Below, one piece after another: positions 1 to 64,000 of a stretch of 64,000 nt of DNA. The stretch is taken from the IMG/VR virus record IMGVR_UViG_3300021431_000122, positions 4,380 to 68,379 of that record. One strand, given 5' to 3'. The stretch is from a virus. Its lineage: Duplodnaviria > Caudoviricetes. Numbering within the stretch: position 1 is the first letter of the stretch; each line of letters begins with the position of its first letter. The notes beneath the pieces are model-generated. The model ran no database searches. It was given only the letters and a program-made list of their open reading frames with translations, and was not told where the DNA came from. The position numbers and the translations under genes are program-made.

Positions 1-1
1 T

Positions 2-1813
2 TCTCTCTTTCCTTCGTGGGCAGACGGCTACATCCTGCTTCGGCAACACATGACCAAGATGGCGGCGTTCAACACAAACATCCAACTATTCTTCCAAGAT
101 TATTTTGGCGAAGATTATAACACGGCTGTGTTAGAGGATATGTGGGGTGGCAAGCATCTGGCAAAAGATATCAAGCTGATCACAACCGACAACGCAATTA
201 AGTGGCTTAAATTTGGGGTTACATTTGATTACTGGGCGAAGAAGGTTCGGGAGAATGGTTCGCTGTTTGGGATTGTAAAGACGGCTCACCGCAGCAAACT
301 TGGCGATGTTCAGAAGATGAGCTATCAGATGGTAAACTCTCTTGACATTGGAACGATGCCGTTAGTCATGAACAAGACTGAAGCGTACATCAGTCAATTG
401 CAGACAGACGATGAGGAGTTTCTTCATTATTTAAATATGAACAAAAACTTCTCAAATGATTATGAGGTACTGATTGCACTTGTTAAACAAGATCCAGAAT
501 TTGTACGGTGTAAATATTTCAGAGAACGAAGGTATGCAATCATCAAGGGGTACATGATTAAGGCGAAGTCTGGCAAGCTGATTCAGAATGCCGACAACCT
601 TACAATTGTAGGTTCTCCATATGCAATGCTTCTCCACACTGTTGGTGAGGACGTTGAAAACGATGACACGTTTGAGAACGAGGATGGATGTATTCAATGT
701 TATACTGGTCGTTTCGAAGATGGTGAATACCTTGCGGCATTCCGCTCTCCGTTTAATTCACGGAATAACATGGATCATTTACACAACCATTATAGTGAAA
801 AGATAAATAAATATTTTAATTTAGGAAAACAAATTATAGCAGTCAACATGCTTCATACTGATTTCCAAGACAGAAACAATGGCTCAGATCAGGATTCTGA
901 TTCGGTATACGTTACAAATCAACCGGAGATTGTTGCACATGCAAAGTACTGCTACGAGAACTACCACACAATAGTAAACAATATTCCACAAGAGAAGAAT
1001 CATTATAATAACACATTAGAAAACTACAGCATTATAGATGACAAATTAAGTAAGAGTCAGCTTGCTATTGGCGAGTCTTCAAATCTCGCACAGCTATGTC
1101 TGACATATTCATATTGCTTGGATGATCCGAAGTATGAAGATTATGTTTGTATCTTGTCAGTAGTTGCACAGGCGGCAATTGATAACGCCAAGAGAGCTTA
1201 CGACATTGATATACCCGGAGAAGTTAAGCGAATTAAAAAAGACATGAATATTGGAAATAACCTCTATCCTGCTTTTTGGCAGATTATAAAACCAGACTTC
1301 AAGGCGGTCAGTCGAATAAAAACGAAGGAAGGCTATGTATTAAAGAGAATGATAAATGATGATCTCACATCTCCTATGGGCGAGTTATATAAAATGACAA
1401 TGCCCTATAAGAGAAGAGACTCTTCTACTCTCCCGCTTTCCGATTTCTTCGTGCGCTATGAACTGACACAAAGCAGAAAGAGATGCAAGAAGATAGAGGA
1501 ATTAATAGAGAAGTATGCGTTTGATGTTTACAAATTCAACATTGATGAAGATTCTGATGAAGATTATTTTCTTCTGAGTGATGAATTTGAGAATCTGGTT
1601 TCTGACATTCAAAAGATTCACATATCAAACAATTATCTTGGTCTTATGTCTTGGCTTATCAACAGAGCGTTTGTTGTTACACCAGATGTTAACCAGTCGA
1701 TGCTGAGAACCACATTAAATAAGAACAGGGCGGCGTTGATGAACGTTCTTTATCATGTAAGTCCTCGTCAGTTCTTACAATGTTTTACAGGTAACATGTC
1801 AAAAAGTGGTTGA
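2..1813 (+). CDS. YonO-like single-subunit DNA-dependent RNA polymerase, 5'-truncated by the window
   Basis: Frame is open from base 2 (SLFPSWADGYILLRQHM...). Contains AFRSPFNSRNN and the catalytic DxDxD motif in FQDRNNGSDQDSD, plus IGESSNLAQ and QAAIDNAKR. Confidence 0.85.
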   Translation, partial: SLFPSWADGYILLRQHMTKMAAFNTNIQLFFQDYFGEDYNTAVLEDMWGGKHLAKDIKLITTDNAIKWLKFGVTFDYWAKKVRENGSLFGIVKTAHRSKLGDVQKMSYQMVNSLDIGTMPLVMNKTEAYISQLQTDDEEFLHYLNMNKNFSNDYEVLIALVKQDPEFVRCKYFRERRYAIIKGYMIKAKSGKLIQNADNLTIVGSPYAMLLHTVGEDVENDDTFENEDGCIQCYTGRFEDGEYLAAFRSPFNSRNNMDHLHNHYSEKINKYFNLGKQIIAVNMLHTDFQDRNNGSDQDSDSVYVTNQPEIVAHAKYCYENYHTIVNNIPQEKNHYNNTLENYSIIDDKLSKSQLAIGESSNLAQLCLTYSYCLDDPKYEDYVCILSVVAQAAIDNAKRAYDIDIPGEVKRIKKDMNIGNNLYPAFWQIIKPDFKAVSRIKTKEGYVLKRMINDDLTSPMGELYKMTMPYKRRDSSTLPLSDFFVRYELTQSRKRCKKIEELIEKYAFDVYKFNIDEDSDEDYFLLSDEFENLVSDIQKIHISNNYLGLMSWLINRAFVVTPDVNQSMLRTTLNKNRAALMNVLYHVSPRQFLQCFTGNMSKSG

Positions 1814-1926
1814 TTTCGGGTACACCCCCCTGCAATCGACACTTGATTATGTATGCTTTTACGTACATATTTTCTCCTCAATGAATTAGACTATATGAGG
1901 GAAAGGAATTAAAAGGAGAAATAGAT

Positions 1927-2244
1927 ATGAATTATACACCATTTGAAGATCTTAGGCCGTTCTTTGGACTTGAACCAATTCGTAAACATACGAATAACAA
2001 GAAGCGACTTGAGAGCATCCAAAAACGATTCACAAGTAGACATGTGTGCCCCATCTGCAAACAGGAGATGAAACATGTCGAAGGAACTAACGTTATGGTT
2101 TGCAACAATCCTTCGTGCAAGGGACAAAAGATAAAAGTATATGATGAAAACAGGGACGGAGAAAATCTTACCATTAATTGCGCTCTGTTTCATACATTAG
2201 ACGAAACCGGTGCGAAGATTGCAAATAATATTTTTTACGAATAA
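1927..2244 (+). CDS. Zn-ribbon protein, function unknown
   Basis: CPIC...CNNPSC; strong RBS aaaaggag. Confidence 0.7.
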   Translation: MNYTPFEDLRPFFGLEPIRKHTNNKKRLESIQKRFTSRHVCPICKQEMKHVEGTNVMVCNNPSCKGQKIKVYDENRDGENLTINCALFHTLDETGAKIANNIFYE

Positions 2245-2258
2245 AAGGAGAAAGAAAA

Positions 2259-2534
2259 ATGACTAGAGAAGATTTTGCAAGGGCAGTATCTACGGAGACT
2301 GGATTTACCATCAAGGATGTGAAGGCTGTACTTGGTGCAATTCGTAAGGTTCTAGTTGAGGAGCTGAAGAAACAGGAGACAGTTAAGTTTATTGATGGCA
2401 TCACCTTCGAGTCGTCCATGACCGAGGAGCATGAAATGAAGAGTCCTCGTACCGGAGAGACTCTCGTTGTTCCTGCTAGAATTAAGCCTCGTTGTAAATT
2501 TGGCGCAACTCTTAAACGAGATATTAACGAATAA
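2259..2534 (+). CDS. hup: HU/IHF-like DNA-binding protein
   Basis: 91 aa; MTREDFARAVS..TGFT.KDV helical core, SPRTGET arm tip, PRCKFGATLK C-terminus. Confidence 0.85.
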   Translation: MTREDFARAVSTETGFTIKDVKAVLGAIRKVLVEELKKQETVKFIDGITFESSMTEEHEMKSPRTGETLVVPARIKPRCKFGATLKRDINE

Positions 2535-2545
2535 GGAGAATCGTG

Positions 2546-2926
2546 ATGGCATTCATATATTGCAACCCTAACCCAACGAATAGTACCGTTGGTGACTGTG
2601 TGATCAGAGGTGTCGCTATTGCTTTAAACATTACATGGGAACAAGCATATGCTGGCGTAACCCTTAAGGGATATGAAATGTATGACATGCCGTCTTCAAA
2701 TCGTGTCTGGGGTGAATATCTGTATTCAAAAGGATTTCGCAGACATATCATCCCAGATACTTGTCCTAACTGCTACACAATAAATCAATTCGCTAATGAC
2801 AATCCAGAAGGTGTTTATTTGCTTGCAACTGGAAGTCATGTCGTTGCTGTGATAGATGGAAATTATTATGATACATGGGATTCTGGAAATGAGATACCCA
2901 TATACTTTTGGCGAAAGGAAGAATAA
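2546..2926 (+). CDS. Hypothetical protein with papain/C39-like Cys-His-Asp pattern (cassette gene 1)
   Basis: NPNP..VGDCVIRG, HVVAVIDGNYYDTWDSG; RBS aaggag. Confidence 0.55.
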   Translation: MAFIYCNPNPTNSTVGDCVIRGVAIALNITWEQAYAGVTLKGYEMYDMPSSNRVWGEYLYSKGFRRHIIPDTCPNCYTINQFANDNPEGVYLLATGSHVVAVIDGNYYDTWDSGNEIPIYFWRKEE

Positions 2927-2929
2927 TAA

Positions 2930-3310
2930 ATGGACATTGCTCAACAGCCTTATTTTGCTCAACCGTGGAGTAATCCGGTTACTACGCAACAGCCGTATCG
3001 TCCACAGAACAATTCGAACTCTTCAAGTCTTATGACTGTCCTAGTTCATGGTGAAGACGAGGTAAACAATTATCCAGTTGCCGCAGGATTTACCGTAATG
3101 CTTGTAGACTTTGATATGAAGAAGTTTTGGTTGAAGACTACTGGAATGAATGGTGTGCCGCAACAGCCTAGAGTGTTTTCTATTCACGAAGAGACTCCTA
3201 CGGTGAATACTATTCCAACTGGCAACTATGTTTCCAAGGATGAGTTCAATGCGCTTAATGCGAAACTGGATAAACTCTTAAAAGATTTAGGAGGAAATGA
3301 TAATGTTTAA
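2930..3310 (+). CDS. Hypothetical protein, P/Q-rich N-terminus and C-terminal coiled coil (cassette gene 2)
   Basis: Tightly packed ORF; YVSKDEFNALNAKLDKLL. Confidence 0.75.
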   Translation: MDIAQQPYFAQPWSNPVTTQQPYRPQNNSNSSSLMTVLVHGEDEVNNYPVAAGFTVMLVDFDMKKFWLKTTGMNGVPQQPRVFSIHEETPTVNTIPTGNYVSKDEFNALNAKLDKLLKDLGGNDNV

Positions 3311-3509
3311 TCCTATGCAAATTTTTCAGATGTTTGGTGGACAGCAGAATATGCTTGGTCAGCATCAGCAGATGATGAGCGAATATCAACGGCAAGGCAT
3401 CAATCCACAGATGCAAGTTCAGCAAATGCTTAACTCTGGGCGAATAAGCCAAGAGCAATTTAATCAGGCGAGAATGATTGCAAACATTCTTACTGGAAGA
3501 GGATTTTGA
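3297..3509 (+). CDS. Q/M/N-rich small hypothetical protein (cassette gene 3)
   Basis: RBS ggagg; overlaps the previous stop; NPQMQVQQMLNSGRISQEQF. Confidence 0.7.
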   Translation: MIMFNPMQIFQMFGGQQNMLGQHQQMMSEYQRQGINPQMQVQQMLNSGRISQEQFNQARMIANILTGRGF

Positions 3510-3575
3510 TTTTTCTGGGCCTAGAAATTCAAAATATAAACTGTCAACATTTCTTTTAAGAAAGGACTAATCTTA

Positions 3576-4325
3576 ATGTCATTAACAGAGAATGGTGGCG
3601 GCCTCTCAGCCGCAGATGTAGCAGCAGTAACTGGCGGTAACGGTTATGGTTTTGGAGGAGGAGATTTCGGATACTGGATTCTCATCCTCTTGATTTTTGC
3701 CTTCATGGGGAATGGCTTCGGCTATGGCTATGGTGGTGGAGGCGGTATGCAGGGTGATGTTCAGCGTGGTTTCGATCAGCAGTCTGTAATGTCTGGTATC
3801 AGCGGAATCAACACTGCCCTCTCCAATGCGGAAGTTTCCAGATGTAATTCTCAGGCAAACATTCTTCAGGCTATTAATACTGGACAGATGGCGGCTAATC
3901 AGAATTATAATACGCTTGCAATGGCGCTTCAGAACTATGCGTTTAATAACGGTGCGGGCATTGCTGATCTCAAATACTCGATTGCTACAGAAGCATGCGC
4001 AGATAGAACAGCTATTTCCGATGCGCTGAGAGATGTAATTGCTTCTAATACGGCGAACACTCAGGCGATTCTTGACAAGATGTGCCAGCAGGAAATGGAA
4101 AGTCTCCGACAGCAGAACTCGAATCTTCAGACTCAGCTTAATCTGGCAAATCTTGCCGCATCTCAGAATGCCCAGACAGGACAGCTTCTTGCGGACAATG
4201 CGGCTCAGACTGCCGCTCTTAAGCAAGCACTTAATCCGACTCCTGTTCCCGCTTATGTTGTTCAGAACCCTTCTTGTTGTAATTATGGTTACTCTACCGG
4301 ATGCGGTTGTGGAATGATTGCTTAA
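3576..4325 (+). CDS. Gly-rich, single-TM, coiled-coil protein with Cys-rich tail (cassette gene 4)
   Basis: Hydrophobic YWILILLIFAFMG flanked by G/Y/F repeats; N/Q/A heptads; C-terminal CCNYGYSTGCGCG. Confidence 0.8.
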   Translation: MSLTENGGGLSAADVAAVTGGNGYGFGGGDFGYWILILLIFAFMGNGFGYGYGGGGGMQGDVQRGFDQQSVMSGISGINTALSNAEVSRCNSQANILQAINTGQMAANQNYNTLAMALQNYAFNNGAGIADLKYSIATEACADRTAISDALRDVIASNTANTQAILDKMCQQEMESLRQQNSNLQTQLNLANLAASQNAQTGQLLADNAAQTAALKQALNPTPVPAYVVQNPSCCNYGYSTGCGCGMIA

Positions 4326-4340
4326 GGGGAGGTGGAGTAC

Positions 4341-4805
4341 ATGGCTGAATATTCAGCAAATGCCGTCCAGACTGTGAACCCCGGAGAATCCGTTGTGTTT
4401 ACAGATACCCCTGTTCCATGTGAGCGTGGTTTCATTCGGCACAGAGATGATTCGGGAAGTTTTCTTCTTAAGGGTGCTGTGTTAAGACGGCCTTGTGGAT
4501 GTCCATCTTCGCAGTTCGCCAATTATCTGGTAGACTTCAGTGCCAATATTGCCATTCCTACCGGAGGAACCGTTGAGGATATATCTTTGGCGGTCACGAT
4601 AGATGGTTCTACTATTCCTTCCAGTACAATGATTGTAACTCCTGCCGCAGTTGAAAATTATTTCAACGTGTCCGTTGCAGTTACAGCACAGATTTGGACG
4701 GGCTGTTGTGAAACAGTTGCAGTTCGCAACACAAGCAGTCAGCCGATTCTAGTACAGAACGCCAATATTATTTTGACAAGGCCAGATCTGGCCGTCACAA
4801 GATAA
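4341..4805 (+). CDS. BclA-CTD/C1q-like beta-sandwich protein (cassette gene 5)
   Basis: Beta-strand-rich; QTVNPGESVVFT, YLVDFSANI, ISLAVTIDG, VQNANII. Fold assignment from recognition only. Confidence 0.55.
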   Translation: MAEYSANAVQTVNPGESVVFTDTPVPCERGFIRHRDDSGSFLLKGAVLRRPCGCPSSQFANYLVDFSANIAIPTGGTVEDISLAVTIDGSTIPSSTMIVTPAAVENYFNVSVAVTAQIWTGCCETVAVRNTSSQPILVQNANIILTRPDLAVTR

Positions 4806-4818
4806 GGGGAGGAGAAGG

Positions 4819-5241
4819 ATGGTAGACAAAACGATTACTGATCTCAAAGACCTTCTAATGGAAGAGATCAAAAAATTAACAAAAAAGAATGACTTGTCTC
4901 CAGTCGAACTGGAGAATGCTGATAAGGCATTAAAGTTGATTTGCAAAATAGAAAAGATGGAACGTGGAGAATATGCTGATGATGACGAAGGCTATTCGTC
5001 TCGCAACTATTGGATTTCATCTTATGACCATCCTATGCGTTATTACGATAATCGTAATGGCAATCAGTCATATGCTCGTGGCAGATATAGTTCTCGTAGT
5101 TATGATAATAATTACAGCGGTCACAGCATCAAGGATCGGATGGTTTCGCAACTTGAGTCTATGTACGATGAAGCAAAGACAGAACACGAACGACAGATTG
5201 TTGACGAGTGGATTAAACGCATTGCTTCGGATAATATGTAA
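4819..5241 (+). CDS. Hypothetical protein, helical N-terminus with R/S/Y-rich low-complexity segment (cassette gene 6)
   Basis: RBS ggaggag; YARGRYSSRSYDNNYSGH. Confidence 0.75.
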   Translation: MVDKTITDLKDLLMEEIKKLTKKNDLSPVELENADKALKLICKIEKMERGEYADDDEGYSSRNYWISSYDHPMRYYDNRNGNQSYARGRYSSRSYDNNYSGHSIKDRMVSQLESMYDEAKTEHERQIVDEWIKRIASDNM

Positions 5242-5244
5242 TTA

Positions 5245-5271
5245 TGGTGGGGCGGTTCTGCCGCCCCATTA
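5245..5271 (+). terminator. GC-rich hairpin closing the cassette (no U-tract)
   Basis: tggggcgg-ttctg-ccgcccca. Confidence 0.4.
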
Positions 5272-5300
5272 AAAACAAGGATTAAAAGGAGAACTACAAA

Positions 5301-5918
5301 TTGGAAGAATTACAGATTGCTCTGCCAGAAAACCTTGAGACTATGCAGTTGCCAGATCCGGGGTATGTTAATTACTGGAGACTGTTTAATGATAGAATTG
5401 TTTATATGGATACTGATATTGATGATAATGCTCTTGAAATACAGAAGGATATTTTATATTTCAATATGGTTGATGTGGGTATCCCCAAAGAAGAACGTAA
5501 ACCTATAAAGATTATTATTAATTCTCAAGGTGGTTATTTAGCTGAAGCAATGAGTCTTGCAACTACATTTAAACTATCTGAGACTCCGGTATGGACATAT
5601 AATGCAGGTTATGCTTATAGCGGTGCTTGCATTCTGCTCGTTGCAGGACAAAAACGTTTTGCACTCCCCTACTCTTTCGCACTTTTTCACAGTGGATCTG
5701 GTGGAGTGTCTGGAACATTTGAGCAAACACAAGAGGCTCAGAAGCAATACAAGAAACAGGTAGATGATATGAATAAGTTCTTCATGGAACAAACAACCAT
5801 TGAAGATAAAGTGTTCAAAAGAAACAAATCTAAGGATTGGTACTTCTCTGTTGACGACCAGTTAAATTATGGACTCGTTGATTGTGTAGTATCATCTCTT
5901 AATGAAATTATTGTATAA
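5301..5918 (+). CDS. clpP: ClpP-like serine protease (TTG start)
   Basis: IKIIINSQGG, AYSGA (Ser), LFHSG (His), KDWYF (Asp), YGLVD. Confidence 0.88.
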   Translation: MEELQIALPENLETMQLPDPGYVNYWRLFNDRIVYMDTDIDDNALEIQKDILYFNMVDVGIPKEERKPIKIIINSQGGYLAEAMSLATTFKLSETPVWTYNAGYAYSGACILLVAGQKRFALPYSFALFHSGSGGVSGTFEQTQEAQKQYKKQVDDMNKFFMEQTTIEDKVFKRNKSKDWYFSVDDQLNYGLVDCVVSSLNEIIV

Positions 5919-5925
5919 TGACTAC

Positions 5926-6536
5926 CATTGGTAGTCTTGCTGTGCGTACAAATATCTTGGTGAAGATGCGCTAGTCACGTTGCCAAGAGCATCTGAAATG
6001 CGAGAGCTTACGGGTTGGGATACTGGCCAGTAGGCTCTTTTGATTTTGTCGTGAGACAATTTCGTCAAGGAAGGAAACCTCCAAGGCAAAGGATGTGTAC
6101 TGCATTATATCGTTGTATAGTGCCAATTTCACGCCGTCCCGAAAATACACCGCCACTAGGAGTGGAGCAACCCTGATGCCATGTGCGTAGGAAACACATG
6201 GAATGGAGTAAGTAGGGGAAACCTAAAAACAAGGGATGTTGTCGTTGATCTCTGGGAAACCGGAAGTATAAGGCGTGTTGGTTGGGTGAGTAGGGCAAAG
6301 CGACAGTCATGGTTACAGAAGAACAACATCGAGTGGTATGTGTTATAAAATTCTGAATGATGCCTGAAAGTTGTGGGCGAGGAATCCCACATGAGTTATG
6401 GAGTTACTACTCTGGGGTAAGAAGTGTATGGGCGACGGCTCATATGCTCAGACTTATCTCCTCATTCGCATAATAATATAACCATATAGTGTGGCAAGAC
6501 GAAGGTCTATTTGTTTGCACAGCAAGGCTACTGATG
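5926..6536 (+). ncRNA. Large ornate ncRNA, ROOL-like (GOLLD less likely on length)
   Basis: 611-nt gap with no credible ORF. Closed by a 20-bp helix (5926-5945 with 6517-6536, several G-U pairs). Several GNRA-capped hairpins. Motifs gggtgagtagggcaaa, gaatgatgcctgaaagttgtggg..aatccc and gctcagac resemble ROOL as recalled; not verified by a covariance search. Confidence 0.7.
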
Positions 6537-6557
6537 ACGAATAAAAGGAGAAACAAT

Positions 6558-7751
6558 TTGGCAGACTACATACGTTTTGACGGTGAGTCAGACGAGGAAC
6601 TGATATATAGAGTTTGCTCTGACAAGGATAAGATTGGTACTTGGGATGATGTCGCTACAATTTTAAATCGACTGCTTGGTACTGATTATGGCGAAAGTAC
6701 ATTTCGCAAAAAGTATGTTGCGTTTACAAAAATGTTTGATGCTAATCGTCGGCGGTTTGTTGATGCTGATGGACAGTTGGCTGAAATCAATACGAAGATT
6801 CGTGAGCTTCAAAAGGAGCGTGCAAAACTCCAGAGTGAGAAGCTTGAATATAATCGTTATCTCCGAGAGGACGCTCGTGATGAATTAATCATGGAACACA
6901 TCTGCGATGTCATTTCTTCCCTCCCTCCGCTTGAGCGTCCTCTCCCAATTCTTCCGTTTCATGGTCATAAAGAATATGCTCTGATTTTTGGCGATGAGCA
7001 TTTTGGTGTTGAGTTTACAATACCCGGTATTAATAACGAAATTATTAATGAGTATAGTCCAGATATCTTTATGAAACGGATGGATTTATTATTGGCTAAG
7101 GTTACTGAGAAAGTAGAGTCCGAAGGTATTGATATCTTAAATGTTTATTCTATGGGTGACTTTTCTGACGGATGTTTGCGTGTGTCTCAGTTACGTAAGC
7201 TACGGTACGGTGTAGTTGAGGGAACTATTAAGTACGCAGATTATATTACTCATTGGCTCAATGATTTAACCAAAGTTGTCAATGTAAGATTCCAAATGAC
7301 AGACGGAAATCATACTGAACTTCGTCAGCTAGGACAACCAAAGGGAACTTTTGTTGATGACAATATGGGAAAGGTCGTTCGTGAGTTTATTAAAACTCGG
7401 CTTGCAAATAACGCCAACTTTGAGTTTGTTGAAAATCCTACCGGATATATTTTTGACGAGTTATGTGGATATTGGATTCTTGGTATTCATGGTGAAGTTA
7501 AAGACATGTCTTCTGCTCTTAGAGATTTTGCCCAGATATATGGTGTTCCAATTAATTATCTTATTGCGGGACATATGCATCATAGTCGCAATGAGGAGAT
7601 TGGTATTAATGTCGAAACTATTAATGTGCCATCAATCATTGGTGTAGATCCGTATTCTATGGCCCTTAGAAAAACTTCGTCTCCCGCTGCGAAGCTTTTA
7701 GTGTTTGAAGAGCGGGAAGGAAAAAATTGCGAATACACATTTAAACTTTGA
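6558..7751 (+). CDS. Calcineurin-like metallophosphoesterase with N-terminal helical/coiled-coil region (YonH-like; TTG start)
   Basis: GDEH, GDFSDG, GNH, HGE and GHMHH motifs; RBS aaaaggag 7 nt before the TTG. Confidence 0.85.
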   Translation: MADYIRFDGESDEELIYRVCSDKDKIGTWDDVATILNRLLGTDYGESTFRKKYVAFTKMFDANRRRFVDADGQLAEINTKIRELQKERAKLQSEKLEYNRYLREDARDELIMEHICDVISSLPPLERPLPILPFHGHKEYALIFGDEHFGVEFTIPGINNEIINEYSPDIFMKRMDLLLAKVTEKVESEGIDILNVYSMGDFSDGCLRVSQLRKLRYGVVEGTIKYADYITHWLNDLTKVVNVRFQMTDGNHTELRQLGQPKGTFVDDNMGKVVREFIKTRLANNANFEFVENPTGYIFDELCGYWILGIHGEVKDMSSALRDFAQIYGVPINYLIAGHMHHSRNEEIGINVETINVPSIIGVDPYSMALRKTSSPAAKLLVFEEREGKNCEYTFKL

Positions 7752-7752
7752 T

Positions 7753-7793
7753 GAGGTTGCGGCATTGCCAAATAGTGGCGGTGTCGTGATTTC
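7753..7793 (+). other. 18-bp G-U-rich hairpin directly upstream of tRNA-like element 1
   Basis: gaggttgcggcattgcca-aatag-tggcggtgtcgtgatttc. Confidence 0.55.
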
Positions 7794-7798
7794 ATATA

Positions 7799-7875
7799 GG
7801 GCGCTTAGTTCACGTTCGGCAAAACTAATACGTACTAACTACGTATTGTCGGAGGTTCAAATCCTTCAGCGTCCG
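7799..7875 (+). tRNA. tRNA-like element 1 (aberrant anticodon arm, no CCA)
   Basis: Acceptor gggcgct/agcgtcc; T-arm ggagg-TTCAAAT-ccttc; anticodon arm is 8 bp (aatacgta/tacgtatt) with loop CTAAC; 3-nt variable region. Confidence 0.7.
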
Positions 7876-7903
7876 TTATCAAGGAATATAAGGAGATATT
7901 ATT

Positions 7904-9205
7904 GTGGCAGTACAAAAGAAAGGTATGAAGGTGACAAGCAAACGCACCACTACTTCTGCTCCTGTTACAGAGCGCAAGTCTGCCGCAGAAGTCAGACAAG
8001 AGAACGAAAAACTCTTAACAGAAAATCAACGATTAAAGAACGGTGCGTTTTGTTATATGTGCGGAAGGCACTTGGTGAAAGATCGGTTTTATGTTAGTAC
8101 CGATCCAAGAATACAAAGCGGTGTCTGTCCTATATGTAAAGATTGTGCTAGGAAAATTGCACACAGGATAGATGTCAATGGAGATGAACATGAACCTACG
8201 AAGGAATCTGTAATAGAAGCTTTGCGTTATCTGGACAAACCATTTATTGAGTCTGTGTGGAATGCAAGCATTCAAGAGTCTGCCAATCTTACGGCAGGTA
8301 AGACAAAGTCTACACCTTGGATGGCATATGCCAAAAACATTCAGATGGTGAATTATGTTGGTTTAACTTTTAAAGATTCGGACATGTTCAAAGTCCATAT
8401 CAAATATGACGATGAAAAGACCGAACAGGAATTAGTTGAAGAACACTCTGGTCAAGATACATATGATAGTTTTTTGAAAAACAAAGCTGACGTTATTCGG
8501 CTTCTTGATTATGATCCATTTGAGCGAGAACCAGTTAGTGATCAGCCGTTCTTATATTCTCAGCTTCTTGGAATGCTTGATGCTTCAGAAGATGCTAATG
8601 AGGATATGATGCGGGTCTCGTCTGCTATTCAGATTGTTCGTGGATTTCTTCAACTTCAGAAGATTGACGATGCTATTGCGAAGCTGATGGGTAACGTGAA
8701 TCAGTTGCAGGACAACTCTGCAACTATCAAGTCGTTGCAGGACAGTAAACAAAAGATTACAAGTATGATTACTAATCTTGCTGCTGAGAGTTGTCTGAGT
8801 TTGAAGAATAGTAAGAGTAAGACGAAGGGTGAAGATACTTGGACTGGTAGACTTCGTAAAATTAAAGATTTGAATTTGCGAGATTCAAGTTTAAATGGAT
8901 ATTCACTTGAAACCTGTAAAGGAATGCAACAAGTTGCGGATATTAGTATGCAAGCCATTATTAAAGGCTTGCGTCTGACCGAAGATGAGATGTCAGACAT
9001 TGTTGCAACGCAGCGTAAAAAAATTAAAGAAATGGATTTGCAAACAAAATCATACAAAGAAGCTGTTCGTATCTTATTAAGAGAAAATTTAGATCTTAGA
9101 GATACGTTAAGTAAATATAATATTGATAATGGCAATCTTGTCAATCTCGATGAAATTGTTAATACATATATTCTTCCGAGAAACGAGGTTGATTCAAATG
9201 GATAG
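7904..9205 (+). CDS. Zn-binding protein upstream of TerL (YonG-like; possible small terminase)
   Basis: CYMCG...CPICKDC; C-terminal coiled coil; overlaps the TerL start. Confidence 0.55.
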   Translation: MAVQKKGMKVTSKRTTTSAPVTERKSAAEVRQENEKLLTENQRLKNGAFCYMCGRHLVKDRFYVSTDPRIQSGVCPICKDCARKIAHRIDVNGDEHEPTKESVIEALRYLDKPFIESVWNASIQESANLTAGKTKSTPWMAYAKNIQMVNYVGLTFKDSDMFKVHIKYDDEKTEQELVEEHSGQDTYDSFLKNKADVIRLLDYDPFEREPVSDQPFLYSQLLGMLDASEDANEDMMRVSSAIQIVRGFLQLQKIDDAIAKLMGNVNQLQDNSATIKSLQDSKQKITSMITNLAAESCLSLKNSKSKTKGEDTWTGRLRKIKDLNLRDSSLNGYSLETCKGMQQVADISMQAIIKGLRLTEDEMSDIVATQRKKIKEMDLQTKSYKEAVRILLRENLDLRDTLSKYNIDNGNLVNLDEIVNTYILPRNEVDSNG

Positions 9206-11135
9206 TTATAAAGTTTGTTATGATAGTTATTTGGCTGATAAGTGTATTTATGGTAGTGATTTCGTAAGAGAAATTCTTGGAGTTGAAAATCAATATAATA
9301 ATATTTATGTTCCTCACAGAGATTATTCAATAAGCAACAAAAAGCTTGAAGGATTTATAAGATTAAATGAAGAGCGAGATTATTATCAGCAAAATCCAAT
9401 TAAATTTTTTGAAGATTTTTTCAGAATACAGTTACTAGATTCGCAGGCGTATCTTATGCAATCCGCATGGGTAACGAAAAATGTTGTCGTTTGCGCCTGT
9501 CGTGCGTGGGGAAAAACATTGTGGATATCATGGTTTGTTATGGGGAAACAAATGCTTTCAAGTGAACCATGGAATTGTTATATAGCTTCCGGTTCTAGTC
9601 AACAGTCGGCAACCACCTTTCGAAAACTTGAAGATGTTGCCAATGATAGAATATCAAGTTTAAGAGGATCGACGGGTAAGCTTTTTAAAAACGAGGTTGT
9701 GGTTAATGCAGCTGCGGGAGATGGATTTAGTCATAATCCATCTGGTTTTGAATATAAATTATATAATGATTCCTTTACAAAATCGTTGTCGTCGAACGTA
9801 GATCGCGGTAGAGGTGCTAGAAGCGACTGTGTTGTATACGATGAGTGTGGCTTTTTGAATAGTAATCTAATCGAGGTGTACAAGGCGTTTTGTGCCGTTG
9901 ACAATTCTTTTGCTACTGGATTTGATGAAAATGGCAATAGTATAGACATGGTTAGACTTTTGGCATCACCCCAAGCACCACCCAAACAATTGGTATATGT
10001 GTCTTCTGCTTCAAGCGTTGATACGGAATTTTATAAAATTTACAGAGATTATAGTAAACAAATGATTGCAGGTGATCCTGATTATTTTGTTGCAAATATT
10101 GATTGTGATCTTGCTATGCGTCCAACTATTCATAATGTTCCAACTGTATCAGCATTAACCAAAGATATGATTGAGGCTACAATGAGAACCAATCCGGTTA
10201 AAGGAAGACGAGAGTATTATTGTGAGTTTTCAGAAGATGCGGGGGCTGATGCAATCATTAAACGTGGGGTTATTACCAGAAACGAAGAGACTAGACTTCC
10301 GCTTTTATATAATGATACTGGTGATAAAAAATTTATTCTTGCATATGATCCCGCAAGAAGCATGGATAATTCTGTTATTGGTGTAATGGAGTTATATACA
10401 GTTAAATTAGTAGATGGATCAGAAGATCTTCGTGGTAGGATTGTTAATTGTGTAAATCTTATGGATGTTGGTAAAAAGCTTAAAACTCCTATGCAAACAC
10501 CAGATCAAGTTAATTATTTAAAACAGATGATACTTGATTATAACGCAGGTGCTGATGCTTATGGCAATATTAGTAGTGTGCTAATTGACGCAGGTGCCGG
10601 AGGAGGCGGTGTAGGCGTAGGAGATTACATAATGCAAGACTGGGAAACTTCGGATGGTATTATTCACAGAGGATTAATTGACAAGGAATATTCTTCGGAA
10701 TATGTTCCACGATTTCCAAATGCAGTTGACAAGATAAAATTATTGTCTCCCTCTTCATACAAGTCAATAATTTATGAATCGCTCATTGAGATGATGAATC
10801 AAGATAAGATTTCTTTTACTTCTACTTATGACAATAAAGGTTATTTGACTTTATTTGATATAGATGAAGAGGTTTTAGCAAAAGAAAAAGAAAGAATAAG
10901 TGAAAAATTAAGAAAACAAAAACTGAATCAAAAAGAATTTGACGAGAAATTGGCTGAGGAATTAGATAAAGTTCAATCTGTCAATACTAGGATTCAGAAA
11001 CTTTCATGGCAAGAAGAATTGGCTCTTGCGAATATCGATGCAATGAAAGAAGAAGTTGTGAATATCGTTCGTAAGAAGAGAGATTCTGGTCGTGACTCTT
11101 TTGATTTGACACCAGAAAAGGCACGAATTATGCAT
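9198..11135 (+). CDS. terL: Terminase large subunit, exon 1
   Basis: Walker A CRAWGKT, Walker B VVYDECG, nuclease LAYDPAR; ends at ...KARIMH. Confidence 0.92.
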
Positions 11136-12446
11136 AAACAATATTGTGCCTATGCGGCATAAATCATAATCCGCATAGAAAACCCGATCTGATTGACTTG
11201 GAAACCCAGAAGTGGGCAACAGGGCGCAAGTTTAAATACAGCGTGAACGACTGAGTGATTGGGATTCACTTATGTGAATATGCGACAGTCTGAACTCGTA
11301 ATATAACATAATGAAATACGAGAGATGTGGTCGAGTGTAAAGACACTCTTGGAAGAACCGCATTCGTTGATTTGTATATTCCAGATCTTGGAGGACAGGA
11401 ATATAACAGGAATATATATGATAAAAAATGTTGTGAATGGCAAGATGTACATAGGACAATCCAAAGATATAAAATTTAGATGGACGCATCATAAATGTGA
11501 TTTAAGATGTAATTGTCATTCTAATAAACACTTGCAAGGAGCATGGAATAAATATGGTGAAGACTCTTTTGAATTTTCTGTGATAGAAGAAACCGATCCA
11601 GATAATTTAAATAGCAGAGAAAGATATTGGATTACAAAATACAACTCTGTTAACAATGGTTATAATTTTGACTATGGTGGAGATGGTTGCTTTGGATATA
11701 AGCATTCAGAAAACGAAATTAATAAGATGAGGAGAATTCAATCACCAAATATCATATTACAATTTGATAAAGATTGCAAGTTTATCAAAGAATGGATTGG
11801 TGGTGCTTCCCATATTTATAAAGAACTTAAATACACAAAAGAATGTGTGCTTCTTCGATGCAACCATAAAATAAAAGAAATGTCTCTTTATAAAGATTCG
11901 TATTGGGTTTACAAGGAAGAGTATGAGCATCATGATTTTACATGGAATAAATACTTTGCAAATGAAAAAATTGTCGACATAAAAAAGAAGTCTAATAAAA
12001 CAGTGAAGCGTATTTGTCAATATACCAAAGACAGAGAATTGATAAAAATTTGGGACTCGTTGAAAGACATTAGAGAAGCGGGTTACAATACATCTCCAAT
12101 TTCTACGATTTTACATTTCAGCAGAGGGAAAAGAACGTCTCAGGGTTTTATTTGGACTTTTGAAGATTATGATTTTTCTGATGGGTATTTTGATGGTTTG
12201 ATTAAATATAAAAACAAAGCAAATGATAATCGAAAAATCAGAGTGATACAAGTCGACTGCAACACATTAGAACATGTTGCCGAATACGAATCAATAACTA
12301 AGGCTGCTGAAGCGCTAGGACATAATTGTTCTGGCGCTATTTCTATTGCAACAAAAAATCCATTTATTAAAACTTCGTGTGGTTTTTATTGGATTAAAGC
12401 TTCTTAATGGAATAATTTGAATATACAAATCAACGTAACAAAATTG
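11136..12446 (+). ncRNA. Group I intron in terL (1311 nt, carries a homing endonuclease)
   Basis: P1 exon gcat pairs with intron gtgc (U-G); P2 ctatgcgg/ccgcatag; P7 gactg (11249) / cagtc (11286); terminal G12446. Splicing restores IMH|DDRSY. Confidence 0.92.
11388..12407 (+). CDS. GIY-YIG homing endonuclease with three NUMOD1-like C-terminal repeats (start codon uncertain)
   Basis: TGIYMIKN..NGKMYIGQS..RW..H..LQ.AWNKYGE. Lies in a peripheral intron loop bounded by cgttgatttgtatat (11365) / atatacaaatcaacg (12421). Confidence 0.9.
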   Translation: MEDRNITGIYMIKNVVNGKMYIGQSKDIKFRWTHHKCDLRCNCHSNKHLQGAWNKYGEDSFEFSVIEETDPDNLNSRERYWITKYNSVNNGYNFDYGGDGCFGYKHSENEINKMRRIQSPNIILQFDKDCKFIKEWIGGASHIYKELKYTKECVLLRCNHKIKEMSLYKDSYWVYKEEYEHHDFTWNKYFANEKIVDIKKKSNKTVKRICQYTKDRELIKIWDSLKDIREAGYNTSPISTILHFSRGKRTSQGFIWTFEDYDFSDGYFDGLIKYKNKANDNRKIRVIQVDCNTLEHVAEYESITKAAEALGHNCSGAISIATKNPFIKTSCGFYWIKAS

Positions 12447-12593
12447 GATGATAGGTCTTATGTATTAGCGTTGTTAGCTTATGGTCTAGCACAAGAAAGG
12501 AAGAAGCTAATCTTAAAAAGGCCCAAAAATGCAGGATCTGTTTTAGATAAACTTGTGATTCGCCGTGGTTCATATAACGGCAAAACAATATAA
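12447..12593 (+). CDS. terL: Terminase large subunit, exon 2 (48 aa; spliced protein 694 aa)
   Basis: DDRSYVLALLAYG supplies the last catalytic acidic motif of the nuclease domain. Confidence 0.88.
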   Translation, partial: DDRSYVLALLAYGLAQERKKLILKRPKNAGSVLDKLVIRRGSYNGKTI

Positions 12594-12607
12594 AGGGAGG
12601 TGCGTAT

Positions 12608-14143
12608 ATGGCACAATCTAAACAAGGTGCTAATACACCTTCTACGATGACAGCCGCTGAAAAGATTAAGTGGTATGACAAGAATCATAATCGTGTACAA
12701 AATTTTGACAATGCATCTGATGCGTTGAAGATTCTTCGCAATCCAGATAAACAGGTATTCCGTACTATACCGACTTACGACAAGGGTGTTGTTGTTACAT
12801 ATCTTCAGAACGCAATGAGGAATGAGGTCAACCTCAGAAGTTTGGCGTGGTACTTGTTCTACCGCTCTCAGATTTTTCAGCGAGTTGTAGTTTATTTCTC
12901 ATCGCTATTCGACCTTGATGCTAGAATTGTTATTCCCAACTATAATCTTGTTGGCGACAATAATAAAGATGCGGTTATGCGCTCTTATTACAATACTCTT
13001 GTTGCGCTCAAGAACTGGAATATTGTAAACGAATTTTTCAAGATATATGTTACCTGTTTTATTCAAGATATCAGTTATAATATTGCATATTATGATGAGA
13101 CAGGATTATTCTTTTTGCCAATGCCAGCAGACTACTGTCGCATTGTTGCACAGTATCCTTCTGGTGATTATTCATTTGCGATCGACATGAGTTATTTTAG
13201 AGGTTCTACCAGAGATTATATTGATTTGTGGGGCGAACCATTTGTAACCATGTGGCGTAATTATGAAGCCGACAGGACGAAGAATCGTTGGCAAGTCGTG
13301 CCAGATGAATACGCAGCATGCTTTAAATATCGTTCATACGATTGGCAGACTATCATCAGTCCATTCTCTGGGATGTTCTTACCATTAATTAACCTTGAGG
13401 ATGTAGCAGATGTTCAGGCTGTTGCAGATGCACAGGAAATCTATAAGATGATTTGGTATGAACTTGAAACCATAACAGGAAGTAATGTGCCAGACGATTG
13501 GAAGGTTGACCCAAATGTTGCGGTCGATTATTTTAATCGAATGATTCAAGAGGCGTTACCAGATTATACAACTGCCGCAATGGTTCCGGGTAAACTTAAC
13601 GTCATTGATTTTTCAAGCAATGACAAAACTAAGGAATCAAATAAAGTTCTCAATTCTACAAAGACAGTCCTCAATACTTCCGGTGGAGCGCAGGTTCTTA
13701 ATTCAGCAGATATTACTGGAACGACAGCATATAATGCCGTACTTAAAGTTGATACTGAATTTGCTATTTGTACTCTTCTGCCACAGACAGAAGGATGGTT
13801 CAACAGAATCATTGGCAACATGGTTTCGAATCCGTCAAGGATTAAGTTCTTCCATGTTGGCAGACTGACCCGTGAGGACTTCAGAAAAGAAATGCTTGAA
13901 AATGCGCAATATGGCTTGCCATCCAAGATGTCAATTATGGTTCTCAGCGGCATTGACGAACTTAGTATTCTGAGCATGAATTATCTTGAGGAAGAAGTTT
14001 TAAATCTGAGCGAACGCTTTGACTCTCCGCTCAGTTCTAGCTTCACACAATCGTCTGAAGTTGGTAGACCCAAAAGTGATCCGAGTGAACTTACAGATGA
14101 CGGTGAAGCTTCAATAGATAAGAGGGATACTGCAAATGGATAA
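12608..14143 (+). CDS. Portal protein
   Basis: 511 aa directly after TerL; C-terminal GRPKSD motif. Confidence 0.8.
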   Translation: MAQSKQGANTPSTMTAAEKIKWYDKNHNRVQNFDNASDALKILRNPDKQVFRTIPTYDKGVVVTYLQNAMRNEVNLRSLAWYLFYRSQIFQRVVVYFSSLFDLDARIVIPNYNLVGDNNKDAVMRSYYNTLVALKNWNIVNEFFKIYVTCFIQDISYNIAYYDETGLFFLPMPADYCRIVAQYPSGDYSFAIDMSYFRGSTRDYIDLWGEPFVTMWRNYEADRTKNRWQVVPDEYAACFKYRSYDWQTIISPFSGMFLPLINLEDVADVQAVADAQEIYKMIWYELETITGSNVPDDWKVDPNVAVDYFNRMIQEALPDYTTAAMVPGKLNVIDFSSNDKTKESNKVLNSTKTVLNTSGGAQVLNSADITGTTAYNAVLKVDTEFAICTLLPQTEGWFNRIIGNMVSNPSRIKFFHVGRLTREDFRKEMLENAQYGLPSKMSIMVLSGIDELSILSMNYLEEEVLNLSERFDSPLSSSFTQSSEVGRPKSDPSELTDDGEASIDKRDTANG

Positions 14144-14315
14144 AGATACTTTATTTATTAAAACCAAAGATAGCGAGACCATTAGTCTTCTTAAAGAAAG
14201 TGGATTTACTCTCCTATCTTTTAATAATAATATTGCCACATTTATAAATGACGGCAAGATTAATTTTGACTTGTTAGGAAAGAAGGTAAACTTTTCTAAC
14301 AGACTTGAAGTATAG
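14136..14315 (+). CDS. Small hypothetical protein (59 aa, not in the ORF track)
   Basis: MDKDTLFIKTKDSETISLLKESGF...; overlaps the portal stop and fills the gap exactly. Confidence 0.7.
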   Translation: MDKDTLFIKTKDSETISLLKESGFTLLSFNNNIATFINDGKINFDLLGKKVNFSNRLEV

Positions 14316-14324
14316 GGGGTCTAC

Positions 14325-15923
14325 ATGGCAAAGAAGAAATTACTTACCATTGATGACCTTGTGCAATTTTGTGCCAATAATAACCTGTATGAATTTAGTG
14401 CGGACAAAACTGGATATCAGCTTTGTGTTCAAGTACCTGTAACATACGAGGAGTTAGAAGACGATTCTGACTCCTCTTTACTTTTTGGCAGGGTGCGCTT
14501 AATTCACACAGGAAGGAATCGCAATGGATCTAATGTGACTGAAGAGGCGGCAAAGAAATGTATGGATGGCATTGCCTACAAACCGTTGCTTGCAAATTTC
14601 ATTCAAGATGAAAATGGCAATTGGGATTTCACATCTCATGACAGAGAGATTGATGAAGAAGGTAATATCGTTTATATCGAAAAACAGATTGGATGTTTTA
14701 CATCTGATAAGCCAACTTTCGAACATGTTGATGAACTTGACAAAGATTTTATTTTTGCAAATGTTGCAATTCCAAAGGAGTATACACAGGCCGCAGATAT
14801 TATCAAGCGCAAGAATGGAACTAAAATTTCCGCAGAACTTGGTGTCAACAAAATGTCTTATGATGCTAAGAATAAAGAGTTGGTACTTGAGGATATTGAA
14901 ATTCTTGGAGCAACTTGTCTTGGCATTCATGAGGATGGTACTCCTGTTGAAGAAGGAATGTATGGCGCACGATTAGATATCGAAGATTTTAGTCGTAAGA
15001 ATAATTCTGTAAATTTTGCACAGGGTGATGTTGATATGATTTCAAAACTCATTGAAGTTTTGGATGAATATAAAGGAGCGTTTGACGCTCTAAAAAATTC
15101 TGAGAAAGGAGGAACCGAGATGGATACAGAGGAAGTAAAAGTTCCTGAGACTGAAGCTCCTTTTGAAGAAGAGGTCAAAGATGAGGCAGAAGTTGAGACC
15201 ATAGATGAAACCGAGGTTGAGACTGAAGCTAAAGTCGAGGACGAAGCTGATGCTGAAGTTAAGGATGAGGACGAGGCTGAATCTGATGCTGATGAGAAAG
15301 ATGAGTTTGCCGTAGAGTTTTCTATTACTCGTGGCGACAAGGTCTACACATTTGCAACGAGCCTGTCCGAACAGCTTTACGCTCTTACTCAGCTTGTTAA
15401 TGATACTTATGCCGAAGCTGATAATGCTTACTATTCTTGTGATGCGTATGCTGATTCTAAGGAAGTTATTTTTGTTGACTACTATACTGGCCGAGCATGG
15501 AAACAGAAATATCAGGTCAGGAACAACCAGTACTCTCTCAAGGGAGACCGTGTTGAGGTACATGCAAGATATCTTACTGCTGATGAAGAGGCCGCATTGG
15601 ATGACATGAAGAGTAAGTATGAGCTTGCCACTGACAAGCTTGCCAAATACGAATCTGAGCCGCAGAAGATGGAAGTTCTTTCCAGTGATGAATATAAAGA
15701 TGTTGCGGACTCTGAGGAGTTTATGGAACTTATGAAGCAGGAAAATCATTTTGATCTTTCTGTGGAAGAGGTAACAAAGAAGTGCGATGAGATCCTGCTT
15801 AATGCGGCAAAGTCGCACAAAGTCGACTTCTCCAAACAGGAGAAGAAACCAATGGAAACGAAGCCGTTCCCGATTGGTGCTACTAAGAAGACTGGCAGAT
15901 ATGGAAGTCTGTTCAGCAAATAA
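14325..15923 (+). CDS. Prohead protease/scaffold fusion (YonD-like)
   Basis: LIHTGRNRNGS, KISAEL, ILGATCLG; acidic linker; helical C-terminal scaffold region. Confidence 0.75.
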   Translation: MAKKKLLTIDDLVQFCANNNLYEFSADKTGYQLCVQVPVTYEELEDDSDSSLLFGRVRLIHTGRNRNGSNVTEEAAKKCMDGIAYKPLLANFIQDENGNWDFTSHDREIDEEGNIVYIEKQIGCFTSDKPTFEHVDELDKDFIFANVAIPKEYTQAADIIKRKNGTKISAELGVNKMSYDAKNKELVLEDIEILGATCLGIHEDGTPVEEGMYGARLDIEDFSRKNNSVNFAQGDVDMISKLIEVLDEYKGAFDALKNSEKGGTEMDTEEVKVPETEAPFEEEVKDEAEVETIDETEVETEAKVEDEADAEVKDEDEAESDADEKDEFAVEFSITRGDKVYTFATSLSEQLYALTQLVNDTYAEADNAYYSCDAYADSKEVIFVDYYTGRAWKQKYQVRNNQYSLKGDRVEVHARYLTADEEAALDDMKSKYELATDKLAKYESEPQKMEVLSSDEYKDVADSEEFMELMKQENHFDLSVEEVTKKCDEILLNAAKSHKVDFSKQEKKPMETKPFPIGATKKTGRYGSLFSK

Positions 15924-15958
15924 ATTTACATAACGAAATTATCTAGGAGGAAAAAGCA

Positions 15959-16444
15959 ATGATTAAAGTAAGCGTTGCAACCCACGCTGTTGCCTTCCCG
16001 TCTAAGCTGAAATCCTCTCTTGCTGGTCACATTTTTAATGTAATCGTTCAGGAGGATATTGACAACGGAACGGTGCGTGGAATTCAGAACTACACACATT
16101 TTGATCAGTATGAGGACAAGGCGGCTCCCGCTGAGTTCAAGGCGAAGGTAGTAGATAGAGCTGCTAATGGCAACTACTATGTTCTGGTTACTGGTATTTC
16201 TACAACCGAGCCAACCGTACTTATTTACGATGATCCGATCATCAAGGAGACGAACGACCCGCATCTGAAGAAAGCTAAATATTTCTTCAATCCGCAGGGT
16301 GCAACCGTTCGTGGTTTCGAACTGGCTATTGGCGATATATTCGAGCTGTCCGCAGAGGGCTTCACGAATGTTGAAGATATTGATGTTGAGGCTAAGACTG
16401 AAGTAAAAGCTAATGCCACAACTGGTAAGCTTGAGAAAGCTTAA
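15959..16444 (+). CDS. Putative capsid decoration/cement protein
   Basis: Position between protease and capsid genes; DIDNG, VRGFELAIGDIFELS. Confidence 0.6.
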   Translation: MIKVSVATHAVAFPSKLKSSLAGHIFNVIVQEDIDNGTVRGIQNYTHFDQYEDKAAPAEFKAKVVDRAANGNYYVLVTGISTTEPTVLIYDDPIIKETNDPHLKKAKYFFNPQGATVRGFELAIGDIFELSAEGFTNVEDIDVEAKTEVKANATTGKLEKA

Positions 16445-16472
16445 TATTCGAAGAAAGGAGGAAGATTAAATC

Positions 16473-17576
16473 ATGAGAACAATGGTATTTTCTGCACATG
16501 TAAATGATGTGTTTGCAAAAAACAATATTGATTATGCGGCTCTTAAGAACCTGATGTTTGATCTGGCTCATGGCGAGACCATCTATGATGAAGAGACTGG
16601 CCGTGTAATTAGCAAGTCTGAAGCTAATGATAAGCTTCGTGCGGTTTCTAATCAGATCTTCGGACTTTCCGAGAATTCTACTCGTAGAGATCGTACTCGT
16701 GCTTTCAGAGATCATGGCCGTGAGTTCATGGATCTGATTGAGGAAGTTATTGATGCTGAGATTACTGTCGGCCTTCAGAATAACGATTTCTTTCAGCAGT
16801 ATGTAGATTATCGTAACATTGCCATGGGTGATGTTATCGAGTTTGTTACAGAGGATGACACCGTTCTGATTGTTGGTAAGGTTGGCAATAGCCATCACGA
16901 CATCATCCTTCAGACTCTTGGTGAGGGCGAGTCCTTTACTGTACCGACCGCACGTTATGCTGTTGCTGTTGGTGCTGATATTGACCGCTATCTGCTTGGA
17001 CAGGTCGATTGGGCTAAACTGGTTTCTAAGGTTGCCGAGGCATTCTCTGAGCATATCCTTGAGATGGTTTATGCTGATATTATGGCTGCTGCTGCTGCTC
17101 TTCCCGCTAAATTTAAGGGAAGTGGCGCACTGGTTAAGGCCGACTTTGATGACATCATTGATAATGTTGAGGATCTTGGTGTCTCCGCAGTTATCCTTGG
17201 CACAAAGCCCGCTCTGCGTAAGCTTGCCGCAATTGTTGATGTTGATTACATTGCTCCGAGTCAGAAGGAGTCTGTTGCTTCTACTGGTCTGATTGGCATG
17301 TATGATGGCAACGGTCTTGTTCGTGTCCCGAACAGATTTAAAGACAAAACTCTTTCCGCAAAGGTATTCAATGACAAGGAACTTCTTATCCTGCCTGTTT
17401 CTGGCGACAACAAGCTTGTTGCTATGATTGACGAGGGTGAGACCGAGATCAACGAGGTTACCGACAAGGGTGAGGCTAACGGACGTATTGATGATATCCG
17501 TAAGTATGAGGCTCAGAGAGTCTACGGTGCGGCCGTCAAGACTGGCAAATATTTTGGTCAGTGGATGCTTCCGTAA
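16473..17576 (+). CDS. Major capsid protein
   Basis: 367 aa, strong RBS aaggagg, strongly biased codon usage, expected position. Confidence 0.85.
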   Translation: MRTMVFSAHVNDVFAKNNIDYAALKNLMFDLAHGETIYDEETGRVISKSEANDKLRAVSNQIFGLSENSTRRDRTRAFRDHGREFMDLIEEVIDAEITVGLQNNDFFQQYVDYRNIAMGDVIEFVTEDDTVLIVGKVGNSHHDIILQTLGEGESFTVPTARYAVAVGADIDRYLLGQVDWAKLVSKVAEAFSEHILEMVYADIMAAAAALPAKFKGSGALVKADFDDIIDNVEDLGVSAVILGTKPALRKLAAIVDVDYIAPSQKESVASTGLIGMYDGNGLVRVPNRFKDKTLSAKVFNDKELLILPVSGDNKLVAMIDEGETEINEVTDKGEANGRIDDIRKYEAQRVYGAAVKTGKYFGQWMLP

Positions 17577-17610
17577 CTTAAATCAACAGGAATAAAAGGA
17601 GTAATAATAT

Positions 17611-18153
17611 ATGGCATCTAGAGCAATGGAAAAAGTAAAGGTGGAGCCGGAGAACACAGAAGCTGTTACCGAGGTTAAACCGAAAAAGAAAAAGTTTGAA
17701 GCCGCAGAAATGATTGCGTGCCGTTCAGTCACGGATGGTGTTCTGAACATGGAAGGCGTGAAGTCGAAGAACCTCTACAGTTGGCGAGAATATGGCGACA
17801 TTGAAAATGTCGAATATGCCGATCTCGTTGCAGAGGTTCGTGGCAAATCGTCTTTCTTGTTTAATCCGTGGATCATTGTTGAGAATGAAGATTTTGTTAA
17901 CGAGCAGACACAGCTTAAGAAATTCTATACTGAATCTTATACTGTTAAGGAACTGCGAGATGTTTTATCGTTACCTGTCAAAGATATGGTTGCGACCATT
18001 AATGCACTCCCCTCTTCCGCTGTTAACAATCTCAAGTCTCTTGCGGCAAGTGCTGTTTCTAATGGCACTCTGGACAGTGTTAAGAAAATTAAAGCACTGG
18101 ACGAAATTTTTGGTACAGATTTGAATCTTCTCGCATCTTTATTTGACAAGTAA
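17611..18153 (+). CDS. Hypothetical head-assembly region protein
   Basis: Strong RBS; position after the capsid gene. Confidence 0.55.
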   Translation: MASRAMEKVKVEPENTEAVTEVKPKKKKFEAAEMIACRSVTDGVLNMEGVKSKNLYSWREYGDIENVEYADLVAEVRGKSSFLFNPWIIVENEDFVNEQTQLKKFYTESYTVKELRDVLSLPVKDMVATINALPSSAVNNLKSLAASAVSNGTLDSVKKIKALDEIFGTDLNLLASLFDK

Positions 18154-18167
18154 GATGGAGGTGTCGA

Positions 18168-18659
18168 ATGGCATCTATTGAGTATGAAGAAATCTATTCT
18201 CGATTCTTTACGAAGACAGAAGCCTACGACCTCCTTGATTCGAGAATGGATATGGACGATGTCCGACATGAGTTTTTGTGCAATTGGCTTCATGCCGCCG
18301 TATCAAATCCGTATATTCGAAAATTGTTTAAGCATGTTTCATTGAATGATGATGATGAAATTATTGACTACGACATGAACTATTCTATTGATGAATGGTC
18401 TGATAAAGAGTTTGTTATTGAAGTTCTTTCTTATGGTCTTATGTATGCATGGATTGAGCCGAAGGTCAACAGTATTACAAACATCGTCCAAACATTTGGA
18501 ACATCTGATGAGAAATTTTATTCTCAAGCATCACATCTTTCCGAACTGCGAGGTCTGAAAGATGATATTAATAGAAAGCTCCGTTCTGCCGTTAGAGATA
18601 GAGGTTATCTAAATAACACATATCTTGACGGCAGTTCGCCATTGAGGCGTAAAAGTTGA
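18168..18659 (+). CDS. Putative head-tail adaptor
   Basis: 163-aa helical protein in the neck region. Confidence 0.5.
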   Translation: MASIEYEEIYSRFFTKTEAYDLLDSRMDMDDVRHEFLCNWLHAAVSNPYIRKLFKHVSLNDDDEIIDYDMNYSIDEWSDKEFVIEVLSYGLMYAWIEPKVNSITNIVQTFGTSDEKFYSQASHLSELRGLKDDINRKLRSAVRDRGYLNNTYLDGSSPLRRKS

Positions 18660-18991
18660 ATACACTTTACGGAGATTTTTCAAAAGAACAATTTGAAAAA
18701 TATAAGGAGAAATTGCACAGCAAGATTCACTGGCTTATTCTTTATAAAGATCCGCAGACTAGTCAGCGTTTTTCACATGTAGATTATGATAAATACTTTC
18801 GTACTCTTATGTGTGAGTTGAATGGTCTAAACGAAATTATTCTCGACAATCCTTATATTGTTGAGATAATGACTGTTCTTCAAGCGGGTTATGATGAGAC
18901 TAAAAAGAGTGAATATAATTATAGTGAGTATAGACGATTTATACTCGATGCCCATTCATTGTTGGACAAGATCGAATATAAGGAGGAGTAA
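18656..18991 (+). CDS. Hypothetical protein (TTG start)
   Basis: Overlaps the previous stop; followed by an RBS for the next gene. Confidence 0.6.
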   Translation: MNTLYGDFSKEQFEKYKEKLHSKIHWLILYKDPQTSQRFSHVDYDKYFRTLMCELNGLNEIILDNPYIVEIMTVLQAGYDETKKSEYNYSEYRRFILDAHSLLDKIEYKEE

Positions 18992-18993
18992 TT

Positions 18994-19506
18994 ATGATAT
19001 CTTTTGATACATATGCTACCTATCTTCGTTCGGCGGGTAATAATCTTTCCGAGGTTAGAAAACGCCAGTCTGACGATGTTATGAATGCATCATTTACTGG
19101 GAATGTTGGTTACAAGAAAGTGTACATCCTTTCACCAGAGAATGGGTGGTGTTATGTTGATGCAAGATATTCTAAGCATGCAACAGAATCTATCCTCCGT
19201 GATGCTGTGGATTATTATCTCCAATTTAGACCAAAGGTTCATTTTCCTGTTGGCACTTATGTCTTCATACCAGACGATGTTAATGATTGTCTTGATATTA
19301 ATGAAGACTCGCCACTTGAGGGAGACGTTTCAAATCTTTGGATGATTGTTGGTCGTAATAATTCAAAGCAATTTGTTAGATATGAAGTTTTAAAGTGCAA
19401 CTGGAATTTCAAATGGGTTCACAAGTTATTTGGAAAAACAAGGGTGTTTAATTGTTGGGGTTGTGTAAGAAATGCGAATAGTTATACCTCCGGAGTGTGG
19501 AATGAT
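18994..19506 (+). CDS. Putative neck/head-closure protein, exon 1
   Basis: Ends SGVWND at a P1 U-G pair. Confidence 0.75.
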
Positions 19507-19848
19507 TAACTAAAGTTAGTCCGCTTTAATTCGAAAGATTAAAGTGCATCTCTCTGAATTGTCTGGAAAAACCTTAGAGCCTTATTACTACAACGTAATG
19601 ATGAAATAAGCATAGGCGTGATAGTTAAAAAAAACATAAGGATTGGTTAATCAGCAGCCGAGCCTCGAATAGAGGAAGGTTCATCGACTATTGGTTGAAA
19701 TACCATTAGGTACAAGCGTCCCGAAGTAGAGAGCATCTAAAACGCAATTGCGTCATGATGAATGATATAGTCAGTACTTCTGTGAAAACAGAAGAAAGTT
19801 GCTTTGCAACCTTTATGTATGTAGCGAATATATAAAGTAACATATTAG
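19507..19848 (+). ncRNA. Group I intron (342 nt, ORF-less) in the neck gene
   Basis: P1 gat|taact-aa-agtta-gtc; Q aatcagcag; P7 gacta (19686) / tagtc (19768); terminal G19848. Splice gives WND|YYTTALDNITSAWLP. Confidence 0.92.
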
Positions 19849-20517
19849 TATTACACCACAGCATTAGATAATATAACATCTGCATGGTTGCCAAACACAG
19901 CATATATATTTGGCAACAAACTCACTGAATACAATTTGGATGATATTCGTACAATTACCATTCAAACCAGAATGATGATTAGTTTAAATAATATCAATCC
20001 GAACTGTTACATGGTTTCCAAAATTCTTGATATGAATCCACAAGGAGTTCTCAAACTCACTTTGAAACAAGACGATTATAATAAACGCAGAGATGATCCT
20101 ACGCTTATGATCTGTGATTATTATGATGATTCCGGTGATATCACCGTTGATAAACCAGATGCGCAAGAGTCCACAGAAAAGACCAGTGTCATTTCTTATC
20201 TTGTTGTTGATTCTGATGGTAATATGGTGGATACGGAATTTGATGATGTTGTTACTATGCATACTGGTGTCACAGATTATTTCTCAGTTAAATTTTCTGA
20301 CGACAATATTGATGCTCAGTGGCGTGTTGAATTAGTAGGCGATGCTGAAAACAAGGCTGCCATTGAAAGGTTAATGGTTGTAAATCAAGTAACAGAATCA
20401 GTCATATCTATTAAGCCCGGAAAGGCAAACAAGGTGAAAGGTAAAACATTCACACTGTCTGTCTCTGACGCTAATGGCAACTACTATTCTTCTATTCGAT
20501 TGGAGGTGGTTGACTAA
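19849..20517 (+). CDS. Putative neck/head-closure protein, exon 2 (spliced protein 393 aa)
   Basis: In frame after splicing; C-terminal beta-rich domain. Confidence 0.75.
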   Translation, partial: YYTTALDNITSAWLPNTAYIFGNKLTEYNLDDIRTITIQTRMMISLNNINPNCYMVSKILDMNPQGVLKLTLKQDDYNKRRDDPTLMICDYYDDSGDITVDKPDAQESTEKTSVISYLVVDSDGNMVDTEFDDVVTMHTGVTDYFSVKFSDDNIDAQWRVELVGDAENKAAIERLMVVNQVTESVISIKPGKANKVKGKTFTLSVSDANGNYYSSIRLEVVD

Positions 20518-21143
20518 TGCGTGATCTTTCTAAGATAACCAGAGAATTAGACAATGTGAAGAATAATGATATTATTTATAAGAAAGCAAAAATCAAAGAG
20601 ATATTTCAAAATGATCCAGATTTGAAATATGTTCTTGGTCATATTGAATTGCTTCCTAATAAATATGAAAATGTCAGTGATGATGAGCTGACTGAAAAAC
20701 AGCTTGCTGAAAAAGAAGAAATACAAATTCATAATCAGAAAGCTGAGAAACATAACAAGGATCAGATTATTGATTTTCTTAAAGTTAATGAAATTCAGAC
20801 AGAGACTAAGAGTCTTATTATGTTTGATATCGAAGAAGAAATTGGTTATTACACTAAAAGCGAATTAATCAAAAATCAATATCTGACTGTTATGTGTTTT
20901 GTACATGAGGATGACATGGATACGGAATACGATGTAAAGCGCACCGATCTTTTATCATACATTGTAAAAGATCTTCTGTGTTGGAGCAATGAGACTGGAC
21001 TTCATATGAAGATGACGGAGGATAAACCTAGTATCACAGATACTAAGTACTACTGTCGTACATTGAAGTTTTTAATTAGAGCTACCAATACAAATAACTT
21101 TAGAACAGGAAATATGCAAAACAGCTATGCCCGGAGCTTTTAA
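20517..21143 (+). CDS. Putative tail completion/terminator protein
   Basis: Position before the tail tube gene; DVKRTDLLSYIVKDLL. Confidence 0.45.
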   Translation: MRDLSKITRELDNVKNNDIIYKKAKIKEIFQNDPDLKYVLGHIELLPNKYENVSDDELTEKQLAEKEEIQIHNQKAEKHNKDQIIDFLKVNEIQTETKSLIMFDIEEEIGYYTKSELIKNQYLTVMCFVHEDDMDTEYDVKRTDLLSYIVKDLLCWSNETGLHMKMTEDKPSITDTKYYCRTLKFLIRATNTNNFRTGNMQNSYARSF

Positions 21144-21963
21144 AGTAGATCTCTTAAAATTGTATTTCGGTGACCCGTATCCAGTAACTGACCGAATTAT
21201 CATAAATCAACCTAGTATTCAAGAAGTAATGGAGTATGGAGAGAACGAGTTTTTTTCCATGCTCTATATATTTATTGGGAATACTACTTTTAGAAAATTG
21301 GAATTATGGGAAAGTGGCGTTGATTGGAATAAGGTTAGCGACTACGAATTATTTTGTAGACTTGTTGGACTTCTTCCTGTTGAGCGAACTAGGATATTCT
21401 TCGGAGATGTGGACTTCCAAAAGTTCAAGCTTATCGAGACTGCGAAAGCCAGTGAGCTTCCCGCAGAGCCGCAAGTACCAGAGGGTAAGAAGCTTACAGT
21501 TATTGAAAAACGTAAGCTATATTTTAAACAGTTTGAGGAATGTGTAACATTTTATGACGAGGAAGATGACATTGAAATAAATGCTGAAACATATCACAAG
21601 ATAGTTGATATCCTTCGTGAGATGGTACATATATATCCGAAGACTGAGTACACAGTTGGCAAAATTAGCAAGGAGTTGTTGATTGAAGAGGAAAAGCAAA
21701 AACTTATCAAAGCTTCTAAAGAAGCGGATAAACCTTCTTCTATTTTACAACCATTGATATCTGCATGTGTAAATCATCCCGGATTTAAATACCGCAAGTC
21801 TGAACTTCGAATGGTTCAGTTAAATGAGTTTATGGATTCTGTAAGAAGGCTTCAAGTTTATGAAGCTACCCATGCTCTACTTGGTGGAAGTTATTCGGGA
21901 TTCATGGATACTAGTAAAGTTCCTAAAGACAATTTTGACTTTATGCGGACTTTAGAGAAATGA
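21127..21963 (+). CDS. Hypothetical tail-module protein
   Basis: 278 aa; overlaps the previous gene. Confidence 0.6.
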   Translation: MPGAFKVDLLKLYFGDPYPVTDRIIINQPSIQEVMEYGENEFFSMLYIFIGNTTFRKLELWESGVDWNKVSDYELFCRLVGLLPVERTRIFFGDVDFQKFKLIETAKASELPAEPQVPEGKKLTVIEKRKLYFKQFEECVTFYDEEDDIEINAETYHKIVDILREMVHIYPKTEYTVGKISKELLIEEEKQKLIKASKEADKPSSILQPLISACVNHPGFKYRKSELRMVQLNEFMDSVRRLQVYEATHALLGGSYSGFMDTSKVPKDNFDFMRTLEK

Positions 21964-22003
21964 TTAAACATCGTTATATTATTTTAAAAAGGAGAAAACC
22001 AAT

Positions 22004-22189
22004 ATGTTTAAGCTCGGAGATCTGATCGTAGATCGTATAGTTGAAGGTGTGGCCGAGAACTCCGCAGGTGAGCTTCTGTACAGACTGACAAACCTTCAGG
22101 AGGCTACTATTGATATTACTGCTGATTCCACTGACGTTGTTGATGGAACTGGTGCTGTAATTAAGACATTCTATAGAGGAAAGACTGGT
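22004..22189 (+). CDS. Major tail (tube) protein, exon 1
   Basis: Strong RBS; ends FYRGKTG. Confidence 0.8.
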
Positions 22190-22512
22190 AGTTTGCTTAT
22201 ATGATATAAATGCATAATATAAGCATAAGCCGTCCATGATGAATCCACTATGTAAATCATGGATCATGAGCGATGAAAAAATCTGGAAAGTCCTTTGCAA
22301 GGATAATCAGAGCGGAAGTTATATAGTAATATATATAACACGCACAACGCATAGGAAGTGAAACTACATCTGAGATGTTGTAGAATATAATCTTCCCACG
22401 AGGCATCGCTATCGAGTGGAATAAACCGCAGAGGTTTATGATAAATAGATATGCTGGGCTGAATTGTAATGATTCAGAAGTGTGGATAAAAAGCCACACG
22501 ATAACAAATCCG
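22190..22512 (+). ncRNA. Group I intron (323 nt, ORF-less, variant P7) in the major tail protein gene
   Basis: Exon ggt pairs with intron gcc; inner stem tgcttatat/atataagca; aatctggaaagtcc..ggataatcagag; P7 gcata (22349) / tatgc (22450); terminal G22512. Splice gives KTG|TLTATN. Confidence 0.85.
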
Positions 22513-23112
22513 ACTCTTACCGCTACTAACTCCACTCTGAATCTGCCGATTATTGCGGCTATGGGTGGTACTGATGCTGAGATTGCAACCGCTGAGAATG
22601 CAATCAAGATGCCGAGAATTATTACTGTTGAGGCAGGAAAGACTGCTACTCTGACAGGATATTCTGGAGATGGTTCTGATATCGCTGTTAATGAGGTTGC
22701 TGTCAATGGTTCTATGGGAGCAAAGTTTGAGGTTGGTTCTGCCGCTTCTGCTACTGCTTTCGCAATTGATGGAACTACATTCACTCCTCCGACAGCAGAG
22801 GGTGTTACCGCTTACATTGTTAAGTATGAAAGAAGCGTAACTGACGGTGCATACATTGCAAACCGTTCTGACGCTTTCCCGAAGACTGTTAAGCTGACAC
22901 TTAAGGTTCTGATCGTAGATCCGTGCGAAACTGATGTCGTCAGGGCAGCATACATTGTTGCTCCGAACTTCCAGCCCGCTGCTGATCTGTCCTTCACTGT
23001 CAGCACCGAGGGAACGATTGACTACACTGGAAATCTTCAGATTTCCTATTGTGGTACTCATAAGATCTTGTATGAGATCTATGTTGCCGCAGATGATGAG
23101 GAAGAGGATTAA
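22513..23112 (+). CDS. Major tail protein, exon 2 (spliced protein 261 aa)
   Basis: Beta-rich, biased codon usage; joins exon 1 in frame. Confidence 0.8.
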   Translation, partial: TLTATNSTLNLPIIAAMGGTDAEIATAENAIKMPRIITVEAGKTATLTGYSGDGSDIAVNEVAVNGSMGAKFEVGSAASATAFAIDGTTFTPPTAEGVTAYIVKYERSVTDGAYIANRSDAFPKTVKLTLKVLIVDPCETDVVRAAYIVAPNFQPAADLSFTVSTEGTIDYTGNLQISYCGTHKILYEIYVAADDEEED

Positions 23113-23129
23113 TCCGATTCTGATTTTCG

Positions 23130-23153
23130 GGGAGGGTACATTAGTACCCTCCC
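23130..23153 (+). other. 10-bp GC hairpin without U-tract, directly upstream of tRNA-like element 3
   Basis: gggagggtac-atta-gtaccctccc. Confidence 0.6.
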
Positions 23154-23160
23154 ATAATTA

Positions 23161-23259
23161 TACGACATGGCGAAATAGGTAGCCGCACTTCTCTGTTGTG
23201 GAGTGGTGATATCTGATGAATCAGATAGTCATGCATGGTGCAGATCCGTGCTGTCGTTA
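23161..23259 (+). tRNA. tRNA-like element 3 (class II body, GTT loop, long variable arm)
   Basis: Acceptor acgaca/tgtcgt; Leu-type D region TGGCGAAATAGGTAGCCGCA; loop CTGTTGT; variable hairpin tatctga/tcagata; T-arm gcatgg-TGCAGAT-ccgtgc. Confidence 0.6.
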
Positions 23260-23281
23260 TTTAAATATAGAGGAGATTATA

Positions 23282-23599
23282 ATGAAGTACGAAAGAATAT
23301 GTATTATGGACAAACAGCATTATGAATATTGTCCAAGCTGTAACAAATATAGTCATCTTCCAAGATGGATGATGTCTTTTTGTTCTGACAATTGCCATGA
23401 TATCTTTGGCGTCTTTTGTGCTTATAGTCGTGGTGAAATTACCAAGGCAGAAGCAAAAGCAAGACTTGAAAGTCTGGATACTTCTCGCAACGAATTATTT
23501 AGAGAAGATTTTAAAAAACAGTATGATGAAATCATGGTTGATGATGCGCCTAAAAAAAGGTATCGCAGAAAAAAGAAACCTGATAGTGAAGTTATTTAA
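23282..23599 (+). CDS. Hypothetical Zn-binding protein
   Basis: CPSC...CSDNC; basic C-terminus; RBS gaggag (start revised from 23216). Confidence 0.7.
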   Translation: MKYERICIMDKQHYEYCPSCNKYSHLPRWMMSFCSDNCHDIFGVFCAYSRGEITKAEAKARLESLDTSRNELFREDFKKQYDEIMVDDAPKKRYRRKKKPDSEVI

Positions 23600-23604
23600 A
23601 TATC

Positions 23605-23643
23605 AGGGGGATACAGCCGTTTATGGTTGTATCCCCCTTTTTT
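23605..23643 (+). terminator. Rho-independent terminator
   Basis: agggggatacagcc-gtttat-ggttgtatccccct followed by a T run. Confidence 0.85.
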
Positions 23644-23660
23644 ATTAAAGGAGAAAAAGG

Positions 23661-23891
23661 ATGAAAGAAAAAGTTTTCAGCCAGACTACTGGCAAAAGTT
23701 ATTCGCCCGTTGACGTTGTTCGTATTATTAATGTTAAACAAGCCGCCGCATATATTAATCATGGTGCTGAGTTGCTTGACATCTATGGTAGCCGTGATTT
23801 TAAAACTGGTGAGCCAATGCTTGTTTATATTTTTAACAGAAGCGAGACTACTGCACTTTATGATCTGTGGTGCAAACATGAATTGAAATAA
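23661..23891 (+). CDS. Small hypothetical phage protein
   Basis: RBS aaggag; IINVKQAAAYI..G...LVYIF..W. Confidence 0.7.
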   Translation: MKEKVFSQTTGKSYSPVDVVRIINVKQAAAYINHGAELLDIYGSRDFKTGEPMLVYIFNRSETTALYDLWCKHELK

Positions 23892-23904
23892 GGAGAAAAA
23901 AACA

Positions 23905-24150
23905 ATGATGGAATATATGGATAAAAAATATGTTATGCGAACACTTGAACCGAAGCCGAGATTTCTTACACGAATTGTAAATCCAGACTTCACATATTCA
24001 TATGGTCTTTGTTCGGATCTTAAATCTGCATTAAAAGCAGACGGACACAATGCTGCTGATATGGTTATTTCTGAGTATATTGCTATTACAGATGAGCCGT
24101 TTGCAATAACTGCCGTTCCTATTGAAATTACATATAGGCTGAGAGGTTGA
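23905..24150 (+). CDS. Hypothetical protein
   Basis: RBS aaggag. Confidence 0.6.
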   Translation: MMEYMDKKYVMRTLEPKPRFLTRIVNPDFTYSYGLCSDLKSALKADGHNAADMVISEYIAITDEPFAITAVPIEITYRLRG

Positions 24151-24152
24151 TT

Positions 24153-24635
24153 ATGGCGATAATGGTTGGTATTGATTCGTCGACAAAGAAGACTGGAATG
24201 TCCTTGTTTGTTAATGGTGAATTAAAAGATTATTGTTTGGTCGACCGTTCTGCAATTCGTGATTTAAATGAACGAATGGATCAAATGGGACTTGGTATAC
24301 TTTCAGTTCTTGCTGACTGGGTTCCAGAAATGATTTATATAGAAGAACCAAAAGGCGAAGGACGAAATGTAGAACTGGTTCGCAAGCTTGCTGAAATACT
24401 TGGTATTGTGCGAGGTTGGGCTATCACTCACGATTGTTATTATGAAGAGGTGAAGCCAAGCACATGGAGACATGATCTTGGTATTGAACAAGGGAAAAAG
24501 AAACGTGATGAACTTAAGGCGGCTAGTATGGAATACGTTAAGAGCCGTTATGGAATTATACCAGTAACCGATGATGTTGCAGACTCTATTTGTGTTGGGA
24601 CTGCGATGGTTGAGAAATATGGAGGAAAAGGATAA
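24153..24635 (+). CDS. ruvC: RuvC-like Holliday junction resolvase
   Basis: VGIDSSTKKTG, IYIEE, VKPSTWR, DDVADSICVG. Confidence 0.82.
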   Translation: MAIMVGIDSSTKKTGMSLFVNGELKDYCLVDRSAIRDLNERMDQMGLGILSVLADWVPEMIYIEEPKGEGRNVELVRKLAEILGIVRGWAITHDCYYEEVKPSTWRHDLGIEQGKKKRDELKAASMEYVKSRYGIIPVTDDVADSICVGTAMVEKYGGKG

Positions 24636-25129
24636 TGAAGGTTAATGAGTTTGTAGATGGTTTTAATAAGGCAAACGATAAAGAGAAATACATTAAGAAG
24701 CATATCATAAACACATATGTTCCTTATGAAAAGAAAATTGCGGTTGCACGAAGTATTGTTGATAATACTAGTCATATTAAAATAGACAATGAACAAAAAT
24801 TCTATGTTAATTCACCGCAAAAATATATGTTATTTATTACTTCTCTTTTTAGAGAATATACTGATGTTATATTTGGCGACAACATTTTATCAGAGTTTAA
24901 TGCGCTTGAATGTTGTGGTGCTGTTGATATGCTTCCAAAACAAATTGGTAACGATTATCAGCGATTCAAAATAGTCGTTGATATGATTTATGAAGATACG
25001 GTTCAAAATGAACGCGATCTTGTTTCTTTTATTGAAAATAAAATAACCGCATTTTCAAAAATGGCAGACCAATTAATTGATAGCGGTTTACTTAATAATG
25101 TTAGTGGTGATGATAATGGCAACACTTGA
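24635..25129 (+). CDS. Hypothetical protein (possible tail assembly chaperone)
   Basis: Position upstream of the TMP. Confidence 0.5.
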   Translation: MKVNEFVDGFNKANDKEKYIKKHIINTYVPYEKKIAVARSIVDNTSHIKIDNEQKFYVNSPQKYMLFITSLFREYTDVIFGDNILSEFNALECCGAVDMLPKQIGNDYQRFKIVVDMIYEDTVQNERDLVSFIENKITAFSKMADQLIDSGLLNNVSGDDNGNT

Positions 25130-25610
25130 TGAGGTTTTTGAGGAAATATACGAAGATGTTAAGGCTCAAGTTCCAATTGCAATGAGAAATGCTGCTAGTA
25201 GTATAGCAAACGAATTAACGGATTTTGCTAGGACTACAATGGATGATTTTTACTCTTGGCCTCCAAAAAGATATAGAAGATTTGGAAGCCTTCGTAATAA
25301 TAGCTATCGTCGATTTTATAGAAACGCTCATAATTCTGTTTATCATGGCGGAGTTGAGTTGGTTCCAAATTACGGTAGAAGTTATCCAAGCGTTCTTTTT
25401 GAAACAAACGGGAAGGTAATGAGTGCCGAAGCAATATTTACATATGCTTATGACGAAGGAATGCATGGTAATACTCCACAGCTTGAAGTAGCTTTGGGGC
25501 GTCCTCTTACACACCCTCCAATAATGTCGCCTACACCCAGAGAAAGAATTGAAAGAAAAAGAGACGAGATCGAAGGACACGTTGAGGATTATATACACTT
25601 TAATCTTTAA
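25116..25610 (+). CDS. Hypothetical tail-module protein
   Basis: Overlaps the previous stop; G.HG motif. Confidence 0.55.
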   Translation: MATLDEVFEEIYEDVKAQVPIAMRNAASSIANELTDFARTTMDDFYSWPPKRYRRFGSLRNNSYRRFYRNAHNSVYHGGVELVPNYGRSYPSVLFETNGKVMSAEAIFTYAYDEGMHGNTPQLEVALGRPLTHPPIMSPTPRERIERKRDEIEGHVEDYIHFNL

Positions 25611-25622
25611 GGGGGTTACATA

Positions 25623-28600
25623 ATGGGGCGTGAAGCTATAATTGATGTATCGTTAAGATTTAATTATGAAAAGACACATGGTAGTCTTAACAATTTAAAA
25701 AAGGGATTGCGTGAAATTGGAGAAAGTGTTGATGTTGACTCTCCAATTCGTGAGCAAGTTAATAGAATTGAAGGCGCTGTAGATGAACTGCAAAATAAGC
25801 TGGACAGTTTAAAGCTGGGTAAAATAAGCAGTACTGCATTTAATAATGCCGTTAATGATATTAACAGTTCAGTAGATGAGCTTTCAAAGCGCATGCTTGC
25901 TTTGGAATCATTATTTCAAGGCAGTGGCGATGGAGCAAGCAATCTTCTTAACAATGCTAAATCAGAATTAAAGTCTGTAGTTAATATGGCTAACGAGGCA
26001 ATGGATGCTGTAAAAAAAATCAGAGAAGCGTCCGGTGCCAATTCTATAAATATTATTGATACCAAAGAATTAGAAAACAGGAAAAAAAAACTAAAACAAT
26101 TATCTGATGCGATTGAAACCGCAGAAGAAGGTGGTTTCAGTATTAAAGATAAGACCAAATTTAACAGTCGTACAGATAAAGAAAATTTAGATTTATATAT
26201 AAATCGTATTGAAGAGTTAACCAAACTGCAACAAAAATTATCATCTACTAAAGTTGATGATCCAGGTTTTGCCGATCTTGCAAAAGATGTTGCTACTTAT
26301 TCAGCGAGTGTATCTAAGCTTTATAATGCTATTACTGAAAAGATGACTGAAACCGGAAGTGATACTTTTGCCGGTATGAAACTTTCTGGTATTGACGATT
26401 TATATAACAATGCCGCTAAAGCAATGTCGTCAGCTCGTGATGTTATTGACAAAGGTGTTCGTGATATCAATGATAGCATGGCTGCTCTTGGAAATAAAAG
26501 TAACGAGCCAGAGACAATCACATTGGATTTTAAAACGTCAACTACAGAATTAAAGGAAAAACTTATAAAGATGATTTCTGCACTTCAACAGGTGGCTGCT
26601 TCTCATCCTGTCGAAGTGGAATTAAATTTTACCTCTGGTTGGGCAACAAAGAAAAATAAAAAGCTGCTTAAGGAATTTGAAACAAAAATTAATAGTCTAA
26701 CCGACAAAACTACAAAAGAAGAAATGCAGAAGTTAGTTGATGATATTTCTGCTAGTTTTGGTAATAGATTAGATTTTGAGATTAAGTCAGAAAAACTTGA
26801 TGATGTAGAAAAAAAAGTCAAAGATCTTGTAGATAATTTAAAAGACATTCTTAAAGAAGACTTTTCTGTAGAGATATCAAAAGCATCATTTTCTGATGAT
26901 GTTAAATCTACTCTTCAAGATTCACTCAATGATATTGCAAAAAATTTAAAGATAGTTATTGATAACGTTGAACTTGGTGAAAATGTAAATGTTGCCGATT
27001 TACAACAAGCAGTTTCCAATATTAATAATACTATATCCAATCCACGGCTTTCTGATATTTTAAGACAAATATACGAAGCTAATAAAGATATGGATGATTC
27101 AAAATTTACTCATACGGACAATATAAATGGACAAGAAGTAGAAAGATATTTTACAAGCTTAGAAAGAAAATTGTATGTTAATTCAAAAACTGGATGGATT
27201 GGCAATCCATTTTATGCAGGAATAAGAGAAGGAACTCCTAGATTTAATAAGCAAATAGCAGAAGCTAAATCCGCAGGAGCTGATGTTGGTATTCATACTC
27301 ATCCAAGCAGTCTTTCTGCCATGTCTTATTTTTCTACTGGTGATTTTAAAAGTTTTTATGACCAATTTATATTTGATAAAATGAAGAAACAGGTTGTTTC
27401 TTCTCGAATTGATGCCGAAATTTTTGATGTTGAAGGTTTCTTTTCAAAGTATGCGGATCTAATAGATTTTGCAAATCAATCTGTTTGGGACGAATTAACA
27501 AAAGAGGAAAGCAAATTTCAGGAACAATATAGAAAAATTCCAAATCGTGATAGATTTTATAGTTTTTTTAAAGATCAAATGACCGATGAAGATTATGATA
27601 CATTTATTTCAAATATATTAGAAAAATATGCTCTTCAAAAAGATCTTGATGTTTTAAAGAAAAATGGAAGTATTAAATCGCAATTAGAAAAAATATATGC
27701 GAACGATAAAAATACAAATATCACTACTGCAATAAATCAGCTTTTAAGAGGTTCATTGTCTGACAAACATATACAACGGTTGACTTCTAGGAAAGACATT
27801 GATTTTAATGGTGCTATTACTGGAAGTATTACAAAGATAATGGCTTCGCATGGATATGATTTACAAGATGCATTTCAATATCATTATGGCCAATATATGA
27901 AAACTGCTGTTGAGAATGCATGGGGAAAATATTCTAAAGATGGAAAAAGTACCAAGGATATTGGAGAAGATCTTGTAAATAATTTTATCAAGATTGTGCC
28001 TTCCGAAAAACTTGATGAAGCACTCGGTATAAGCGGAATATCTCAGGCGGCAAGTGAAGCTACATCATCTACTAAAACTCTTGGAGATGCATTACAAGAA
28101 ATTGTTAATATACTAAACGAAATTAAAGCGGGTTCTAATTTTGCTGATATATTCAAAGGTGTTTTTGAAGAATCTTCTGAACTTAAATCTTTTCTCGATT
28201 CTTTGAAAAAAGTGTTTAATACCATTGAAGAGATAAATGGCGCATTAACCAATGCATCTCCAACCGACACTCTTGGAGACATGAGTGGTATTAGTACTAC
28301 AATTGAAAACATAAATTCAGAATTAACAACTTTAGTAGGTATATTAAAATCATTTCCAGATATTTCTAATCAAATAAAATTAGACGACACCTTTAAGGCG
28401 ATGGCTGATTATACTGAACAGCTTGATGATATAAATCTTAAAGATGGCAATATGAAATCGGTATATAAAGACTTGATTTCTAATTATTGGGATTATGTTA
28501 AATCTGGTGGAACAAAAGATATAACAGAGTTAACTAGTAATAAAAAAGCTCAGAAGAAACTTAAAAATGGTTATGAAAGTTATTTAAAATTACATCCATT

Positions 28601-31600
28601 ACCCAACATTGAAGACGATGCTGCTAAAATGAAAAGTAGCATTGAGACTATTGTTAAGGCTGTAATCGAATTACGTACTTCCGTTGGCGAGAACTTTGGA
28701 AGTATATTTTCTGGAGATCTTGGTTTTAAGGATGCGGTTACCGGAATTCAAGATGTGGGCAATGCTCTCTTCTCTCTTCTTGAAATAATTGAAAAGTTTA
28801 CTGGCATATCTTCTTCTGCTACGCTTGACAAGTTATTCTTTAATCTTGGTTTTGAAACCGAAACAATGGGTAATATAGATGCGAGAAGCAAGGCATTCAA
28901 GAATATAATAAAACAGTATGATGAATATGTAAAAGCTGGCGGAACAAAAAAAATATCGGATCTGACACCAGACGAAGCTGTTAAAAAGAAGCTAGATACT
29001 GGTTATTCCAACTATATTAAAAAGCAACAAAACGCCGAAAAGGCCAGTCGTGCTGCGGTGAAGGCCAGAGAATCTGTAATGAAGGCCGAGGAGGAAGAAA
29101 TAGCATCTTTTGGTGCTGTAGCTGTTCCGGTTGATGAGGTAGATGAAAAAAATGATAAATTGCAAAAATCGTTTGAAGAAGTTGTAAATGGCATTAAAGA
29201 TGTACAAACTTCTATTTCTACCTTAAAGGATTCTCTTAACTTCTCTGAAGGTGTAACTGGTATTAACACACTTGTTTCATCTATGGAGAATTTAATCGCA
29301 TTATTAGAAAAGATGTCTGGATTTAAATCTAAGGCAACTCTCGATAATATATTTTCAAATCTCAGTGAAACAACAAAAGCACAGAGCAATTTAAAAGCGA
29401 ATAGTAAAATATTTAAAGATATTCTCGGACAGTACGATGAATATTCACAACTTGGTGGAACTAAAGACATAACAGAATTAACTGACGATGTTAAATTACA
29501 AGAGAAGCTTCGTGCTAAATATGCAGAGTATGTGAAGGCTAGACAAGAAGCTGAAGCAGTATCTAAACAACAAGCTACCACCTCTCAAACTTCGGCTGAA
29601 TCTGCAACCAAAGAAGCTTCGGCTTTACAAGGCATCACTTCTGCTGCTACTGCTGCTGCTACCGCAAAGGAACTGTTTACAAAAGCTAATCAAGGCGTAA
29701 ATAATTCTGCAATTAAATCGGCTGATTCAGTAGATGCTGAAGGCAATGCAATGTCTAGTGTTGCTAAAATTGCGTCTCAAATGCATGAAGCTAATATTTT
29801 GATGGGGCAAAATGAGGACGCAGCAAATGCTAAAGAACGTGGATTCTTTTTTAACACTGCTACGAGTCATGTTGGAAATCCTTTCTTGGTTGGCAGTACA
29901 GGTTCTTTTCCTCAGCATAAGTTAGATAAGACTGGGATGAATGCATTTTTGCATACACATCCGGCAACAATTGGTTCTTTGTCGCTTATTGACAAACATG
30001 GTGATTCATATAGCGGTGATCTAGTTTCTTTTATTAGCCAACTTGAAAAGGGCATATATACACAGATTATATCCGGGTCTGAAGAAAGTCAAATAATAGA
30101 TTTTAAAGGATTTGCTGAAAAATATAGCGAAAATTTAGATCATTTAAAAAAAGATGCTCCAAATGCCAATAAAATTCTTAGGGAAATCTTTAGAGACGAG
30201 GCAAAATCTTTCAAGGATTCTTATATAAGGAGCAACATGTCAGATTTTGTGGCTTATTATATAGAACAGTTAAGGAAAGATGAAGCAATATCTAATGATG
30301 ACGTAGTAAAATTAATTGATTCATTAGAAAATGAGGCGTCCATTTTTAATAATGGTGATGTAACGAAATATTTATTAGATAAATTTGAAGCTGCCAGATC
30401 AAATCCTGATATTGATCAAGGAATTAATCACATATTTGATTATATATTTCGTCCTCAAAATGCAGATGTTGAATTAGAAAATATACTAGAAAAGATTCAG
30501 TATAGTGGTTATGATTCAATACAAACCACTTTTAACAAATTAATTGATGAAAGTGAACTTCGCAAACTTTATCGTGATGTAGTAACCCCTAAGTTCTTTG
30601 ATGCATTATTAGGTGAAGGTGCCGGTGAAGATTTCATGAAAAACTTCCAGCGTGTGGTCAAAACAGAAGATCTTGATGAAGCGTTGGGAATGAAAGGTGT
30701 TTCTGCACAGGCTAGCAATCTAGTAGAAACATACTCTCTCATTAAGGAGATATCGGCAATTCTTTCTGGCTTCGGAGATGGTGCCAAAGGGTTTGAAGCA
30801 CTAAATAAAATCGTCAACAATCTTGGCGGTAAAAATGGTGATGCCAAATTACAAGCCACCGTAGATGGATTACGTCAGATATTTGAAATTCTTAATACTC
30901 CGATGTCTGAGTCTAGTATGATGGAGGCCATTACTAAAATTGCTGACTCCGGAGAAAAACTTAAAGACCTTGCCACTGTTTTGAAGTCTACAAAAAAAGA
31001 TCTTGATAATGCAAGCAAGACGGTTGCAGGTGAAAATCAGCCTAATACATTTACCGAAGATGAATTTGAAAAGGAACGTAAAATACTTGAAGAGGGTCGT
31101 AAGTATTTAAGTAATTATGGTCAAGTGCTTGATGTAGTATTATCAAGAGGCAAAAACGGTATGACCAATCTTGTATCTAGAGTTATGGGTGAAGATCCAA
31201 ATACTCATGAAAAGAAGATACAAGAAGTAAAGCTTACTACTGCTGACGGTCGTTATTTTACAAGAGATTACATCAAACAGAATACTGCTGATCTTGCTAA
31301 ATATATGATGCAGATGCAACGTGCCAAAGAATTTGCCGAATCAAGGATGAAGTTTGGCACAGAAGAAGTTTTTCTTAAAGATGATACTGATGAAGAGACA
31401 TGGAATAAATTAATTAGTTATGCTTCGCAGTATGCCGAGCAGATAGGTAATATTCTAAAGATTACTAGACAAACAAGACAAAATGCCTCTGGTAACCTTC
31501 TTGAATCTTTTACATTTGTTGGTGACAAAGGTCATGTTACAATGGGGCAGGAATTTGATGAGGTTGCTAGTAGTCAAACCTACACTAATCCTCAGCAGAT

Positions 31601-32933
31601 TGCTTCTGCTTATGATAATTTAACAAGGTCTGTAAATGCGTATGTTAAAGCTAAAATGGAATCTTCACTTAAGAGTGGTGATTTCGGTGATACTGCTGCT
31701 ATAAATGAAATTGATACTCTTGTTAATAAACTGACGATAGATACACAAGAGGCAAATCAAAAACTTGGTAGCATGCAGAACATTGCACAAGAAGCTAAGG
31801 TGCGTTATGAAGATGCATTGTCCGGTGCTTATGATAATTATATAAATGATTATTTAAAAAAGGCACAGGGACAGGTAGATAGGGCAAATGCTACTCGTGC
31901 AAACCAACGCAATGGATATACAGAAGAATATCTTGAACAATTAAAGAAATATAAAGAAGTTTCTGATGAGTTAAAAACTTTACGTGAAAGTCATCAAGCC
32001 GGACAGTTATGGAATAATGATGAATTAGAAAAAACGGTTCAGCTTATTCAAACAATAGAACGAATACTTCCCGGTTTAAAAGATAATAATAATATACTTG
32101 CTAAAACAAGCGATATTGATAAAGAGCTTTCAAAACTCAACAAAGATTTAGCCGACAACTCTATTAGCGGTGAATTATTAAATAGATATATGACCTTGGT
32201 TAACTATCTTAATCAAGTGCGTACAGCCGGTGAAGGAGCCGCCGAAGGCTTATCTCAGATTAGTAAGATTGAGTTAGGAAAAGTGAAAGACGAAGTCCAA
32301 GATCTTCATAATCAAATGATCCAAACCGGTCAATATGGTAAGGGATTTTGGAAACAGTTTACTGGTGCTATTACATCTAGCAGTGCCAATTTCTTAGCAA
32401 CATATTTTAGTCTTCAAGATATCATTAGATATGCACAAGATATAACATCAACTGTAACAGCTATAGATAGTGCGCTTATCGAATTGCAGAAAGTTTCAGA
32501 TGCTTCCAACGAAAGAATTCAACAGAACTTTGAAAAGTCTGCTCAGACAGCACAAGATATGGGTGCAACTATAACAGATGTTATCAATTCCACTTCCGAT
32601 TGGGCTAGACAGGGTTATACGGTTGATGAATCTGAAGAACTTGCAAGAGTGACTCAGCTTTATCAGAATGTTGGTGATAATATATCACAGGAAGAAGCGA
32701 GTAAATCGCTTGTTTCCACCCTTCAAGGTTTCCAACTTGGAGCAGATCAAGCCGAATCTGTAATTGATAAATTCAATGAAGTTGCAAATAATTTTAGTAT
32801 TGATACATATGGAATAGGTCAAGCATTAGAGCGTTCTGCTGCATCTTTCTATGCAAGTGGAACCGATCTCTCAAAAGCAGTTGCACTTGTTACAACTGCC
32901 AATACCGTTCTCCAAAATCCAGAATCCGTAGGT
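25623..32933 (+). CDS. Tape measure protein, exon 1 (2437 aa)
   Basis: Long helical protein; TP901-like TMP core begins near 32460 and is cut at NPESVG. Confidence 0.88.
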
Positions 32934-33234
32934 ATATAATATGTGCCTACCCATATAGTAATATATGGATAATAAAAGTAGCTATATCGGTCAAATGCCA
33001 GAGATGGTTTAGACCGAGGTAAGATAATCAGAGATGTGTAAAAGCACATCTTTTTTTATTACCGTAGAGACTGTAATGGGTGTTATGGTAACATAACAAC
33101 CTTCGCTACTCTCCCACTATGTGGGATGAAGATCCAGTCCGAACTGCGACGATAATCCAATATGAAATCGCAGAGATGGCCAGAAACGACCATCCGCTAT
33201 CAGTTTATCTGATAGTCATAAAAGTAACAGAATG
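32934..33234 (+). ncRNA. Group I intron (301 nt, ORF-less) in the TMP gene
   Basis: P1 exon gtaggt pairs with gcctac; P2 ccatata/tatatgg; P7 gactg (33069) / cagtc (33135); terminal G33234. Splice gives PESVG|TTFKTLSARLRG. Confidence 0.92.
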
Positions 33235-36200
33235 ACAACATTCAAAACTCTTTCTGCTCGTCTTCGTGGTTCTACTACAGAATTAAAAGAACTTGATGAA
33301 GAAACAGATGAGTATACAGAGACAACATCAAAGCTTAGAGATCTTGTTGAAGGTCTTACTGGCTTTGATATTATGGAGGATGAGAACAACTTCAAGGATA
33401 TCTATGAGATCCTTGTTGGAATTGGTAAGGAATGGGATAATTTAACAGATATTGAGCAAGCATCTCTTTCAGAAGCGTTAGCTGGAAAGAGAATGTCAAA
33501 CGCATTATTTGCTATTCTTAATAATATTGATACTCTTGAGGAAGCTTATAAAACAGCAGAGGAATCTGCTGGATCTGCTCGCAGAGAAGAAGAACACTAT
33601 GAAGAATCGGTTCAGTATAGAATTGATCAGACAAAGGCAAGTCTTCAGGAATTGTCTTATGATTTCTTAAGTTCAGATTTTCTCAAAGGATTAATTGAAG
33701 GTGCCAATATTTTTCTTCAAAAGCTTGATGAGATTGTTGAAAAGGTTGGTACGTTAGGTTCTTTAATTGCTGCGTTTACTGCAAAAGACTTTTTCATGGG
33801 TGCAGCAGGTGGAAACAGTATTTTCGCAGAAATCTTTAAAACCGCAGTTGGACCAAATGGCGATACTGGCACAATGATTGGAAACATCAAAAAACTAATA
33901 AGCGGAAAAGAAAATAAAGATGTTTCCAATGCAGCAAAAGCCGCAGGTAATGTCGCAGGAGAAGCACTTTCTCAGGGTGTTGCTGATGGCGTAAAGGATG
34001 GCGCAGCAGAAAAAGTCACGGAAGATGTTGTTAAGTCCGTGGCCGAAGGCGCCACTGATGCGGTTACTGAAAATGTAGCCGAATCTGGTGTTAAAAATGT
34101 TGTAGAAGCAGTAACAAAGACTGCATCGGAAGTTGCAGACGATGTTGCCGATGGTGCAGAAGACATTCTTGCTAAAGCTGTTGTCAATGAGTCCACGGAA
34201 GCAACAATGTCTAAAATGGCAAAACCACTTGCCGAAGGTGTTATTGATACTCTTGAAACCACTTTTGACGATGGTGATGCGGGAATTATTTTAGCCAACT
34301 CTTTAATTAATACAGAATCCATTTCGGAAGTTGCGGACGATGTTGCCGAAGTAGCCGAAAAGACATATGCCACCTATGCCGATAAATTAGCAGACATCGC
34401 AAAAGATGGGCCGATATTTAAGGATGCCGAACGAACATTAGCTAAAGGAGCTGCCGAAGCCGGTGAAGTTGCGGGTGAAGCAATGGCTGGAGGTATGGCA
34501 TCTGGGGCGTCTTCTGCCGCAGGCGGACTTGGATCAAAACTTGTTGCCGCTCTTGGTGGGCCAGTTGGAGCCGCTATAGCGGGTGTGGCAACCGCAGCTT
34601 TAGTAGGTTTAGCAATTGCAGGAGCTGTAAAACGTGCAAGAGAAGAAGCCGTAGAAGAAGCAACTCAAGAGGCTATGGATCTTGCGGGTCGTCAGAGCGA
34701 CATGGACAACACTATTGCTCGTGTCGAAGAACTTCGTAACAAATTAAAAGATTCAAATATCACAGAGCAAGAAGCATACAACACAAAGATTGAATTACTT
34801 TCAATTCAAGAACAACTTTCCGATTCTTATGGAACTCTTTCAGGGCAGATAGATCTTGTTAATGGTTCACTTAAGGAACAAATTGGCTTAATGCAACAAG
34901 CATCGGTATATGATGCAAATAAATTTTTAAACGAGAATGATAAAGCCATAAAAATTGCGACAAAGGAAATGACGAAAGAGCTAAACGATTCCTTGTCGCA
35001 AGAAATATCCATGTATGATCCCGCATTTGACAAGGTCAAAGAGATTGTAGATAAGTATAATTCGTTTAAATTAACATCTACTCAAGACGGTCTTTACCGT
35101 TTAGATATTACTGGAAATGTTCAAGAGGTTAATAGTCAGATAGTTAACTTTATGGCAGATCTTCGTGAATTAAGAGATGAATCTGGCAGTTATGTCGTTG
35201 ATATGTTATATGATAATCTTGACGGATATAATAATCATTATCAAGATGTCATAGATAAGAATCAGGAACTTTATAAAAAAGGTCTTGAAAATTCGTTATT
35301 AGTTAACGGGTTTGATGATTCTGGTAATCTCAAAGAAGATTCTGGCCTGAAGTATCTTAATGACCTTACTGCTGCCGCTGATACATTGAACGATTCTATC
35401 ATTGGTGTTAATGATATATCAGTTGATGAAGCTCTTACCGGATATAAGAATGCGTGGATTGCGGCCCAAGGTTTCTTGAAAGATTCTCCGCAATACTCTG
35501 TCTTATTTGATGAGGTTGCCGAATCTGCAAATACATCAAATGTTTCGCTTGCGAAATTCAAAGAAAATGTTAACGATTCCGATTCAAGACTTGGCAAATT
35601 TGCAAAAGATGTTAAGGATTCAAAACTGTCTGAATCAGATATCTTTGATATTTTGTATGGTAAAACTACAAATGTAGGTTCTGGATCTGACGCTATTCTT
35701 GCTCTTGCAAAAAGCTTTGGAATTCTTAAAGGGGATGTTGCTCCTACTGAGGCACAGATTACTTCTTTTGTTGATGTATTAAAAGATCTTGGTGTGATTG
35801 CTTCTGATGTTGCAGAAGATGGTACGATTGATTTAAGTGGTTTCTTCAAAGAAGCCTCCAATGCTGTTGCTCAAGTCGACAAGATGAATGCCGCTCTTGT
35901 CAGTGGATTGCAGAGCGGAGGCATGTCAATTAGCTATGAAGTTGGAGAAAATGGCGAAGAGTCTTGGACTGGCACTATAGAAGATGTCAGAAAAGCATTT
36001 GGCGAACTTGAATCGTTTAACATAAACGGTTTATTAAAGCGCACATCTAATGGTGTTAAGGTTAATCAGAAAGCATGGCGTAAACTTCGTCAAGAACAGG
36101 AGAATTTACAGAAGAAGAAGTTTCTTGAGAAACAAGCCGATTTAACAGCTCAACTTACCGATTTGCAAACGCAGTTGATTGCGGCTCAAGCCAAAGGTGA

Positions 36201-39200
36201 AGATACAGGAAATCTACAAAAAAGAATTAGCGACCTTCAAGAAAACATAGACAATGTCAACTTTCTTGCAGCTGCTTATGACGGTGCAACATCAGCGTAC
36301 CAGAAATGGTTAGATGTACAGGCAGGACCTAAAGAGGGAGATATCTACGACAATATACGTGACAATGCGCTTACTCGTGGTGATGAACTTCTTAAGAATG
36401 GAATGGTTGGCGATGAATTTAGATCGATTGCGCAGATGTTCAGTTCAGAAGATCTTTCAACTGCACCACTTGAGCAAGTAATTGAAGCGTATCAAGCTAT
36501 TGATAAGATTGTTCCGGGTACTACTAAAAAAGTTCGTGATTTCTTCACAGAAGATATGCAGGGCGCATTCGCCTTTTCTGATGCATTAGTTGAACTTGGA
36601 TATGCGACTGGCAGTTCCACAGAAGGTTATGAATTCGGTTTATTTACTACCGAAGAAATTGCTAAGTCTCTTGGAGTTAGTCAAGATATTGTAGATGCAA
36701 TCTTTGACAAGATGCGTTTGTTTGGTGCTGACGTTACTCTTCTATCTGATGATGAAGTCGAAAAATTAAAAACAGCAGGTAAAAACGTAGACGAGCTTCA
36801 AGATAAATTAGAGAATCTTAACAAAGAGCAAAAAGTAACTAAAGATAGTTCTGAATTAGATATCTCTGTAGCAACCAACTTTAATCTTGATGAATTAAAT
36901 ACCGTCGATGAATTACAAGGTAAAATTGACGAACTAAATACTCTTCGTGCAAATCCTAATATTTCTGATGAGAGCGCAAAAATTCTTGACAGCATTCTTG
37001 CTGAAGTAATTAAAAAGCTTGACATAATTAATGGTACAGATGCAAATCCTGACGTTATTACAATTGACGATGTTATTCAAGCGCAAGAACAGTTGGATAC
37101 TCTTAAAAAGCGTCTTGCACAGATTAAAGAATATAACGACACTCATATAAACGTACAGGTTAACGCAGAAGAAGATCAAACAGTTCAAGATATTGCAGAA
37201 TACCTTGCGGGACTTGACGAGGGTCTTCAACTTGATTTAGGTATTAATCCTGAAAATGTTGGCAATGCAGAAGCTATTATTGAGCAGTTGTTAAGTGGTG
37301 ATTTAAAAATCGAGGATGTCACCGGTGTCAAAGAAGGAGTTGAAAAAGAACTCAAAGCTGCTGATACTTCTGTTGATGTAGAAGCACATGTTAATACCGA
37401 TGGTATGAATGATCCTAATACGCTCATTCAAGAAAAGTTTGCAACAAAAGGTATAACTACAACAAATACTGTTAATACCAAAACTACCGGACAAGAAGGT
37501 GTTGATTCTCTTTCTGATTCTATAAACAATGTTAATGATAAAAAGGTAAATGTTGAAGCTAAGGTCAAAGGCACTGGGACTGTCATTGCTCTTGACAGGT
37601 CGATTGACGATCTTACAGGGAAAAAAGTAGAGGTCACGGCAGAGGTTCATGGAACTGGAACCGTAATGGCTCTGGCTAGTGCTATCAATGATTTAAGAGA
37701 TAAAGACATTACTGTAACCACACATCATAGAAATGATGTTAATGGAACTGCCAACAGAAGCACTCAAGCTAACGGTACTGCTCATGTAGGAGGCACAACT
37801 TATGCTCATGGTAAATGGGGCGCACCTCGTACTGAGACTGCTCTTGTTAATGAGCTTGGCCCAGAGATAATTGTTCGTGATGGCAGATGGTTTACAGCCA
37901 ATGATGGTCAGCCCGGATTTACAGGAATAAAGAAGGGTGACATTATCTTTAATCATAAGCAGTCTGAAGAACTTCTCAAGAATGGTTATGTCACAAAGGG
38001 CTATGCTCACATGGCATTTGCTGAAGGAACTGCATATGCTAATGTGGGAAGTTGGGGAGCTTATTTTACTCAACAGCAATATAACAAGCAAGGTATTAAT
38101 ACTGCAAGTACGGTTCAAGCATCTGCTGTTAATGCGGCTAATGCTGTAAAGGATGCGGCGAAGAAGGTTAAGGATGATGTTGATAAAACCGTTGACTGGA
38201 TTGAAATTCTTCTTGACAGAATCGACCGCAGAATTCAGACTCTTGCAGATGCGGCTGATGATACTTGGAGAACATTCTCATCTCGTAGAAATAATTTGTA
38301 TAAAGAGATAGATGCTGTAAGACAACAAGAAGTCTATGCACAGCAAGGAGCCGAGCGTTATAAGAAACAGGCTAATAAGGTCGGTCTTCCTGCCAACTTG
38401 AGAAAGCTTGTTCAGCAAGGTAAAATTGACATCTCCTCTGTTAAAACCGAAGACCTCAAAAAGAAAGTAGAAGAATATCAAGGTTGGTGGGATAAATATC
38501 TTGATTGTCTCGCTCTTGTAAAAGAGTCTCAATATACTCAGAACGAATTATTCAATCAAAATTATGACATGGTGAAGACTGAATACGAAGGTCTTCTTGG
38601 TAGTATTGAGCATTCGATTACTACTCTTCAGAATTTCATAGACATTGCCGAAGAAGACGGTCATTTCAGTAGTTCGAAATACTATACTGAAATGATTAAG
38701 TATGAGAAGAAAAATATTTCCACTCTTAAAAAGGAAAAGAAACAACTTACTACTGCTCTTAATGATGCGTTGGCTAATGGTCTTAAGGTTGGCAGTGAAG
38801 AATGGGTCAACATGACCAACGGCATCAAGGAATGCGATGAAGCAATTCAAGAGTCAACTAAGAACATCATCTCCTACAACAATGCTATTCGAGATCTTAA
38901 GTGGGAGCGTTGGGATTTCCTGATTGACCGCATCGAGGATGTTAATACAGAACTTAAATTCCTGTATGACCTTATTGATGAAGACAAGATGTTTGACGAC
39001 AAGGGTCTTGTCACAATTGCGGGCATGAACGGATTATCTCTTCTTGCGGAGCAGATGGATGTCTATATGAAAGAGTCTCAGAAGTATGCCTCAATGATAA
39101 AGACAACTGAGGAAGATCTTGCAAAAGACCCATATGATACTGACCTTATCGAGAAGCTTTCGGAACTTCGCAAGGCTCAACAGGATTCTATCATATCTGC

Positions 39201-40548
39201 TAATGACCAGAAGAAAGCAATTAGAGATCTTGTCAAGAACGGCTACGACAAGATGTCTGAATCTCTTAGGAAAATTATTGATGATTATACTGAACTCCTT
39301 GACAGCAACAAGGATATGTATGATTATCAGCAGAACGTCATTGATCAGCAAAAGGAAATCTCCAGACTTCAGCGACAGGTTCAAGCGTGGGGTGGAGACA
39401 ATTCTGAAGAGGGTGCGGCACGGAGGCAGCAGACATCCGCAGAACTTGCCGATGCTCAGAAGAAACTGGCTGAAACTATGGAGGATCGTAGAATTTCCGA
39501 AACAAAAGAAATGCTCAATGACCTTTATGATAATTATACTGAGATTCTCAACAACAGGCTTGATGACATCGAGGCAACAGTTGAACAAGTTGTTGATGCT
39601 GTTAATACCGTTGCGGCAGGAACAAATGCAATTGCTGATGCAAATGTCAGCATTTTGGATTTGAGTGGTTTAGTCGCCGAGGCTAAGAATGAACTGCTTG
39701 GTAGCAATGATAATATCATTTTGAAAACCATTAAGGATTCTGCGGAATATGTCGGATACAACATAACTTCAGAAACTCAAAAGGCTCTTGGTGATAATAC
39801 TGCAATTAAAGACGGTGTTCGTGAAATTGTATCCGCATTCCAGATGGGTGACTTTACAGTTAAAGATGCAGCTGTTATTAAATCGCTTAATGATATTTCC
39901 GATTTCATTTTCAAAGAGATGGTTCCCGCTCTCAATGCGATTGCAGAGGCCGAGATAAAAACTACCACAACCACAACCACAACTACTACTACGAAAAAGA
40001 AAAAGAAAACACCAACAACACCAAAGAAGAAAACATCTTCGAAAGTTGTTATAAAAACAAGCATTGGCAGTACAGCACCCAAAGGAAAAACTCAGAGTAT
40101 TATAACTAGCACCAAACAAAATGTGGAGGCAATTTTCAAATACGCTCGTGGTGGCAAGAATCTTAAAGAACAGCTTGCTTGGCTTGACGAGTATGGCAGG
40201 AACGAGACCATTATTCGCAAGTCTGACGGTGCAGTTCTTACACGCCTTAACCTTGGTGATTCTGTGCTGAAGAAAATGGCAAGTGATAATCTGTGGAATA
40301 TGGCAAACGATCCTACACAATTTATCAAGGACAACATGCCGAGCAACACGAAGGTATCCAACATTGGCGGTGGAACACAGAACAATTCGTTTGACATCAG
40401 CATCAATGTGCCGAATGTCACGAACTATCGTGAGTTCATGTCCGCTATGCAAAAGGATAAACAGTTTGAGAGACTTATTCAAGAAATGACTCTTGGTCAG
40501 ATGAATGGAAATAATTCTCTCAGAAAACACTCTATTAACATACGGTGA
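33235..40548 (+). CDS. Tape measure protein, exon 2 (2437 aa; spliced protein 4874 aa)
   Basis: Continuation of the TMP core; coiled coils; ALVNELGPEII and YARGG...E motifs typical of TMP C-termini. Confidence 0.88.
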   Translation, partial: TTFKTLSARLRGSTTELKELDEETDEYTETTSKLRDLVEGLTGFDIMEDENNFKDIYEILVGIGKEWDNLTDIEQASLSEALAGKRMSNALFAILNNIDTLEEAYKTAEESAGSARREEEHYEESVQYRIDQTKASLQELSYDFLSSDFLKGLIEGANIFLQKLDEIVEKVGTLGSLIAAFTAKDFFMGAAGGNSIFAEIFKTAVGPNGDTGTMIGNIKKLISGKENKDVSNAAKAAGNVAGEALSQGVADGVKDGAAEKVTEDVVKSVAEGATDAVTENVAESGVKNVVEAVTKTASEVADDVADGAEDILAKAVVNESTEATMSKMAKPLAEGVIDTLETTFDDGDAGIILANSLINTESISEVADDVAEVAEKTYATYADKLADIAKDGPIFKDAERTLAKGAAEAGEVAGEAMAGGMASGASSAAGGLGSKLVAALGGPVGAAIAGVATAALVGLAIAGAVKRAREEAVEEATQEAMDLAGRQSDMDNTIARVEELRNKLKDSNITEQEAYNTKIELLSIQEQLSDSYGTLSGQIDLVNGSLKEQIGLMQQASVYDANKFLNENDKAIKIATKEMTKELNDSLSQEISMYDPAFDKVKEIVDKYNSFKLTSTQDGLYRLDITGNVQEVNSQIVNFMADLRELRDESGSYVVDMLYDNLDGYNNHYQDVIDKNQELYKKGLENSLLVNGFDDSGNLKEDSGLKYLNDLTAAADTLNDSIIGVNDISVDEALTGYKNAWIAAQGFLKDSPQYSVLFDEVAESANTSNVSLAKFKENVNDSDSRLGKFAKDVKDSKLSESDIFDILYGKTTNVGSGSDAILALAKSFGILKGDVAPTEAQITSFVDVLKDLGVIASDVAEDGTIDLSGFFKEASNAVAQVDKMNAALVSGLQSGGMSISYEVGENGEESWTGTIEDVRKAFGELESFNINGLLKRTSNGVKVNQKAWRKLRQEQENLQKKKFLEKQADLTAQLTDLQTQLIAAQAKGEDTGNLQKRISDLQENIDNVNFLAAAYDGATSAYQKWLDVQAGPKEGDIYDNIRDNALTRGDELLKNGMVGDEFRSIAQMFSSEDLSTAPLEQVIEAYQAIDKIVPGTTKKVRDFFTEDMQGAFAFSDALVELGYATGSSTEGYEFGLFTTEEIAKSLGVSQDIVDAIFDKMRLFGADVTLLSDDEVEKLKTAGKNVDELQDKLENLNKEQKVTKDSSELDISVATNFNLDELNTVDELQGKIDELNTLRANPNISDESAKILDSILAEVIKKLDIINGTDANPDVITIDDVIQAQEQLDTLKKRLAQIKEYNDTHINVQVNAEEDQTVQDIAEYLAGLDEGLQLDLGINPENVGNAEAIIEQLLSGDLKIEDVTGVKEGVEKELKAADTSVDVEAHVNTDGMNDPNTLIQEKFATKGITTTNTVNTKTTGQEGVDSLSDSINNVNDKKVNVEAKVKGTGTVIALDRSIDDLTGKKVEVTAEVHGTGTVMALASAINDLRDKDITVTTHHRNDVNGTANRSTQANGTAHVGGTTYAHGKWGAPRTETALVNELGPEIIVRDGRWFTANDGQPGFTGIKKGDIIFNHKQSEELLKNGYVTKGYAHMAFAEGTAYANVGSWGAYFTQQQYNKQGINTASTVQASAVNAANAVKDAAKKVKDDVDKTVDWIEILLDRIDRRIQTLADAADDTWRTFSSRRNNLYKEIDAVRQQEVYAQQGAERYKKQANKVGLPANLRKLVQQGKIDISSVKTEDLKKKVEEYQGWWDKYLDCLALVKESQYTQNELFNQNYDMVKTEYEGLLGSIEHSITTLQNFIDIAEEDGHFSSSKYYTEMIKYEKKNISTLKKEKKQLTTALNDALANGLKVGSEEWVNMTNGIKECDEAIQESTKNIISYNNAIRDLKWERWDFLIDRIEDVNTELKFLYDLIDEDKMFDDKGLVTIAGMNGLSLLAEQMDVYMKESQKYASMIKTTEEDLAKDPYDTDLIEKLSELRKAQQDSIISANDQKKAIRDLVKNGYDKMSESLRKIIDDYTELLDSNKDMYDYQQNVIDQQKEISRLQRQVQAWGGDNSEEGAARRQQTSAELADAQKKLAETMEDRRISETKEMLNDLYDNYTEILNNRLDDIEATVEQVVDAVNTVAAGTNAIADANVSILDLSGLVAEAKNELLGSNDNIILKTIKDSAEYVGYNITSETQKALGDNTAIKDGVREIVSAFQMGDFTVKDAAVIKSLNDISDFIFKEMVPALNAIAEAEIKTTTTTTTTTTTKKKKKTPTTPKKKTSSKVVIKTSIGSTAPKGKTQSIITSTKQNVEAIFKYARGGKNLKEQLAWLDEYGRNETIIRKSDGAVLTRLNLGDSVLKKMASDNLWNMANDPTQFIKDNMPSNTKVSNIGGGTQNNSFDISINVPNVTNYREFMSAMQKDKQFERLIQEMTLGQMNGNNSLRKHSINIR

Positions 40549-40555
40549 GTATGGT

Positions 40556-40621
40556 GCGGCACTCGGTAGGTTAGTGGACTCATACATCCACTAATTGGAG
40601 GTTCAACTCCTCCGTGCCGTA
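40556..40621 (+). tRNA. tRNA-like element 2 (D-armless, Met-like CAT loop)
   Basis: Acceptor gcggcac/gtgccgt; T-arm ggagg-TTCAACT-cctcc; 8-10 bp stem ttagtgga/tccactaa with loop CTCATACA; only 6-8 nt replace the D arm. Confidence 0.7.
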
Positions 40622-40655
40622 TTTATTATTATATAAAAAGCAAGGAGATTTTATT

Positions 40656-40805
40656 ATGGATAACGAAGAATTAAAAGCGACGCTTGAAAGTCTTATTGAC
40701 GAATATAACAGACTCATTAAGAGTCTTAAAGAAAAGCACAAGGAGGCTGACGCACTCCTAAAGAAAATGCGTCTTGAATACAACCGCATGTTAAAAATGA
40801 AATAA
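40656..40805 (+). CDS. 49-aa coiled-coil protein
   Basis: RBS aaggag; heptad pattern. Confidence 0.6.
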   Translation: MDNEELKATLESLIDEYNRLIKSLKEKHKEADALLKKMRLEYNRMLKMK

Positions 40806-40824
40806 ATATAAGGAGGGGACGCAA

Positions 40825-41634
40825 ATGCAGTCCAAGACATTTACGTATGATGGGGTGAGTCTTGCCGACATGGGATACATTGTCTGCAAGTTCGATGGAG
40901 GCGGTGCGTCTCTTGATGGAATTAATACTGACTCACAGCGAGATTGGGATAATATATCTGTGATGTGGGGCAAGTTCATGCCGTGGACGGTTTCAACTTT
41001 TGGTGACAGACTTGAGATGGAATTCTCGATTATGAAAGAACCGTGTGGCGACAATAGTCTCGTCATCACTCCTGCTGAGATGGTTCAGCTTAAACGTTGG
41101 CTGTCAAGACCAACGGCAAAAATTCTGCGCTTTCCAGAAGAAGAAGGATTTGAACACATCTACTACGAAGGAAGTTTTAACGTTGAAGAGGTGTGGCTGA
41201 ATGCCGAGGCAAGGTATGGTGCAAATCTCACATTCACATGCAATGCTCCTGCGGGGTTCTATGATTATGAAACGGTAACTGGTGAGATTGCCGCCAATGA
41301 ATCGTTCACAATTAATGATGTATCCGATGAGGTTGGTTGGATCTATCCTACTCTTGAGGTTACACTCAAAGATGCAGGAGAACTTCGCCTTACGAATTCG
41401 TTTGATGGGCGAACAACTGTTGTTAAAAATTGTACGGCGGGTGAGACGATAACTTTTTATAATACGCAACAGATTATGTCATCAAACGGTGCGCACGCTA
41501 TACATGATGATTTTAATTACAAGTTCATTCGAATCAGTAATAGCTTTAAGAACAATGAAAACACTATCTCATCCAATCTCGCATTGTCGTATGAGTTCAC
41601 ATACAAACCGATTGCGAAGGCGGTGATAGCATGA
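40825..41634 (+). CDS. Distal tail protein (Dit-like)
   Basis: FTYDGVSL..MG.IVC; WL.RP; position after the TMP. Confidence 0.75.
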   Translation: MQSKTFTYDGVSLADMGYIVCKFDGGGASLDGINTDSQRDWDNISVMWGKFMPWTVSTFGDRLEMEFSIMKEPCGDNSLVITPAEMVQLKRWLSRPTAKILRFPEEEGFEHIYYEGSFNVEEVWLNAEARYGANLTFTCNAPAGFYDYETVTGEIAANESFTINDVSDEVGWIYPTLEVTLKDAGELRLTNSFDGRTTVVKNCTAGETITFYNTQQIMSSNGAHAIHDDFNYKFIRISNSFKNNENTISSNLALSYEFTYKPIAKAVIA

Positions 41635-44600
41635 GCAACATCTTTGTTATAGGGGACAATCTTCATCTTGATGGAAATGTAAATAACGAATTACTACATC
41701 CATCTAATGTAAGGATGAGTATTTCAAATGACAATCTTGTAATCATTAAGTCAGATGATATGTCAAACACGGATGGATTAATAGAGCTTGATTATAATGG
41801 TGTACCCGTGTTGCCAGATATTGTATTGGCGACCAAGAGTGGTTCGAAGCTTGGCGTAATCGAGAACGTAAGCGGTCTAGTTGTTAAGAATAACATGAAT
41901 GCTCCAGACGAGGTGTCCTTCACGGTCAACCGCTATGCCAATGGCAAGGAATGTACGCTGTGGAAACAGATAAAGGATTTCAAGATGGTATATCTTACCC
42001 ATTGGAATCAATGGTACGAGATTCAAGTCACCAACACTGAAGATGTTGATGTCGTTAAAAGTATCACTGGAACACAGGCACAGCAGTGCGAGTTATCACA
42101 ACTCAATTTGTATGAGGTAGAGATAAATACTGAAGGCGACATTGAGGTACAGGCTGAAAAGTATGGGCGAGATGATAATCTGGCAACGAAGTTTTACGAC
42201 ACAGACAACCCTTCTCTCTCACTGATTAATCGTATCCTTGCCGACAAAGCTCCGCACTACTCTATCTTTCATGTTGATGAGTCGCTTAAGAATATTCAGC
42301 GAATGTTCACGTTTGATGGCACGGATATTTTAAGCGCATTAAATGAAATCGCTGAAGAGGTTGACTGTCTCTTTGTTTACGGCGAATCGTTAGAAGATGA
42401 TGGCAAGATGCATCGCACAATCTCTGCGTATGATCTAGAAGATTTTTGTCTCTCTTGCGGTGAGCGTGGATTATATGATGATGTCTGCACTAACTGCGGG
42501 AGTTCCGAGATTATCAAAGGATACGGCAGAGATACTGGAATATTTGTTACCAGAGAAAATCTTGGTGAGTCAATCAGCTATGAGTCGAATAAGGACGAGG
42601 TGAAGAACTGCTTCAGACTAACTGCGGGAGATGACTTGATGACCGCAGTTGTTAAGTCTTGCAATCCCAATGGCTCAAATTATATTTGGTATATTACTGA
42701 TGAAATGAAAGAGGATATGTCTGCCGAGTTGCGTGAGAAGCTTACGCAGTATGACGCAGACTATGAAGACTATCAGAAGAATCATATAATGTCTGATGTG
42801 CCGTCATCTTATATAGCCGAGCATAATGCTCTGGTTGATAAGTACACTGGCGGTGCAGTTGAATTAAATAAGATTTCAGATCCGATTACGGGATATGCAA
42901 ATCTGCTCAATGCGTACTATGATGCATATGATTTATATGATTACTTGAACGTGACATTGATGCCGGGGTTTTCTGCACAGACAGTTACCACTGCGCAGGA
43001 ACAGCTTGATAAGTTGACGGTAGGCAACATGTCTCCTATTGGCGTGACAAATATTGATACGATTACCGTAAGCACAATGGATTCACAGGTGGTAAATGCC
43101 GCCAAAATTTATGTGGATAACGGAAGATATCAAGTAAAAGTAAGTGCTTCATCCAAGTCTGACAATCAATGGACTGGTCTGATTACTGTTACAAGTTTTG
43201 TAGATGATAAGGATACCGCAAGCAAAGCTTTGACAATTACCTTCAGTGGAGATGAAGGCGAATATATTAAACAGCAAATCGAGCGGGCAACTGCAAAGAT
43301 GGATGCAGATAATATTGGAACGGTTGCGCTGTTCAGAAAAGATCTTGCTGAGTTTACCGAAGCAATAAACGACAACTACTCTCTTTCCTATCTGCAAATT
43401 CTTCAGAGTGCATGCCAAGCATGTCTTGATGTTCTGATTGAACAAGGATGCGGACAGCCGTCAAGTGACATGTATACCGAGATGTATCAGCCATACCTTC
43501 AGAAGCAACGGGTAATTGATGCAGAGATTGCGGAGCGTGAAGAGGAACTGTCTGTCCTTAGACGCAAATCAGTTGTAGATGAAAATGGTAATGTTGTTCG
43601 TTACGAAGGCGAGAAAGGATTAATCGATTATATTGAAACACAGATGTCCGCAATCAGAGGAAATCTGGATATGCGAACATATCTTGGTGAAGACCTGTGG
43701 TTTGAACTTTGCAAGTACCGTCTTGAAGATGAATACTCTAACAGCAATTTTATATCTGACGGATTGAACAATGCAGAAATCGTTGCGAACGCCCAAAGCT
43801 TTCTGAAGCTTGCGTGGACAGAGATTATTAAGTCTGCGACACTTCAGCATACGATTACCGGAGATCTTTATGACTTCCTTATTCTGCCAGAGTTTCACAA
43901 TCTGACCGACAACTTCGGGGTTGGCAACTGGATCAGAGTCGAGGCAGATGATAAGGTGTTCAAGCTTCGGCTGCTCTCCTACGAAATCGACTATGACAAC
44001 ATCAATAATATCAATGTCGAGTTCTCAGATATGATTAATGGTCTTGGCACAATGTCAGATCTTCAGAGTGTGATTGCGTCTGCCAAGTCGATTGCCACAA
44101 GCTATTCGGCAACGGTTAGACAGGCTGAGAAAGGCAACACAGCTAATTCACTTATCAGTGGTATGGTTGCTAATGGGCTTGGTCTAACAAACACCAAGAT
44201 TGTAAATGATGATGACAATCAGAATATCGTCTTTGATTCTCATGGAATTCTGATGAGAAAGCAAAATGATTTTGATGACAACTATGGTGACGAGCAGATT
44301 AAGATAATCAATCATGGTATGTACTACACCAATGATGGTTGGGACACAGTATCTACTGGACTTGGTCATTTCATCTATTATGATCCTGCTGACGGGAAAT
44401 ATAAGGATGGCTATGGCGTTATTGCCGATACAATTGTTGGCAACATCATCCTTGGCAACAATGTTGGAATCTACAATCCCGACAACTCATTCGTGGCGAA
44501 CGAGAACGGTGTTACGATTACCGCAAGTCCGAACAGCGAAGATAATCTGAATCTCTTTACGATTCAAAGAGATAATGGTGATGGCACTGCAACTCGTTAT

Positions 44601-45293
44601 ATGTATGTTGACACTGACGGCACGCTGAAGATTACTGGCAACAGTATTTCAATTACTTCCGGACAGGATGTTGTACCGCTTGACAGATACATAGAAAAAA
44701 CTGTTGAGGATTCTGTTGGCGATGTAAGTGCAACGCTTAATGTAACCATGAGCCGTGACAACTATGTGTTAAACTCTCGTTCTGACGGCTCGATTGATTA
44801 CTCCGATTGTTATGTGGATCTACAAGTCACTCGTGGTGACAATGATGTGACGGCTGAAAGCACATACGTTGTCACTCCAGAGAATGGAGTTGTTGGCAAC
44901 TGGGATGAATCTTTGCACAGATATACTGTTACTAGTCTGACTGGAATTGCAAAAGGGACAGTGTCGTTTGCAGTCACGTATGACAATGTAACACTATTCA
45001 AAAAATTTACGGTAACCATCGCTTATGATGGAATCGAACCGATTCGCACCGAGATTGAATCCAGTGCAGGAAACATATTCAAAAACAAAAATATTTCAAC
45101 GGTGTTAACTTGTCACGTTTACAGAGGTTCAGAAGAAATAACCTCACAAGTTACATCATTTAATTGGCAAAAATATAACGCAGATGGAACGCTTGACGAA
45201 AACTGGAATCGTATTGGAGCAGGAAGTTCAATTTCCATATCCAGTGCAGATGTACTTAGTCGAGCAGTTTTTAAATGCGAAGTAACGTTTTAA
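41631..45293 (+). CDS. Tail hub/Tal-like protein
   Basis: 1220 aa after Dit; coiled-coil middle region; beta-rich C-terminus. Confidence 0.7.
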   Translation: MSNIFVIGDNLHLDGNVNNELLHPSNVRMSISNDNLVIIKSDDMSNTDGLIELDYNGVPVLPDIVLATKSGSKLGVIENVSGLVVKNNMNAPDEVSFTVNRYANGKECTLWKQIKDFKMVYLTHWNQWYEIQVTNTEDVDVVKSITGTQAQQCELSQLNLYEVEINTEGDIEVQAEKYGRDDNLATKFYDTDNPSLSLINRILADKAPHYSIFHVDESLKNIQRMFTFDGTDILSALNEIAEEVDCLFVYGESLEDDGKMHRTISAYDLEDFCLSCGERGLYDDVCTNCGSSEIIKGYGRDTGIFVTRENLGESISYESNKDEVKNCFRLTAGDDLMTAVVKSCNPNGSNYIWYITDEMKEDMSAELREKLTQYDADYEDYQKNHIMSDVPSSYIAEHNALVDKYTGGAVELNKISDPITGYANLLNAYYDAYDLYDYLNVTLMPGFSAQTVTTAQEQLDKLTVGNMSPIGVTNIDTITVSTMDSQVVNAAKIYVDNGRYQVKVSASSKSDNQWTGLITVTSFVDDKDTASKALTITFSGDEGEYIKQQIERATAKMDADNIGTVALFRKDLAEFTEAINDNYSLSYLQILQSACQACLDVLIEQGCGQPSSDMYTEMYQPYLQKQRVIDAEIAEREEELSVLRRKSVVDENGNVVRYEGEKGLIDYIETQMSAIRGNLDMRTYLGEDLWFELCKYRLEDEYSNSNFISDGLNNAEIVANAQSFLKLAWTEIIKSATLQHTITGDLYDFLILPEFHNLTDNFGVGNWIRVEADDKVFKLRLLSYEIDYDNINNINVEFSDMINGLGTMSDLQSVIASAKSIATSYSATVRQAEKGNTANSLISGMVANGLGLTNTKIVNDDDNQNIVFDSHGILMRKQNDFDDNYGDEQIKIINHGMYYTNDGWDTVSTGLGHFIYYDPADGKYKDGYGVIADTIVGNIILGNNVGIYNPDNSFVANENGVTITASPNSEDNLNLFTIQRDNGDGTATRYMYVDTDGTLKITGNSISITSGQDVVPLDRYIEKTVEDSVGDVSATLNVTMSRDNYVLNSRSDGSIDYSDCYVDLQVTRGDNDVTAESTYVVTPENGVVGNWDESLHRYTVTSLTGIAKGTVSFAVTYDNVTLFKKFTVTIAYDGIEPIRTEIESSAGNIFKNKNISTVLTCHVYRGSEEITSQVTSFNWQKYNADGTLDENWNRIGAGSSISISSADVLSRAVFKCEVTF

Positions 45294-45305
45294 AAGGAGA
45301 ATAAT

Positions 45306-47774
45306 ATGGCAACTACTAGTTATGGTTCAATAACCATTGTTGATATTACTGATGTTGGAGAGTTCAGCGTATATCCTGTTGGCAATATGCCTCTGTCTGT
45401 TATCTATGATCCAGATCAGGACAGTTATACGCCGACTTGGGGGTCGCCCAATCTCATTCTGACTCCAGTTGTATACTATGCGGGTAATCAGCTAGCTCTT
45501 AGTGCAAGCGGTCTTACAATAACTTGGAAGCGACAAGAGGGTACGAACGGAAGTACAGAAACTCTCAATACTGGAGAGACGGTTTCCGGTGGTATTTTAA
45601 CTGTTTCGCAGAATCAGTTTACTCCTTCTTCAAGTATGATTACTTATATTGTTGTTGCGACATATGTAGAACCTTCAAGCGGACAAACATTGGTCGCGCA
45701 GGGACAGATGACCTTTGCACTGATGAAACAGGTATCCACTGTAAAGTATTGTAAAATAACAGGTGGAAATGTTTTTAAGTATGACACAGATGGTGATCTT
45801 GTTGGTGCAAGCAGTATTGCTCTGAGTGCAACCGTAGCGGGATCAGGTGTGGAAATTTCTGAATGGCAGTATCTTAACGCTTCTGGAAATTATGTGCAAT
45901 ATCCGGGAAGCGGAACGGGTGACACGCTGACGGTTAAAGCAGAAACAACAACTGTATTTGTTAACGATGTCTGTACCATCAAACTGCTTACAACCGACTC
46001 CTCTGTTTATGATATTCACACTATTGCAAAACTGAAAGATGGAGCTGCTGGCAGTGGAACGGTTTCTGCGGTACTTACAAATGATGACCAGATGATTCCA
46101 TTCACTTCTGGTGGCATTGGTGACTTCAGCGAGGCGATTTCTCAGATTATCATCTATGAGGGCGGAGTAGATGTAACATCTAAGTGGACAATTGCTCAGA
46201 CGGCAAGCGGCGTTACTGCAACTCCCAGTGCAACCACAAAAACAAATGACACAACAACTGTTACGGCAATGTCTGGAAGCACTGGCAATGTAACGTTTAC
46301 ATGTACAAGAACAGGATATAATTCAATTACAAAAACCTTTTCTCTTGTAAAAGTTCAGAGTGGAGCAGATGGAAAAACTCCCACAATCTACTCTCTCTCT
46401 GTTTCTGCTCTTGCGGTAAATGAATCTGGAGATGAAACAAAAGTATTTACTCCGTCCACTGTAACATTTAACGCTTATAGTCAGACTGGAAACAACGCTA
46501 AAGCTGCATATTCCGGAAGGTTTAAAATATTTGTAAATGGCAGTTCAACCGCTTCGTATACATCGTCTAGTAACGAGTCTAGCTACACTTATACTCCTAC
46601 GGATGGTGTTTCTAGTATCAAGTGTGTTCTTTATGCCGCAGGTGGTACAAGTACTCAGCTTGATTCTCAAACCGTTGTAATTACCAAAGATGGTACTGAT
46701 GGTAAGCAAGGAAATGTCGGCCCTCAGGGTGTTGGTGGATTCAGCGTGTTGCTTGGAAATTATTTTGAAAACATTCCATGTGATGCAAATAATAAAACCC
46801 TTACCGCAATGCCTATAACCATACCGTTTTCTGGTTATAAAGGAATCGAAAGAGTTGCTTGTACGCTTACTACAACCGCCGCAAACGCAAAACTTTGGGG
46901 AATCACTCCTACTATCACTCAGGCAACTACCTCCGCCGATGGGTCAATTGTATATACGGTTCCAAAAGGTACAACTATTTCATCTGACAGTGGAAGTCTC
47001 AGCTTGACGTTCAGTTGCGAAGGAAATTCGGTCGTTCATGTATTCGGGTGGTCTAGGACTACTCAGGCAAAGAATGCGGTTATCATGCAAATGAATGCTC
47101 CGCAAGGCGATATATTCAACAACGGAAGCGGTGATCTCCCGATTGAAGCTATTCTTTATGAGGGAAGTACAAAAATTACTTCTGATATTACTTATCAATG
47201 GTCAAAATTCAACGTCTCAAACGGCACTTATGATAATATTAGCGGAGCGACATCCAGTACGACAACCATTTCTGCTACCACTGTTGCCGGATATGCATCA
47301 TACCGTTGCGCCGCAACATATGATAACACGACCTACTATGGTTATATCTCTCTGAGAGATAAGTCTGATCCGTTGCAAGTATCCGTCTTCTCTTCTCTTG
47401 GAAGTCAGATAGTAAATGGAAATGGTTACGGTGCGCTGTATGTAAAAGTCACAAGAAACGGGCAAGAAATCGATCCACTGCTTACTGAAGTGTTTAGTAC
47501 TTCCGCTCCTGCGAGTCCGGCAACCGGAGACTATTATTATCATATTACACGTTCAACATCAAGTACAACTGGAAGTATCCAGTTGAAACAGTATAGCGGA
47601 TCTTCTTGGGTAAACCAGAGTGAAACATTTACTGCAACTTATACATGGACATACCGTGATGGTGAAGGAAATATTATTACGCCTGCGGGTTTAGCAACAA
47701 GCGGAAAAATTATCTACATTGACGGAGACCTGATTGACGGCAAGATTGTTGCTGATGTACAGGTAACTGTTTAA
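45306..47774 (+). CDS. Tail/baseplate protein with tandem Ig-like domains
   Basis: T/S/G-rich beta domains separated by DG.DG linkers; short collagen-like GKQGNVGPQG. Confidence 0.6.
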   Translation: MATTSYGSITIVDITDVGEFSVYPVGNMPLSVIYDPDQDSYTPTWGSPNLILTPVVYYAGNQLALSASGLTITWKRQEGTNGSTETLNTGETVSGGILTVSQNQFTPSSSMITYIVVATYVEPSSGQTLVAQGQMTFALMKQVSTVKYCKITGGNVFKYDTDGDLVGASSIALSATVAGSGVEISEWQYLNASGNYVQYPGSGTGDTLTVKAETTTVFVNDVCTIKLLTTDSSVYDIHTIAKLKDGAAGSGTVSAVLTNDDQMIPFTSGGIGDFSEAISQIIIYEGGVDVTSKWTIAQTASGVTATPSATTKTNDTTTVTAMSGSTGNVTFTCTRTGYNSITKTFSLVKVQSGADGKTPTIYSLSVSALAVNESGDETKVFTPSTVTFNAYSQTGNNAKAAYSGRFKIFVNGSSTASYTSSSNESSYTYTPTDGVSSIKCVLYAAGGTSTQLDSQTVVITKDGTDGKQGNVGPQGVGGFSVLLGNYFENIPCDANNKTLTAMPITIPFSGYKGIERVACTLTTTAANAKLWGITPTITQATTSADGSIVYTVPKGTTISSDSGSLSLTFSCEGNSVVHVFGWSRTTQAKNAVIMQMNAPQGDIFNNGSGDLPIEAILYEGSTKITSDITYQWSKFNVSNGTYDNISGATSSTTTISATTVAGYASYRCAATYDNTTYYGYISLRDKSDPLQVSVFSSLGSQIVNGNGYGALYVKVTRNGQEIDPLLTEVFSTSAPASPATGDYYYHITRSTSSTTGSIQLKQYSGSSWVNQSETFTATYTWTYRDGEGNIITPAGLATSGKIIYIDGDLIDGKIVADVQVTV

Positions 47775-47791
47775 ATAGAGGAGGTGTGAAA

Positions 47792-50700
47792 TTGAGTAGC
47801 ACATCTTATGGAAGTATTACTGTGTCCAATCTACGCAGTATTACTAATGTCGTAAATTATTATCTTGCGACATCTGAATCAAGTGGTGTTACCAAAAGCA
47901 CCGATGGTTGGACTACAGGAATTCAAACAATGACATCCACGAATCAGTATTTGTGGAATTATGAAGAAACTATCCTTGGGGATGGTACTGTCCTTTCCAG
48001 TACATCCCCTATTATTATAGGCAGATATGGGCAAAATGGTGGAACTGGTAGAGGCATCGCACAAATTCAAGAACATTATCTTGCAATATCTGCATCAAGC
48101 GGAGTAACAACTAGCACTTCTGGTTGGAAGGATACGGTTCAAGCCACAACTTCAACCAACAGGTATTTGTGGAATTATGAAACAATAACGTGGACTTCTG
48201 GAACTCCGCTTACAACTGATACTGATCCACGAATTATAGGAACTCATGGGTTAGATGGTCGCACATATTCTATTGAATTCTCCAACAGTTCAATAAAACA
48301 GGATGCAGGTGGAACATTTACGCCATCGACCGTGACGGTTACAGCTTATTATCGTGATGGGACAAGTACTCGCCAGACATATGCGGGGCGCATTCATGTT
48401 GTTGGCAATAAGAGTGACGGCTCAATGGTCGTGATACAAAACGCTTCAAGTGCAACGAACAAAGCGACATATACTCTTACACCAAACGCGACATATGTCA
48501 GCTACACGATTAGTCTGTATGCGGCTGGTGGAGCAACAACCCTGCTTGCAATTGAAACTTTGCCAATAGTTAGTGATGGTACTTCTGTTACAAGCGTCAC
48601 CACTTCCAAGAGCGGTGATGAAACTACAATTACCATCTCAATGTCTGATGGAACGTCAAAACAATTTAAAGTTAAAGATGGTGGCAAGGGTGATACCGGA
48701 GCAACCGCACAATGGTATTACGGTGATAAGCTGTCTCATACCTCTGGATCAGTAACTAAAACAACAAGTGACACCGCAACTCCAGACGCAGTTGTTGGGT
48801 CGATGTATCTTAATCCAAACACCAGTCTATGCTATAGATGTACCGCAGTTAATGGTTCAAATGCTACATGGACATATGCGGGAGATCTGACCACTGGAGT
48901 TATTAATAATATTGAGGTTGGTGGGAGAAATCTATTACGCAACACTTCAATTTCAAGAACAGAAAAAGCTACGCAATATGGTGCATGGAATATTCTTAAA
49001 CCAACTTATTCAAACCCATACCTTCTTGATCTAGAAGAGGGTGAATATGTGTTTAGTTTCGACTGGGAAGCGGATACTGCCTTACCGGGTTCATTTTATG
49101 TTTGGGTCGGCTATGGAAATGCCAGTGGTGATGGTGCAGCTCAAATGCCCGATTCTGATCATGGCGGATCCTGGGGCGAAGGCGAAACTTCTGGACATGT
49201 TGTGCGTAAATTTATATGGCCAAATAAAAATGATACTTATCCATATTTTGCATGTAGACCATTTAGAGATTCAATAAGTACGGGTAATAAACTTGCAGGA
49301 ATAACATTTACCATTATGAATGCAAAACTTGAGAAGGGCAACATCCCAACAGATTGGACGCCCGCCCCAGAGGATTTAGAATCATCTATTTCATCTGTTA
49401 ACACAACACTAGCTAATTATATAAGTACAAATGATGCGGCGCTTGCCGCAGTAAAAGACCAAGCCGATAAATCATTTGATACTTGGTTTTATTCTGGGCA
49501 ACCAACAGCGAGCAACGCACCCGCCAACACATGGACTGATAACGCAACTAAAGCATTACATGTTGGTGACATGTATTATGATACTGCAACTGGTAAAGCA
49601 TACACCTATAACTCTAACTATCAATGGGTTGCTCAAAGCAGCTCTAATATTGCGTCTACCGATGCAATCACGGCGGCTCAAACTTTAGCAAACAGTAAAA
49701 TTAAAACATATGCGGTTGCCGCTAAACCAACTTCTGGAATGAGTTCTGGAGATCTTTGGATTGATACTGATGATAATAATCGGATGTATAGATACAATGG
49801 ATCAACTTGGGTTGATGTTCAAACTGAAATAAATGTTGGTGGAAGAAACCTGATTAAGCGAACCGACTACAGCGTTTACGGCAACAGTGACCATTACAAC
49901 AATGTCAACAAAGCAACATTCGTGAATGATCGCGTGACCATACAATACGGTAGCGAGGTTTACTTCAAAAATTATGCTCAGAATAAACTCAATGAGATTA
50001 TTCCATCTGGTACAGAACTCGTCGGCACGATCCCTGTTTACAGTCAAACAATTGCAGATGGTAATCATAGGGTTTACGTATCTCCTATGAATGAAAATGC
50101 GGCAGTGAGCTGGATTGACATTGTTAATATTCCAACTGGTTATACAGGAATGCTCACGTGGACATACACGACAACGATGGATACTTATGGATTTGTTCTT
50201 GATTTCGATACGCGAAACTCCACAAGTGGCGATATGGTGCTCGGACGCATTAAGCTCGAACGCGGTAACACCCCTACAGACTGGTCTCCCGCCCCCGAGG
50301 ATACCGAGGCGGCAATTGCTAATCTTACCGAGTTAACAAACAGTCTCCAGAATCAAATTGATTCCAAAATTGAAACATGGACACAAGTTGCAGATCCCGC
50401 AACGAGTTGGAACACAGATGTATTAAAAGAATCTCATGTTGGTGACCTGTGGTACTACATTGGAAACACAACAACCAATCCTAGTCGAAAGAATAATAGT
50501 ACATATAAATATACTTTATCTAATGGTACTTACTCATGGGTCAAGTATGTCAGCGGTACAGACATGACTGGCATATTTGACAAGATTGATGGTAAATCTA
50601 CTATCTTCTACGGGACAACTAGCGGAACATATACTGGTGTTCAAGTTGGTGATTATCTGGTTGATAGCACTGATGGTAGCACATATAGATATTTTGGAAG

Positions 50701-51223
50701 CTCATGGGTAAAGGTAACCGACTATAAAACTGGTATTGATGAAGCAAAACAGGATGTTGTAGATCTTGATGAATCACTTAATGATCCAGAAAATGTTTTC
50801 AATAGACTCACAAACAATGGTCAGATAAAAGGAATAAACCTTGAAAATGGTGGTCTGTATATAAATGCAGATTATATTAATACTGGTCAGTTTACTGTTA
50901 CAGATGACGATACACATAAAGAAATATTCCGTGTTGGTAATGGCGAAGTTTTTATTAAAGCGTTAAGTGATCTTGGTGCATGGTTTGATTTTAGCGGTGA
51001 TGGATTAATTATTGGGAAAAATAATTCAAAGATAACACTACATCTCACTAATAGGGAAATGGGATTTTATGAAGGAGATAACAAAATTGCCTATATTAAT
51101 GACAATAAATTATGCATAAACAGTGCAGAAGTTAAAGCTAAAGATAATGGATATCTTATGCTTGGCGACTTTGCATTTATACCACAATCAAACGGCAACC
51201 TGTCGTTTAGAAAGGTGAAGTGA
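47792..51223 (+). CDS. Tail fibre/adhesin with duplicated modules and two CBM-like cassettes (TTG start)
   Basis: Two YLWNYE repeats; two GGRNL...KLE.GN.PTDW.PAPED cassettes. Confidence 0.7.
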   Translation: MSSTSYGSITVSNLRSITNVVNYYLATSESSGVTKSTDGWTTGIQTMTSTNQYLWNYEETILGDGTVLSSTSPIIIGRYGQNGGTGRGIAQIQEHYLAISASSGVTTSTSGWKDTVQATTSTNRYLWNYETITWTSGTPLTTDTDPRIIGTHGLDGRTYSIEFSNSSIKQDAGGTFTPSTVTVTAYYRDGTSTRQTYAGRIHVVGNKSDGSMVVIQNASSATNKATYTLTPNATYVSYTISLYAAGGATTLLAIETLPIVSDGTSVTSVTTSKSGDETTITISMSDGTSKQFKVKDGGKGDTGATAQWYYGDKLSHTSGSVTKTTSDTATPDAVVGSMYLNPNTSLCYRCTAVNGSNATWTYAGDLTTGVINNIEVGGRNLLRNTSISRTEKATQYGAWNILKPTYSNPYLLDLEEGEYVFSFDWEADTALPGSFYVWVGYGNASGDGAAQMPDSDHGGSWGEGETSGHVVRKFIWPNKNDTYPYFACRPFRDSISTGNKLAGITFTIMNAKLEKGNIPTDWTPAPEDLESSISSVNTTLANYISTNDAALAAVKDQADKSFDTWFYSGQPTASNAPANTWTDNATKALHVGDMYYDTATGKAYTYNSNYQWVAQSSSNIASTDAITAAQTLANSKIKTYAVAAKPTSGMSSGDLWIDTDDNNRMYRYNGSTWVDVQTEINVGGRNLIKRTDYSVYGNSDHYNNVNKATFVNDRVTIQYGSEVYFKNYAQNKLNEIIPSGTELVGTIPVYSQTIADGNHRVYVSPMNENAAVSWIDIVNIPTGYTGMLTWTYTTTMDTYGFVLDFDTRNSTSGDMVLGRIKLERGNTPTDWSPAPEDTEAAIANLTELTNSLQNQIDSKIETWTQVADPATSWNTDVLKESHVGDLWYYIGNTTTNPSRKNNSTYKYTLSNGTYSWVKYVSGTDMTGIFDKIDGKSTIFYGTTSGTYTGVQVGDYLVDSTDGSTYRYFGSSWVKVTDYKTGIDEAKQDVVDLDESLNDPENVFNRLTNNGQIKGINLENGGLYINADYINTGQFTVTDDDTHKEIFRVGNGEVFIKALSDLGAWFDFSGDGLIIGKNNSKITLHLTNREMGFYEGDNKIAYINDNKLCINSAEVKAKDNGYLMLGDFAFIPQSNGNLSFRKVK

Positions 51224-53031
51224 TGACTTTAAATGACAATAATGTAACATTTACACATTTTGATACAACTGATTATTCAGATGATGCGGGTGGCAATTAT
51301 TTAAGTGGAAAAAGTAAGGTAGCTTTTTGTGCGGCAATTAAACCCGATACAACCAATACAACTGTAAATGCATACCGTATGCGAATAGAGTTTCCAAATA
51401 CAACTTCATACGAAACTGGACATAGCCGCAATATTCTTTCGTTTACTGGCAATACGAAAAAAGCTGGAAAATATGATTATGAATGGAGAGTAACAAATGG
51501 ATCTGGAACCATTGAAACAACAACAGATTATCCAGATGCTAATAATATTCCAACAACTGCTTTTAATTTTATAACCACAAAAGAGGATAGCGCTTATACA
51601 ATTACAAATTTTCAGATTAAAATTAGACAATATATTAAAGCAAGACATAATAATTTCAGGTTTACAGCATTAGTTAAAGGTGTGGCTAATACAAAATATC
51701 ACATTTATATTTCAGCTTTTGGTGGTGGCGCAGTTGTACAACGGGATATTACAGCAACTGGAAATTGGCAAAATATCGACATTCCGATTTCTAATGTTTC
51801 CAAAGGTGAAACTCCTTATGGATTTCTTATTGCTATACACCCATCGACAAGCACTTCAACACTTACAATGATTAAGCCAATGCTTGCTGTTGACGGGGCA
51901 TTTTCCAACACATATACATGGTGTCCGAATGCTTATGATAATTATTTTAATTATCCTAGTGATGCTACATGGACTAGCAATGCATATAATATCGAAACAA
52001 GAACTGCATATTTAGATGGCATCGATAATACTTTTGTGCCTGTTATTGGAAATACTGCTGCATCGGGATTGTATGGCATAACAGTTCATATTGATTATTT
52101 TGGAAGCACTGATGGAAAATACGATGACACGTTTGATGTAATGCCAAAAGTAAATGTGTCGGCTTATGATGTGCCGCAAATAACAAATGGAACTTCAGTT
52201 ATTTATCGTTCTAATTCCAGTGGAGTCATAGACACTGGTGGTGATTATTTTTCTTTTGAAGCAGAAATATTAGCATTTCCAATTAATATTTCGTCACCAA
52301 AATCAACTTCATTTAGAGTTAGATATAGACCTTATGGATCAACTAACGAAATGACTGTTGCGGGTACTTCAAACATTGCATCAACAACGGCACAGACATT
52401 AAAAATAACTTCAAGTTCAACAATAAGCGGTGATACATCTTATGAGGCGGTTCTTGAATATAAAGATTTTTACATGTCGGATTATGCTACGCTCAACACT
52501 TTTATAGTTCCTAGCTCATTTGCTCTTATTGACTATCATTATAGCGGAAAAGGTATTTCATTCGGTAGGGTTGCTACAAAAGAAATTGTTGAACAATGCG
52601 AAGATGGCGCAATAGATATGAATCTTCCAATATATTATTCGGATTCAGCCTTTAATGCCACGCATGATGCAAGCATTAATCAAATGATTAAACAAGTATC
52701 TGTTTCTCACGTTTCTACCTTGCCAACAGGGATTAGTTCACTCGGCAATCCTCAAGTTATCCGATGTGGACAAGTCGTGACTGTTCAATTTGAATTTACT
52801 CTTTCAGCAACTTTATCCAACTGGACAGAAATTGTATCATCTGGTGGCATGCCCATGCCATTTGGGGCATATCCGATTGTAACAACCGCAGGAAACTGGG
52901 GTACGACAGTTCTTAGAGGATGCAGGGTGTCGCTTGGAACAAATGGAAATCTTCAGTTGAGATATGGTGCGGCAGGAACATACCGTGCGCAGTTTACTTA
53001 TATAACTAAAGACCCGTTAACAACAAGTTAA
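51223..53031 (+). CDS. Minor tail/baseplate protein with CBM-like N-terminal part
   Basis: Beta-rich; ID..YSGKGISFG motif near the C-terminal third. Confidence 0.55.
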   Translation: MTLNDNNVTFTHFDTTDYSDDAGGNYLSGKSKVAFCAAIKPDTTNTTVNAYRMRIEFPNTTSYETGHSRNILSFTGNTKKAGKYDYEWRVTNGSGTIETTTDYPDANNIPTTAFNFITTKEDSAYTITNFQIKIRQYIKARHNNFRFTALVKGVANTKYHIYISAFGGGAVVQRDITATGNWQNIDIPISNVSKGETPYGFLIAIHPSTSTSTLTMIKPMLAVDGAFSNTYTWCPNAYDNYFNYPSDATWTSNAYNIETRTAYLDGIDNTFVPVIGNTAASGLYGITVHIDYFGSTDGKYDDTFDVMPKVNVSAYDVPQITNGTSVIYRSNSSGVIDTGGDYFSFEAEILAFPINISSPKSTSFRVRYRPYGSTNEMTVAGTSNIASTTAQTLKITSSSTISGDTSYEAVLEYKDFYMSDYATLNTFIVPSSFALIDYHYSGKGISFGRVATKEIVEQCEDGAIDMNLPIYYSDSAFNATHDASINQMIKQVSVSHVSTLPTGISSLGNPQVIRCGQVVTVQFEFTLSATLSNWTEIVSSGGMPMPFGAYPIVTTAGNWGTTVLRGCRVSLGTNGNLQLRYGAAGTYRAQFTYITKDPLTTS

Positions 53032-53043
53032 GGAGACTTAAAC

Positions 53044-53418
53044 ATGATTAAATTTATTATTGGTGATGGCGAGGTTGTCGAAGTCAATGACTCCTCTTCT
53101 GTCACATCAGTAAGTATTACATATGAGAACTTTGAAGACATTGAGCCGATGATTCAGAGATTTATCAACGGCGACTTTGAAACAATCACAGTCATGGATG
53201 AGACACAGACAATCACTTATGGAGTCTGGAATAATCTTATCTATGACCATGCATTTATTGGCACTAATCGTGACGGCACATATGAGGCTAAGTTTATTCA
53301 GCGTGAGCTGACCGAAGCTGATGCTCTCAGAAAACGTGTTGCAGAGCTTGAATCTCAAGTTGAAGCAAGTACTGATTATGTAACCGCAGCAAAGGTTATG
53401 CTTGGTGAGGAGGAGTAA
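53044..53418 (+). CDS. Hypothetical protein (fibre-associated)
   Basis: C-terminal short coiled coil. Confidence 0.6.
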   Translation: MIKFIIGDGEVVEVNDSSSVTSVSITYENFEDIEPMIQRFINGDFETITVMDETQTITYGVWNNLIYDHAFIGTNRDGTYEAKFIQRELTEADALRKRVAELESQVEASTDYVTAAKVMLGEEE

Positions 53419-53419
53419 T

Positions 53420-53839
53420 ATGTCTGAAATTGTTGAAAGAGCGAGAGAACTTCGCTCGGTAATTGAGGAGCTTGCAGTAAACCTTGATGACGAGAAGGCA
53501 CTGGACTCCAAGGAACTTTTTCCGTATTGGAATGCGGAGGCCGCATATGAGGTTGGTGCAAGAGTGCGCTTTGAAGATACACTGTATAAGTGCTTACAGG
53601 CACATCAGGCACAGGCCGACTGGACACCGACTGCCGCACCGTCTCTGTGGGCAAAGGTACTTATTCCAGATCCCGAAGTTGTTCCGGTTTGGGAGCAACC
53701 CGACTCCACCAATCCGTACATGAAGGGCGACAGGGTACACTATCCCACCGCAGATGACCCGATTTACGAATCGCTGATTGATAATAACACTTGGTCACCC
53801 GAAGCGTATCCTGCTGGATGGCAAGTAGTAACTGAATAA
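53420..53839 (+). CDS. Protein with two CBM5/12-like carbohydrate-binding repeats
   Basis: W...AY.VG.RV....LYKCLQAH..Q.DW.P...PSLW; second repeat Y.KGDRV...YESLIDNN.WSP..YP.GW. Confidence 0.75.
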   Translation: MSEIVERARELRSVIEELAVNLDDEKALDSKELFPYWNAEAAYEVGARVRFEDTLYKCLQAHQAQADWTPTAAPSLWAKVLIPDPEVVPVWEQPDSTNPYMKGDRVHYPTADDPIYESLIDNNTWSPEAYPAGWQVVTE

Positions 53840-53847
53840 TATATATC

Positions 53848-53880
53848 CAAGGCTGTTGCATTTCACATGTGACAGCCTTG
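53848..53880 (+). terminator. Intergenic hairpin
   Basis: caaggctgttgca-tttcaca-tgtgacagccttg; no clear U-tract. Confidence 0.4.
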
Positions 53881-53899
53881 ATAGTTTGGAGGTGAAGTG

Positions 53900-54235
53900 A
53901 TGGCGTGTTATAAAAACAACACAGACTCAATATTGCAAGGGACTACCCCACAATTAGCAATTGAGATTGATCCAGAGGACTTTGCAGTAAGTGATGTCAC
54001 TGCACTCGAACTAAGGCTCAAGCATCGTGGGAAGGTCACCATATATAGTCTCGACAATGTTGAAGTTGACACTGAGACGAACACTTTTATCAAGACGTTT
54101 ACCGAGGAAGAAACAATGGCGTTGAGTCCGAAGAATTCCATCGTTGGACAGTGCCGCTTTTGGTTCCGTGACGGTGGTGTTGTTGGTACGAATAAGTTCG
54201 TCTTCAATGTTGATGAACTTCAGAAAGAGGATTAA
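53900..54235 (+). CDS. Small beta-rich protein (BppU-N-like)
   Basis: QGTTP.....I; TFTEEET..L; GQCRF. Confidence 0.5.
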   Translation: MACYKNNTDSILQGTTPQLAIEIDPEDFAVSDVTALELRLKHRGKVTIYSLDNVEVDTETNTFIKTFTEEETMALSPKNSIVGQCRFWFRDGGVVGTNKFVFNVDELQKED

Positions 54236-54237
54236 TT

Positions 54238-54498
54238 ATGGCTGAATACAGAACGATTACTGTCTCTCCCACTCTCAAGAATAATAAGATAAACGTGAAG
54301 GCATCGCTGACCAATAATCGGGTGAACGTGAAGGCATCACTTCTCACGCCCATCCGATACAATGCGGTGAATGATTACGAACTGCTTGACAATAAACCTC
54401 AGATTGAGGGAGTGACACTGGTTGGAAACAAGACGTTTCCAGAATTAAATCTTGATGTTATCTCCAACACGGAGTTGGAGGAAATATTTTCATTTTAA
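54238..54498 (+). CDS. Hypothetical fibre-associated protein
   Basis: DYELLDNKPQIEGVTLVGNKT motif. Confidence 0.6.
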   Translation: MAEYRTITVSPTLKNNKINVKASLTNNRVNVKASLLTPIRYNAVNDYELLDNKPQIEGVTLVGNKTFPELNLDVISNTELEEIFSF

Positions 54499-54513
54499 TA
54501 AGGAGACAAAATT

Positions 54514-55617
54514 ATGGCAAAATCATATCTGGATAAAGACGGTTTGCTCTATGTGTGGCAAAAAATCAAAACACTTTTCGCAACCAAGTCTGAGCTTCAG
54601 ACTGTTGAGGGAAAAATTCCCACGAAGCAGAGCGACCTTAATAATGATGACTATACCGTAAAAGATTCTGAATATACAACTTACAAGGGTAAGATTGACA
54701 CCCTTGAGGAGAAGGTTGACAACATTGTCAGCGAGGGCGGTCAGCCCAACGTGATTGAGACCGTCAAGGTTAATGGCACTGCTCTTACACCCGATGCACA
54801 GAAGGCTGTCAATGTAACTGTTGCACAGGGTTCTGCCAACGGCACACTCTCTGTCAATGGTACTGATGTTGCAGTGAAAGGTCTTGACTCTGCGGCATAT
54901 ACAAAATCGACAGACTATGATCCTGCGGGAGCGGCTGATGCTGTCCTCGGTAAGTCTACCGACTCCTCTTCTACTCCCACTGTTTACGGTGCGATTAAGA
55001 AGGCTGAAGAGGCGGCAAGTTCTGCTAACGTTACTCAGACTGTGAAGTCTGGTACTGAGATTGCAACGGTTGGCACAACCAAGATTTACGCTCCGACAGT
55101 CAACAATGCAACTCTGACTATTCAGAAGAATGGCACGGATGTCGCAACATTTACTGCCAACTCTTCTACTGCGGCAACGGCGAACATCTCTGTTCCAACT
55201 GCTGTCAGCGAACTGACAAATGATTCAAAATATCAGACCGATGCAAACGTCAAGACCACGGTAGAAAGCTATGGTTATCAGACGGATGCCAACGTTAAGA
55301 GTACTATAGAAAGTTATGGGTATCAAACTGCAAGCGATGTCAGCAATGCAATCACTACCGCTGTTTCCACACTTTACGACTATAAGGGGACGGTTGCTAA
55401 CTATGCCGCTCTGCCGAAGTCTGGTCAGAAGACTGGTGATACTTATAACGTGACCGCCGCTGATGCCACTCACGGCATTAAGGCAGGAGACAACGTGACT
55501 TGGAATGGCTCTGACTGGGATGTTCTGTCGGGAGCGGTTGATCTCAGTGGATATGTACAGACGAGTGATCTTGCAAGCATTACGAATGCGGAGATTGACA
55601 CAATCACTGCATCATAA
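54514..55617 (+). CDS. Fibre-like virion protein
   Basis: N-terminal YLDKDGL..VWQKIK; 15-aa tandem repeat YQTDANVK.T.ESYG; C-terminal ITNAEID. Confidence 0.65.
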   Translation: MAKSYLDKDGLLYVWQKIKTLFATKSELQTVEGKIPTKQSDLNNDDYTVKDSEYTTYKGKIDTLEEKVDNIVSEGGQPNVIETVKVNGTALTPDAQKAVNVTVAQGSANGTLSVNGTDVAVKGLDSAAYTKSTDYDPAGAADAVLGKSTDSSSTPTVYGAIKKAEEAASSANVTQTVKSGTEIATVGTTKIYAPTVNNATLTIQKNGTDVATFTANSSTAATANISVPTAVSELTNDSKYQTDANVKTTVESYGYQTDANVKSTIESYGYQTASDVSNAITTAVSTLYDYKGTVANYAALPKSGQKTGDTYNVTAADATHGIKAGDNVTWNGSDWDVLSGAVDLSGYVQTSDLASITNAEIDTITAS

Positions 55618-55636
55618 AAAGGGAGGTGTGTGCTAG

Positions 55637-56032
55637 ATGGCAACATCTTACTTGGACAAGACAGGTCTGGAGCATCTGTGGGGGAAGATAAAAAGTTCTG
55701 ACGACACAAAGGTTGACAAAAACCAAGGGTCTGCAAATGCTGACAAATATCTTGGCACTGACTCTACCGGAGTGGTGACGCTTCGTGACGGGTATGACCT
55801 TCCCATTGCTACTCCGTCAACTCTTGGTGGCGTGAAGCCCATTGCGAAGACTGCTGACATGACGCAAGCGGTTGGCGTGGATGAGAACGGCCTGCTATAC
55901 ACCGAAATTCCTCAACCCGAAGATGATGAGAATGTTTTAAATCTATTGACAGAATTTAACTTTGCTGCACCAGTTGCGGATGCGGATGGCAATGTAGTAA
56001 CTGATGCTGACAACAATATTATTTTAGGATAA
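55637..56032 (+). CDS. Fibre-like protein
   Basis: N-terminal YLDKTGLEHLWGKIK; LPIAT.STLGGVK repeat type. Confidence 0.65.
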   Translation: MATSYLDKTGLEHLWGKIKSSDDTKVDKNQGSANADKYLGTDSTGVVTLRDGYDLPIATPSTLGGVKPIAKTADMTQAVGVDENGLLYTEIPQPEDDENVLNLLTEFNFAAPVADADGNVVTDADNNIILG

Positions 56033-56044
56033 GGAGGAAACAAC

Positions 56045-56457
56045 ATGAGCGAATTAAATACAGTTACTCTTAGCGAGTTGGCGGTTGTCGACTCCGTACA
56101 AGAAACAGACAAAGTGCTGATTGAAAGCGGCGGCCGCATGAAGCGAGCGAGCGGAGACTTGCTTGGTGGTGGTGGCATTTGCGTCATTGATATGACACTT
56201 CCTGAATACGCAGATAAGGAGAAATAATTAGGATGAAAAATACAGCACTTTATAATAAAGTTTTAGAGGCGATGGATAAAGGACAAATTGTGGTATTTAA
56301 AAATGAACACGGATATGAAATACCTTCTTTAACTTGGAGTACTAGTGGAAGCAGTTTTGTTATTAAAAAGGGTCTAGGTAATATTTATTACGAAGATGGT
56401 GCAACTAATCTTTACGTTCCAACTACATTAACTGCCTCATCATCAGAACCAGTATAA
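56045..56457 (+). pseudogene. Probable single gene split by a 1-nt frameshift (or two small ORFs, 56045-56227 and 56233-56457)
   Basis: Adding one G at gataagga (~56218) gives YADKGEIIRMKNTALY in one frame. Confidence 0.4.
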
Positions 56458-56481
56458 CCCACAGAGAGGATGTGAAAATTT

Positions 56482-58383
56482 ATGGCTTTACCAAAATACA
56501 TAACACTCTCTCATCTCCGCAAAGTCATATCAGCATTTGCTCAACGGTTTGGTGCGGTTGAGGCAGATGTGTCACAGAATAAGACTGATATAGCACAGTT
56601 AAAAACTGAAGTTAAGCAAAGTGATTGGGAAGAATATAATACAGCTAGTTCAAGTTATATATTAAATAAACCTCGTATTTATGCTGGAAGTGGATACAGT
56701 TCAATTGTTGAAGGCGGAGATAATACTGCAACTGAAATTTATTCTCATGCTGAAGGATATAATACAACTGCTTCTGGAGCATATTCACACGCAGAAGGAA
56801 ACAGCACGATTGCATCGGGTAGTAGTTCTCATGCTGAAGGGAGTGGTGAGGCATCTGGCACTTCTTCTCATGCTGAGGGAGGTAGTACAGTCGCTTCTGG
56901 CTACCATTCCCATGCAGAGGGGAGTGGCACGATTGCTTCGGGTGATGGCTCTCACGTAGAGGGTGGTTACGGCACGCTTAATTATACTAATAGACGTATT
57001 TATTTAACTGGGTCAGCTAATGCAACAACTTATACGGTTAATAAAATAGACTCCTCTTGGAGAAGTTTAAAATATTTTTATATTACCGCATCAAAGTATG
57101 GTAATAGTAGAATATACCAAATAACTGATGAAGTTATTGATCAAAGCACTCAAGGAATAACAAGTATTACATTAAATCAGACTTTATCAGAAACTTCTGC
57201 AATATCTAATCAAGTATATTATATTGAATCTGGCAATGTTGCCGCAAATACAAACACCCATGTAGAAGGTGAAAATACAGTTGCTTATGGTAATCACTCT
57301 CATGTTGAAGGAATAAAAACGGCTGCTTCTGGACCATATTCGCATGCAGAAGGGATTAGCGTTTTTGCTAAGTCAACTGGATCTCACGCTGAGGGATATC
57401 ATACGACTACATTAGGGGCATATTCGCATGCAGAAGGAAGCCATACAATAGCATCTGGCGACCATTCTCATGCGGAAGGATACGGTTCAAATGCAACTAA
57501 AAGTCATTCTCATGCTGAAGGATATAGCACGATTGCATCTGGAAGTGGTTCTCATGCGGAAGGTGAAATAACTATTGCGTCTGGCGTCAATCAACATGTT
57601 CAAGGTAAATATAATGTCGAGGATACTTCTAATACTTATGCTGATATCGTAGGTAATGGCACAACCGACTCTGCTCGTTCCAACGCTTACACTCTCGACT
57701 GGAACGGCAATGGTTGGTATGCGGGTAAGCTGACGGTAGGGGCTGGTCCAACGGAGAATATGGATGTCGCAACTAAGCAATATGTGGATGCGGCGACCGC
57801 AGGTGTATCGCCGAATTTGTCTGGTCTAGCGGATACTAATATCGCCAACCCCGCAAATGGACAAGTGCTGAAGTATGATAGTGCAAGTTCTAAGTGGGTA
57901 AATAGTGATATCAGTGGAGTATTATATGTAACTATTACAGGTAATCAGACAGATGGATTTGCAACCACCGCAAATTTTGATGATGTATATACCGCATATC
58001 AAAATGGATATGATATTAAGGCAATTAATGGTACTGAAGTATATAATTTAAGTTTCATTAATTCAGCAGGAATGGGTTTTACTAAAAATAATGCAACCAC
58101 ATTAAAGTCATTATCATGGGTAAAATCAAATAATAAAGTTAGTTATACTGGTTGGAATACTTCTAATATTAAAATATCAACTCTTACTGATACCACCATC
58201 TCCTCTCCCGCAACAGGACAAATACTAACCTATGATGGAACGACCTCAAAATGGGTAAATACCACATCTCCATATATGACAGCTTCGCAAGTGAATGAAC
58301 TTATTGCGACGGCTCTCGCTCAGTATGGCGATGGAGACACAGCATCGTATGGATTTGATGACGCAAGCGAGGTGAGTTATTAA
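56482..58383 (+). CDS. YadA-head-like beta-roll adhesin
   Basis: About 14 SH(A/V)EG 14-aa repeats in two blocks; two L.DT.I..PA.GQ.L.YD...KWVN repeats; ends DDASEVSY. Confidence 0.8.
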   Translation: MALPKYITLSHLRKVISAFAQRFGAVEADVSQNKTDIAQLKTEVKQSDWEEYNTASSSYILNKPRIYAGSGYSSIVEGGDNTATEIYSHAEGYNTTASGAYSHAEGNSTIASGSSSHAEGSGEASGTSSHAEGGSTVASGYHSHAEGSGTIASGDGSHVEGGYGTLNYTNRRIYLTGSANATTYTVNKIDSSWRSLKYFYITASKYGNSRIYQITDEVIDQSTQGITSITLNQTLSETSAISNQVYYIESGNVAANTNTHVEGENTVAYGNHSHVEGIKTAASGPYSHAEGISVFAKSTGSHAEGYHTTTLGAYSHAEGSHTIASGDHSHAEGYGSNATKSHSHAEGYSTIASGSGSHAEGEITIASGVNQHVQGKYNVEDTSNTYADIVGNGTTDSARSNAYTLDWNGNGWYAGKLTVGAGPTENMDVATKQYVDAATAGVSPNLSGLADTNIANPANGQVLKYDSASSKWVNSDISGVLYVTITGNQTDGFATTANFDDVYTAYQNGYDIKAINGTEVYNLSFINSAGMGFTKNNATTLKSLSWVKSNNKVSYTGWNTSNIKISTLTDTTISSPATGQILTYDGTTSKWVNTTSPYMTASQVNELIATALAQYGDGDTASYGFDDASEVSY

Positions 58384-60569
58384 TGAGTAAAGTATATATA
58401 GACGACAGCGTCTTTACGAATATTGCGGATGCGATCAGAGATCGGAACGGCGAAACCGCAACATACAAACCTCGTGAGATGGATGATGCAATCAAAGATT
58501 TACATAATGTAAGAGTTAAGAAATGGGAAAGACCTTCTGATTGGCCAGACTATTCCAAAGTGGATTTAACTAATCAGGAGGTTATTTATTTGACATATGA
58601 CTGCACTGACATATATGATCCGAAACCAATTTCCATTAGGGTGTACGGTGCGTATAGCGTGGTGAGAGGCCAGATAAATAATGGTATATTCACTGCATCA
58701 AGTGATGTAACTAATGTGGCTAGTGGCGGCATATTCCGAGAGATGTTACCTACTGATGAGGGTGACTATGTGGTGTATAAGATCACGCCGCAAGAAGATG
58801 CGGTGATTACTAGATTTGCTTTTGCTAGATGGGACAATTTGGAAGCAAGTGGAGGTTATTATCCGTCATGGATACAACCTTGTGTAGAAAGATATTGCAG
58901 GATTCCTAGTTGGATTGGAACTGCGAACAGAACTAGCGAACAATATACTTGGACTACAAGATATTTAATTGCAGATACTGTAATGGACGGTGCGCCAAGC
59001 GGGACTCTACAAAATATGTATAATGATGGTGGAAACATACTTGAAAAAGTAGATATGTCTACTTGTAGTTTTGCAAACGTAACAAGTCTTCAACAATCGT
59101 TTATAAATCAACATGCTTTAAGTGAAATATATCTTCCACATGATTTAAGTAATAAATGTACTGTTCTTTATCAAACATTTTACAATAATTATTCTTTAAT
59201 TAATCTTGATTTAACCGATTGGGATACTAGTGGAGTAACAAGATTTGATGGAATGTTTATGGGGTGTAGAAAACTTATTGAAATAAACGGAATTGAAAAT
59301 TTTAATGTTTCTGCCTCAACAACATTTAATAGTATGTTTAGCGGATGTTGGGCATTGCAAGACTTAGATGTTTCCAAATGGATTATAACAAGTGTTTGTA
59401 CTAATCTATTGAATATGTTTTATGGGTGTAGAAGTATAAGAAAGTTAAATGTTAATAATTTTGATACATCAAATGTTATTCAATTTAGTGGTTGTTTTTA
59501 TGAAAATGAATTACTTACTGAATTAGATTTAACAAATTGGACAGTTTCTAATAAGGCAACTACGCTTGATGGCATGTTTCAGTATTGTAAAATGTTAAAA
59601 ACAATAAGTAGAAAATCATGGGACACTTCAAATGTAACCTCTTTTGATTCTATGTTTAGGGAATGTAAAAAGTTAGAAGAAATAGATATATCTGATTTTG
59701 ATTTTTCTAAAACAACTACTATTAGATATTTATTTATGAATGATCATTCTCTTAGAAAAATAAAGGCAAATATTAATATCCCGCTGATTACCAATAGAAC
59801 AAACGTAACAGATTGTGTCGAACAATGTTGGAATCTTAAAGATATATCAGAATTAATTTTTACTAATACTACATACATGCCAGATTTTTCATATAACTAT
59901 GTTTTACAAGAATTGACTGTTCCTTCTTCTGTAATTAATATATATGATGCCACATTACGAAATATGCCACAATTACGATTGTTAGATTTCAGAAATCACA
60001 CTTCAGTTCCTACACTTGGTAGATATACTGATATTACAAATGGTATGAATAATTTTGTAAAGATTGTCGTACCAGATAATCTTTATGACACATGGATTGC
60101 CGCAACAAACTGGAGCAATGCTTTATTAAAATATAATATTATAAAACAAAGTGACTATGATTATTATTTAAATTCTAGTTCAACTTTTATAAACATAGAT
60201 TTAAGTCAATATACTTGGTCGAAATGTTCTGGGGCTAATTTAAGTGCACCAAATGGAGCATCTTATGCGAATACGATTACAATAACTACAGGTGTTGGAA
60301 CAATGATTGCCACAACCGCACCAATAACTATTCCAACAAATAAAACTGTTTATATTAATATTAATGAAGGTTATCAATATAAATTATTTTATTATGATTC
60401 AAACGAGAAACATATAGTATCAACTAATAAAGATAATTTTAAGAAATGGTTCTTTGTTAGCGATTCTGCCATTGGTTCAATTGGATTAGTTATTAGTAAA
60501 ATAGATAATTCAAATTTTGATCCCGCAGATTGGGCGGACAGCGGAATTACTGTATCTTATGCATCTTAA
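58383..60569 (+). CDS. BspA-like (DUF285-type) leucine-rich repeat protein
   Basis: Repeats of the type WDTSGVTRFDGMF.GC..L; LRR cap IVVPD.LY..W..ATNWS. Confidence 0.82.
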   Translation: MSKVYIDDSVFTNIADAIRDRNGETATYKPREMDDAIKDLHNVRVKKWERPSDWPDYSKVDLTNQEVIYLTYDCTDIYDPKPISIRVYGAYSVVRGQINNGIFTASSDVTNVASGGIFREMLPTDEGDYVVYKITPQEDAVITRFAFARWDNLEASGGYYPSWIQPCVERYCRIPSWIGTANRTSEQYTWTTRYLIADTVMDGAPSGTLQNMYNDGGNILEKVDMSTCSFANVTSLQQSFINQHALSEIYLPHDLSNKCTVLYQTFYNNYSLINLDLTDWDTSGVTRFDGMFMGCRKLIEINGIENFNVSASTTFNSMFSGCWALQDLDVSKWIITSVCTNLLNMFYGCRSIRKLNVNNFDTSNVIQFSGCFYENELLTELDLTNWTVSNKATTLDGMFQYCKMLKTISRKSWDTSNVTSFDSMFRECKKLEEIDISDFDFSKTTTIRYLFMNDHSLRKIKANINIPLITNRTNVTDCVEQCWNLKDISELIFTNTTYMPDFSYNYVLQELTVPSSVINIYDATLRNMPQLRLLDFRNHTSVPTLGRYTDITNGMNNFVKIVVPDNLYDTWIAATNWSNALLKYNIIKQSDYDYYLNSSSTFINIDLSQYTWSKCSGANLSAPNGASYANTITITTGVGTMIATTAPITIPTNKTVYININEGYQYKLFYYDSNEKHIVSTNKDNFKKWFFVSDSAIGSIGLVISKIDNSNFDPADWADSGITVSYAS

Positions 60570-60584
60570 TGAAAGGAGGGTCTT

Positions 60585-61991
60585 ATGGCAGACGAAAAAG
60601 TAATTGTAACAAAAACAAAACTTGATGGCCTTGCAGTTAGTATATCTGAGAAGTCTGGCGCAAGCCTTCCTTTGACGATCGCTCAGATGAAGGCGGCGGT
60701 TGATGGAATATCAAGTAGTGTAATTATAAAAGAAGAATCCAATGCTACTGGTACTACAGGAAAAATTACTGGCGGTGGTACATTATTAGGAAGTAAAACT
60801 GCTAGTATGACAGGTACATATGATCCAAGTGATGATGGATTGGATGGCTATTCAGAAATACATGTTAACGTTCCAAAAGAATCTGATGAAGTGTGCTTTT
60901 GGGATTATGAAGGAACTTTATTATATTCATGCTCTATGGCAGAAGCAAAAAGAATGTCAGCAATGCCAGAATTCCCAGATCATAGTAATGATATTGTTCC
61001 ATTAACTCCATTGTGTTGGAACTGGACATTAGATCAATTACATTCTATTGAATATCCTGCTGATATTGGAGCTATTTATTATCCTACTGATGGTAAGACG
61101 CATTTCTTTATAGAGTTGGATGAAAAAACTGGATTAGAATTTACTGTTAGACAATACTATGCTTCAACAATTGATTGGGGCGATGGCAATGAAGAGACGA
61201 CAACGGGTGGAGGTGCATCTACTCATACATATAGCACATATGGAAAATACCATTTAAAAGTAAGTAGTACATTATGTACTTCTGGAACTGGAGCTAATGA
61301 TATATTTGTTCCTAAAGAGGCTGTGGTAGATACAATATATTTTGGAAAAGATATTAGTCCTAGTTGGTTAGCAATATGGAACGCTAATTTATTTAGAGAT
61401 ACTAGAATTGAATATGCAGTAATTCCTTATGGGCCAACTCCGCCAACAGGAACAGCTTTTTTGTCTAACGTAAAATTTCTTAAACATATAAATTTAAATT
61501 ATTTTGATAATGGACAAGAATTTTTATCGAATGCTTATGTTTTAAGACATATATCTTTACCATATACTAAGGACACTTTAAGACTTGATGGAACTTATGT
61601 TATCACATCTCCTGCTTTAACTAGGTTAAGATTACAAGGAAATGTGTCTGGCGGTAGAGGGACATTTACTAATTGTTTTTCATTGGAAGAAATTGGCGGT
61701 AGCGGATATCTTTCAAATACTGGTGCATTAGCAAGTTATGATAATCTATATGCTCTTAAAAAATTCACAATACACTCAGATTGCACGGCGGTAAATGGAG
61801 ATAAATTTTTAAATAATGCTTATTCTTTAGAAGATTTATATGTATATCCTGAAACTCCACCAACATTACAATATGCGTCAATTCATGCACATTCTTTTTT
61901 AAGAATACATGTACCCGCATCTAGTTTAACAGCATATAAAGAAGCGACCAATTGGTCTACTTATGCTGACTATATGATCGGAGACTTATAA
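60585..61991 (+). CDS. PKD-like plus degenerate LRR adhesin
   Basis: IDWGDG...HTYSTYGKY; PPTL...IHVPASSLTAYKEATNWS. Confidence 0.72.
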   Translation: MADEKVIVTKTKLDGLAVSISEKSGASLPLTIAQMKAAVDGISSSVIIKEESNATGTTGKITGGGTLLGSKTASMTGTYDPSDDGLDGYSEIHVNVPKESDEVCFWDYEGTLLYSCSMAEAKRMSAMPEFPDHSNDIVPLTPLCWNWTLDQLHSIEYPADIGAIYYPTDGKTHFFIELDEKTGLEFTVRQYYASTIDWGDGNEETTTGGGASTHTYSTYGKYHLKVSSTLCTSGTGANDIFVPKEAVVDTIYFGKDISPSWLAIWNANLFRDTRIEYAVIPYGPTPPTGTAFLSNVKFLKHINLNYFDNGQEFLSNAYVLRHISLPYTKDTLRLDGTYVITSPALTRLRLQGNVSGGRGTFTNCFSLEEIGGSGYLSNTGALASYDNLYALKKFTIHSDCTAVNGDKFLNNAYSLEDLYVYPETPPTLQYASIHAHSFLRIHVPASSLTAYKEATNWSTYADYMIGDL

Positions 61992-62005
61992 GAAGGAGGA
62001 ATATT

Positions 62006-63601
62006 ATGAGTACGATATACAATAAAATAACAGTAAATGGAAAGACGCTCATGGATATATCCTCTGACACTGTTGATGCGGAACATCTTATGCAAGGATA
62101 TACGGCGCATGACGCAAGTGGAAATAAAATAGTTGGAACGGCAAGCGGCAGTGGTGCAGCTACAGAAGAATGGGTCGTGATTGTTTCTGATAACTTGCAT
62201 GATACATCAGAGGATGTCGCTAATACTTATATTAATGGCAGCACAGAAACTTCATATAATAATTGGACATCTACTGGATATATACCAGTTAAACCAAATA
62301 CATGGTATGTTGTAAAAAACAGTTCTGGAAATAGTTACAATGCTTTTTATAAATCTGATAAAACAGCGGAAAAAGCATCGTTAGTAATTCCACGCTCTAC
62401 GGGAACTGATAACTATAGTTTTATTAAAACAACAGCTAATACAGCATATATTAGAATGTCTGGGGTAACTGCGGATGTTTCAAAATATGAGATATATGAA
62501 ACAGCTAACCAGTTTCCAACTGGCAATGTTAATATAACAACTAATGGAACTGTAAATGTATCACAGTATGAGACAGCAACTGTTAATATTCCATCAGGCT
62601 CTCCTACTCTCCAATCCAAAACCGCAACTCCATCCGAAACAGCACAGACCATCACAGCCGACTCTGGTTATGATGGTCTGTCTAGTGTTGCGGTTGAAGC
62701 GATTAGTAGTACGTATGTTGGTAGTGAAGTACCGAGAAAAACTTCTGCGGATTTAACAGAAGAAGAAGTAACTTCAGAAAATGGCGGGTTATCAATTACA
62801 GCGCCAGCGGGTTATTATGCTAATAATGTGACCAAGTTAGTGTCATATGCGGATGTTCCCACTTTACATGGGATTTCTTATGATCGTGGGAATATTTTTA
62901 TTTCATTAGATTTTGCTAAATCTGGATATATCCCAACGAGGGAAGACTTTCCTTTGACTAGCGTTTTTATATCCAATATTTCAAATTTTCCAATAAAGAG
63001 CGATAGTGATATAACCGTATCTGACAATGAGGTTACAATTCCATATGGCTATTATGAGACTGGAATAACTAAATCAGTGGCAACTGCTACCCATGCTAAT
63101 CCAACTGCTTCTGTCAACTCTACTACTGGTCTTGTGACAGCAAGTCATACTCAGTCAGCAGGATATGTAAGCGCAGGAACAACAACTGGCACGCTTCAGC
63201 TTTCAACACAGGCGGCGGCGACAATTACTCCATCAACATCTGAGCAAACGGCAGTAGCGGCAGGAAAATATACTACTGGTGCTGTTAAAGTTGCGGCGAT
63301 GCCTAGTGGTTCAGCGGGAACGCCATCCGCAAGCAAAGGAACTGTAAGCAATCACTCAATCACAGTGACACCGAGCGTGACTAATACCACTGGTTATATC
63401 AGCGGTGGAACGAAGTATGGTACGGGTGTAACAGTGACTGCAAGTGAGTTAGTGAGCGGCAGTCAGACAATTACCGCAAATGGAAACGTGGATGTTACCA
63501 ATCTTGCCAGTGTGAATGTGGCGTTAACATATTCCACTATTACGATTTCGGAAAATTCACCTTCGGGCGGCAATGATGGTGACATCTGGATTAAACAGTG
63601 A
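62006..63601 (+). CDS. T/S-rich fibre protein
   Basis: LMDISSDTV..G.TAHD..G; LQSKTATPS..Q...DSGYDGLSSV; ends PSGGNDGDIWIKQ. Confidence 0.65.
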   Translation: MSTIYNKITVNGKTLMDISSDTVDAEHLMQGYTAHDASGNKIVGTASGSGAATEEWVVIVSDNLHDTSEDVANTYINGSTETSYNNWTSTGYIPVKPNTWYVVKNSSGNSYNAFYKSDKTAEKASLVIPRSTGTDNYSFIKTTANTAYIRMSGVTADVSKYEIYETANQFPTGNVNITTNGTVNVSQYETATVNIPSGSPTLQSKTATPSETAQTITADSGYDGLSSVAVEAISSTYVGSEVPRKTSADLTEEEVTSENGGLSITAPAGYYANNVTKLVSYADVPTLHGISYDRGNIFISLDFAKSGYIPTREDFPLTSVFISNISNFPIKSDSDITVSDNEVTIPYGYYETGITKSVATATHANPTASVNSTTGLVTASHTQSAGYVSAGTTTGTLQLSTQAAATITPSTSEQTAVAAGKYTTGAVKVAAMPSGSAGTPSASKGTVSNHSITVTPSVTNTTGYISGGTKYGTGVTVTASELVSGSQTITANGNVDVTNLASVNVALTYSTITISENSPSGGNDGDIWIKQ

Positions 63602-63614
63602 GGAGTGTGATTAA

Positions 63615-64000
63615 ATGGCAAGACAAGTAAACGTAAGTGATAGCTTAACATTTCATCCTTCCTCACTGGATACAACACATTCGAGATACGCATCCGTGAG
63701 TAGCTCGTATCCTATTGACAACGGCTACACGGATGCAACAAGTAGTAGCTATGCCCAGTTCGTACTTACAACTGGGTCTGGTGCTGCTACTTATGTTTAT
63801 TACAATTTTGATACTAGCGCAATCCCAGAAGGTGCTACCATTGATTCTGTTGCATGTCAGGCAAAGGGTTATGTCAGCACAACTAGTTCAAGATATATCA
63901 GCACTCGTCAGATGCAGATGTGTACTGGAACAACAACAAAAGGATCTGCGACAAACCTTACACAGTCGGCAAGCACAGTAACATTATCAGTTGGCTCAGA
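63615..64000 (+). CDS. S/T-rich virion protein, 3'-truncated by the window
   Basis: RBS aggag; MARQVNVSDSLTFHPS...FDTSAIPEGATIDSV; frame open to the window end. Confidence 0.7.
   Translation, partial: MARQVNVSDSLTFHPSSLDTTHSRYASVSSSYPIDNGYTDATSSSYAQFVLTTGSGAATYVYYNFDTSAIPEGATIDSVACQAKGYVSTTSSRYISTRQMQMCTGTTTKGSATNLTQSASTVTLSVGS

Follow-up and report, generated by a model that had tools for sequence, protein, structure and literature searches.

A full-length ROOL RNA between a ClpP-like protease gene and a metallophosphoesterase-type gene in a fragment of a probable large gut phage

ROOL RNAs (Rfam RF03087) were described as a family by Weinberg et al. in 2017 (PMC5737381) and occur on bacterial chromosomes and megaplasmids as well (PMC12990946). 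The solved members are flat, multi-junction monomers that, with no protein involved, build closed dihedral cages (PMC12286853, PMC12990946): the env-120 ROOL is an octamer (PDB 9MDS; PMC12286853), and PMC12990946 gives an octamer for the E. faecalis ROOL and a hexamer for that of L. salivarius, which has a very short apical stem. In the solved ROOL cages the unconserved linker is disordered and points into the interior (PMC12286853). A second RNA, GOLLD, likewise assembles into cages made of RNA only, and its disordered linker lies inside (PMC12286853). With ROOL catalogued since 2017 and its cage solved in 2025, one further copy counts for little as a discovery.

We analysed a stretch of viral DNA of 64,000 nucleotides (the window), part of an IMG/VR record of 68,379 bases that is ~40% complete by CheckV estimate and that, judged by its neighbouring genes, is a fragment of a large tailed gut phage. 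The whole 64-kb window was scanned against 4227 Rfam families at curated thresholds (cmscan), and ROOL was the sole family above threshold; the 68-kb record likewise holds a single ROOL. The match reaches 291.8 bits, about three times the gathering score of 99.1, with E 5.9e-66, and runs over model positions 1–574 of 574 without truncation. Together with a closing helix that reaches beyond the ends of the model, it delimits the following gene, 611 nt long against a family mean of 581 (PMC5737381):

5926–6536, plus strand: ROOL RNA gene, the RF03087 match with its closing helix extending beyond the Rfam model ends
5932–6527, plus strand: Rfam core of the ROOL (cmscan, RF03087)

An initial annotation, made from the letters, had proposed a 611-nt non-coding RNA here, either a ROOL member or a new relative, and had named the Rfam ROOL and GOLLD models as a check. 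Membership in ROOL is borne out by the whole-model match and, as detailed below, by strong covariation and by matching contigs in RNA libraries, so that the option of a new relative is not needed; GOLLD, among the 4227 families scanned, stays below its gathering threshold in the window. The stretch 5926–6536 is a genuine, full-length ROOL, another member of a known family. Its strand is fixed as plus by the closing helix, whose G·U pairs become C·A mismatches on the opposite strand. The plus strand has a minimum free energy of −216.7 kcal/mol (z −5.64 against shuffles) and the minus strand one of −151.8 kcal/mol (z −4.39), making the plus strand 65 kcal/mol more stable; the region shows a strong G-over-C skew and a G+C content of 0.457, compared with 0.387 for the window.

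The two genes that flank the RNA, and two short elements at its upstream edge, are as follows:

5301–5918, plus strand: ClpP-like serine protease, 205 aa (Pfam PF00574, E 5.6e-27)
5914–5919, plus strand: perfect −10 hexamer TATAAT, which shares bases with the clpP stop TAA (5916–5918) and lies 6 nt before the closing helix P1
5920–5936, no strand: perfect palindrome of 17 nt, GACTACCA-T-TGGTAGTC, across the boundary between the clpP end and the P1 start
6558–7751, plus strand: metallophosphoesterase-type protein, 397 aa, with start TTG at 6558 and ribosome-binding site AAAGGAG at 6544–6550

The labels clpP and phosphoesterase, given in the initial annotation, both stand. The former is supported by PF00574; its product also matches PHROG 94 ('head maturation protease', 8.4e-24) and the NCBIfam ClpP models, the last below their cut-offs. 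The latter rests on five calcineurin-type motifs (GDEH, GDFSDG, GNHTE, GIHGE and GHMHH), on PHROG 284 ('exonuclease', 3.6e-47) and on a weak Metallophos_2 match (E 0.1); relatives align from residue 1 of the 397-aa protein, and neither a PDB sequence search nor NCBIfam gave anything usable for it. Further genes nearby include a weak large-terminase match, a GIY-YIG homing endonuclease and a portal protein (PHROG 2739, 1.9e-78) that is 24–27% identical to portals of SPbeta-like, Lactococcus and Bacillus phages. Putative large terminase and portal genes flank the endonuclease gene, which is of GIY-YIG/NUMOD1 type (window 9123–11162, 11325–12407). As a separate observation, two adjacent giant ORFs (25623–32939 and 33232–40548) each encode exactly 2438 aa; a tandem duplication was rejected, with 29% nucleotide identity at the offset and a best BLASTP E of 0.54, and the equal lengths appear to be a coincidence. 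No cultured relative can be named: among 50,697 phage records, megablast found no match to 5301–7751 and blastn none to the ROOL.

Two routes to the RNA can be envisaged. The TATAAT at 5914–5919, with no recognisable −35 element, is a possible ROOL promoter and would direct initiation at about 5926, where P1 begins; the RNA might be transcribed from such a start or, alternatively, be excised at the 28-pair P1 from a transcript reading through from clpP. Other ROOLs are preceded either by a TTGACA/TATAAT promoter at 30–45 nt or immediately by the 3' end of a tRNA. The observations neither support nor contradict the co-transcription in the late operon that the initial annotation put forward. The palindrome that overlaps the start of P1 might bind a protein, fold into an alternative hairpin or be the scar of an insertion.

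The RNA fills its spacer, with P1 starting 7 nt past the clpP stop and ending 21 nt before the TTG, and a consensus scan around it finds neither a full σ70 promoter before it nor an intrinsic terminator after it. Such an arrangement speaks for a ROOL fold that acts in cis, as a 5' leader or intercistronic element controlling the processing, stability or translation of the phosphoesterase mRNA, and so does the recurrence of distant homologues of clpP (27–41% identity) or of the phosphoesterase (22–26%) on the same strand and within a few kilobases of ROOL at at least 17 other viral loci. The slot itself, however, differs among these phages: three loci (L010, L037 and L087) have ROOL upstream of clpP, and two (L054 and L075) have it downstream of the phosphoesterase. 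Moreover, of the 21 loci with the closest relatives of the phosphoesterase (55–58% identity), 16 were scanned and none has a ROOL within 4 kb, most ROOLs lie in tRNA arrays or have their own promoter, and the solved ROOLs are discrete RNAs (PMC12286853). We therefore regard control in cis as quite unlikely, and a discrete ROOL RNA as the better reading of the locus. ROOL thus shifts among intergenic slots around the ClpP-like/phosphoesterase gene pair in several divergent phages. This proximity may reflect a conserved gene order in one broad phage group that has a hot spot for small RNA genes; because shared gene order may explain it, we claim no functional link.

Several other RNA elements were noted in the neighbourhood of other viral ROOLs. 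In L006 a HEARO RNA (546–781, 121 bits) comes right after the ROOL and a tRNA, ~2.2 kb upstream of a phosphoesterase homologue; in L037 a group I intron (2674–2897, 85.7 bits) follows the ClpP-like gene by ~0.3 kb and the ROOL by 2.4 kb; and in three loci (L033 3098–3399, L067 1399–1816 and L070 3426–3737) tmRNA genes of 86–107 bits stand 0.7–2 kb from the ROOL, inside tRNA arrays.

The setting of the window copy differs from that of most ROOLs in one further respect. By Rfam, a tRNA lies within 300 nt of the ROOL in roughly 19 of 24 other loci; here there is no tRNA island, the RNA being wedged between two protein genes. A standard Rfam scan finds no tRNA at gathering score in the window, and the whole 68-kb record yields only two marginal tRNA-model matches, at 30.1 and 29.3 bits. 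The general statement of the initial annotation that such RNAs are often found near tRNAs hence does not apply to this copy, whose nearest candidate is a marginal element 1.26 kb downstream:

7799–7875, plus strand: marginal tRNA-like element with a broken D arm (RF00005, 29.3 bits against a gathering score of 29, lax filters only)

This element is syntenic with a canonical tRNA of a related locus (L025, 3706–3778, 73 bits) and looks to be decaying or remodelled. The other match (window 40556–40621, 30.1 bits) falls directly past the stop of a 2438-aa ORF; ARAGORN, for which it is the only tRNA in the window, leaves its type undetermined and gives it a four-base anticodon (cata).

We next describe the fold, beginning with the helix that joins the ends of the RNA:

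5926–5954, plus strand: 5' arm of P1 (20 bp, a 2×2 internal loop, then 7 bp)
6508–6536, plus strand: 3' arm of P1, inverted-repeat partner of 5926–5954

A repeat search recovers these arms as an inverted repeat of 29 nt with 83% Watson–Crick pairing. The outer 20 positions are fully paired, counting three G·U wobbles, and the inner part consists of the 2×2 internal loop followed by ACAAATA/TATTTGT (5948–5954 with 6508–6514), so that the 20-bp end-joining helix and its acaaata/tatttgt continuation, first noted in the initial annotation, are both present and correspond to the P1 of ROOL. With 28 pairs and a ΔG of −42.3 kcal/mol, the duplex is the strongest among 22 ROOLs. We considered whether it is also unusually long and rejected this: the 21 other ROOLs have 22–39 pairs, and closing helices that extend past the ends of the Rfam model are the norm in the family. 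The terminal helix is the ordinary P1 of a ROOL.

Inside P1, the Rfam alignment, the alignment of 23 viral ROOLs described below and direct reading place the following elements:

5956–5987, plus strand: P2 hairpin (Rfam alignment), whose loop L2 holds GUCA at 5974–5977
5974–5977, plus strand: GUCA in L2, 5' partner of a putative bridge B1, complementary to UGAU 6358–6361
6046–6059, plus strand: P3b, hairpin capped by GUGA, matching the consensus loop GUGA
6069–6082, plus strand: P3c, hairpin capped by GAAA (Rfam alignment)
6179–6201, plus strand: inner P8 helix CCAUGUG/CACAUGG with loop L8 (6186–6194), which holds UAGG at 6188–6191
6222–6225, plus strand: CCUA in junction J8/6, candidate bridge B4, complementary to UAGG 6188–6191 of L8 (direct reading)
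6252–6263, plus strand: P9, CUGG-GAAA-CCGG hairpin (Rfam alignment and 23-ROOL alignment)
6299–6346, plus strand: variable linker of 48 nt, an unconserved loop of the model with low posterior
6358–6361, plus strand: UGAU in the conserved UUCUGAAUGAUG block that adjoins the linker on its 3' side, putative 3' partner of B1 (direct reading)
6424–6447, plus strand: P18 hairpin with tetraloop GACG at 6434–6437, candidate site of the inter-half-shell bridge B6

Three of the internal helices picked out in the initial annotation agree with the family consensus, namely the gtc-GTGA-gac hairpin (6046–6059), the ctgg-GAAA-ccgg hairpin (6252–6263) and the ccatgtg/cacatgg helix (6179–6185 with 6195–6201). 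The fourth, agg-GGAA-acct (6214–6224), is no hairpin in the family model, which assigns these bases to the 3' strand of outer P8 and to the junction that receives L8. The linker is the gappy part of the 23-ROOL alignment and lies between the AGUAGC stem and the UUCUGAAUGA block. The loop L14 reads CGAGGAAU in the window, as against GUAAnCAAU in most members. The apical stem, P7, is short, at 4 bp, and for this reason hexamer versus octamer is not predictable for the window ROOL.

The contacts that hold subunits together can be compared with those of env-120, in which the residues of bridges B1 and B4 have been defined (PMC12286853, Supplementary Table 2). For B1, the corresponding alignment columns (51–54 with 568–571) are paired in 70.7% of cells, and three of the four pairs show double changes; across members the pairing covaries as AUCA/UGAU, ACCA/UGGU and, in a shifted register, GAUGU/ACAUC. 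The candidate B4 keeps the GG/CC core and places its two extra pairs on the opposite side, giving UAGG/CCUA rather than the GGUA/UACC of env-120; read directly from the window, this complementarity could be due to chance, and if real, its shifted register means that quaternary contacts may differ from those of env-120. In env-120, B6 is formed by a self-complementary GC in the L18 loop UUGCUAA (PMC12286853). Among the 23 aligned ROOLs, 11 have an L18 of the form U(C/A)GC(U/A), the GC-containing type of env-120, and the other 12 have GACG, which holds a self-complementary CG, has a covarying closing pair and might form an equivalent bridge. The loop of P3c makes an A-minor contact with P5 in env-120 (PMC12286853).

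The architecture was compared among viral ROOLs. Two conserved ROOL words, scanned through IMG/VR, led to 76 further viral loci; an Rfam scan of 27 of these confirmed 22 full-length and two end-truncated ROOLs, and the 22 were aligned with the window copy by MAFFT. Primary sequence is alike only in the conserved cores, which are all that blastn aligns between the window ROOL and 68 ROOL-motif viral loci. The alignment of 23 nonetheless contains 50 invariant columns, window included, and 55 nearly invariant ones. RNAalifold returns 90 pairs, 77 of which show compensatory double changes; the paired cells amount to 90.3%, compared with 65.4% in shuffled alignments (reached by none of 500 shuffles) and 37–44% with slid partners, a control that is somewhat generous, the structure having been derived from the same alignment, and the margin is large. 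The covariation score is 0.687 against 0.222. The covariation among homologous regions that the initial annotation had named as a check is thus found in abundance.

We used this structure in preference to the Rfam consensus because, when the latter is projected onto the window, 31 of its 152 pairs are non-canonical. These fall mostly in one helix of low posterior and are in part register quirks of the model; a shift by one base, for example, separates the projection from the natural pairs of 6121–6123 with 6468–6470.

The sequence also occurs in RNA libraries. Public runs that contain the ROOL stretch derive from gut and bovine-gut samples, and contigs identical or nearly identical to it come from three studies, in four metatranscriptome runs of gut or rumen. 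Compared over window positions 4800–8300, these contigs give presence only, and not transcript ends, strand or level. Three show zero differences, covering 5950–6433 (X15, 484 nt), 6035–6433 (X16, 399 nt) and 5955–6304 (X19, 350 nt); a fourth (X17, 5955–6440) is a close variant. The flanks 4800–5949 and 6460–8300 have no cover in X15, X16 and X19, and the uncovered part is not evidence. The stops near 6433–6440 probably reflect assembly branching, as they coincide with a block common to other ROOL variants, where contigs overlap 6415–6459 with loose ends. In X17, seven of ten substitutions and all six inserted bases fall in the linker, at 6306–6346; of the remaining three substitutions one is at an unpaired position and two preserve pairs of the Rfam alignment, changing U6174·G6215 to U-A and U6287·G6370 to C-G. 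This is the pattern expected for a structured RNA under selection. The window ROOL is either expressed or, at a minimum, represented in RNA libraries.

These results bear on the possibility that the copy is a decaying, non-functional relic lodged in a variable intergenic slot. Turnover of the slot is apparent in two syntenic relatives (L020 and L025), in which clpP is followed by a terminator-like hairpin and, in place of the ROOL, a small ORF of ~70–80 aa; the score of 291.8 bits falls in the lower half of the 23 full-length viral ROOLs (range 257.6–394.1); the copy departs from the norm in its L14 loop and its B4 register; and the tRNA-like elements of the record look degenerate. Against these points, the model match is full-length and untruncated, all 50 of the invariant family columns are kept, and 78 of the 90 covarying pairs form, within the 72–86 seen in other members. 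The pair-preserving substitutions and linker-restricted variation of X17, and the presence of the sequence in RNA libraries of three studies, point the same way, and we judge decay highly improbable; the copy is probably functional. A protein-coding or chance origin of the signal, in which the real feature would be one of the ORFs of 53–81 aa, can be dismissed, for although the region is overlapped by six short ORFs, counting both strands, the covariance-model E is 5.9e-66, homologues differ by compensatory changes in helices and not in a codon pattern, and the loops of the alignment are full of indels, with no reading frame conserved across homologues.

Taken together, we hold it very probable that the locus is a functional ROOL RNA gene and that its carrier is a large phage of a Firmicutes-type lineage, uncultured and from the gut or rumen. 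By homology with the env-120, E. faecalis and L. salivarius RNAs, the monomer, whose 5' and 3' ends P1 brings together, would adopt a flat multi-junction fold, and it is likely that the RNA forms a cage, in which six or eight copies would close into a dihedral shell without protein. Within each half-shell, kissing contacts would form between GUCA of L2 and UGAU 3' of the linker, and between UAGG of L8 and CCUA of J8/6; across half-shells, copies would be held by the P18 loop, here GACG, and the 48-nt variable linker would lie inside. What such a cage does can only be guessed at: it might sequester or shelter a translation-related macromolecule during infection, a low-confidence idea that draws weak support from the company ROOL keeps elsewhere with tRNA arrays and phage tmRNAs, and that is weaker still for the window copy, which lacks the usual tRNA neighbourhood. 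In one other viral locus (L083), a ROOL on the minus strand (495–1088) has a variable linker holding a complete tRNA (662–734, 51 bits); in the cited cage literature, embedded tRNAs are described for GOLLD and not for ROOL.

A bolder reading is that in the lineage of this phage ROOL, instead of being a passenger of tRNA islands, is functionally tied to the ClpP-like and metallophosphoesterase genes with which the packaging and head module begins, and that the GACG type forms a cage whose inter-shell contact differs from the solved one. We think this very unlikely; were the tie real, the cage could have a part in assembling virions, or it could serve the phosphoesterase as partner or substrate.

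Another phage-encoded RNA assembly is the pRNA of phi29, a homo-oligomer joined by intermolecular loop–loop pairing that functions in DNA packaging. Like it, the window ROOL gene stands at the head of a packaging and head gene block; unlike ROOL, pRNA is ~120–174 nt long and forms a ring on the portal, the two have no sequence or structural likeness, and we found no evidence linking ROOL to packaging. GOLLD resembles ROOL as a large, ornate RNA of phages and prophages often located near tRNAs, but is unrelated to it in sequence and fold. With ROOL itself the likeness extends to the full-length match, the P1-closed multi-junction architecture and the position of the linker; to the shared blocks GUGAAGA, GGAUAC, AAUA-AC, GUAUAA, AGUAG, UUCUGAAUGAUG..UGAAAGUU, CUGGGGUAAGAAGU, GCUCAGACUUAUCUCC and CGAAGG; to an origin in phages and in the rumen or gut; and to complementarity for a putative bridge B1 and a candidate B4. 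The window copy differs from env-120 in having GACG in place of a GC-containing loop at L18, CGAGGAAU at L14 and UAGG/CCUA instead of GGUA/UACC at B4, and from other ROOLs in standing between protein genes with no adjacent tRNA array. As a copy with no canonical tRNA nearby, it indicates that the role of ROOL need not depend on linked tRNAs; as a member of the GACG subclass, it carries an L18 loop of a type outside the cited structural descriptions of ROOL. In this combination of a tRNA-free context and a GACG loop lies its remaining value, as a data point on ROOL function.

Follow-up and report, generated by a model that had tools for sequence, protein, structure and literature searches.

An uncultured rumen phage of ~170 kb carries three tRNA-shaped RNAs between its late genes, within the 64,000-nt stretch analyzed here (the window). 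These elements derive from tRNA genes and cannot decode, and we tentatively favor the reading that, as non-decoding folds, they may still be excised by the host enzymes that trim tRNAs. A default ARAGORN run on the window returned no tmRNA and a single tRNA gene, at 40550–40622 (+), reported as tRNA-??? (cata), whose 8-nt loop carries the 4-base anticodon ‘cata’. With the -ps90 setting, exactly three matches were obtained over the 64 kb, at 7799–7875, 23161–23234, and 40550–40622, all on the + strand. An earlier note on this DNA had described three tRNA-like elements and expected pseudogene-like or low scores from such a search; the three elements were confirmed, one of them by default, with its 4-base anticodon, and all three only at -ps90. 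The Rfam tRNA model (RF00005) supported element 1 (29.3 bits) and element 3 (30.1 bits), barely above the gathering cut-off of 29 bits, whereas the real tRNAs of related phages scored 46–73 bits. Element 2 had no RF00005 match, even at E ≤ 10 in a 4.3-kb search.

We regard as next to negligible the idea that structured intergenic DNA produced these tRNA likenesses by chance. The -ps90 setting does yield background matches (0.35–0.65 per shuffled 64-kb window, six in 1.1 Mb of reversed decoys, and five in 457 kb of relatives), and element 2 goes undetected by Rfam. However, both gene-strand matches in the relatives fell inside coding sequence, whereas all three elements occupy same-strand non-coding gaps, which amount to a few percent of the window by a rough estimate from the gene map. 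Three matches, all so placed, argue against chance. In addition, elements 1 and 3 pass the Rfam cut-off, and element 2 has a Leu-type 5′ half in common with the tRNA-Leu of this phage group; its best match among the group’s tRNAs is tRNA-Leu(UAA), whose 5′ half is closely similar. A chance origin of elements 1 and 3 is very unlikely. Rfam searches of the whole window at E ≤ 10 gave no match to Y RNA-like (YrlA) RNA, tmRNA, or other catalogued tRNA mimics; besides tRNA itself, the sole tRNA-mimic-family match was a 21.8-bit tRNA-Sec echo of element 3.

Features at the three element sites (positions in the window)
Feature	Position	Strand	Remarks
Exonuclease-like gene	6489–7751	+	Stop codon directly before the hairpin at 7752–7794
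Hairpin, 19 bp, no U tract	7752–7794	+	RNAfold −25.8 kcal/mol; ends 4 nt before element 1
Element 1, 77-nt tRNA-like RNA	7799–7875	+	RF00005, ARAGORN -ps90
433-aa gene, PHROG 3314 (function unknown)	GTG 7904 to 9205	+	Ribosome-binding site AAGGAG 7890–7895
Terminase large subunit	ORF 9123–11162, likely start ATG 9198	+	Next after the 7904–9205 gene
Hairpin, 10 bp, G+C-rich, no U tract	23130–23153	+	Ends 7 nt before element 2
Element 2, 99-nt class-II (tRNA-Leu-type) tRNA-like RNA	23161–23259	+	ARAGORN -ps90, folding
105-aa Cys-rich gene	ATG 23282 to 23599	+	Ribosome-binding site GAGGAG from 23270; conserved in relatives
Intrinsic terminator, 15-bp stem then T run	23605–23638	+	Region’s strongest; directly after the 105-aa gene
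Element 3, 66-nt tRNA-like RNA without D arm	40556–40621	+	ARAGORN default, RF00005, folding
49-aa gene	ATG 40656 to 40805	+	Ribosome-binding site AAGGAG from 40642
Tail gene, Pfam DUF6558, phage tail protein domains	40825–41634	+	Next after the 49-aa gene

The general layout of the sites is a stop codon, a strong hairpin, 4–7 nt, the tRNA-like fold, 10–20 nt, and a strong ribosome-binding site. Each element begins 4–8 nt past a hairpin or a stop codon, element 3 starting 8 nt past that of the tape-measure gene, and the next start codon, led by a strong ribosome-binding site, lies 22–34 nt beyond the element, in agreement with the ~35 nt given earlier. The strong hairpins lacking a U tract that had been reported before two of the elements were also confirmed, just upstream of elements 1 and 2. 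No promoter-like site was listed within ~100 nt upstream of the elements, and no U-tract terminator separates upstream gene from element at any of the three sites. Judging from the common strand, the missing promoters, and the upstream hairpins without U tracts, co-transcription of the elements with the late genes is plausible. The gene labels of the earlier note fared less well: its ‘major tail gene’ is annotated by PHROG 2729 only as ‘virion structural protein’, and within its ‘terminase pair’ the large subunit stands but the 7904–9205 gene is not identified as a subunit. In relatives, a small gene likewise occupies the place ahead of the DUF6558 gene, with a coiled-coil-like sequence in one case. 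The placement of the elements at module junctions says little, since the late block has few other non-coding gaps.

None of the three elements encodes CCA, as had been noted, and in all three a U directly follows the discriminator. The acceptor positions are paired in 7/7, 6/7, and 7/7 cases in elements 1, 2, and 3, respectively, and the T stems are fully paired throughout. A canonical 7-bp acceptor, 5-bp T stem, and UUCRANY T-loop are present in elements 1 and 3. Element 2 deviates, with a U1–U72 mismatch beside six acceptor pairs and a 6-bp T stem whose loop, UGCAGAU, differs from the tRNA consensus in two places (55 and 58), which corrects the earlier description of intact acceptor and T arms in all three. 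By contrast, a canonical anticodon arm (5-bp stem, 7-nt loop, U33, and purine 37) is found in none, and the D arm with G18 and G19, absent from element 3, persists in elements 1 and 2 as a 3-bp stem whose loop contains GG; the claim that each element has an aberrant anticodon or D region was correct.

In element 1, the 7-bp acceptor includes G1-C72, G2-C71, and G3-U70, the D region (U8, A14, GG, A21) and the T-arm (GGAGG UUCAAAU CCUUC) are canonical, and U8, A14, G18, G19, A21, G53, U54, U55, C56, A58, and C61 are all kept. Its anticodon arm of 7–8 bp is 2–3 bp over-long and ends in the loop ACUAACU with C33 and C37; ARAGORN -ps90 labels it ‘Leu(taa)’. The folding z was −4.1, the cloverleaf lay 3–4.5 kcal/mol above the minimum-energy fold, and the T-stem pair probability was ~0.07 in the predicted ensemble. 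In element 2, which has discriminator A, the D arm is of Leu type, a 6-bp stem closes the 8-nt loop UCUGUUGU, and a long extra hairpin is present. At minimum energy it folds into a five-helix cloverleaf (z = −2.9), and ARAGORN -ps90 takes its first part, 23161–23234, as ‘Asn(gtt)’. The acceptor of element 3 (7 bp) can be lengthened to 9 bp by starting at 40554, the D arm is replaced by a 6-nt linker, the anticodon place is taken by a 10-bp hairpin whose 8-nt loop is CUCAUACA, and the T-arm is perfect (GGAGG UUCAACU CCUCC). This structure is the minimum-energy fold (z = −5.5).

These structures make it very improbable that the elements are unusual working tRNAs, that is, four-base decoders causing +1 frameshifts (elements 2 and 3) or an alanine-charged RNA (element 1). 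In favor, ARAGORN assigns element 3 a 4-base anticodon, and element 1 has G1-C72, G2-C71, and G3-U70, the last of these acceptor pairs being the main mark for AlaRS. However, element 3 has no D arm, the anticodon arm of element 1 is over-long, and the T-loop of element 2 is off consensus. Nor was a gene requiring a frameshift found: the sole overlap in the +1 direction, 9123–9205, is ordinary start–stop coupling at ATG 9198 and contains no in-frame TATG or AACA.

We then compared the sites with those of related phages. Site 1, 1.3 kb downstream of a ROOL RNA, is the tRNA island of this phage group: 30 of 58 distinct relatives have a normal tRNA there, counted as a same-strand tRNA ending ≤400 nt from the same gene. 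The closest relatives (L002–L004) have at this site neither a tRNA nor a hairpin like 7752–7794. Sites 2 and 3 hold nothing but a hairpin in all the relatives examined. No intergenic tRNA-like element was found in the structural modules of ten relatives (457 kb), and an exact-pattern search of IMG/VR and GTDB genomes gave no homologue of elements 1 and 3. Normal tRNAs or nothing at site 1 and a hairpin alone at sites 2 and 3 are largely what the earlier note had named as evidence against its proposal of a punctuation or decoy system. Of that proposal, tRNA-derived, non-decoding elements with the anatomy expected by RNase P and RNase Z are retained, whereas a conserved, coordinated system across relatives is not supported by these sequence comparisons. 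Phage tRNA islands and tRNA pseudogenes, some beside ROOL or GOLLD RNAs, have been described (PMC5737381; bioRxiv 10.1101/2024.12.08.627333). Site 1 resembles them, lying near a ROOL RNA where relatives have tRNA arrays, and element 1 has the look of such an island’s last remnant. Elements 2 and 3, unlike tRNA islands, are solitary in the tail-gene block, where the relatives examined have no tRNA.

Element 2 is kept in L093, a 98.9%-identical relative, with three changes, two in a loop and one from G-U to A-U. All three are structure-neutral, breaking no pair of the fold; the chance of this is ~0.15 by a rough estimate. With 3/99 nt changed against 19/~735 third-codon positions, the element evolves at a near-neutral rate. 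The 4-nt loop of the preceding hairpin (23130–23153) is inverted in L093 (ATTA versus TAAT). A subgroup of relatives (L006–L008) has, at a matching spot before the same downstream gene, an unrelated 43-nt minihelix of acceptor plus T-arm, likewise preceded by a hairpin, and its sole stem change is also from G-U to A-U. The minihelix scan gave 0/396 matches in control windows.

Plain decay, with no role kept and any RNase P or RNase Z cutting incidental, is quite possible, if on the doubtful side. The elements would then be recent arrivals or leftovers that lost decoding, in a group whose tRNA genes turn over fast, and their likeness would arise only from finders seeing remnants that keep the acceptor and T arms. 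The tRNA island at site 1, the low scores next to those of the relatives’ tRNAs, the relatives without elements at sites 2 and 3, and the near-neutral rate of element 2 all fit decay, as do the degraded T-loop and first acceptor pair of element 2, the finding that the cloverleaf of element 1 is not its stable fold, and several damaged-looking tRNA genes in the array of the closest relative. However, elements 1 and 3 have kept every stem pair despite several changes in the decoding parts of each, element 1 keeps all its elbow nucleotides, the changes in element 2 spare its fold, and no relative has a working tRNA at site 2 or 3 as a starting point. The common pattern of intact acceptor and T arms with a broken anticodon is itself partly ascertainment, because a remnant without those arms goes unseen by tRNA finders and human readers alike.

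In the excision reading that we favor, derivatives of phage tRNA genes would have entered, or remained in, three gaps of the co-directional late block within this phage’s lineage. The parts kept would be those read by host tRNA-end enzymes, namely the acceptor/T stack and, in elements 1 and 3, the consensus T-loop. Judged by sequence, this stack with no CCA and a U after the discriminator is the anatomy recognized by RNase P and RNase Z, and cutting of read-through late transcripts would therefore be expected, by RNase P at the 5′ edge and by RNase Z at the 3′ edge of each element. At sites 1 and 2, the upstream message would then end 4–7 nt past a strong protective hairpin, and the downstream message would in each case start 10–20 nt ahead of a strong ribosome-binding site. 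The folds, their descent from tRNAs, their positions, and their lack in relatives are shown by the sequences; we infer the co-transcription and cleavage, together with any benefit to the phage. Helices that are intact while the decoding parts are not suggest excision, and the L093 changes and the L006–L008 minihelix may count as support from relatives. Against it stand the non-conservation, the near-neutral rate and off-consensus T-loop of element 2, a T stem formed in ~7% of the element 1 ensemble, and a detection bias toward remnants with acceptor and T arms.

The elements would in effect act like the t-elements of plant mitochondria, which direct RNase P and RNase Z cuts at mRNA ends (Forner et al., 2007, PMC1920247). 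In B. subtilis, CCA-less precursors are processed by RNase P and then by RNase Z (PMC1874595). The t-element T-arm motif, GGTTCRANYCC (PMC1920247), is matched by element 1 (GGTTCAAATCC) and element 3 (GGTTCAACTCC), and by element 2 (GGTGCAGATCC) with two mismatches. Like t-elements, elements 1 and 3 have a non-canonical cloverleaf that keeps this motif, and the phage elements lie inside a co-directional, presumably co-transcribed gene unit and adjoin coding regions. Unlike t-elements, which are organellar and have mapped RNA ends, they belong to a phage, have predicted ends, and are not conserved in related phages. In animal mitochondria, tRNA excision separates the neighboring messages of a polycistronic transcript; that punctuation uses working tRNAs genome-wide, whereas here three non-decoding elements of one lineage are predicted to be excised. 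Non-tRNA substrates of RNase P in bacteria and phages include the C4 RNA of P1 and P7 as well as sites between the cistrons of operon mRNAs. The phage elements would likewise mimic an acceptor/T stack for the cutting of a longer RNA, a predicted cleavage, but have no sequence relation to these substrates.

It would be a further and unlikely step that spare tRNA genes were repurposed in this lineage as dedicated cutting signals for RNase P and RNase Z, which, set between protective hairpins and strong ribosome-binding sites, would uncouple the stability and dosage of neighboring late messages and form a phage equivalent of the plant t-elements. More than half of the closest relative’s tRNA array consists of non-decoding look-alikes, so that such tRNA-shaped phage RNAs may form a wider class not yet described. 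If the elements are excised, phages would use host tRNA-trimming enzymes to split long messages and set protein ratios, a cutting device known from organelles for which we found no phage case in the literature searched, and many ‘pseudo-tRNAs’ dropped by annotation pipelines would gain a purpose. If they are merely decaying, they exemplify fast entry and erosion of tRNA genes in large gut and rumen phages and warn that detection bias accounts in part for the pattern of an intact top half and a broken anticodon.

A role as decoys or sponges, which would soak up tRNA-targeting defense nucleases or tRNA-binding factors or resist them through altered loops, is improbable. Phage tRNAs are reported to counter tRNA-cleaving defenses, in part by changes of the anticodon loop (PMC10264068, PMC11464382, PMC11555353), and CAU, GUU, and UAA triplets are still visible in the anticodon loops of the elements. 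In the closest relative’s array, some tRNA-like genes lack the anticodon arm entirely. Like the nuclease-escaping tRNAs of van den Berg et al. (2023, PMC10264068), the elements are phage-encoded, with changes centered on the anticodon loop; those tRNAs, however, decode and keep a 7-nt loop, whereas the elements differ from them by loops of 8 nt, by an over-long stem, or by the lack of a D arm. Moreover, decoding is restored by working tRNAs in the known cases, and these elements cannot decode. A bait for anticodon nucleases would be expected to have a native-looking loop, and here the loops are the most altered part. Single copies in late messages are also ill suited to a sponge needed early, and the window genes screened include none for tRNA repair or another tRNA-related enzyme.

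The record from which the window was taken (bases 4380–68379) is 68,379 bp long and is rated 40% complete by CheckV, so the whole genome would be roughly 170 kb. The window has a G+C content of 38.7%, and nearly all of its genes lie on the plus strand. With default settings, ARAGORN reported a single tRNA gene (40550–40622), with a four-base anticodon and an 8-nt loop. At 90% of its thresholds it returned exactly three tRNA-like elements (elements 1–3) and no others on either strand; at 80% there were 29 hits, which we took to be mostly noise. The Rfam tRNA model scored element 1 at 29.3 bits and element 3 at 30.1 bits against a cut-off of 29, and left element 2 unreported even when the search was confined to 4.3 kb. 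Low scores from tRNA finders, predicted in an earlier note on this DNA, were thus observed, two of the three elements requiring relaxed ARAGORN settings. A custom scan, which required a T arm containing G+C and a 7-bp acceptor stem enclosing it, found only elements 1 and 3, and ARAGORN and Rfam gave no match to catalogued tRNA mimics (YrlA, tmRNA) in the window.

The background of the relaxed ARAGORN search amounted to 0.65 hits for each block-shuffled window. Reversed decoy sequence (1.1 Mb) gave 6 hits, and the relatives' structural modules (457 kb) gave 5, where two were on the gene strand, both within coding sequences. A bare count of three would therefore be only mildly unusual. That the elements are chance look-alikes is nevertheless scarcely credible, since all three lie on the coding strand in non-coding gaps, which occupy a few percent of the window as estimated from the gene map.

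Positions of the elements and of neighboring features in the window
Feature	Position	Remarks
ROOL RNA	5932–6527	Complete; Rfam RF03087, 291.8 bits; 1.3 kb upstream of element 1
Exonuclease-like gene	6489–7751	
Element 1	7799–7875	Plus strand
433-aa gene	7904–9205	Function unknown
Terminase large subunit, GIY-YIG homing endonuclease, portal and head genes		Follow the 433-aa gene in this order
Gap with GIY-YIG endonuclease gene	11163–12607	Possible intervening sequence
Gap	19510–19887	Possible intervening sequence
Virion structural gene, first part	22004–22204	66 aa
'Virion structural protein' (second part)	22438–23112	
Element 2	23161–23259	Plus strand
Intrinsic terminator	23605–23638	15-bp stem and T run
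Tape-measure ORFs	25623–40548	Downstream of the virion structural gene; tail genes follow
Tape-measure insert	32940–33231	292 nt
Element 3	40556–40621	Plus strand

The acceptor stem of element 1 is perfect (G1-C72, G2-C71, G3-U70, and four further pairs), its 3-bp D arm keeps U8, A14, GG, and A21, and its T arm matches the consensus. Its anticodon arm, however, has 21 nt versus the usual 17, with a 7–8 bp stem, the loop ACUAACU, C33, and C37. ViennaRNA favors a rod-like fold for this element, and about 7% of the ensemble contains the T stem. For elements 2 and 3, the predicted folds agree with the drawn ones. Element 3, which lacks a D arm, comprises a 7–9 bp acceptor stem, a 10-bp hairpin (loop CUCAUACA), and a perfect T arm, and the drawn structure is exactly the minimum-energy fold (z = −5.5). 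The minimum-energy fold of element 2 is a five-helix class-II cloverleaf, the 5' half of which is very similar to tRNA-Leu(UAA) genes in related phages. The description in the earlier note, with intact acceptor and T arms and a broken anticodon arm, was borne out for elements 1 and 3, in which no stem pair is broken. It held in part for element 2, which has an aberrant 8-nt anticodon loop but a top half that is not intact, with a U1-U72 mismatch and a T-loop off consensus at positions 55 and 58. As claimed, CCA is encoded by none of the three; a U follows the discriminator in each. Strong hairpins without a U tract end 4 nt upstream of element 1 and 7 nt upstream of element 2, and a strong ribosome binding site (RBS) begins 10–20 nt downstream of all three. 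Because anatomy, missing CCA, hairpins, and RBSs were all verified, that description was right in all essentials, with some corrections.

We concluded that elements 1–3 are real, derived from tRNA genes, and non-decoding. When the elements were compared pairwise with 108 tRNAs from relatives, only element 2 showed a clear lead as to isotype (Leu type), elements 1 and 3 being ambiguous. Searching by blastn against all loci collected from relatives and against the window revealed no homologues, and the similarity of the elements to one another is confined to the T-loop. A search of INPHARED phages with 6 kb around site 1 (the gap holding element 1) gave two marginal matches only, and exact patterns of the T arm plus acceptor of elements 3 and 1 had no match in IMG/VR. 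No ancestral tRNA of element 3 was found by exact pattern in GTDB genomes; a single chance match there, in Bryobacterales sequence, was rejected as it is not a tRNA. An Rfam search of the region around element 2 (19400–23700) returned neither a tRNA nor a group I intron. Target-site duplications or insertion scars could not be defined because the intergenic flanks are too diverged from those of relatives.

IMG/VR contains 142 relatives of the gene following element 1, mostly in phages of 90–210 kb and, judging by sample numbers, of gut and rumen origin. In these relatives site 1 is a tRNA island: ARAGORN detected 179 ordinary tRNAs in 80 loci, with few exceptions on the gene strand. The island tRNAs score 46–73 bits, and with duplicates removed, a normal tRNA ends within 400 nt of the gene in 30 of 58 loci, mostly at a distance of 70–90 nt. 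In the three closest site-1 relatives (67–72% protein identity), the exonuclease-like gene abuts the next gene with zero gap. Element 1 is therefore best read as the remainder of the group's island, and site 1, where relatives carry normal tRNAs or no gap, does not support a conserved system. One subgroup (L006–L008) carries a 43-nt fold consisting of acceptor stem and T arm only (L006:2947-2989; same place in L007, L008, and L009), located between a terminator-like hairpin and the RBS of the gene that lies downstream of element 1 in the window. Among its variants, the linker varies and a single T-stem pair changes from G-U to A-U; scanning for this minihelix gave no match in 396 control windows. 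It provides a second, independent case at site 1 in favor of selection on shape. Elsewhere in the group, none of 20 loci searched had ROOL in the 3 kb preceding the gene that follows element 1, and the tRNA-island region of one relative contains a skipping-rope RNA (RF02924, 67 bits; L061:593-671).

Homologues of the gene following element 2 were found at 96%, 73%, and 60% identity, and a metagenome scan yielded loci L093–L095. At site 2 (the gap holding element 2), four relatives (L082–L084 and L095; flanking genes 50–82% identical) have a stop codon and then a hairpin, unrelated in sequence, ahead of the RBS of the same small Cys-rich gene, and none of the four has a tRNA-like fold. No close site-3 relatives were found in IMG/VR with the DUF6558 tail protein and the tape-measure C-terminus; more distant ones came from a genome search. 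In three relatives, the tape-measure stop codon is followed by a hairpin, an RBS, a small gene, and the DUF6558 tail gene, again with no tRNA-like fold in any. Across the structural modules of ten relatives (about 45 kb each, 457 kb in total), tRNAs occur only in arrays just before the module, and relaxed ARAGORN and the custom scan detected no intergenic tRNA-like element. As relatives show the hairpin but not the tRNA-like fold, the hairpins at sites 2 and 3 are common to the phage group and the tRNA-like folds are additions in this phage's lineage, which speaks against a system conserved across relatives. The elements do lie in late-block gaps, but their placement at module junctions, noted earlier in connection with a possible punctuation system, carries little weight, as gaps of at least 45 nt number only about nine in the late block, four of them resembling intervening sequences.

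Element 2 is kept in one near-identical relative, L093 (AUXO014077155.1; presumably a sheep-rumen metagenome, from the accession prefix AUXO), which is 98.9% identical to the window over 22052–24728. Third codon positions account for 19 of the 31 differences (about 2.6% of all third positions), first positions for 4, and second positions for none; 3 fall within the 99-nt element (3.0%), 4 constitute an inversion of the upstream hairpin loop, and 1 lies in another non-coding gap, at 22228. The rate of change of element 2 is thus close to neutral. None of its three changes disturbs the fold (two lie in a hairpin loop, and the third converts a G-U pair to A-U), which decides nothing, as the chance probability is about 0.15 by rough estimate. 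The inverted loop (23140–23143) reads ATTA in the window and TAAT in L093, the kind of switch expected from hairpin or cruciform inversion. From 24728 on, the two sequences diverge abruptly (L093:2678-4045) inside the gene 24635–25129, marking a mosaic boundary just upstream of the tape-measure gene.

Bacterial RNase P and RNase Z recognize chiefly the acceptor/T stack together with the elbow, and their known substrates include minihelices. RNase Z of Bacillus subtilis cleaves CCA-less precursors just 3' of the discriminator; for those with a long 5' leader, the RNase P cut comes first (PMC1874595). Plant mitochondria possess t-elements, which have a non-canonical cloverleaf and a conserved T-arm motif and lie at mapped mRNA ends (PMC1920247). 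That T-arm motif also occurs in elements 1 and 3. We tentatively favor the reading that elements 1–3 are processing signals, and a phage version of t-elements is plausible but unproven. Missing promoters and U-less hairpins suggest read-through of the late block. From such a transcript the elements would be excised by RNase P and RNase Z; the upstream message would retain its 3' hairpin and a short tail, and the downstream message would start just before a strong RBS. Such 5' ends are reportedly stabilized in Bacillota, from work on phage SP82 and B. subtilis.

Selection on shape is suggested by the several changes that hit the decoding parts while sparing every stem pair of elements 1 and 3, by the retention of every elbow nucleotide in element 1, and by the absence, from all relatives examined, of a working tRNA at sites 2 and 3 from which the elements could have decayed. 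These points likewise weigh against plain decay of tRNA genes, a rival reading that is only somewhat less likely: conservation of the elements extends no further than one near-identical relative, element 2 combines its near-neutral rate with a degraded T-loop, and the cloverleaf of element 1 is not its stable fold. Moreover, the common pattern, an intact top half over a broken anticodon, is what tRNA finders are designed to pick up, so that remnants with broken T arms would escape them. Comparative support for processing signals is weak. The proposal that the elements act as decoys is unlikely; no gene for a tRNA-repair or tRNA-processing enzyme was found among the genes screened. Working tRNAs of odd design are very unlikely; the 8-nt loops suggested four-base decoding, but the overlap 9123–9205 contains no in-frame TATG or AACA. 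A frameshift suppressor was likewise rejected, as this sole +1 gene overlap is ordinary start-stop coupling, with an ATG at 9198.

Further tRNA look-alikes were found in G001 (IMGVR_UViG_3300021426_000071), which at 129 kb is the closest relative represented by a long record. Its 12-gene tRNA array (C1:104-792 and 127571-128741, minus strand; loci L085 and L086) includes only about five normal genes. The others include tRNA-like genes of 58 and 61 nt without an anticodon arm (43.9 and 38 bits), a gene with a 6-nt loop, a 41-nt minihelix of acceptor plus T arm, and a 91-nt oddity; a pattern search for homologues of the 58-nt gene found only itself. This array indicates that non-decoding tRNA look-alikes are common in this phage group.

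Two late genes of the window are split. The two tape-measure ORFs, each of exactly 2438 aa, are not paralogues; they are consecutive parts of one protein, which when joined would have about 4,870 aa, the C-terminus of ORF1 matching PHROG 4211 positions 493–770 and ORF2, from its residue 4, positions 774–2538. The insert between them, which is strongly structured (−89 kcal/mol), resembles an intron but has no match to the Rfam group I model. The virion structural gene is one contiguous frame in L083 and L084, but in the window, in L082, and in L095 its two parts lie about 236 nt apart and in different frames; this is a second late-gene intervening sequence, and the gaps listed as possible ones may be further examples. 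Directly 3' of the small Cys-rich gene, in the middle of the tail-gene block, lies the late region's strongest intrinsic terminator.

Follow-up and report, generated by a model that had tools for sequence, protein, structure and literature searches.

A giant siphophage tape measure protein with two putative JAB/MPN+ hydrolase modules in its N-terminal extension

Wall-degrading domains are already known in tape measure proteins (TMPs). The M23 peptidase of T5 pb2, SPbeta YomI/CwlP and the Rpf motif of mycobacteriophage TM4 are muralytic domains embedded in the TMP, mostly in a C-terminal or central position. The JAB/MPN proteins form a second point of reference, and their catalytic JAMM motif has been defined as EXnH(S/T)HX7SXXD (PMC300881). 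Minimal JAMMs (PfJAMM1, 5LD9; AfJAMM, 1R5X/1OI0) present the E, H(S/T)H, x7-S, D order in a small single-domain core and stand alone. Zhang et al. 2012 (PMC3482391) described toxin-type JAB clades of polymorphic toxins, Tox-JAB-2 (DUF4329, PF14220) and Tox-JAB-1 (PF15659), which have the signature 'E, H[ST]H, S, D', occur in Caudovirales too and lack the Ubl-tail tunnel; for these clades and for RadC, nucleic acid was proposed as the substrate.

The window analyzed here, a 64,000-nt stretch of DNA from an uncultured gut phage of the Caudoviricetes, contains a TMP gene with two diverged copies of a domain that resembles these enzymes. The phage modules have the same residue order as the minimal JAMMs, but they lack detectable profile similarity to them, their Ser-Asp spacing is 5-11 residues rather than 2, and they are embedded in a 4874-aa structural protein. 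The Tox-JAB signature is present as well, and both would be payload domains on a delivery scaffold. However, Tox-JAB is a C-terminal toxin tip with a neighboring immunity gene, whereas the phage domains are internal (aa 463-632 and 1349-1518 of 4874) and flanked by tail genes. With the T5 pb2, YomI and TM4 TMPs the phage protein would have in common the carrier role, with a catalytic domain leaving the virion at infection, but its modules have a predicted JAB fold, lie in the N-terminal extension and are duplicated. We consider it somewhat better than an even chance (about 0.55) that the two modules are an active metal-dependent hydrolase carried as TMP payload, and, with every catalytic residue kept, the phage tail probably carries an enzyme. 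No description of duplicated JAB modules combined with a TMP was found in the literature. A JAB-type hydrolase that is duplicated and catalytically intact, placed in a head-proximal TMP extension, would widen the range of tail-delivered functions.

Tape measure gene and its intron-like insert

The TMP gene lies at 25623-40548 on the plus strand and is interrupted by a 301-nt intron-like insert, so that the spliced product is predicted to have 4874 aa. Exon 1 (25623..32933, +; 2437 codons) encodes a helical N-terminal extension that holds the two JAB modules and continues into the PF10145 core, of which it covers the first half. The group-I-like intervening sequence (32934..33234, +) falls between codons (phase 0), and exon 2 (33235..40548, +; 2437 codons plus stop) encodes the remainder of the core and the C-terminal part. 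The initial annotation had numbered its residues on the ORF at 25623-32939 (+, 2438 aa); the residue positions are correct, but the ORF corresponds to TMP exon 1 only. Its placement of the TMP core from near residue 2280 agrees with the profile matches, as PHROG 28 begins at aa 2282 and PF10145 (PhageMin_Tail) at aa 2308 (E 1.4e-14). The identification as a TMP rests on this core and on the location between upstream tail-module ORFs and distal tail genes; the genes downstream encode a DUF6558 tail protein and other components of the tail.

Several observations bear on the splicing. The PHROG 4211 profile is contiguous over the two ORFs, since exon 1 ends with its positions 493-770 and exon 2 carries 774-2538, and the spliced junction NPESVG/TTFKTLSAR aligns without gaps to an uninterrupted homologue (P0005), with 76% identity across the junction. 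At the 5' site of the insert the exon-final U forms the U.G pair of GUAGGU/GCCUAC. The insert has a terminal G and a precise phase-0 junction, and its fold z is -7.1. Rfam, searched with the insert up to E <= 10, gave no match to a group I intron.

Two paralogous modules and their predicted fold

Exon 1 contains two homologous modules of ~400 aa (aa 497-900 and 1388-1760; blastp E 6e-20, 25% identity over 415 columns), in agreement with the initial proposal of two diverged copies of one module. Each opens with a ~170-aa core bearing E...HTH-x7-S...D, and both cores are aromatic-rich islands within a helical protein. The core of copy 1 (27009..27518, +; aa 463-632), supported by the fold model and invariant columns, has as its putative catalytic set the invariant E514 (27162), H558 (27294), H560 (27300), S568 (27324) and D574 (27342). 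It is followed by a helical tail (27519..28322, +) with the conserved LDEALGISGIS (aa 797-807, nt 28011) as its closing motif, and then by three repeats of ~150 aa (28323..29642, +), each with the motif ..QYDEY.KAGGTK.I..LT.. and with GGTK at aa 962, 1106 and 1278. The core of copy 2 (29667..30176, +; aa 1349-1518), supported by the fold model and an Atlas language-model match, has the corresponding invariant residues E1405 (29835), H1444 (29952), H1446 (29958), S1454 (29982) and D1466 (30018), and its helical tail (30177..30992, +) holds the second such motif, LDEALGMKGVS, at aa 1684 (nt 30672).

The upstream signatures reported in the initial annotation were recovered for both copies (E514-R..N520..T523...G527-N-P-F530..G533 with H558-T-H560, and E1405-R..N..T...GNPF..G with H1444-T-H1446), and the interval of 27100-30120 given for them includes both residue 514 (nt 27162) and D1466 (nt 30018). 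H558-T-H560 and H1444-T-H1446 are the only two HxH motifs in ORF 25623-32939. The serine assignment had to be changed, since S571, which had been taken as the JAMM serine, is not conserved and the conserved serine is S568 (S1454 in copy 2), at the canonical x7 from the second His. The spacing had been described as departing from x7; the departure is real but lies in the Ser-Asp loop, where the gap is 5-14 residues against the canonical 2 (5 in copy 1, 11 in copy 2). A chance motif was ruled out by the paralogy of the two copies and by shuffling, in which 5000 shuffles of the spliced protein gave at least one occurrence of a loose JAMM regular expression in 0.42% of cases and at least two in none.

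The motif LD.ALG..G[IV]S closes every module in every homologue, about 240 aa past HxH, and this constant position favors a reading in which the JAB modules are a cis-acting maturation protease that cuts the TMP itself during tail assembly, trimming or releasing the N-terminal extension. The closing LDxALGxxG(I/V)S would be one candidate cut site. The reading as a whole is rather unlikely. The processing of lambda gpH to gpH* offers an analogy for TMP maturation cleavage, JAMM enzymes cleave after small C-terminal residues, which also counts for such a protease, and a separate gpK-like JAB gene was not found in the contig (PF14464, E <= 10). However, a role in assembly would call for conservation, whereas the module is missing from 69 of 77 related TMPs and varies from 0 to 2 copies in close relatives.

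The predicted fold is one part of the case for our preferred reading, an active hydrolase carried as payload. AF2 models of the two cores were built independently from shallow alignments (8 and 6 rows) and reached a pLDDT of 75 for copy 1 and 59.6 for copy 2. When copy 1 was searched against the 48,161 chains of VIA wide, the top 29 matches were all JAB/MPN (Z 5.0-7.3) and included PfJAMM1, BRCC36/BRISC, RadC, Rpn11, AfJAMM and Cap3. In pdb_via the same model matched BubCD (Z 8.2, rmsd 3.0, 109 aa), RadC (7.7) and Cap3 (7.5), although Z values of 7-8 are 'middling' by the search tool's own scale. The best 50 Foldseek matches of copy 1 were nearly all JAMM, yet with E values of at least 0.035. 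For copy 2, VIA wide placed PfJAMM1 (Z 7.5), RadC (7.2) and Cap3 (6.8) at the top. PfJAMM1 is thus the best or tied-best structural match to both copies (Z 7.3 and 7.5, ~105 aligned residues). In the model of copy 1 the Glu is at a strand start, HxH is at a strand end and the Asp caps the N-terminus of the following helix, an arrangement known from solved JAMM structures. Both copies are therefore predicted to adopt a JAB/MPN fold, and with JAB/MPN chains heading the structure searches for both, the fold first proposed from the motifs is upheld. Two other folds were considered and rejected. Cytidine-deaminase chains (Z 4.3-5.9) all ranked lower than the JAB chains, and a deaminase-type motif was not evident in the cores. 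An M23/LAS peptidase, which is what TMPs usually carry as an enzyme, would have the motif order HxxxD...HxH, unlike the cores, and none was among the structure matches.

Many MPN domains are non-catalytic, and several of these (Rpn8, CSN6, Prp8, eIF3f/h) are among the structural matches. Together with the non-canonical Ser-Asp spacing, this is what would be expected if the fold had been retained in the tail as an inactive scaffold or spacer, whose role would be that of a structural plug or an interaction domain. We regard this as very improbable, as inactive MPN domains lose the motif, whereas here 9/9 non-redundant module copies, at 26-57% identity, keep all five residues (E, H, H, S and D), and histidine is rare in the spliced TMP (35/4874 residues). 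Only 11 of the 111 ungapped columns of the nine-copy alignment are invariant, and five of them are these residues in JAMM order, so the conservation in homologues that the initial annotation had named as a check is seen. The module in the TMP of another phage (L030), which hhalign matches to the present module at 92% probability (P 6.7e-7, 118 columns), carries HNHP-x8-S-x2-D with the canonical S-x2-D, and the present spacing is therefore best read as a clade-specific loop insertion that separates the JAMM Ser from the Asp.

Comparison with described JAB families

Curated sequence models did not recognize the domain. Pfam, NCBIfam, PHROG and PADLOC gave no curated JAB match to the JAB cores, and PADLOC in particular gave none for copy 1, copy 2 or the homologues P0008, L030 and L039. 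PDB-sequence searches with the cores, as single sequence and as profile, were blank, and the contig had no match to the HMMs PF14464 (Prok-JAB), PF14220 and PF15659 at E <= 10. A Pfam match to UvrD_C (E 7.8e-5) was taken as noise because it did not reach the cut-off and had no other result in its favor. RadC-like JAB (2QLC, PF04002) matches both copies in structure (Z 7.0-7.7), and hhalign registers the module's HTHP-x7-S with HNHPSGxxxPS of four E. coli RadC, but not significantly (P 0.17). RadC also has the canonical S-x2-D and lacks the NSKTG..GNPF hairpin of the phage module. The DUF4329 protein of phage OP1, used as a single sequence, was likewise not significant by hhalign (P 0.17), and tblastn with it in plasmids gave zero relatives.

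The lambda tail assembly protein K, in which we take a JAB domain to be combined with NlpC/P60, is also a tail-module protein but is a separate small assembly protein outside the TMP, and its record is annotated only as a C40 family peptidase. Its alignment with the module by hhalign was not significant (P 0.054), with the 16-residue motif alone aligned. The translated gpK sequence does show a JAMM-like HSHP...SEAD, and to our knowledge the TMP enzymatic domains known so far are all muralytic (T5 pb2, SPbeta YomI/CwlP, TM4). Both points would suit a cell-envelope hydrolase that cuts stem-peptide or isopeptide cross-links of peptidoglycan and so aids penetration. However, the modules are in the head-proximal N-terminal half, which exits the tail last, we know of no JAB that cuts peptidoglycan, and a cell-wall-binding domain was not seen in Pfam-type domain searches, so we consider this role improbable.

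Comparison of language-model features placed copy 2 near DUF4329 (0.91; 16/30 matches, Atlas) and Toxin-JAB1 (0.90), and also near Prok-JAB. The DUF4329 neighbor scores of 0.91 and 0.84, taken as a lead only, suggest that the domain may be nearest to the toxin-type clades DUF4329/Tox-JAB-2 and Toxin-JAB1. This bears on the two roles put forward in the initial annotation, a deconjugase acting against ubiquitin-like defences or a toxin-like effector. In the first, the ejected JAB would strip Ubl conjugates made by type II CBASS (Cap2/Cap3), Bil or Bub, or Ubl attached to tail proteins. The fold-level matches to Cap3 (9ILD, Z 7.5 and 6.8), BubCD (9EA4, Z 8.2) and, from bacteria, a Ubl-deubiquitinase (8TYY, Z 5.2 and 4.9) agree with this, as does an accessory distribution typical for counter-defence genes. 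However, Cap3 and BubCD score on a par with RadC and archaeal JAMMs, the PADLOC and Prok-JAB models are without match, and the language-model neighbors are toxin-type JABs, which have no Ubl-tail tunnel (PMC3482391). In addition, the defence deconjugases sit in hosts, whereas the phage domain is in a tail module without E1/E2/Ubl neighbors. An anti-Ubl deconjugase is thus distinctly unlikely, and the toxin-like effector alternative fits better with these neighbors.

Proposed role and accessory distribution

Under the payload reading, each module would start with a highly divergent JAB/MPN+ (JAMM-type) hydrolase domain with a full catalytic set. Glu514/1405 would activate water, His558 and His560 (1444 and 1446) and Asp574 (1466) would be the metal ligands, and Ser568 (1454) would stand at x7, followed by the clade-specific loop and then the Asp. 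The modules would be an optional payload in the expandable head-proximal N-terminal half of the 4874-aa siphophage TMP, packed with it in the tail and leaving the virion together with it at infection, and the hydrolase would then act on a host macromolecule. Its substrate might be a peptide or isopeptide bond, the type that classical JAMMs cleave, or nucleic acid, in line with the proposal for RadC and Tox-JAB. Three copies of a folded domain of ~170 aa may fit poorly in the tail-tube lumen. Should the modules act on a host defence conjugate or other host macromolecule, they would represent a class of virion-borne effectors in gut phages that infect Bacillota. A broader and speculative view, which we think unlikely, is that the TMP serves as a delivery vehicle for counter-defence or host-takeover enzymes, with Ubl-stripping or toxin-type JABs injected ahead of the DNA and the N-terminal region acting as a swap-in cargo bay; the likeness this would give between the N-terminal region of giant TMPs and polymorphic-toxin tips is an equally tentative analogy.

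Relatives of the module are few, with only 6 among 1.84 billion representative proteins, and further homologous-protein searches (near and longer) added P0008 only. Searches with blastn and tblastn of 50,697 phage records found nothing, and module scans of viral, genome and metagenome contigs gave zero relatives. A module HMM run against 80 related TMP loci found no module. The JAMM-like motif occurs in 8 of 77 related TMP loci and is missing from the other 69, and it is confined to loci with N-terminal extensions of at least 1000 aa (8 of 23 such loci). In three related TMPs (L032, L045 and L066) the N-terminal extensions have other aromatic-rich islands in which no Pfam domain was found.

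The JAB module is an accessory part of the TMP, as its copy number is 0, 1 or 2 among close relatives. P0005 has one copy, and a relative with 98-99% identity (P0003) cleanly lacks the segment at 29787..30692 (+; aa 1389-1690) and with it the copy 2 core. The variable length of the N-terminal region bears on whether the whole giant TMP acts as a length ruler, and the natural occurrence of 0, 1 or 2 copies among near-identical phages provides ready-made comparisons for function.

The tape measure gene and its intervening sequence

The window comes from a 68-kb IMG/VR viral contig with a CheckV completeness estimate of 40%. In it, the tape measure protein (TMP) was found in two open reading frames of 2438 aa each on the + strand, ORF1 (25623-32939) and ORF2 (33232-40548). 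The PF10145 tape-measure core lies at aa 2308-2426 of ORF1, which stops mid-core, and the giant-TMP profile PHROG 4211 is matched at positions 493-770 by the end of ORF1 and at positions 774-2538 by ORF2. The interruption is a structured insert of 301 nt (32934-33234, + strand) inside the PF10145 core, in phase 0, exactly between codons. When the insert was removed, NPESVG was joined directly to TTFKTLSAR, and the resulting protein aligned without gaps to the uninterrupted P0005, a relative carrying the module described below, with 76% identity over 299 aa. Because the insert falls between codons, PHROG 4211 continues across it and the P0005 junction is gapless, sequence comparison indicates a single 4874-codon TMP gene split by the insert. 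The giant N-terminal extension described in the initial annotation is real, with ~2300 aa preceding the core.

The insert folds much more stably than shuffled sequence (z -7.1). It is preceded by an exon-terminal U, its last base is G, and a P1-like U.G pair is possible in GUAGGU/GCCUAC; Rfam gave no group I intron call for the 301 nt. Introns in TMP genes are already in the literature. Many related TMP ORFs (L013-L044 and others among the viral contig loci) end 150-400 aa past the start of the core, which suggests that the TMP core is recurrently split by intervening sequences in this group of phages. The ORFs of L043 and L044 end ~158 aa into the core, at the same site as in the window TMP.

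Two modules and their conserved residues

The initial annotation proposed that the extension holds two JAB/MPN-like metalloprotease motifs, as diverged copies of one module, and both points held. The only HxH motifs in ORF1 are at residues 558 and 1444, the sequence ER..(F/Y).N..T...GNPF..G lies ~40 residues upstream of each, and aa 497-900 and 1388-1760 match each other by blastp (E 6e-20, 25% identity). Of 5000 shuffled versions of the protein, 0.42% contained one or more matches to a loose JAMM regular expression and none contained two or more. The two cores form aromatic-rich islands, in which F/W/Y/H account for 16 residues per 100 aa versus about 5 in many flanking stretches.

When 1.84 billion representative proteins were scanned in full with HMMER, only six relatives of the module came up, namely four giant TMPs (P0003-P0006), P0007 with 886 aa and the stand-alone protein P0008 with 285 aa. 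Searching 5.8 billion clusters by word index gave no further module relatives. The nine non-redundant core copies are 26-57% identical and align cleanly. Among 111 ungapped columns, 11 are invariant in all nine copies (E514, R515, N528, F530, H558, H560, S568, D574, F606, Y610 and L625 in copy 1 numbering), and five of these make up the JAMM catalytic set, in the correct order, so the catalytic residues are conserved in homologues. The canonical JAMM motif has its serine seven residues past the second histidine, and two residues separate that serine from the aspartate (PMC300881). S571, previously taken as the motif serine of copy 1, is not conserved; the invariant serine is seven residues past the second histidine. 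The suggestion that the spacing departs from the canonical x7 therefore fails; it is the Ser-Asp gap that departs from the canon, at 5-14 residues versus two.

Predicted fold and links to known families

Both cores were modelled with AlphaFold2 on shallow alignments (pLDDT 75 for copy 1 and 59.6 for copy 2). The models share one topology: a helix, the strand with the glutamate, a hairpin, a helix, a strand ending in HxH, the serine loop, an Asp-capped helix and two strands. JAMM/MPN proteins made up almost all of the top 50 Foldseek matches in the PDB, none of them significant by E-value (best 0.035). An independent comparison of copy 1 by VIA-align with 48,161 representative chains placed JAB/MPN proteins in all of the top 29 positions with Z 5.0-7.3 (PfJAMM1, BRCC36/BRISC, RadC, Rpn11, AfJAMM, Cap3), followed by cytidine deaminases. 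Re-ranking of the Foldseek list for copy 1 gave BubCD at Z 8.2 (rmsd 3.0, 109 aa), RadC at 7.7 and Cap3 at 7.5; the separate model of copy 2 gave PfJAMM1 at 7.5, RadC at 7.2 and Cap3 at 6.8. BFVD gave weak matches, among them phage proteins labelled MPN domain-containing, JAB domain-containing, RadC, metalloprotease and "minor capsid protein". The predicted structures thus bear out the proposed JAB fold at moderate Z values, and despite these values we are persuaded that the modules belong to the JAB/MPN superfamily, because a single superfamily tops both independent searches and the motif agrees.

No curated model matched the cores in Pfam, PHROG, NCBIfam, PADLOC or PDB-sequence searches, and the Prok-JAB, DUF4329 and Toxin-JAB1 HMMs had no match anywhere in the contig at E <= 10. 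The hhalign comparisons with four E. coli RadC paralogues, lambda K and the DUF4329 protein of phage OP1 were not significant, although the RadC-type HNHPSGxxxPS fell in register with the module HTHP-x7-S in such an alignment. As a lead rather than a test, the language-model features of copy 2 were nearest to DUF4329 (0.91, 16/30 matches) and Toxin-JAB1 (0.90); those of copy 1, likewise a lead and not a test, were nearest to Prok-JAB, Toxin-JAB1 and DUF4329 at 0.84-0.87.

The N-terminal extensions of other giant TMPs contain JAB-like modules of different kinds. One, at L030:7934-8395 (aa 832-984; HxH at 8192, aa 918), reads NEHLGLLNSKTG...HNHP-x8-SITD, and unlike the window modules has the canonical S-x2-D. 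It is homologous to the window family (hhalign probability 92%, P 6.7e-7 over 118 columns). A RadC-like variant, ESMT.FG...HNHPDGM.AFTPSD, occurs at seven loci (L039:~7259, L047:~7259, and L043, L044, L048, L050 and L052) and has weak links to the window family (P 0.002) and Pfam RadC (E 0.095). No paper was found that combines tape measure proteins with JAB/JAMM/MPN or DUF4329. An enzyme domain borne by a TMP is of a known kind, here from a very divergent JAB clade.

Distribution and possible role of the modules

The locus set for module comparison, which includes L030, consisted of 80 viral contigs that encode a related TMP core. The module is accessory, since the window-family HMM found it in none of these 80 loci, JAMM-like motifs are sporadic and copy number varies. 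A JAMM-like motif of any type was present in 8 of 77 loci, every one of them belonging to the 23 with an N-terminal extension of at least 1000 aa. P0005 has one copy, and relative to it the window TMP has gained ~700 aa in the form of extra GGTK repeats and copy 2. P0003 (2137 aa, 98-99% identical) is a natural one-copy variant: it lacks exactly the copy 2 core, aa 1389-1690 (window 29787-30692), and the deletion ends at the motif LDEALGM.

The sporadic distribution and variable copy number speak for a payload and against a core role in assembly. TMPs exit the virion at infection, and their N-terminus is head-proximal. For these reasons we favour the reading, at a probability of about 0.55, that the JAB modules would be delivered at infection as an enzyme. 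The initial annotation went further and suggested that an injected deconjugase may act against ubiquitin-like defences, a role that we consider quite improbable; a role at the cell wall seems more improbable again. That none of the five catalytic residues varies speaks for an active metal hydrolase and against an MPN-minus scaffold, and an inactive spacer is the least probable of the readings. The putative enzyme may be a peptidase or a nuclease, the latter staying a candidate because toxin-type JABs and RadC have been proposed to be nucleases and not peptidases (Zhang et al. 2012, PMC3482391). Processing of the TMP in cis by its own modules is unlikely.

Every module in all homologues is closed by LD.ALG..G(I/V)S (window 28011-28043 and 30672-30704), a motif that may serve for processing or docking. 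Three ~150-aa repeats with ..QYDEY.KAGGTK.I..LT.. lie between the modules (window 28323-29642), and P0005 has one such unit.

By portal protein, the nearest isolates (24-27% identity) are large Bacillota siphophages, namely Brevibacillus phage Sundance, SPbeta-like phages, Lactococcus phage PMBT69 and Bacillus anthracis phages. The genes downstream of the TMP encode tail proteins. A tRNA-like gene called by ARAGORN (40550-40622; type undetermined, four-base anticodon 'cata') starts 2 nt past the TMP stop. Within the tail module is an ORF for a RuvC-like Holliday junction resolvase (24147-24635; PHROG 159, E 8.5e-19), and two overlapping ORFs directly downstream of it (24635-25129 and 25077-25610) could, by position, be a tail assembly chaperone pair. 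A complete ROOL RNA is also present at 5932-6527 (RF03087, 291.8 bits, E 5.9e-66).
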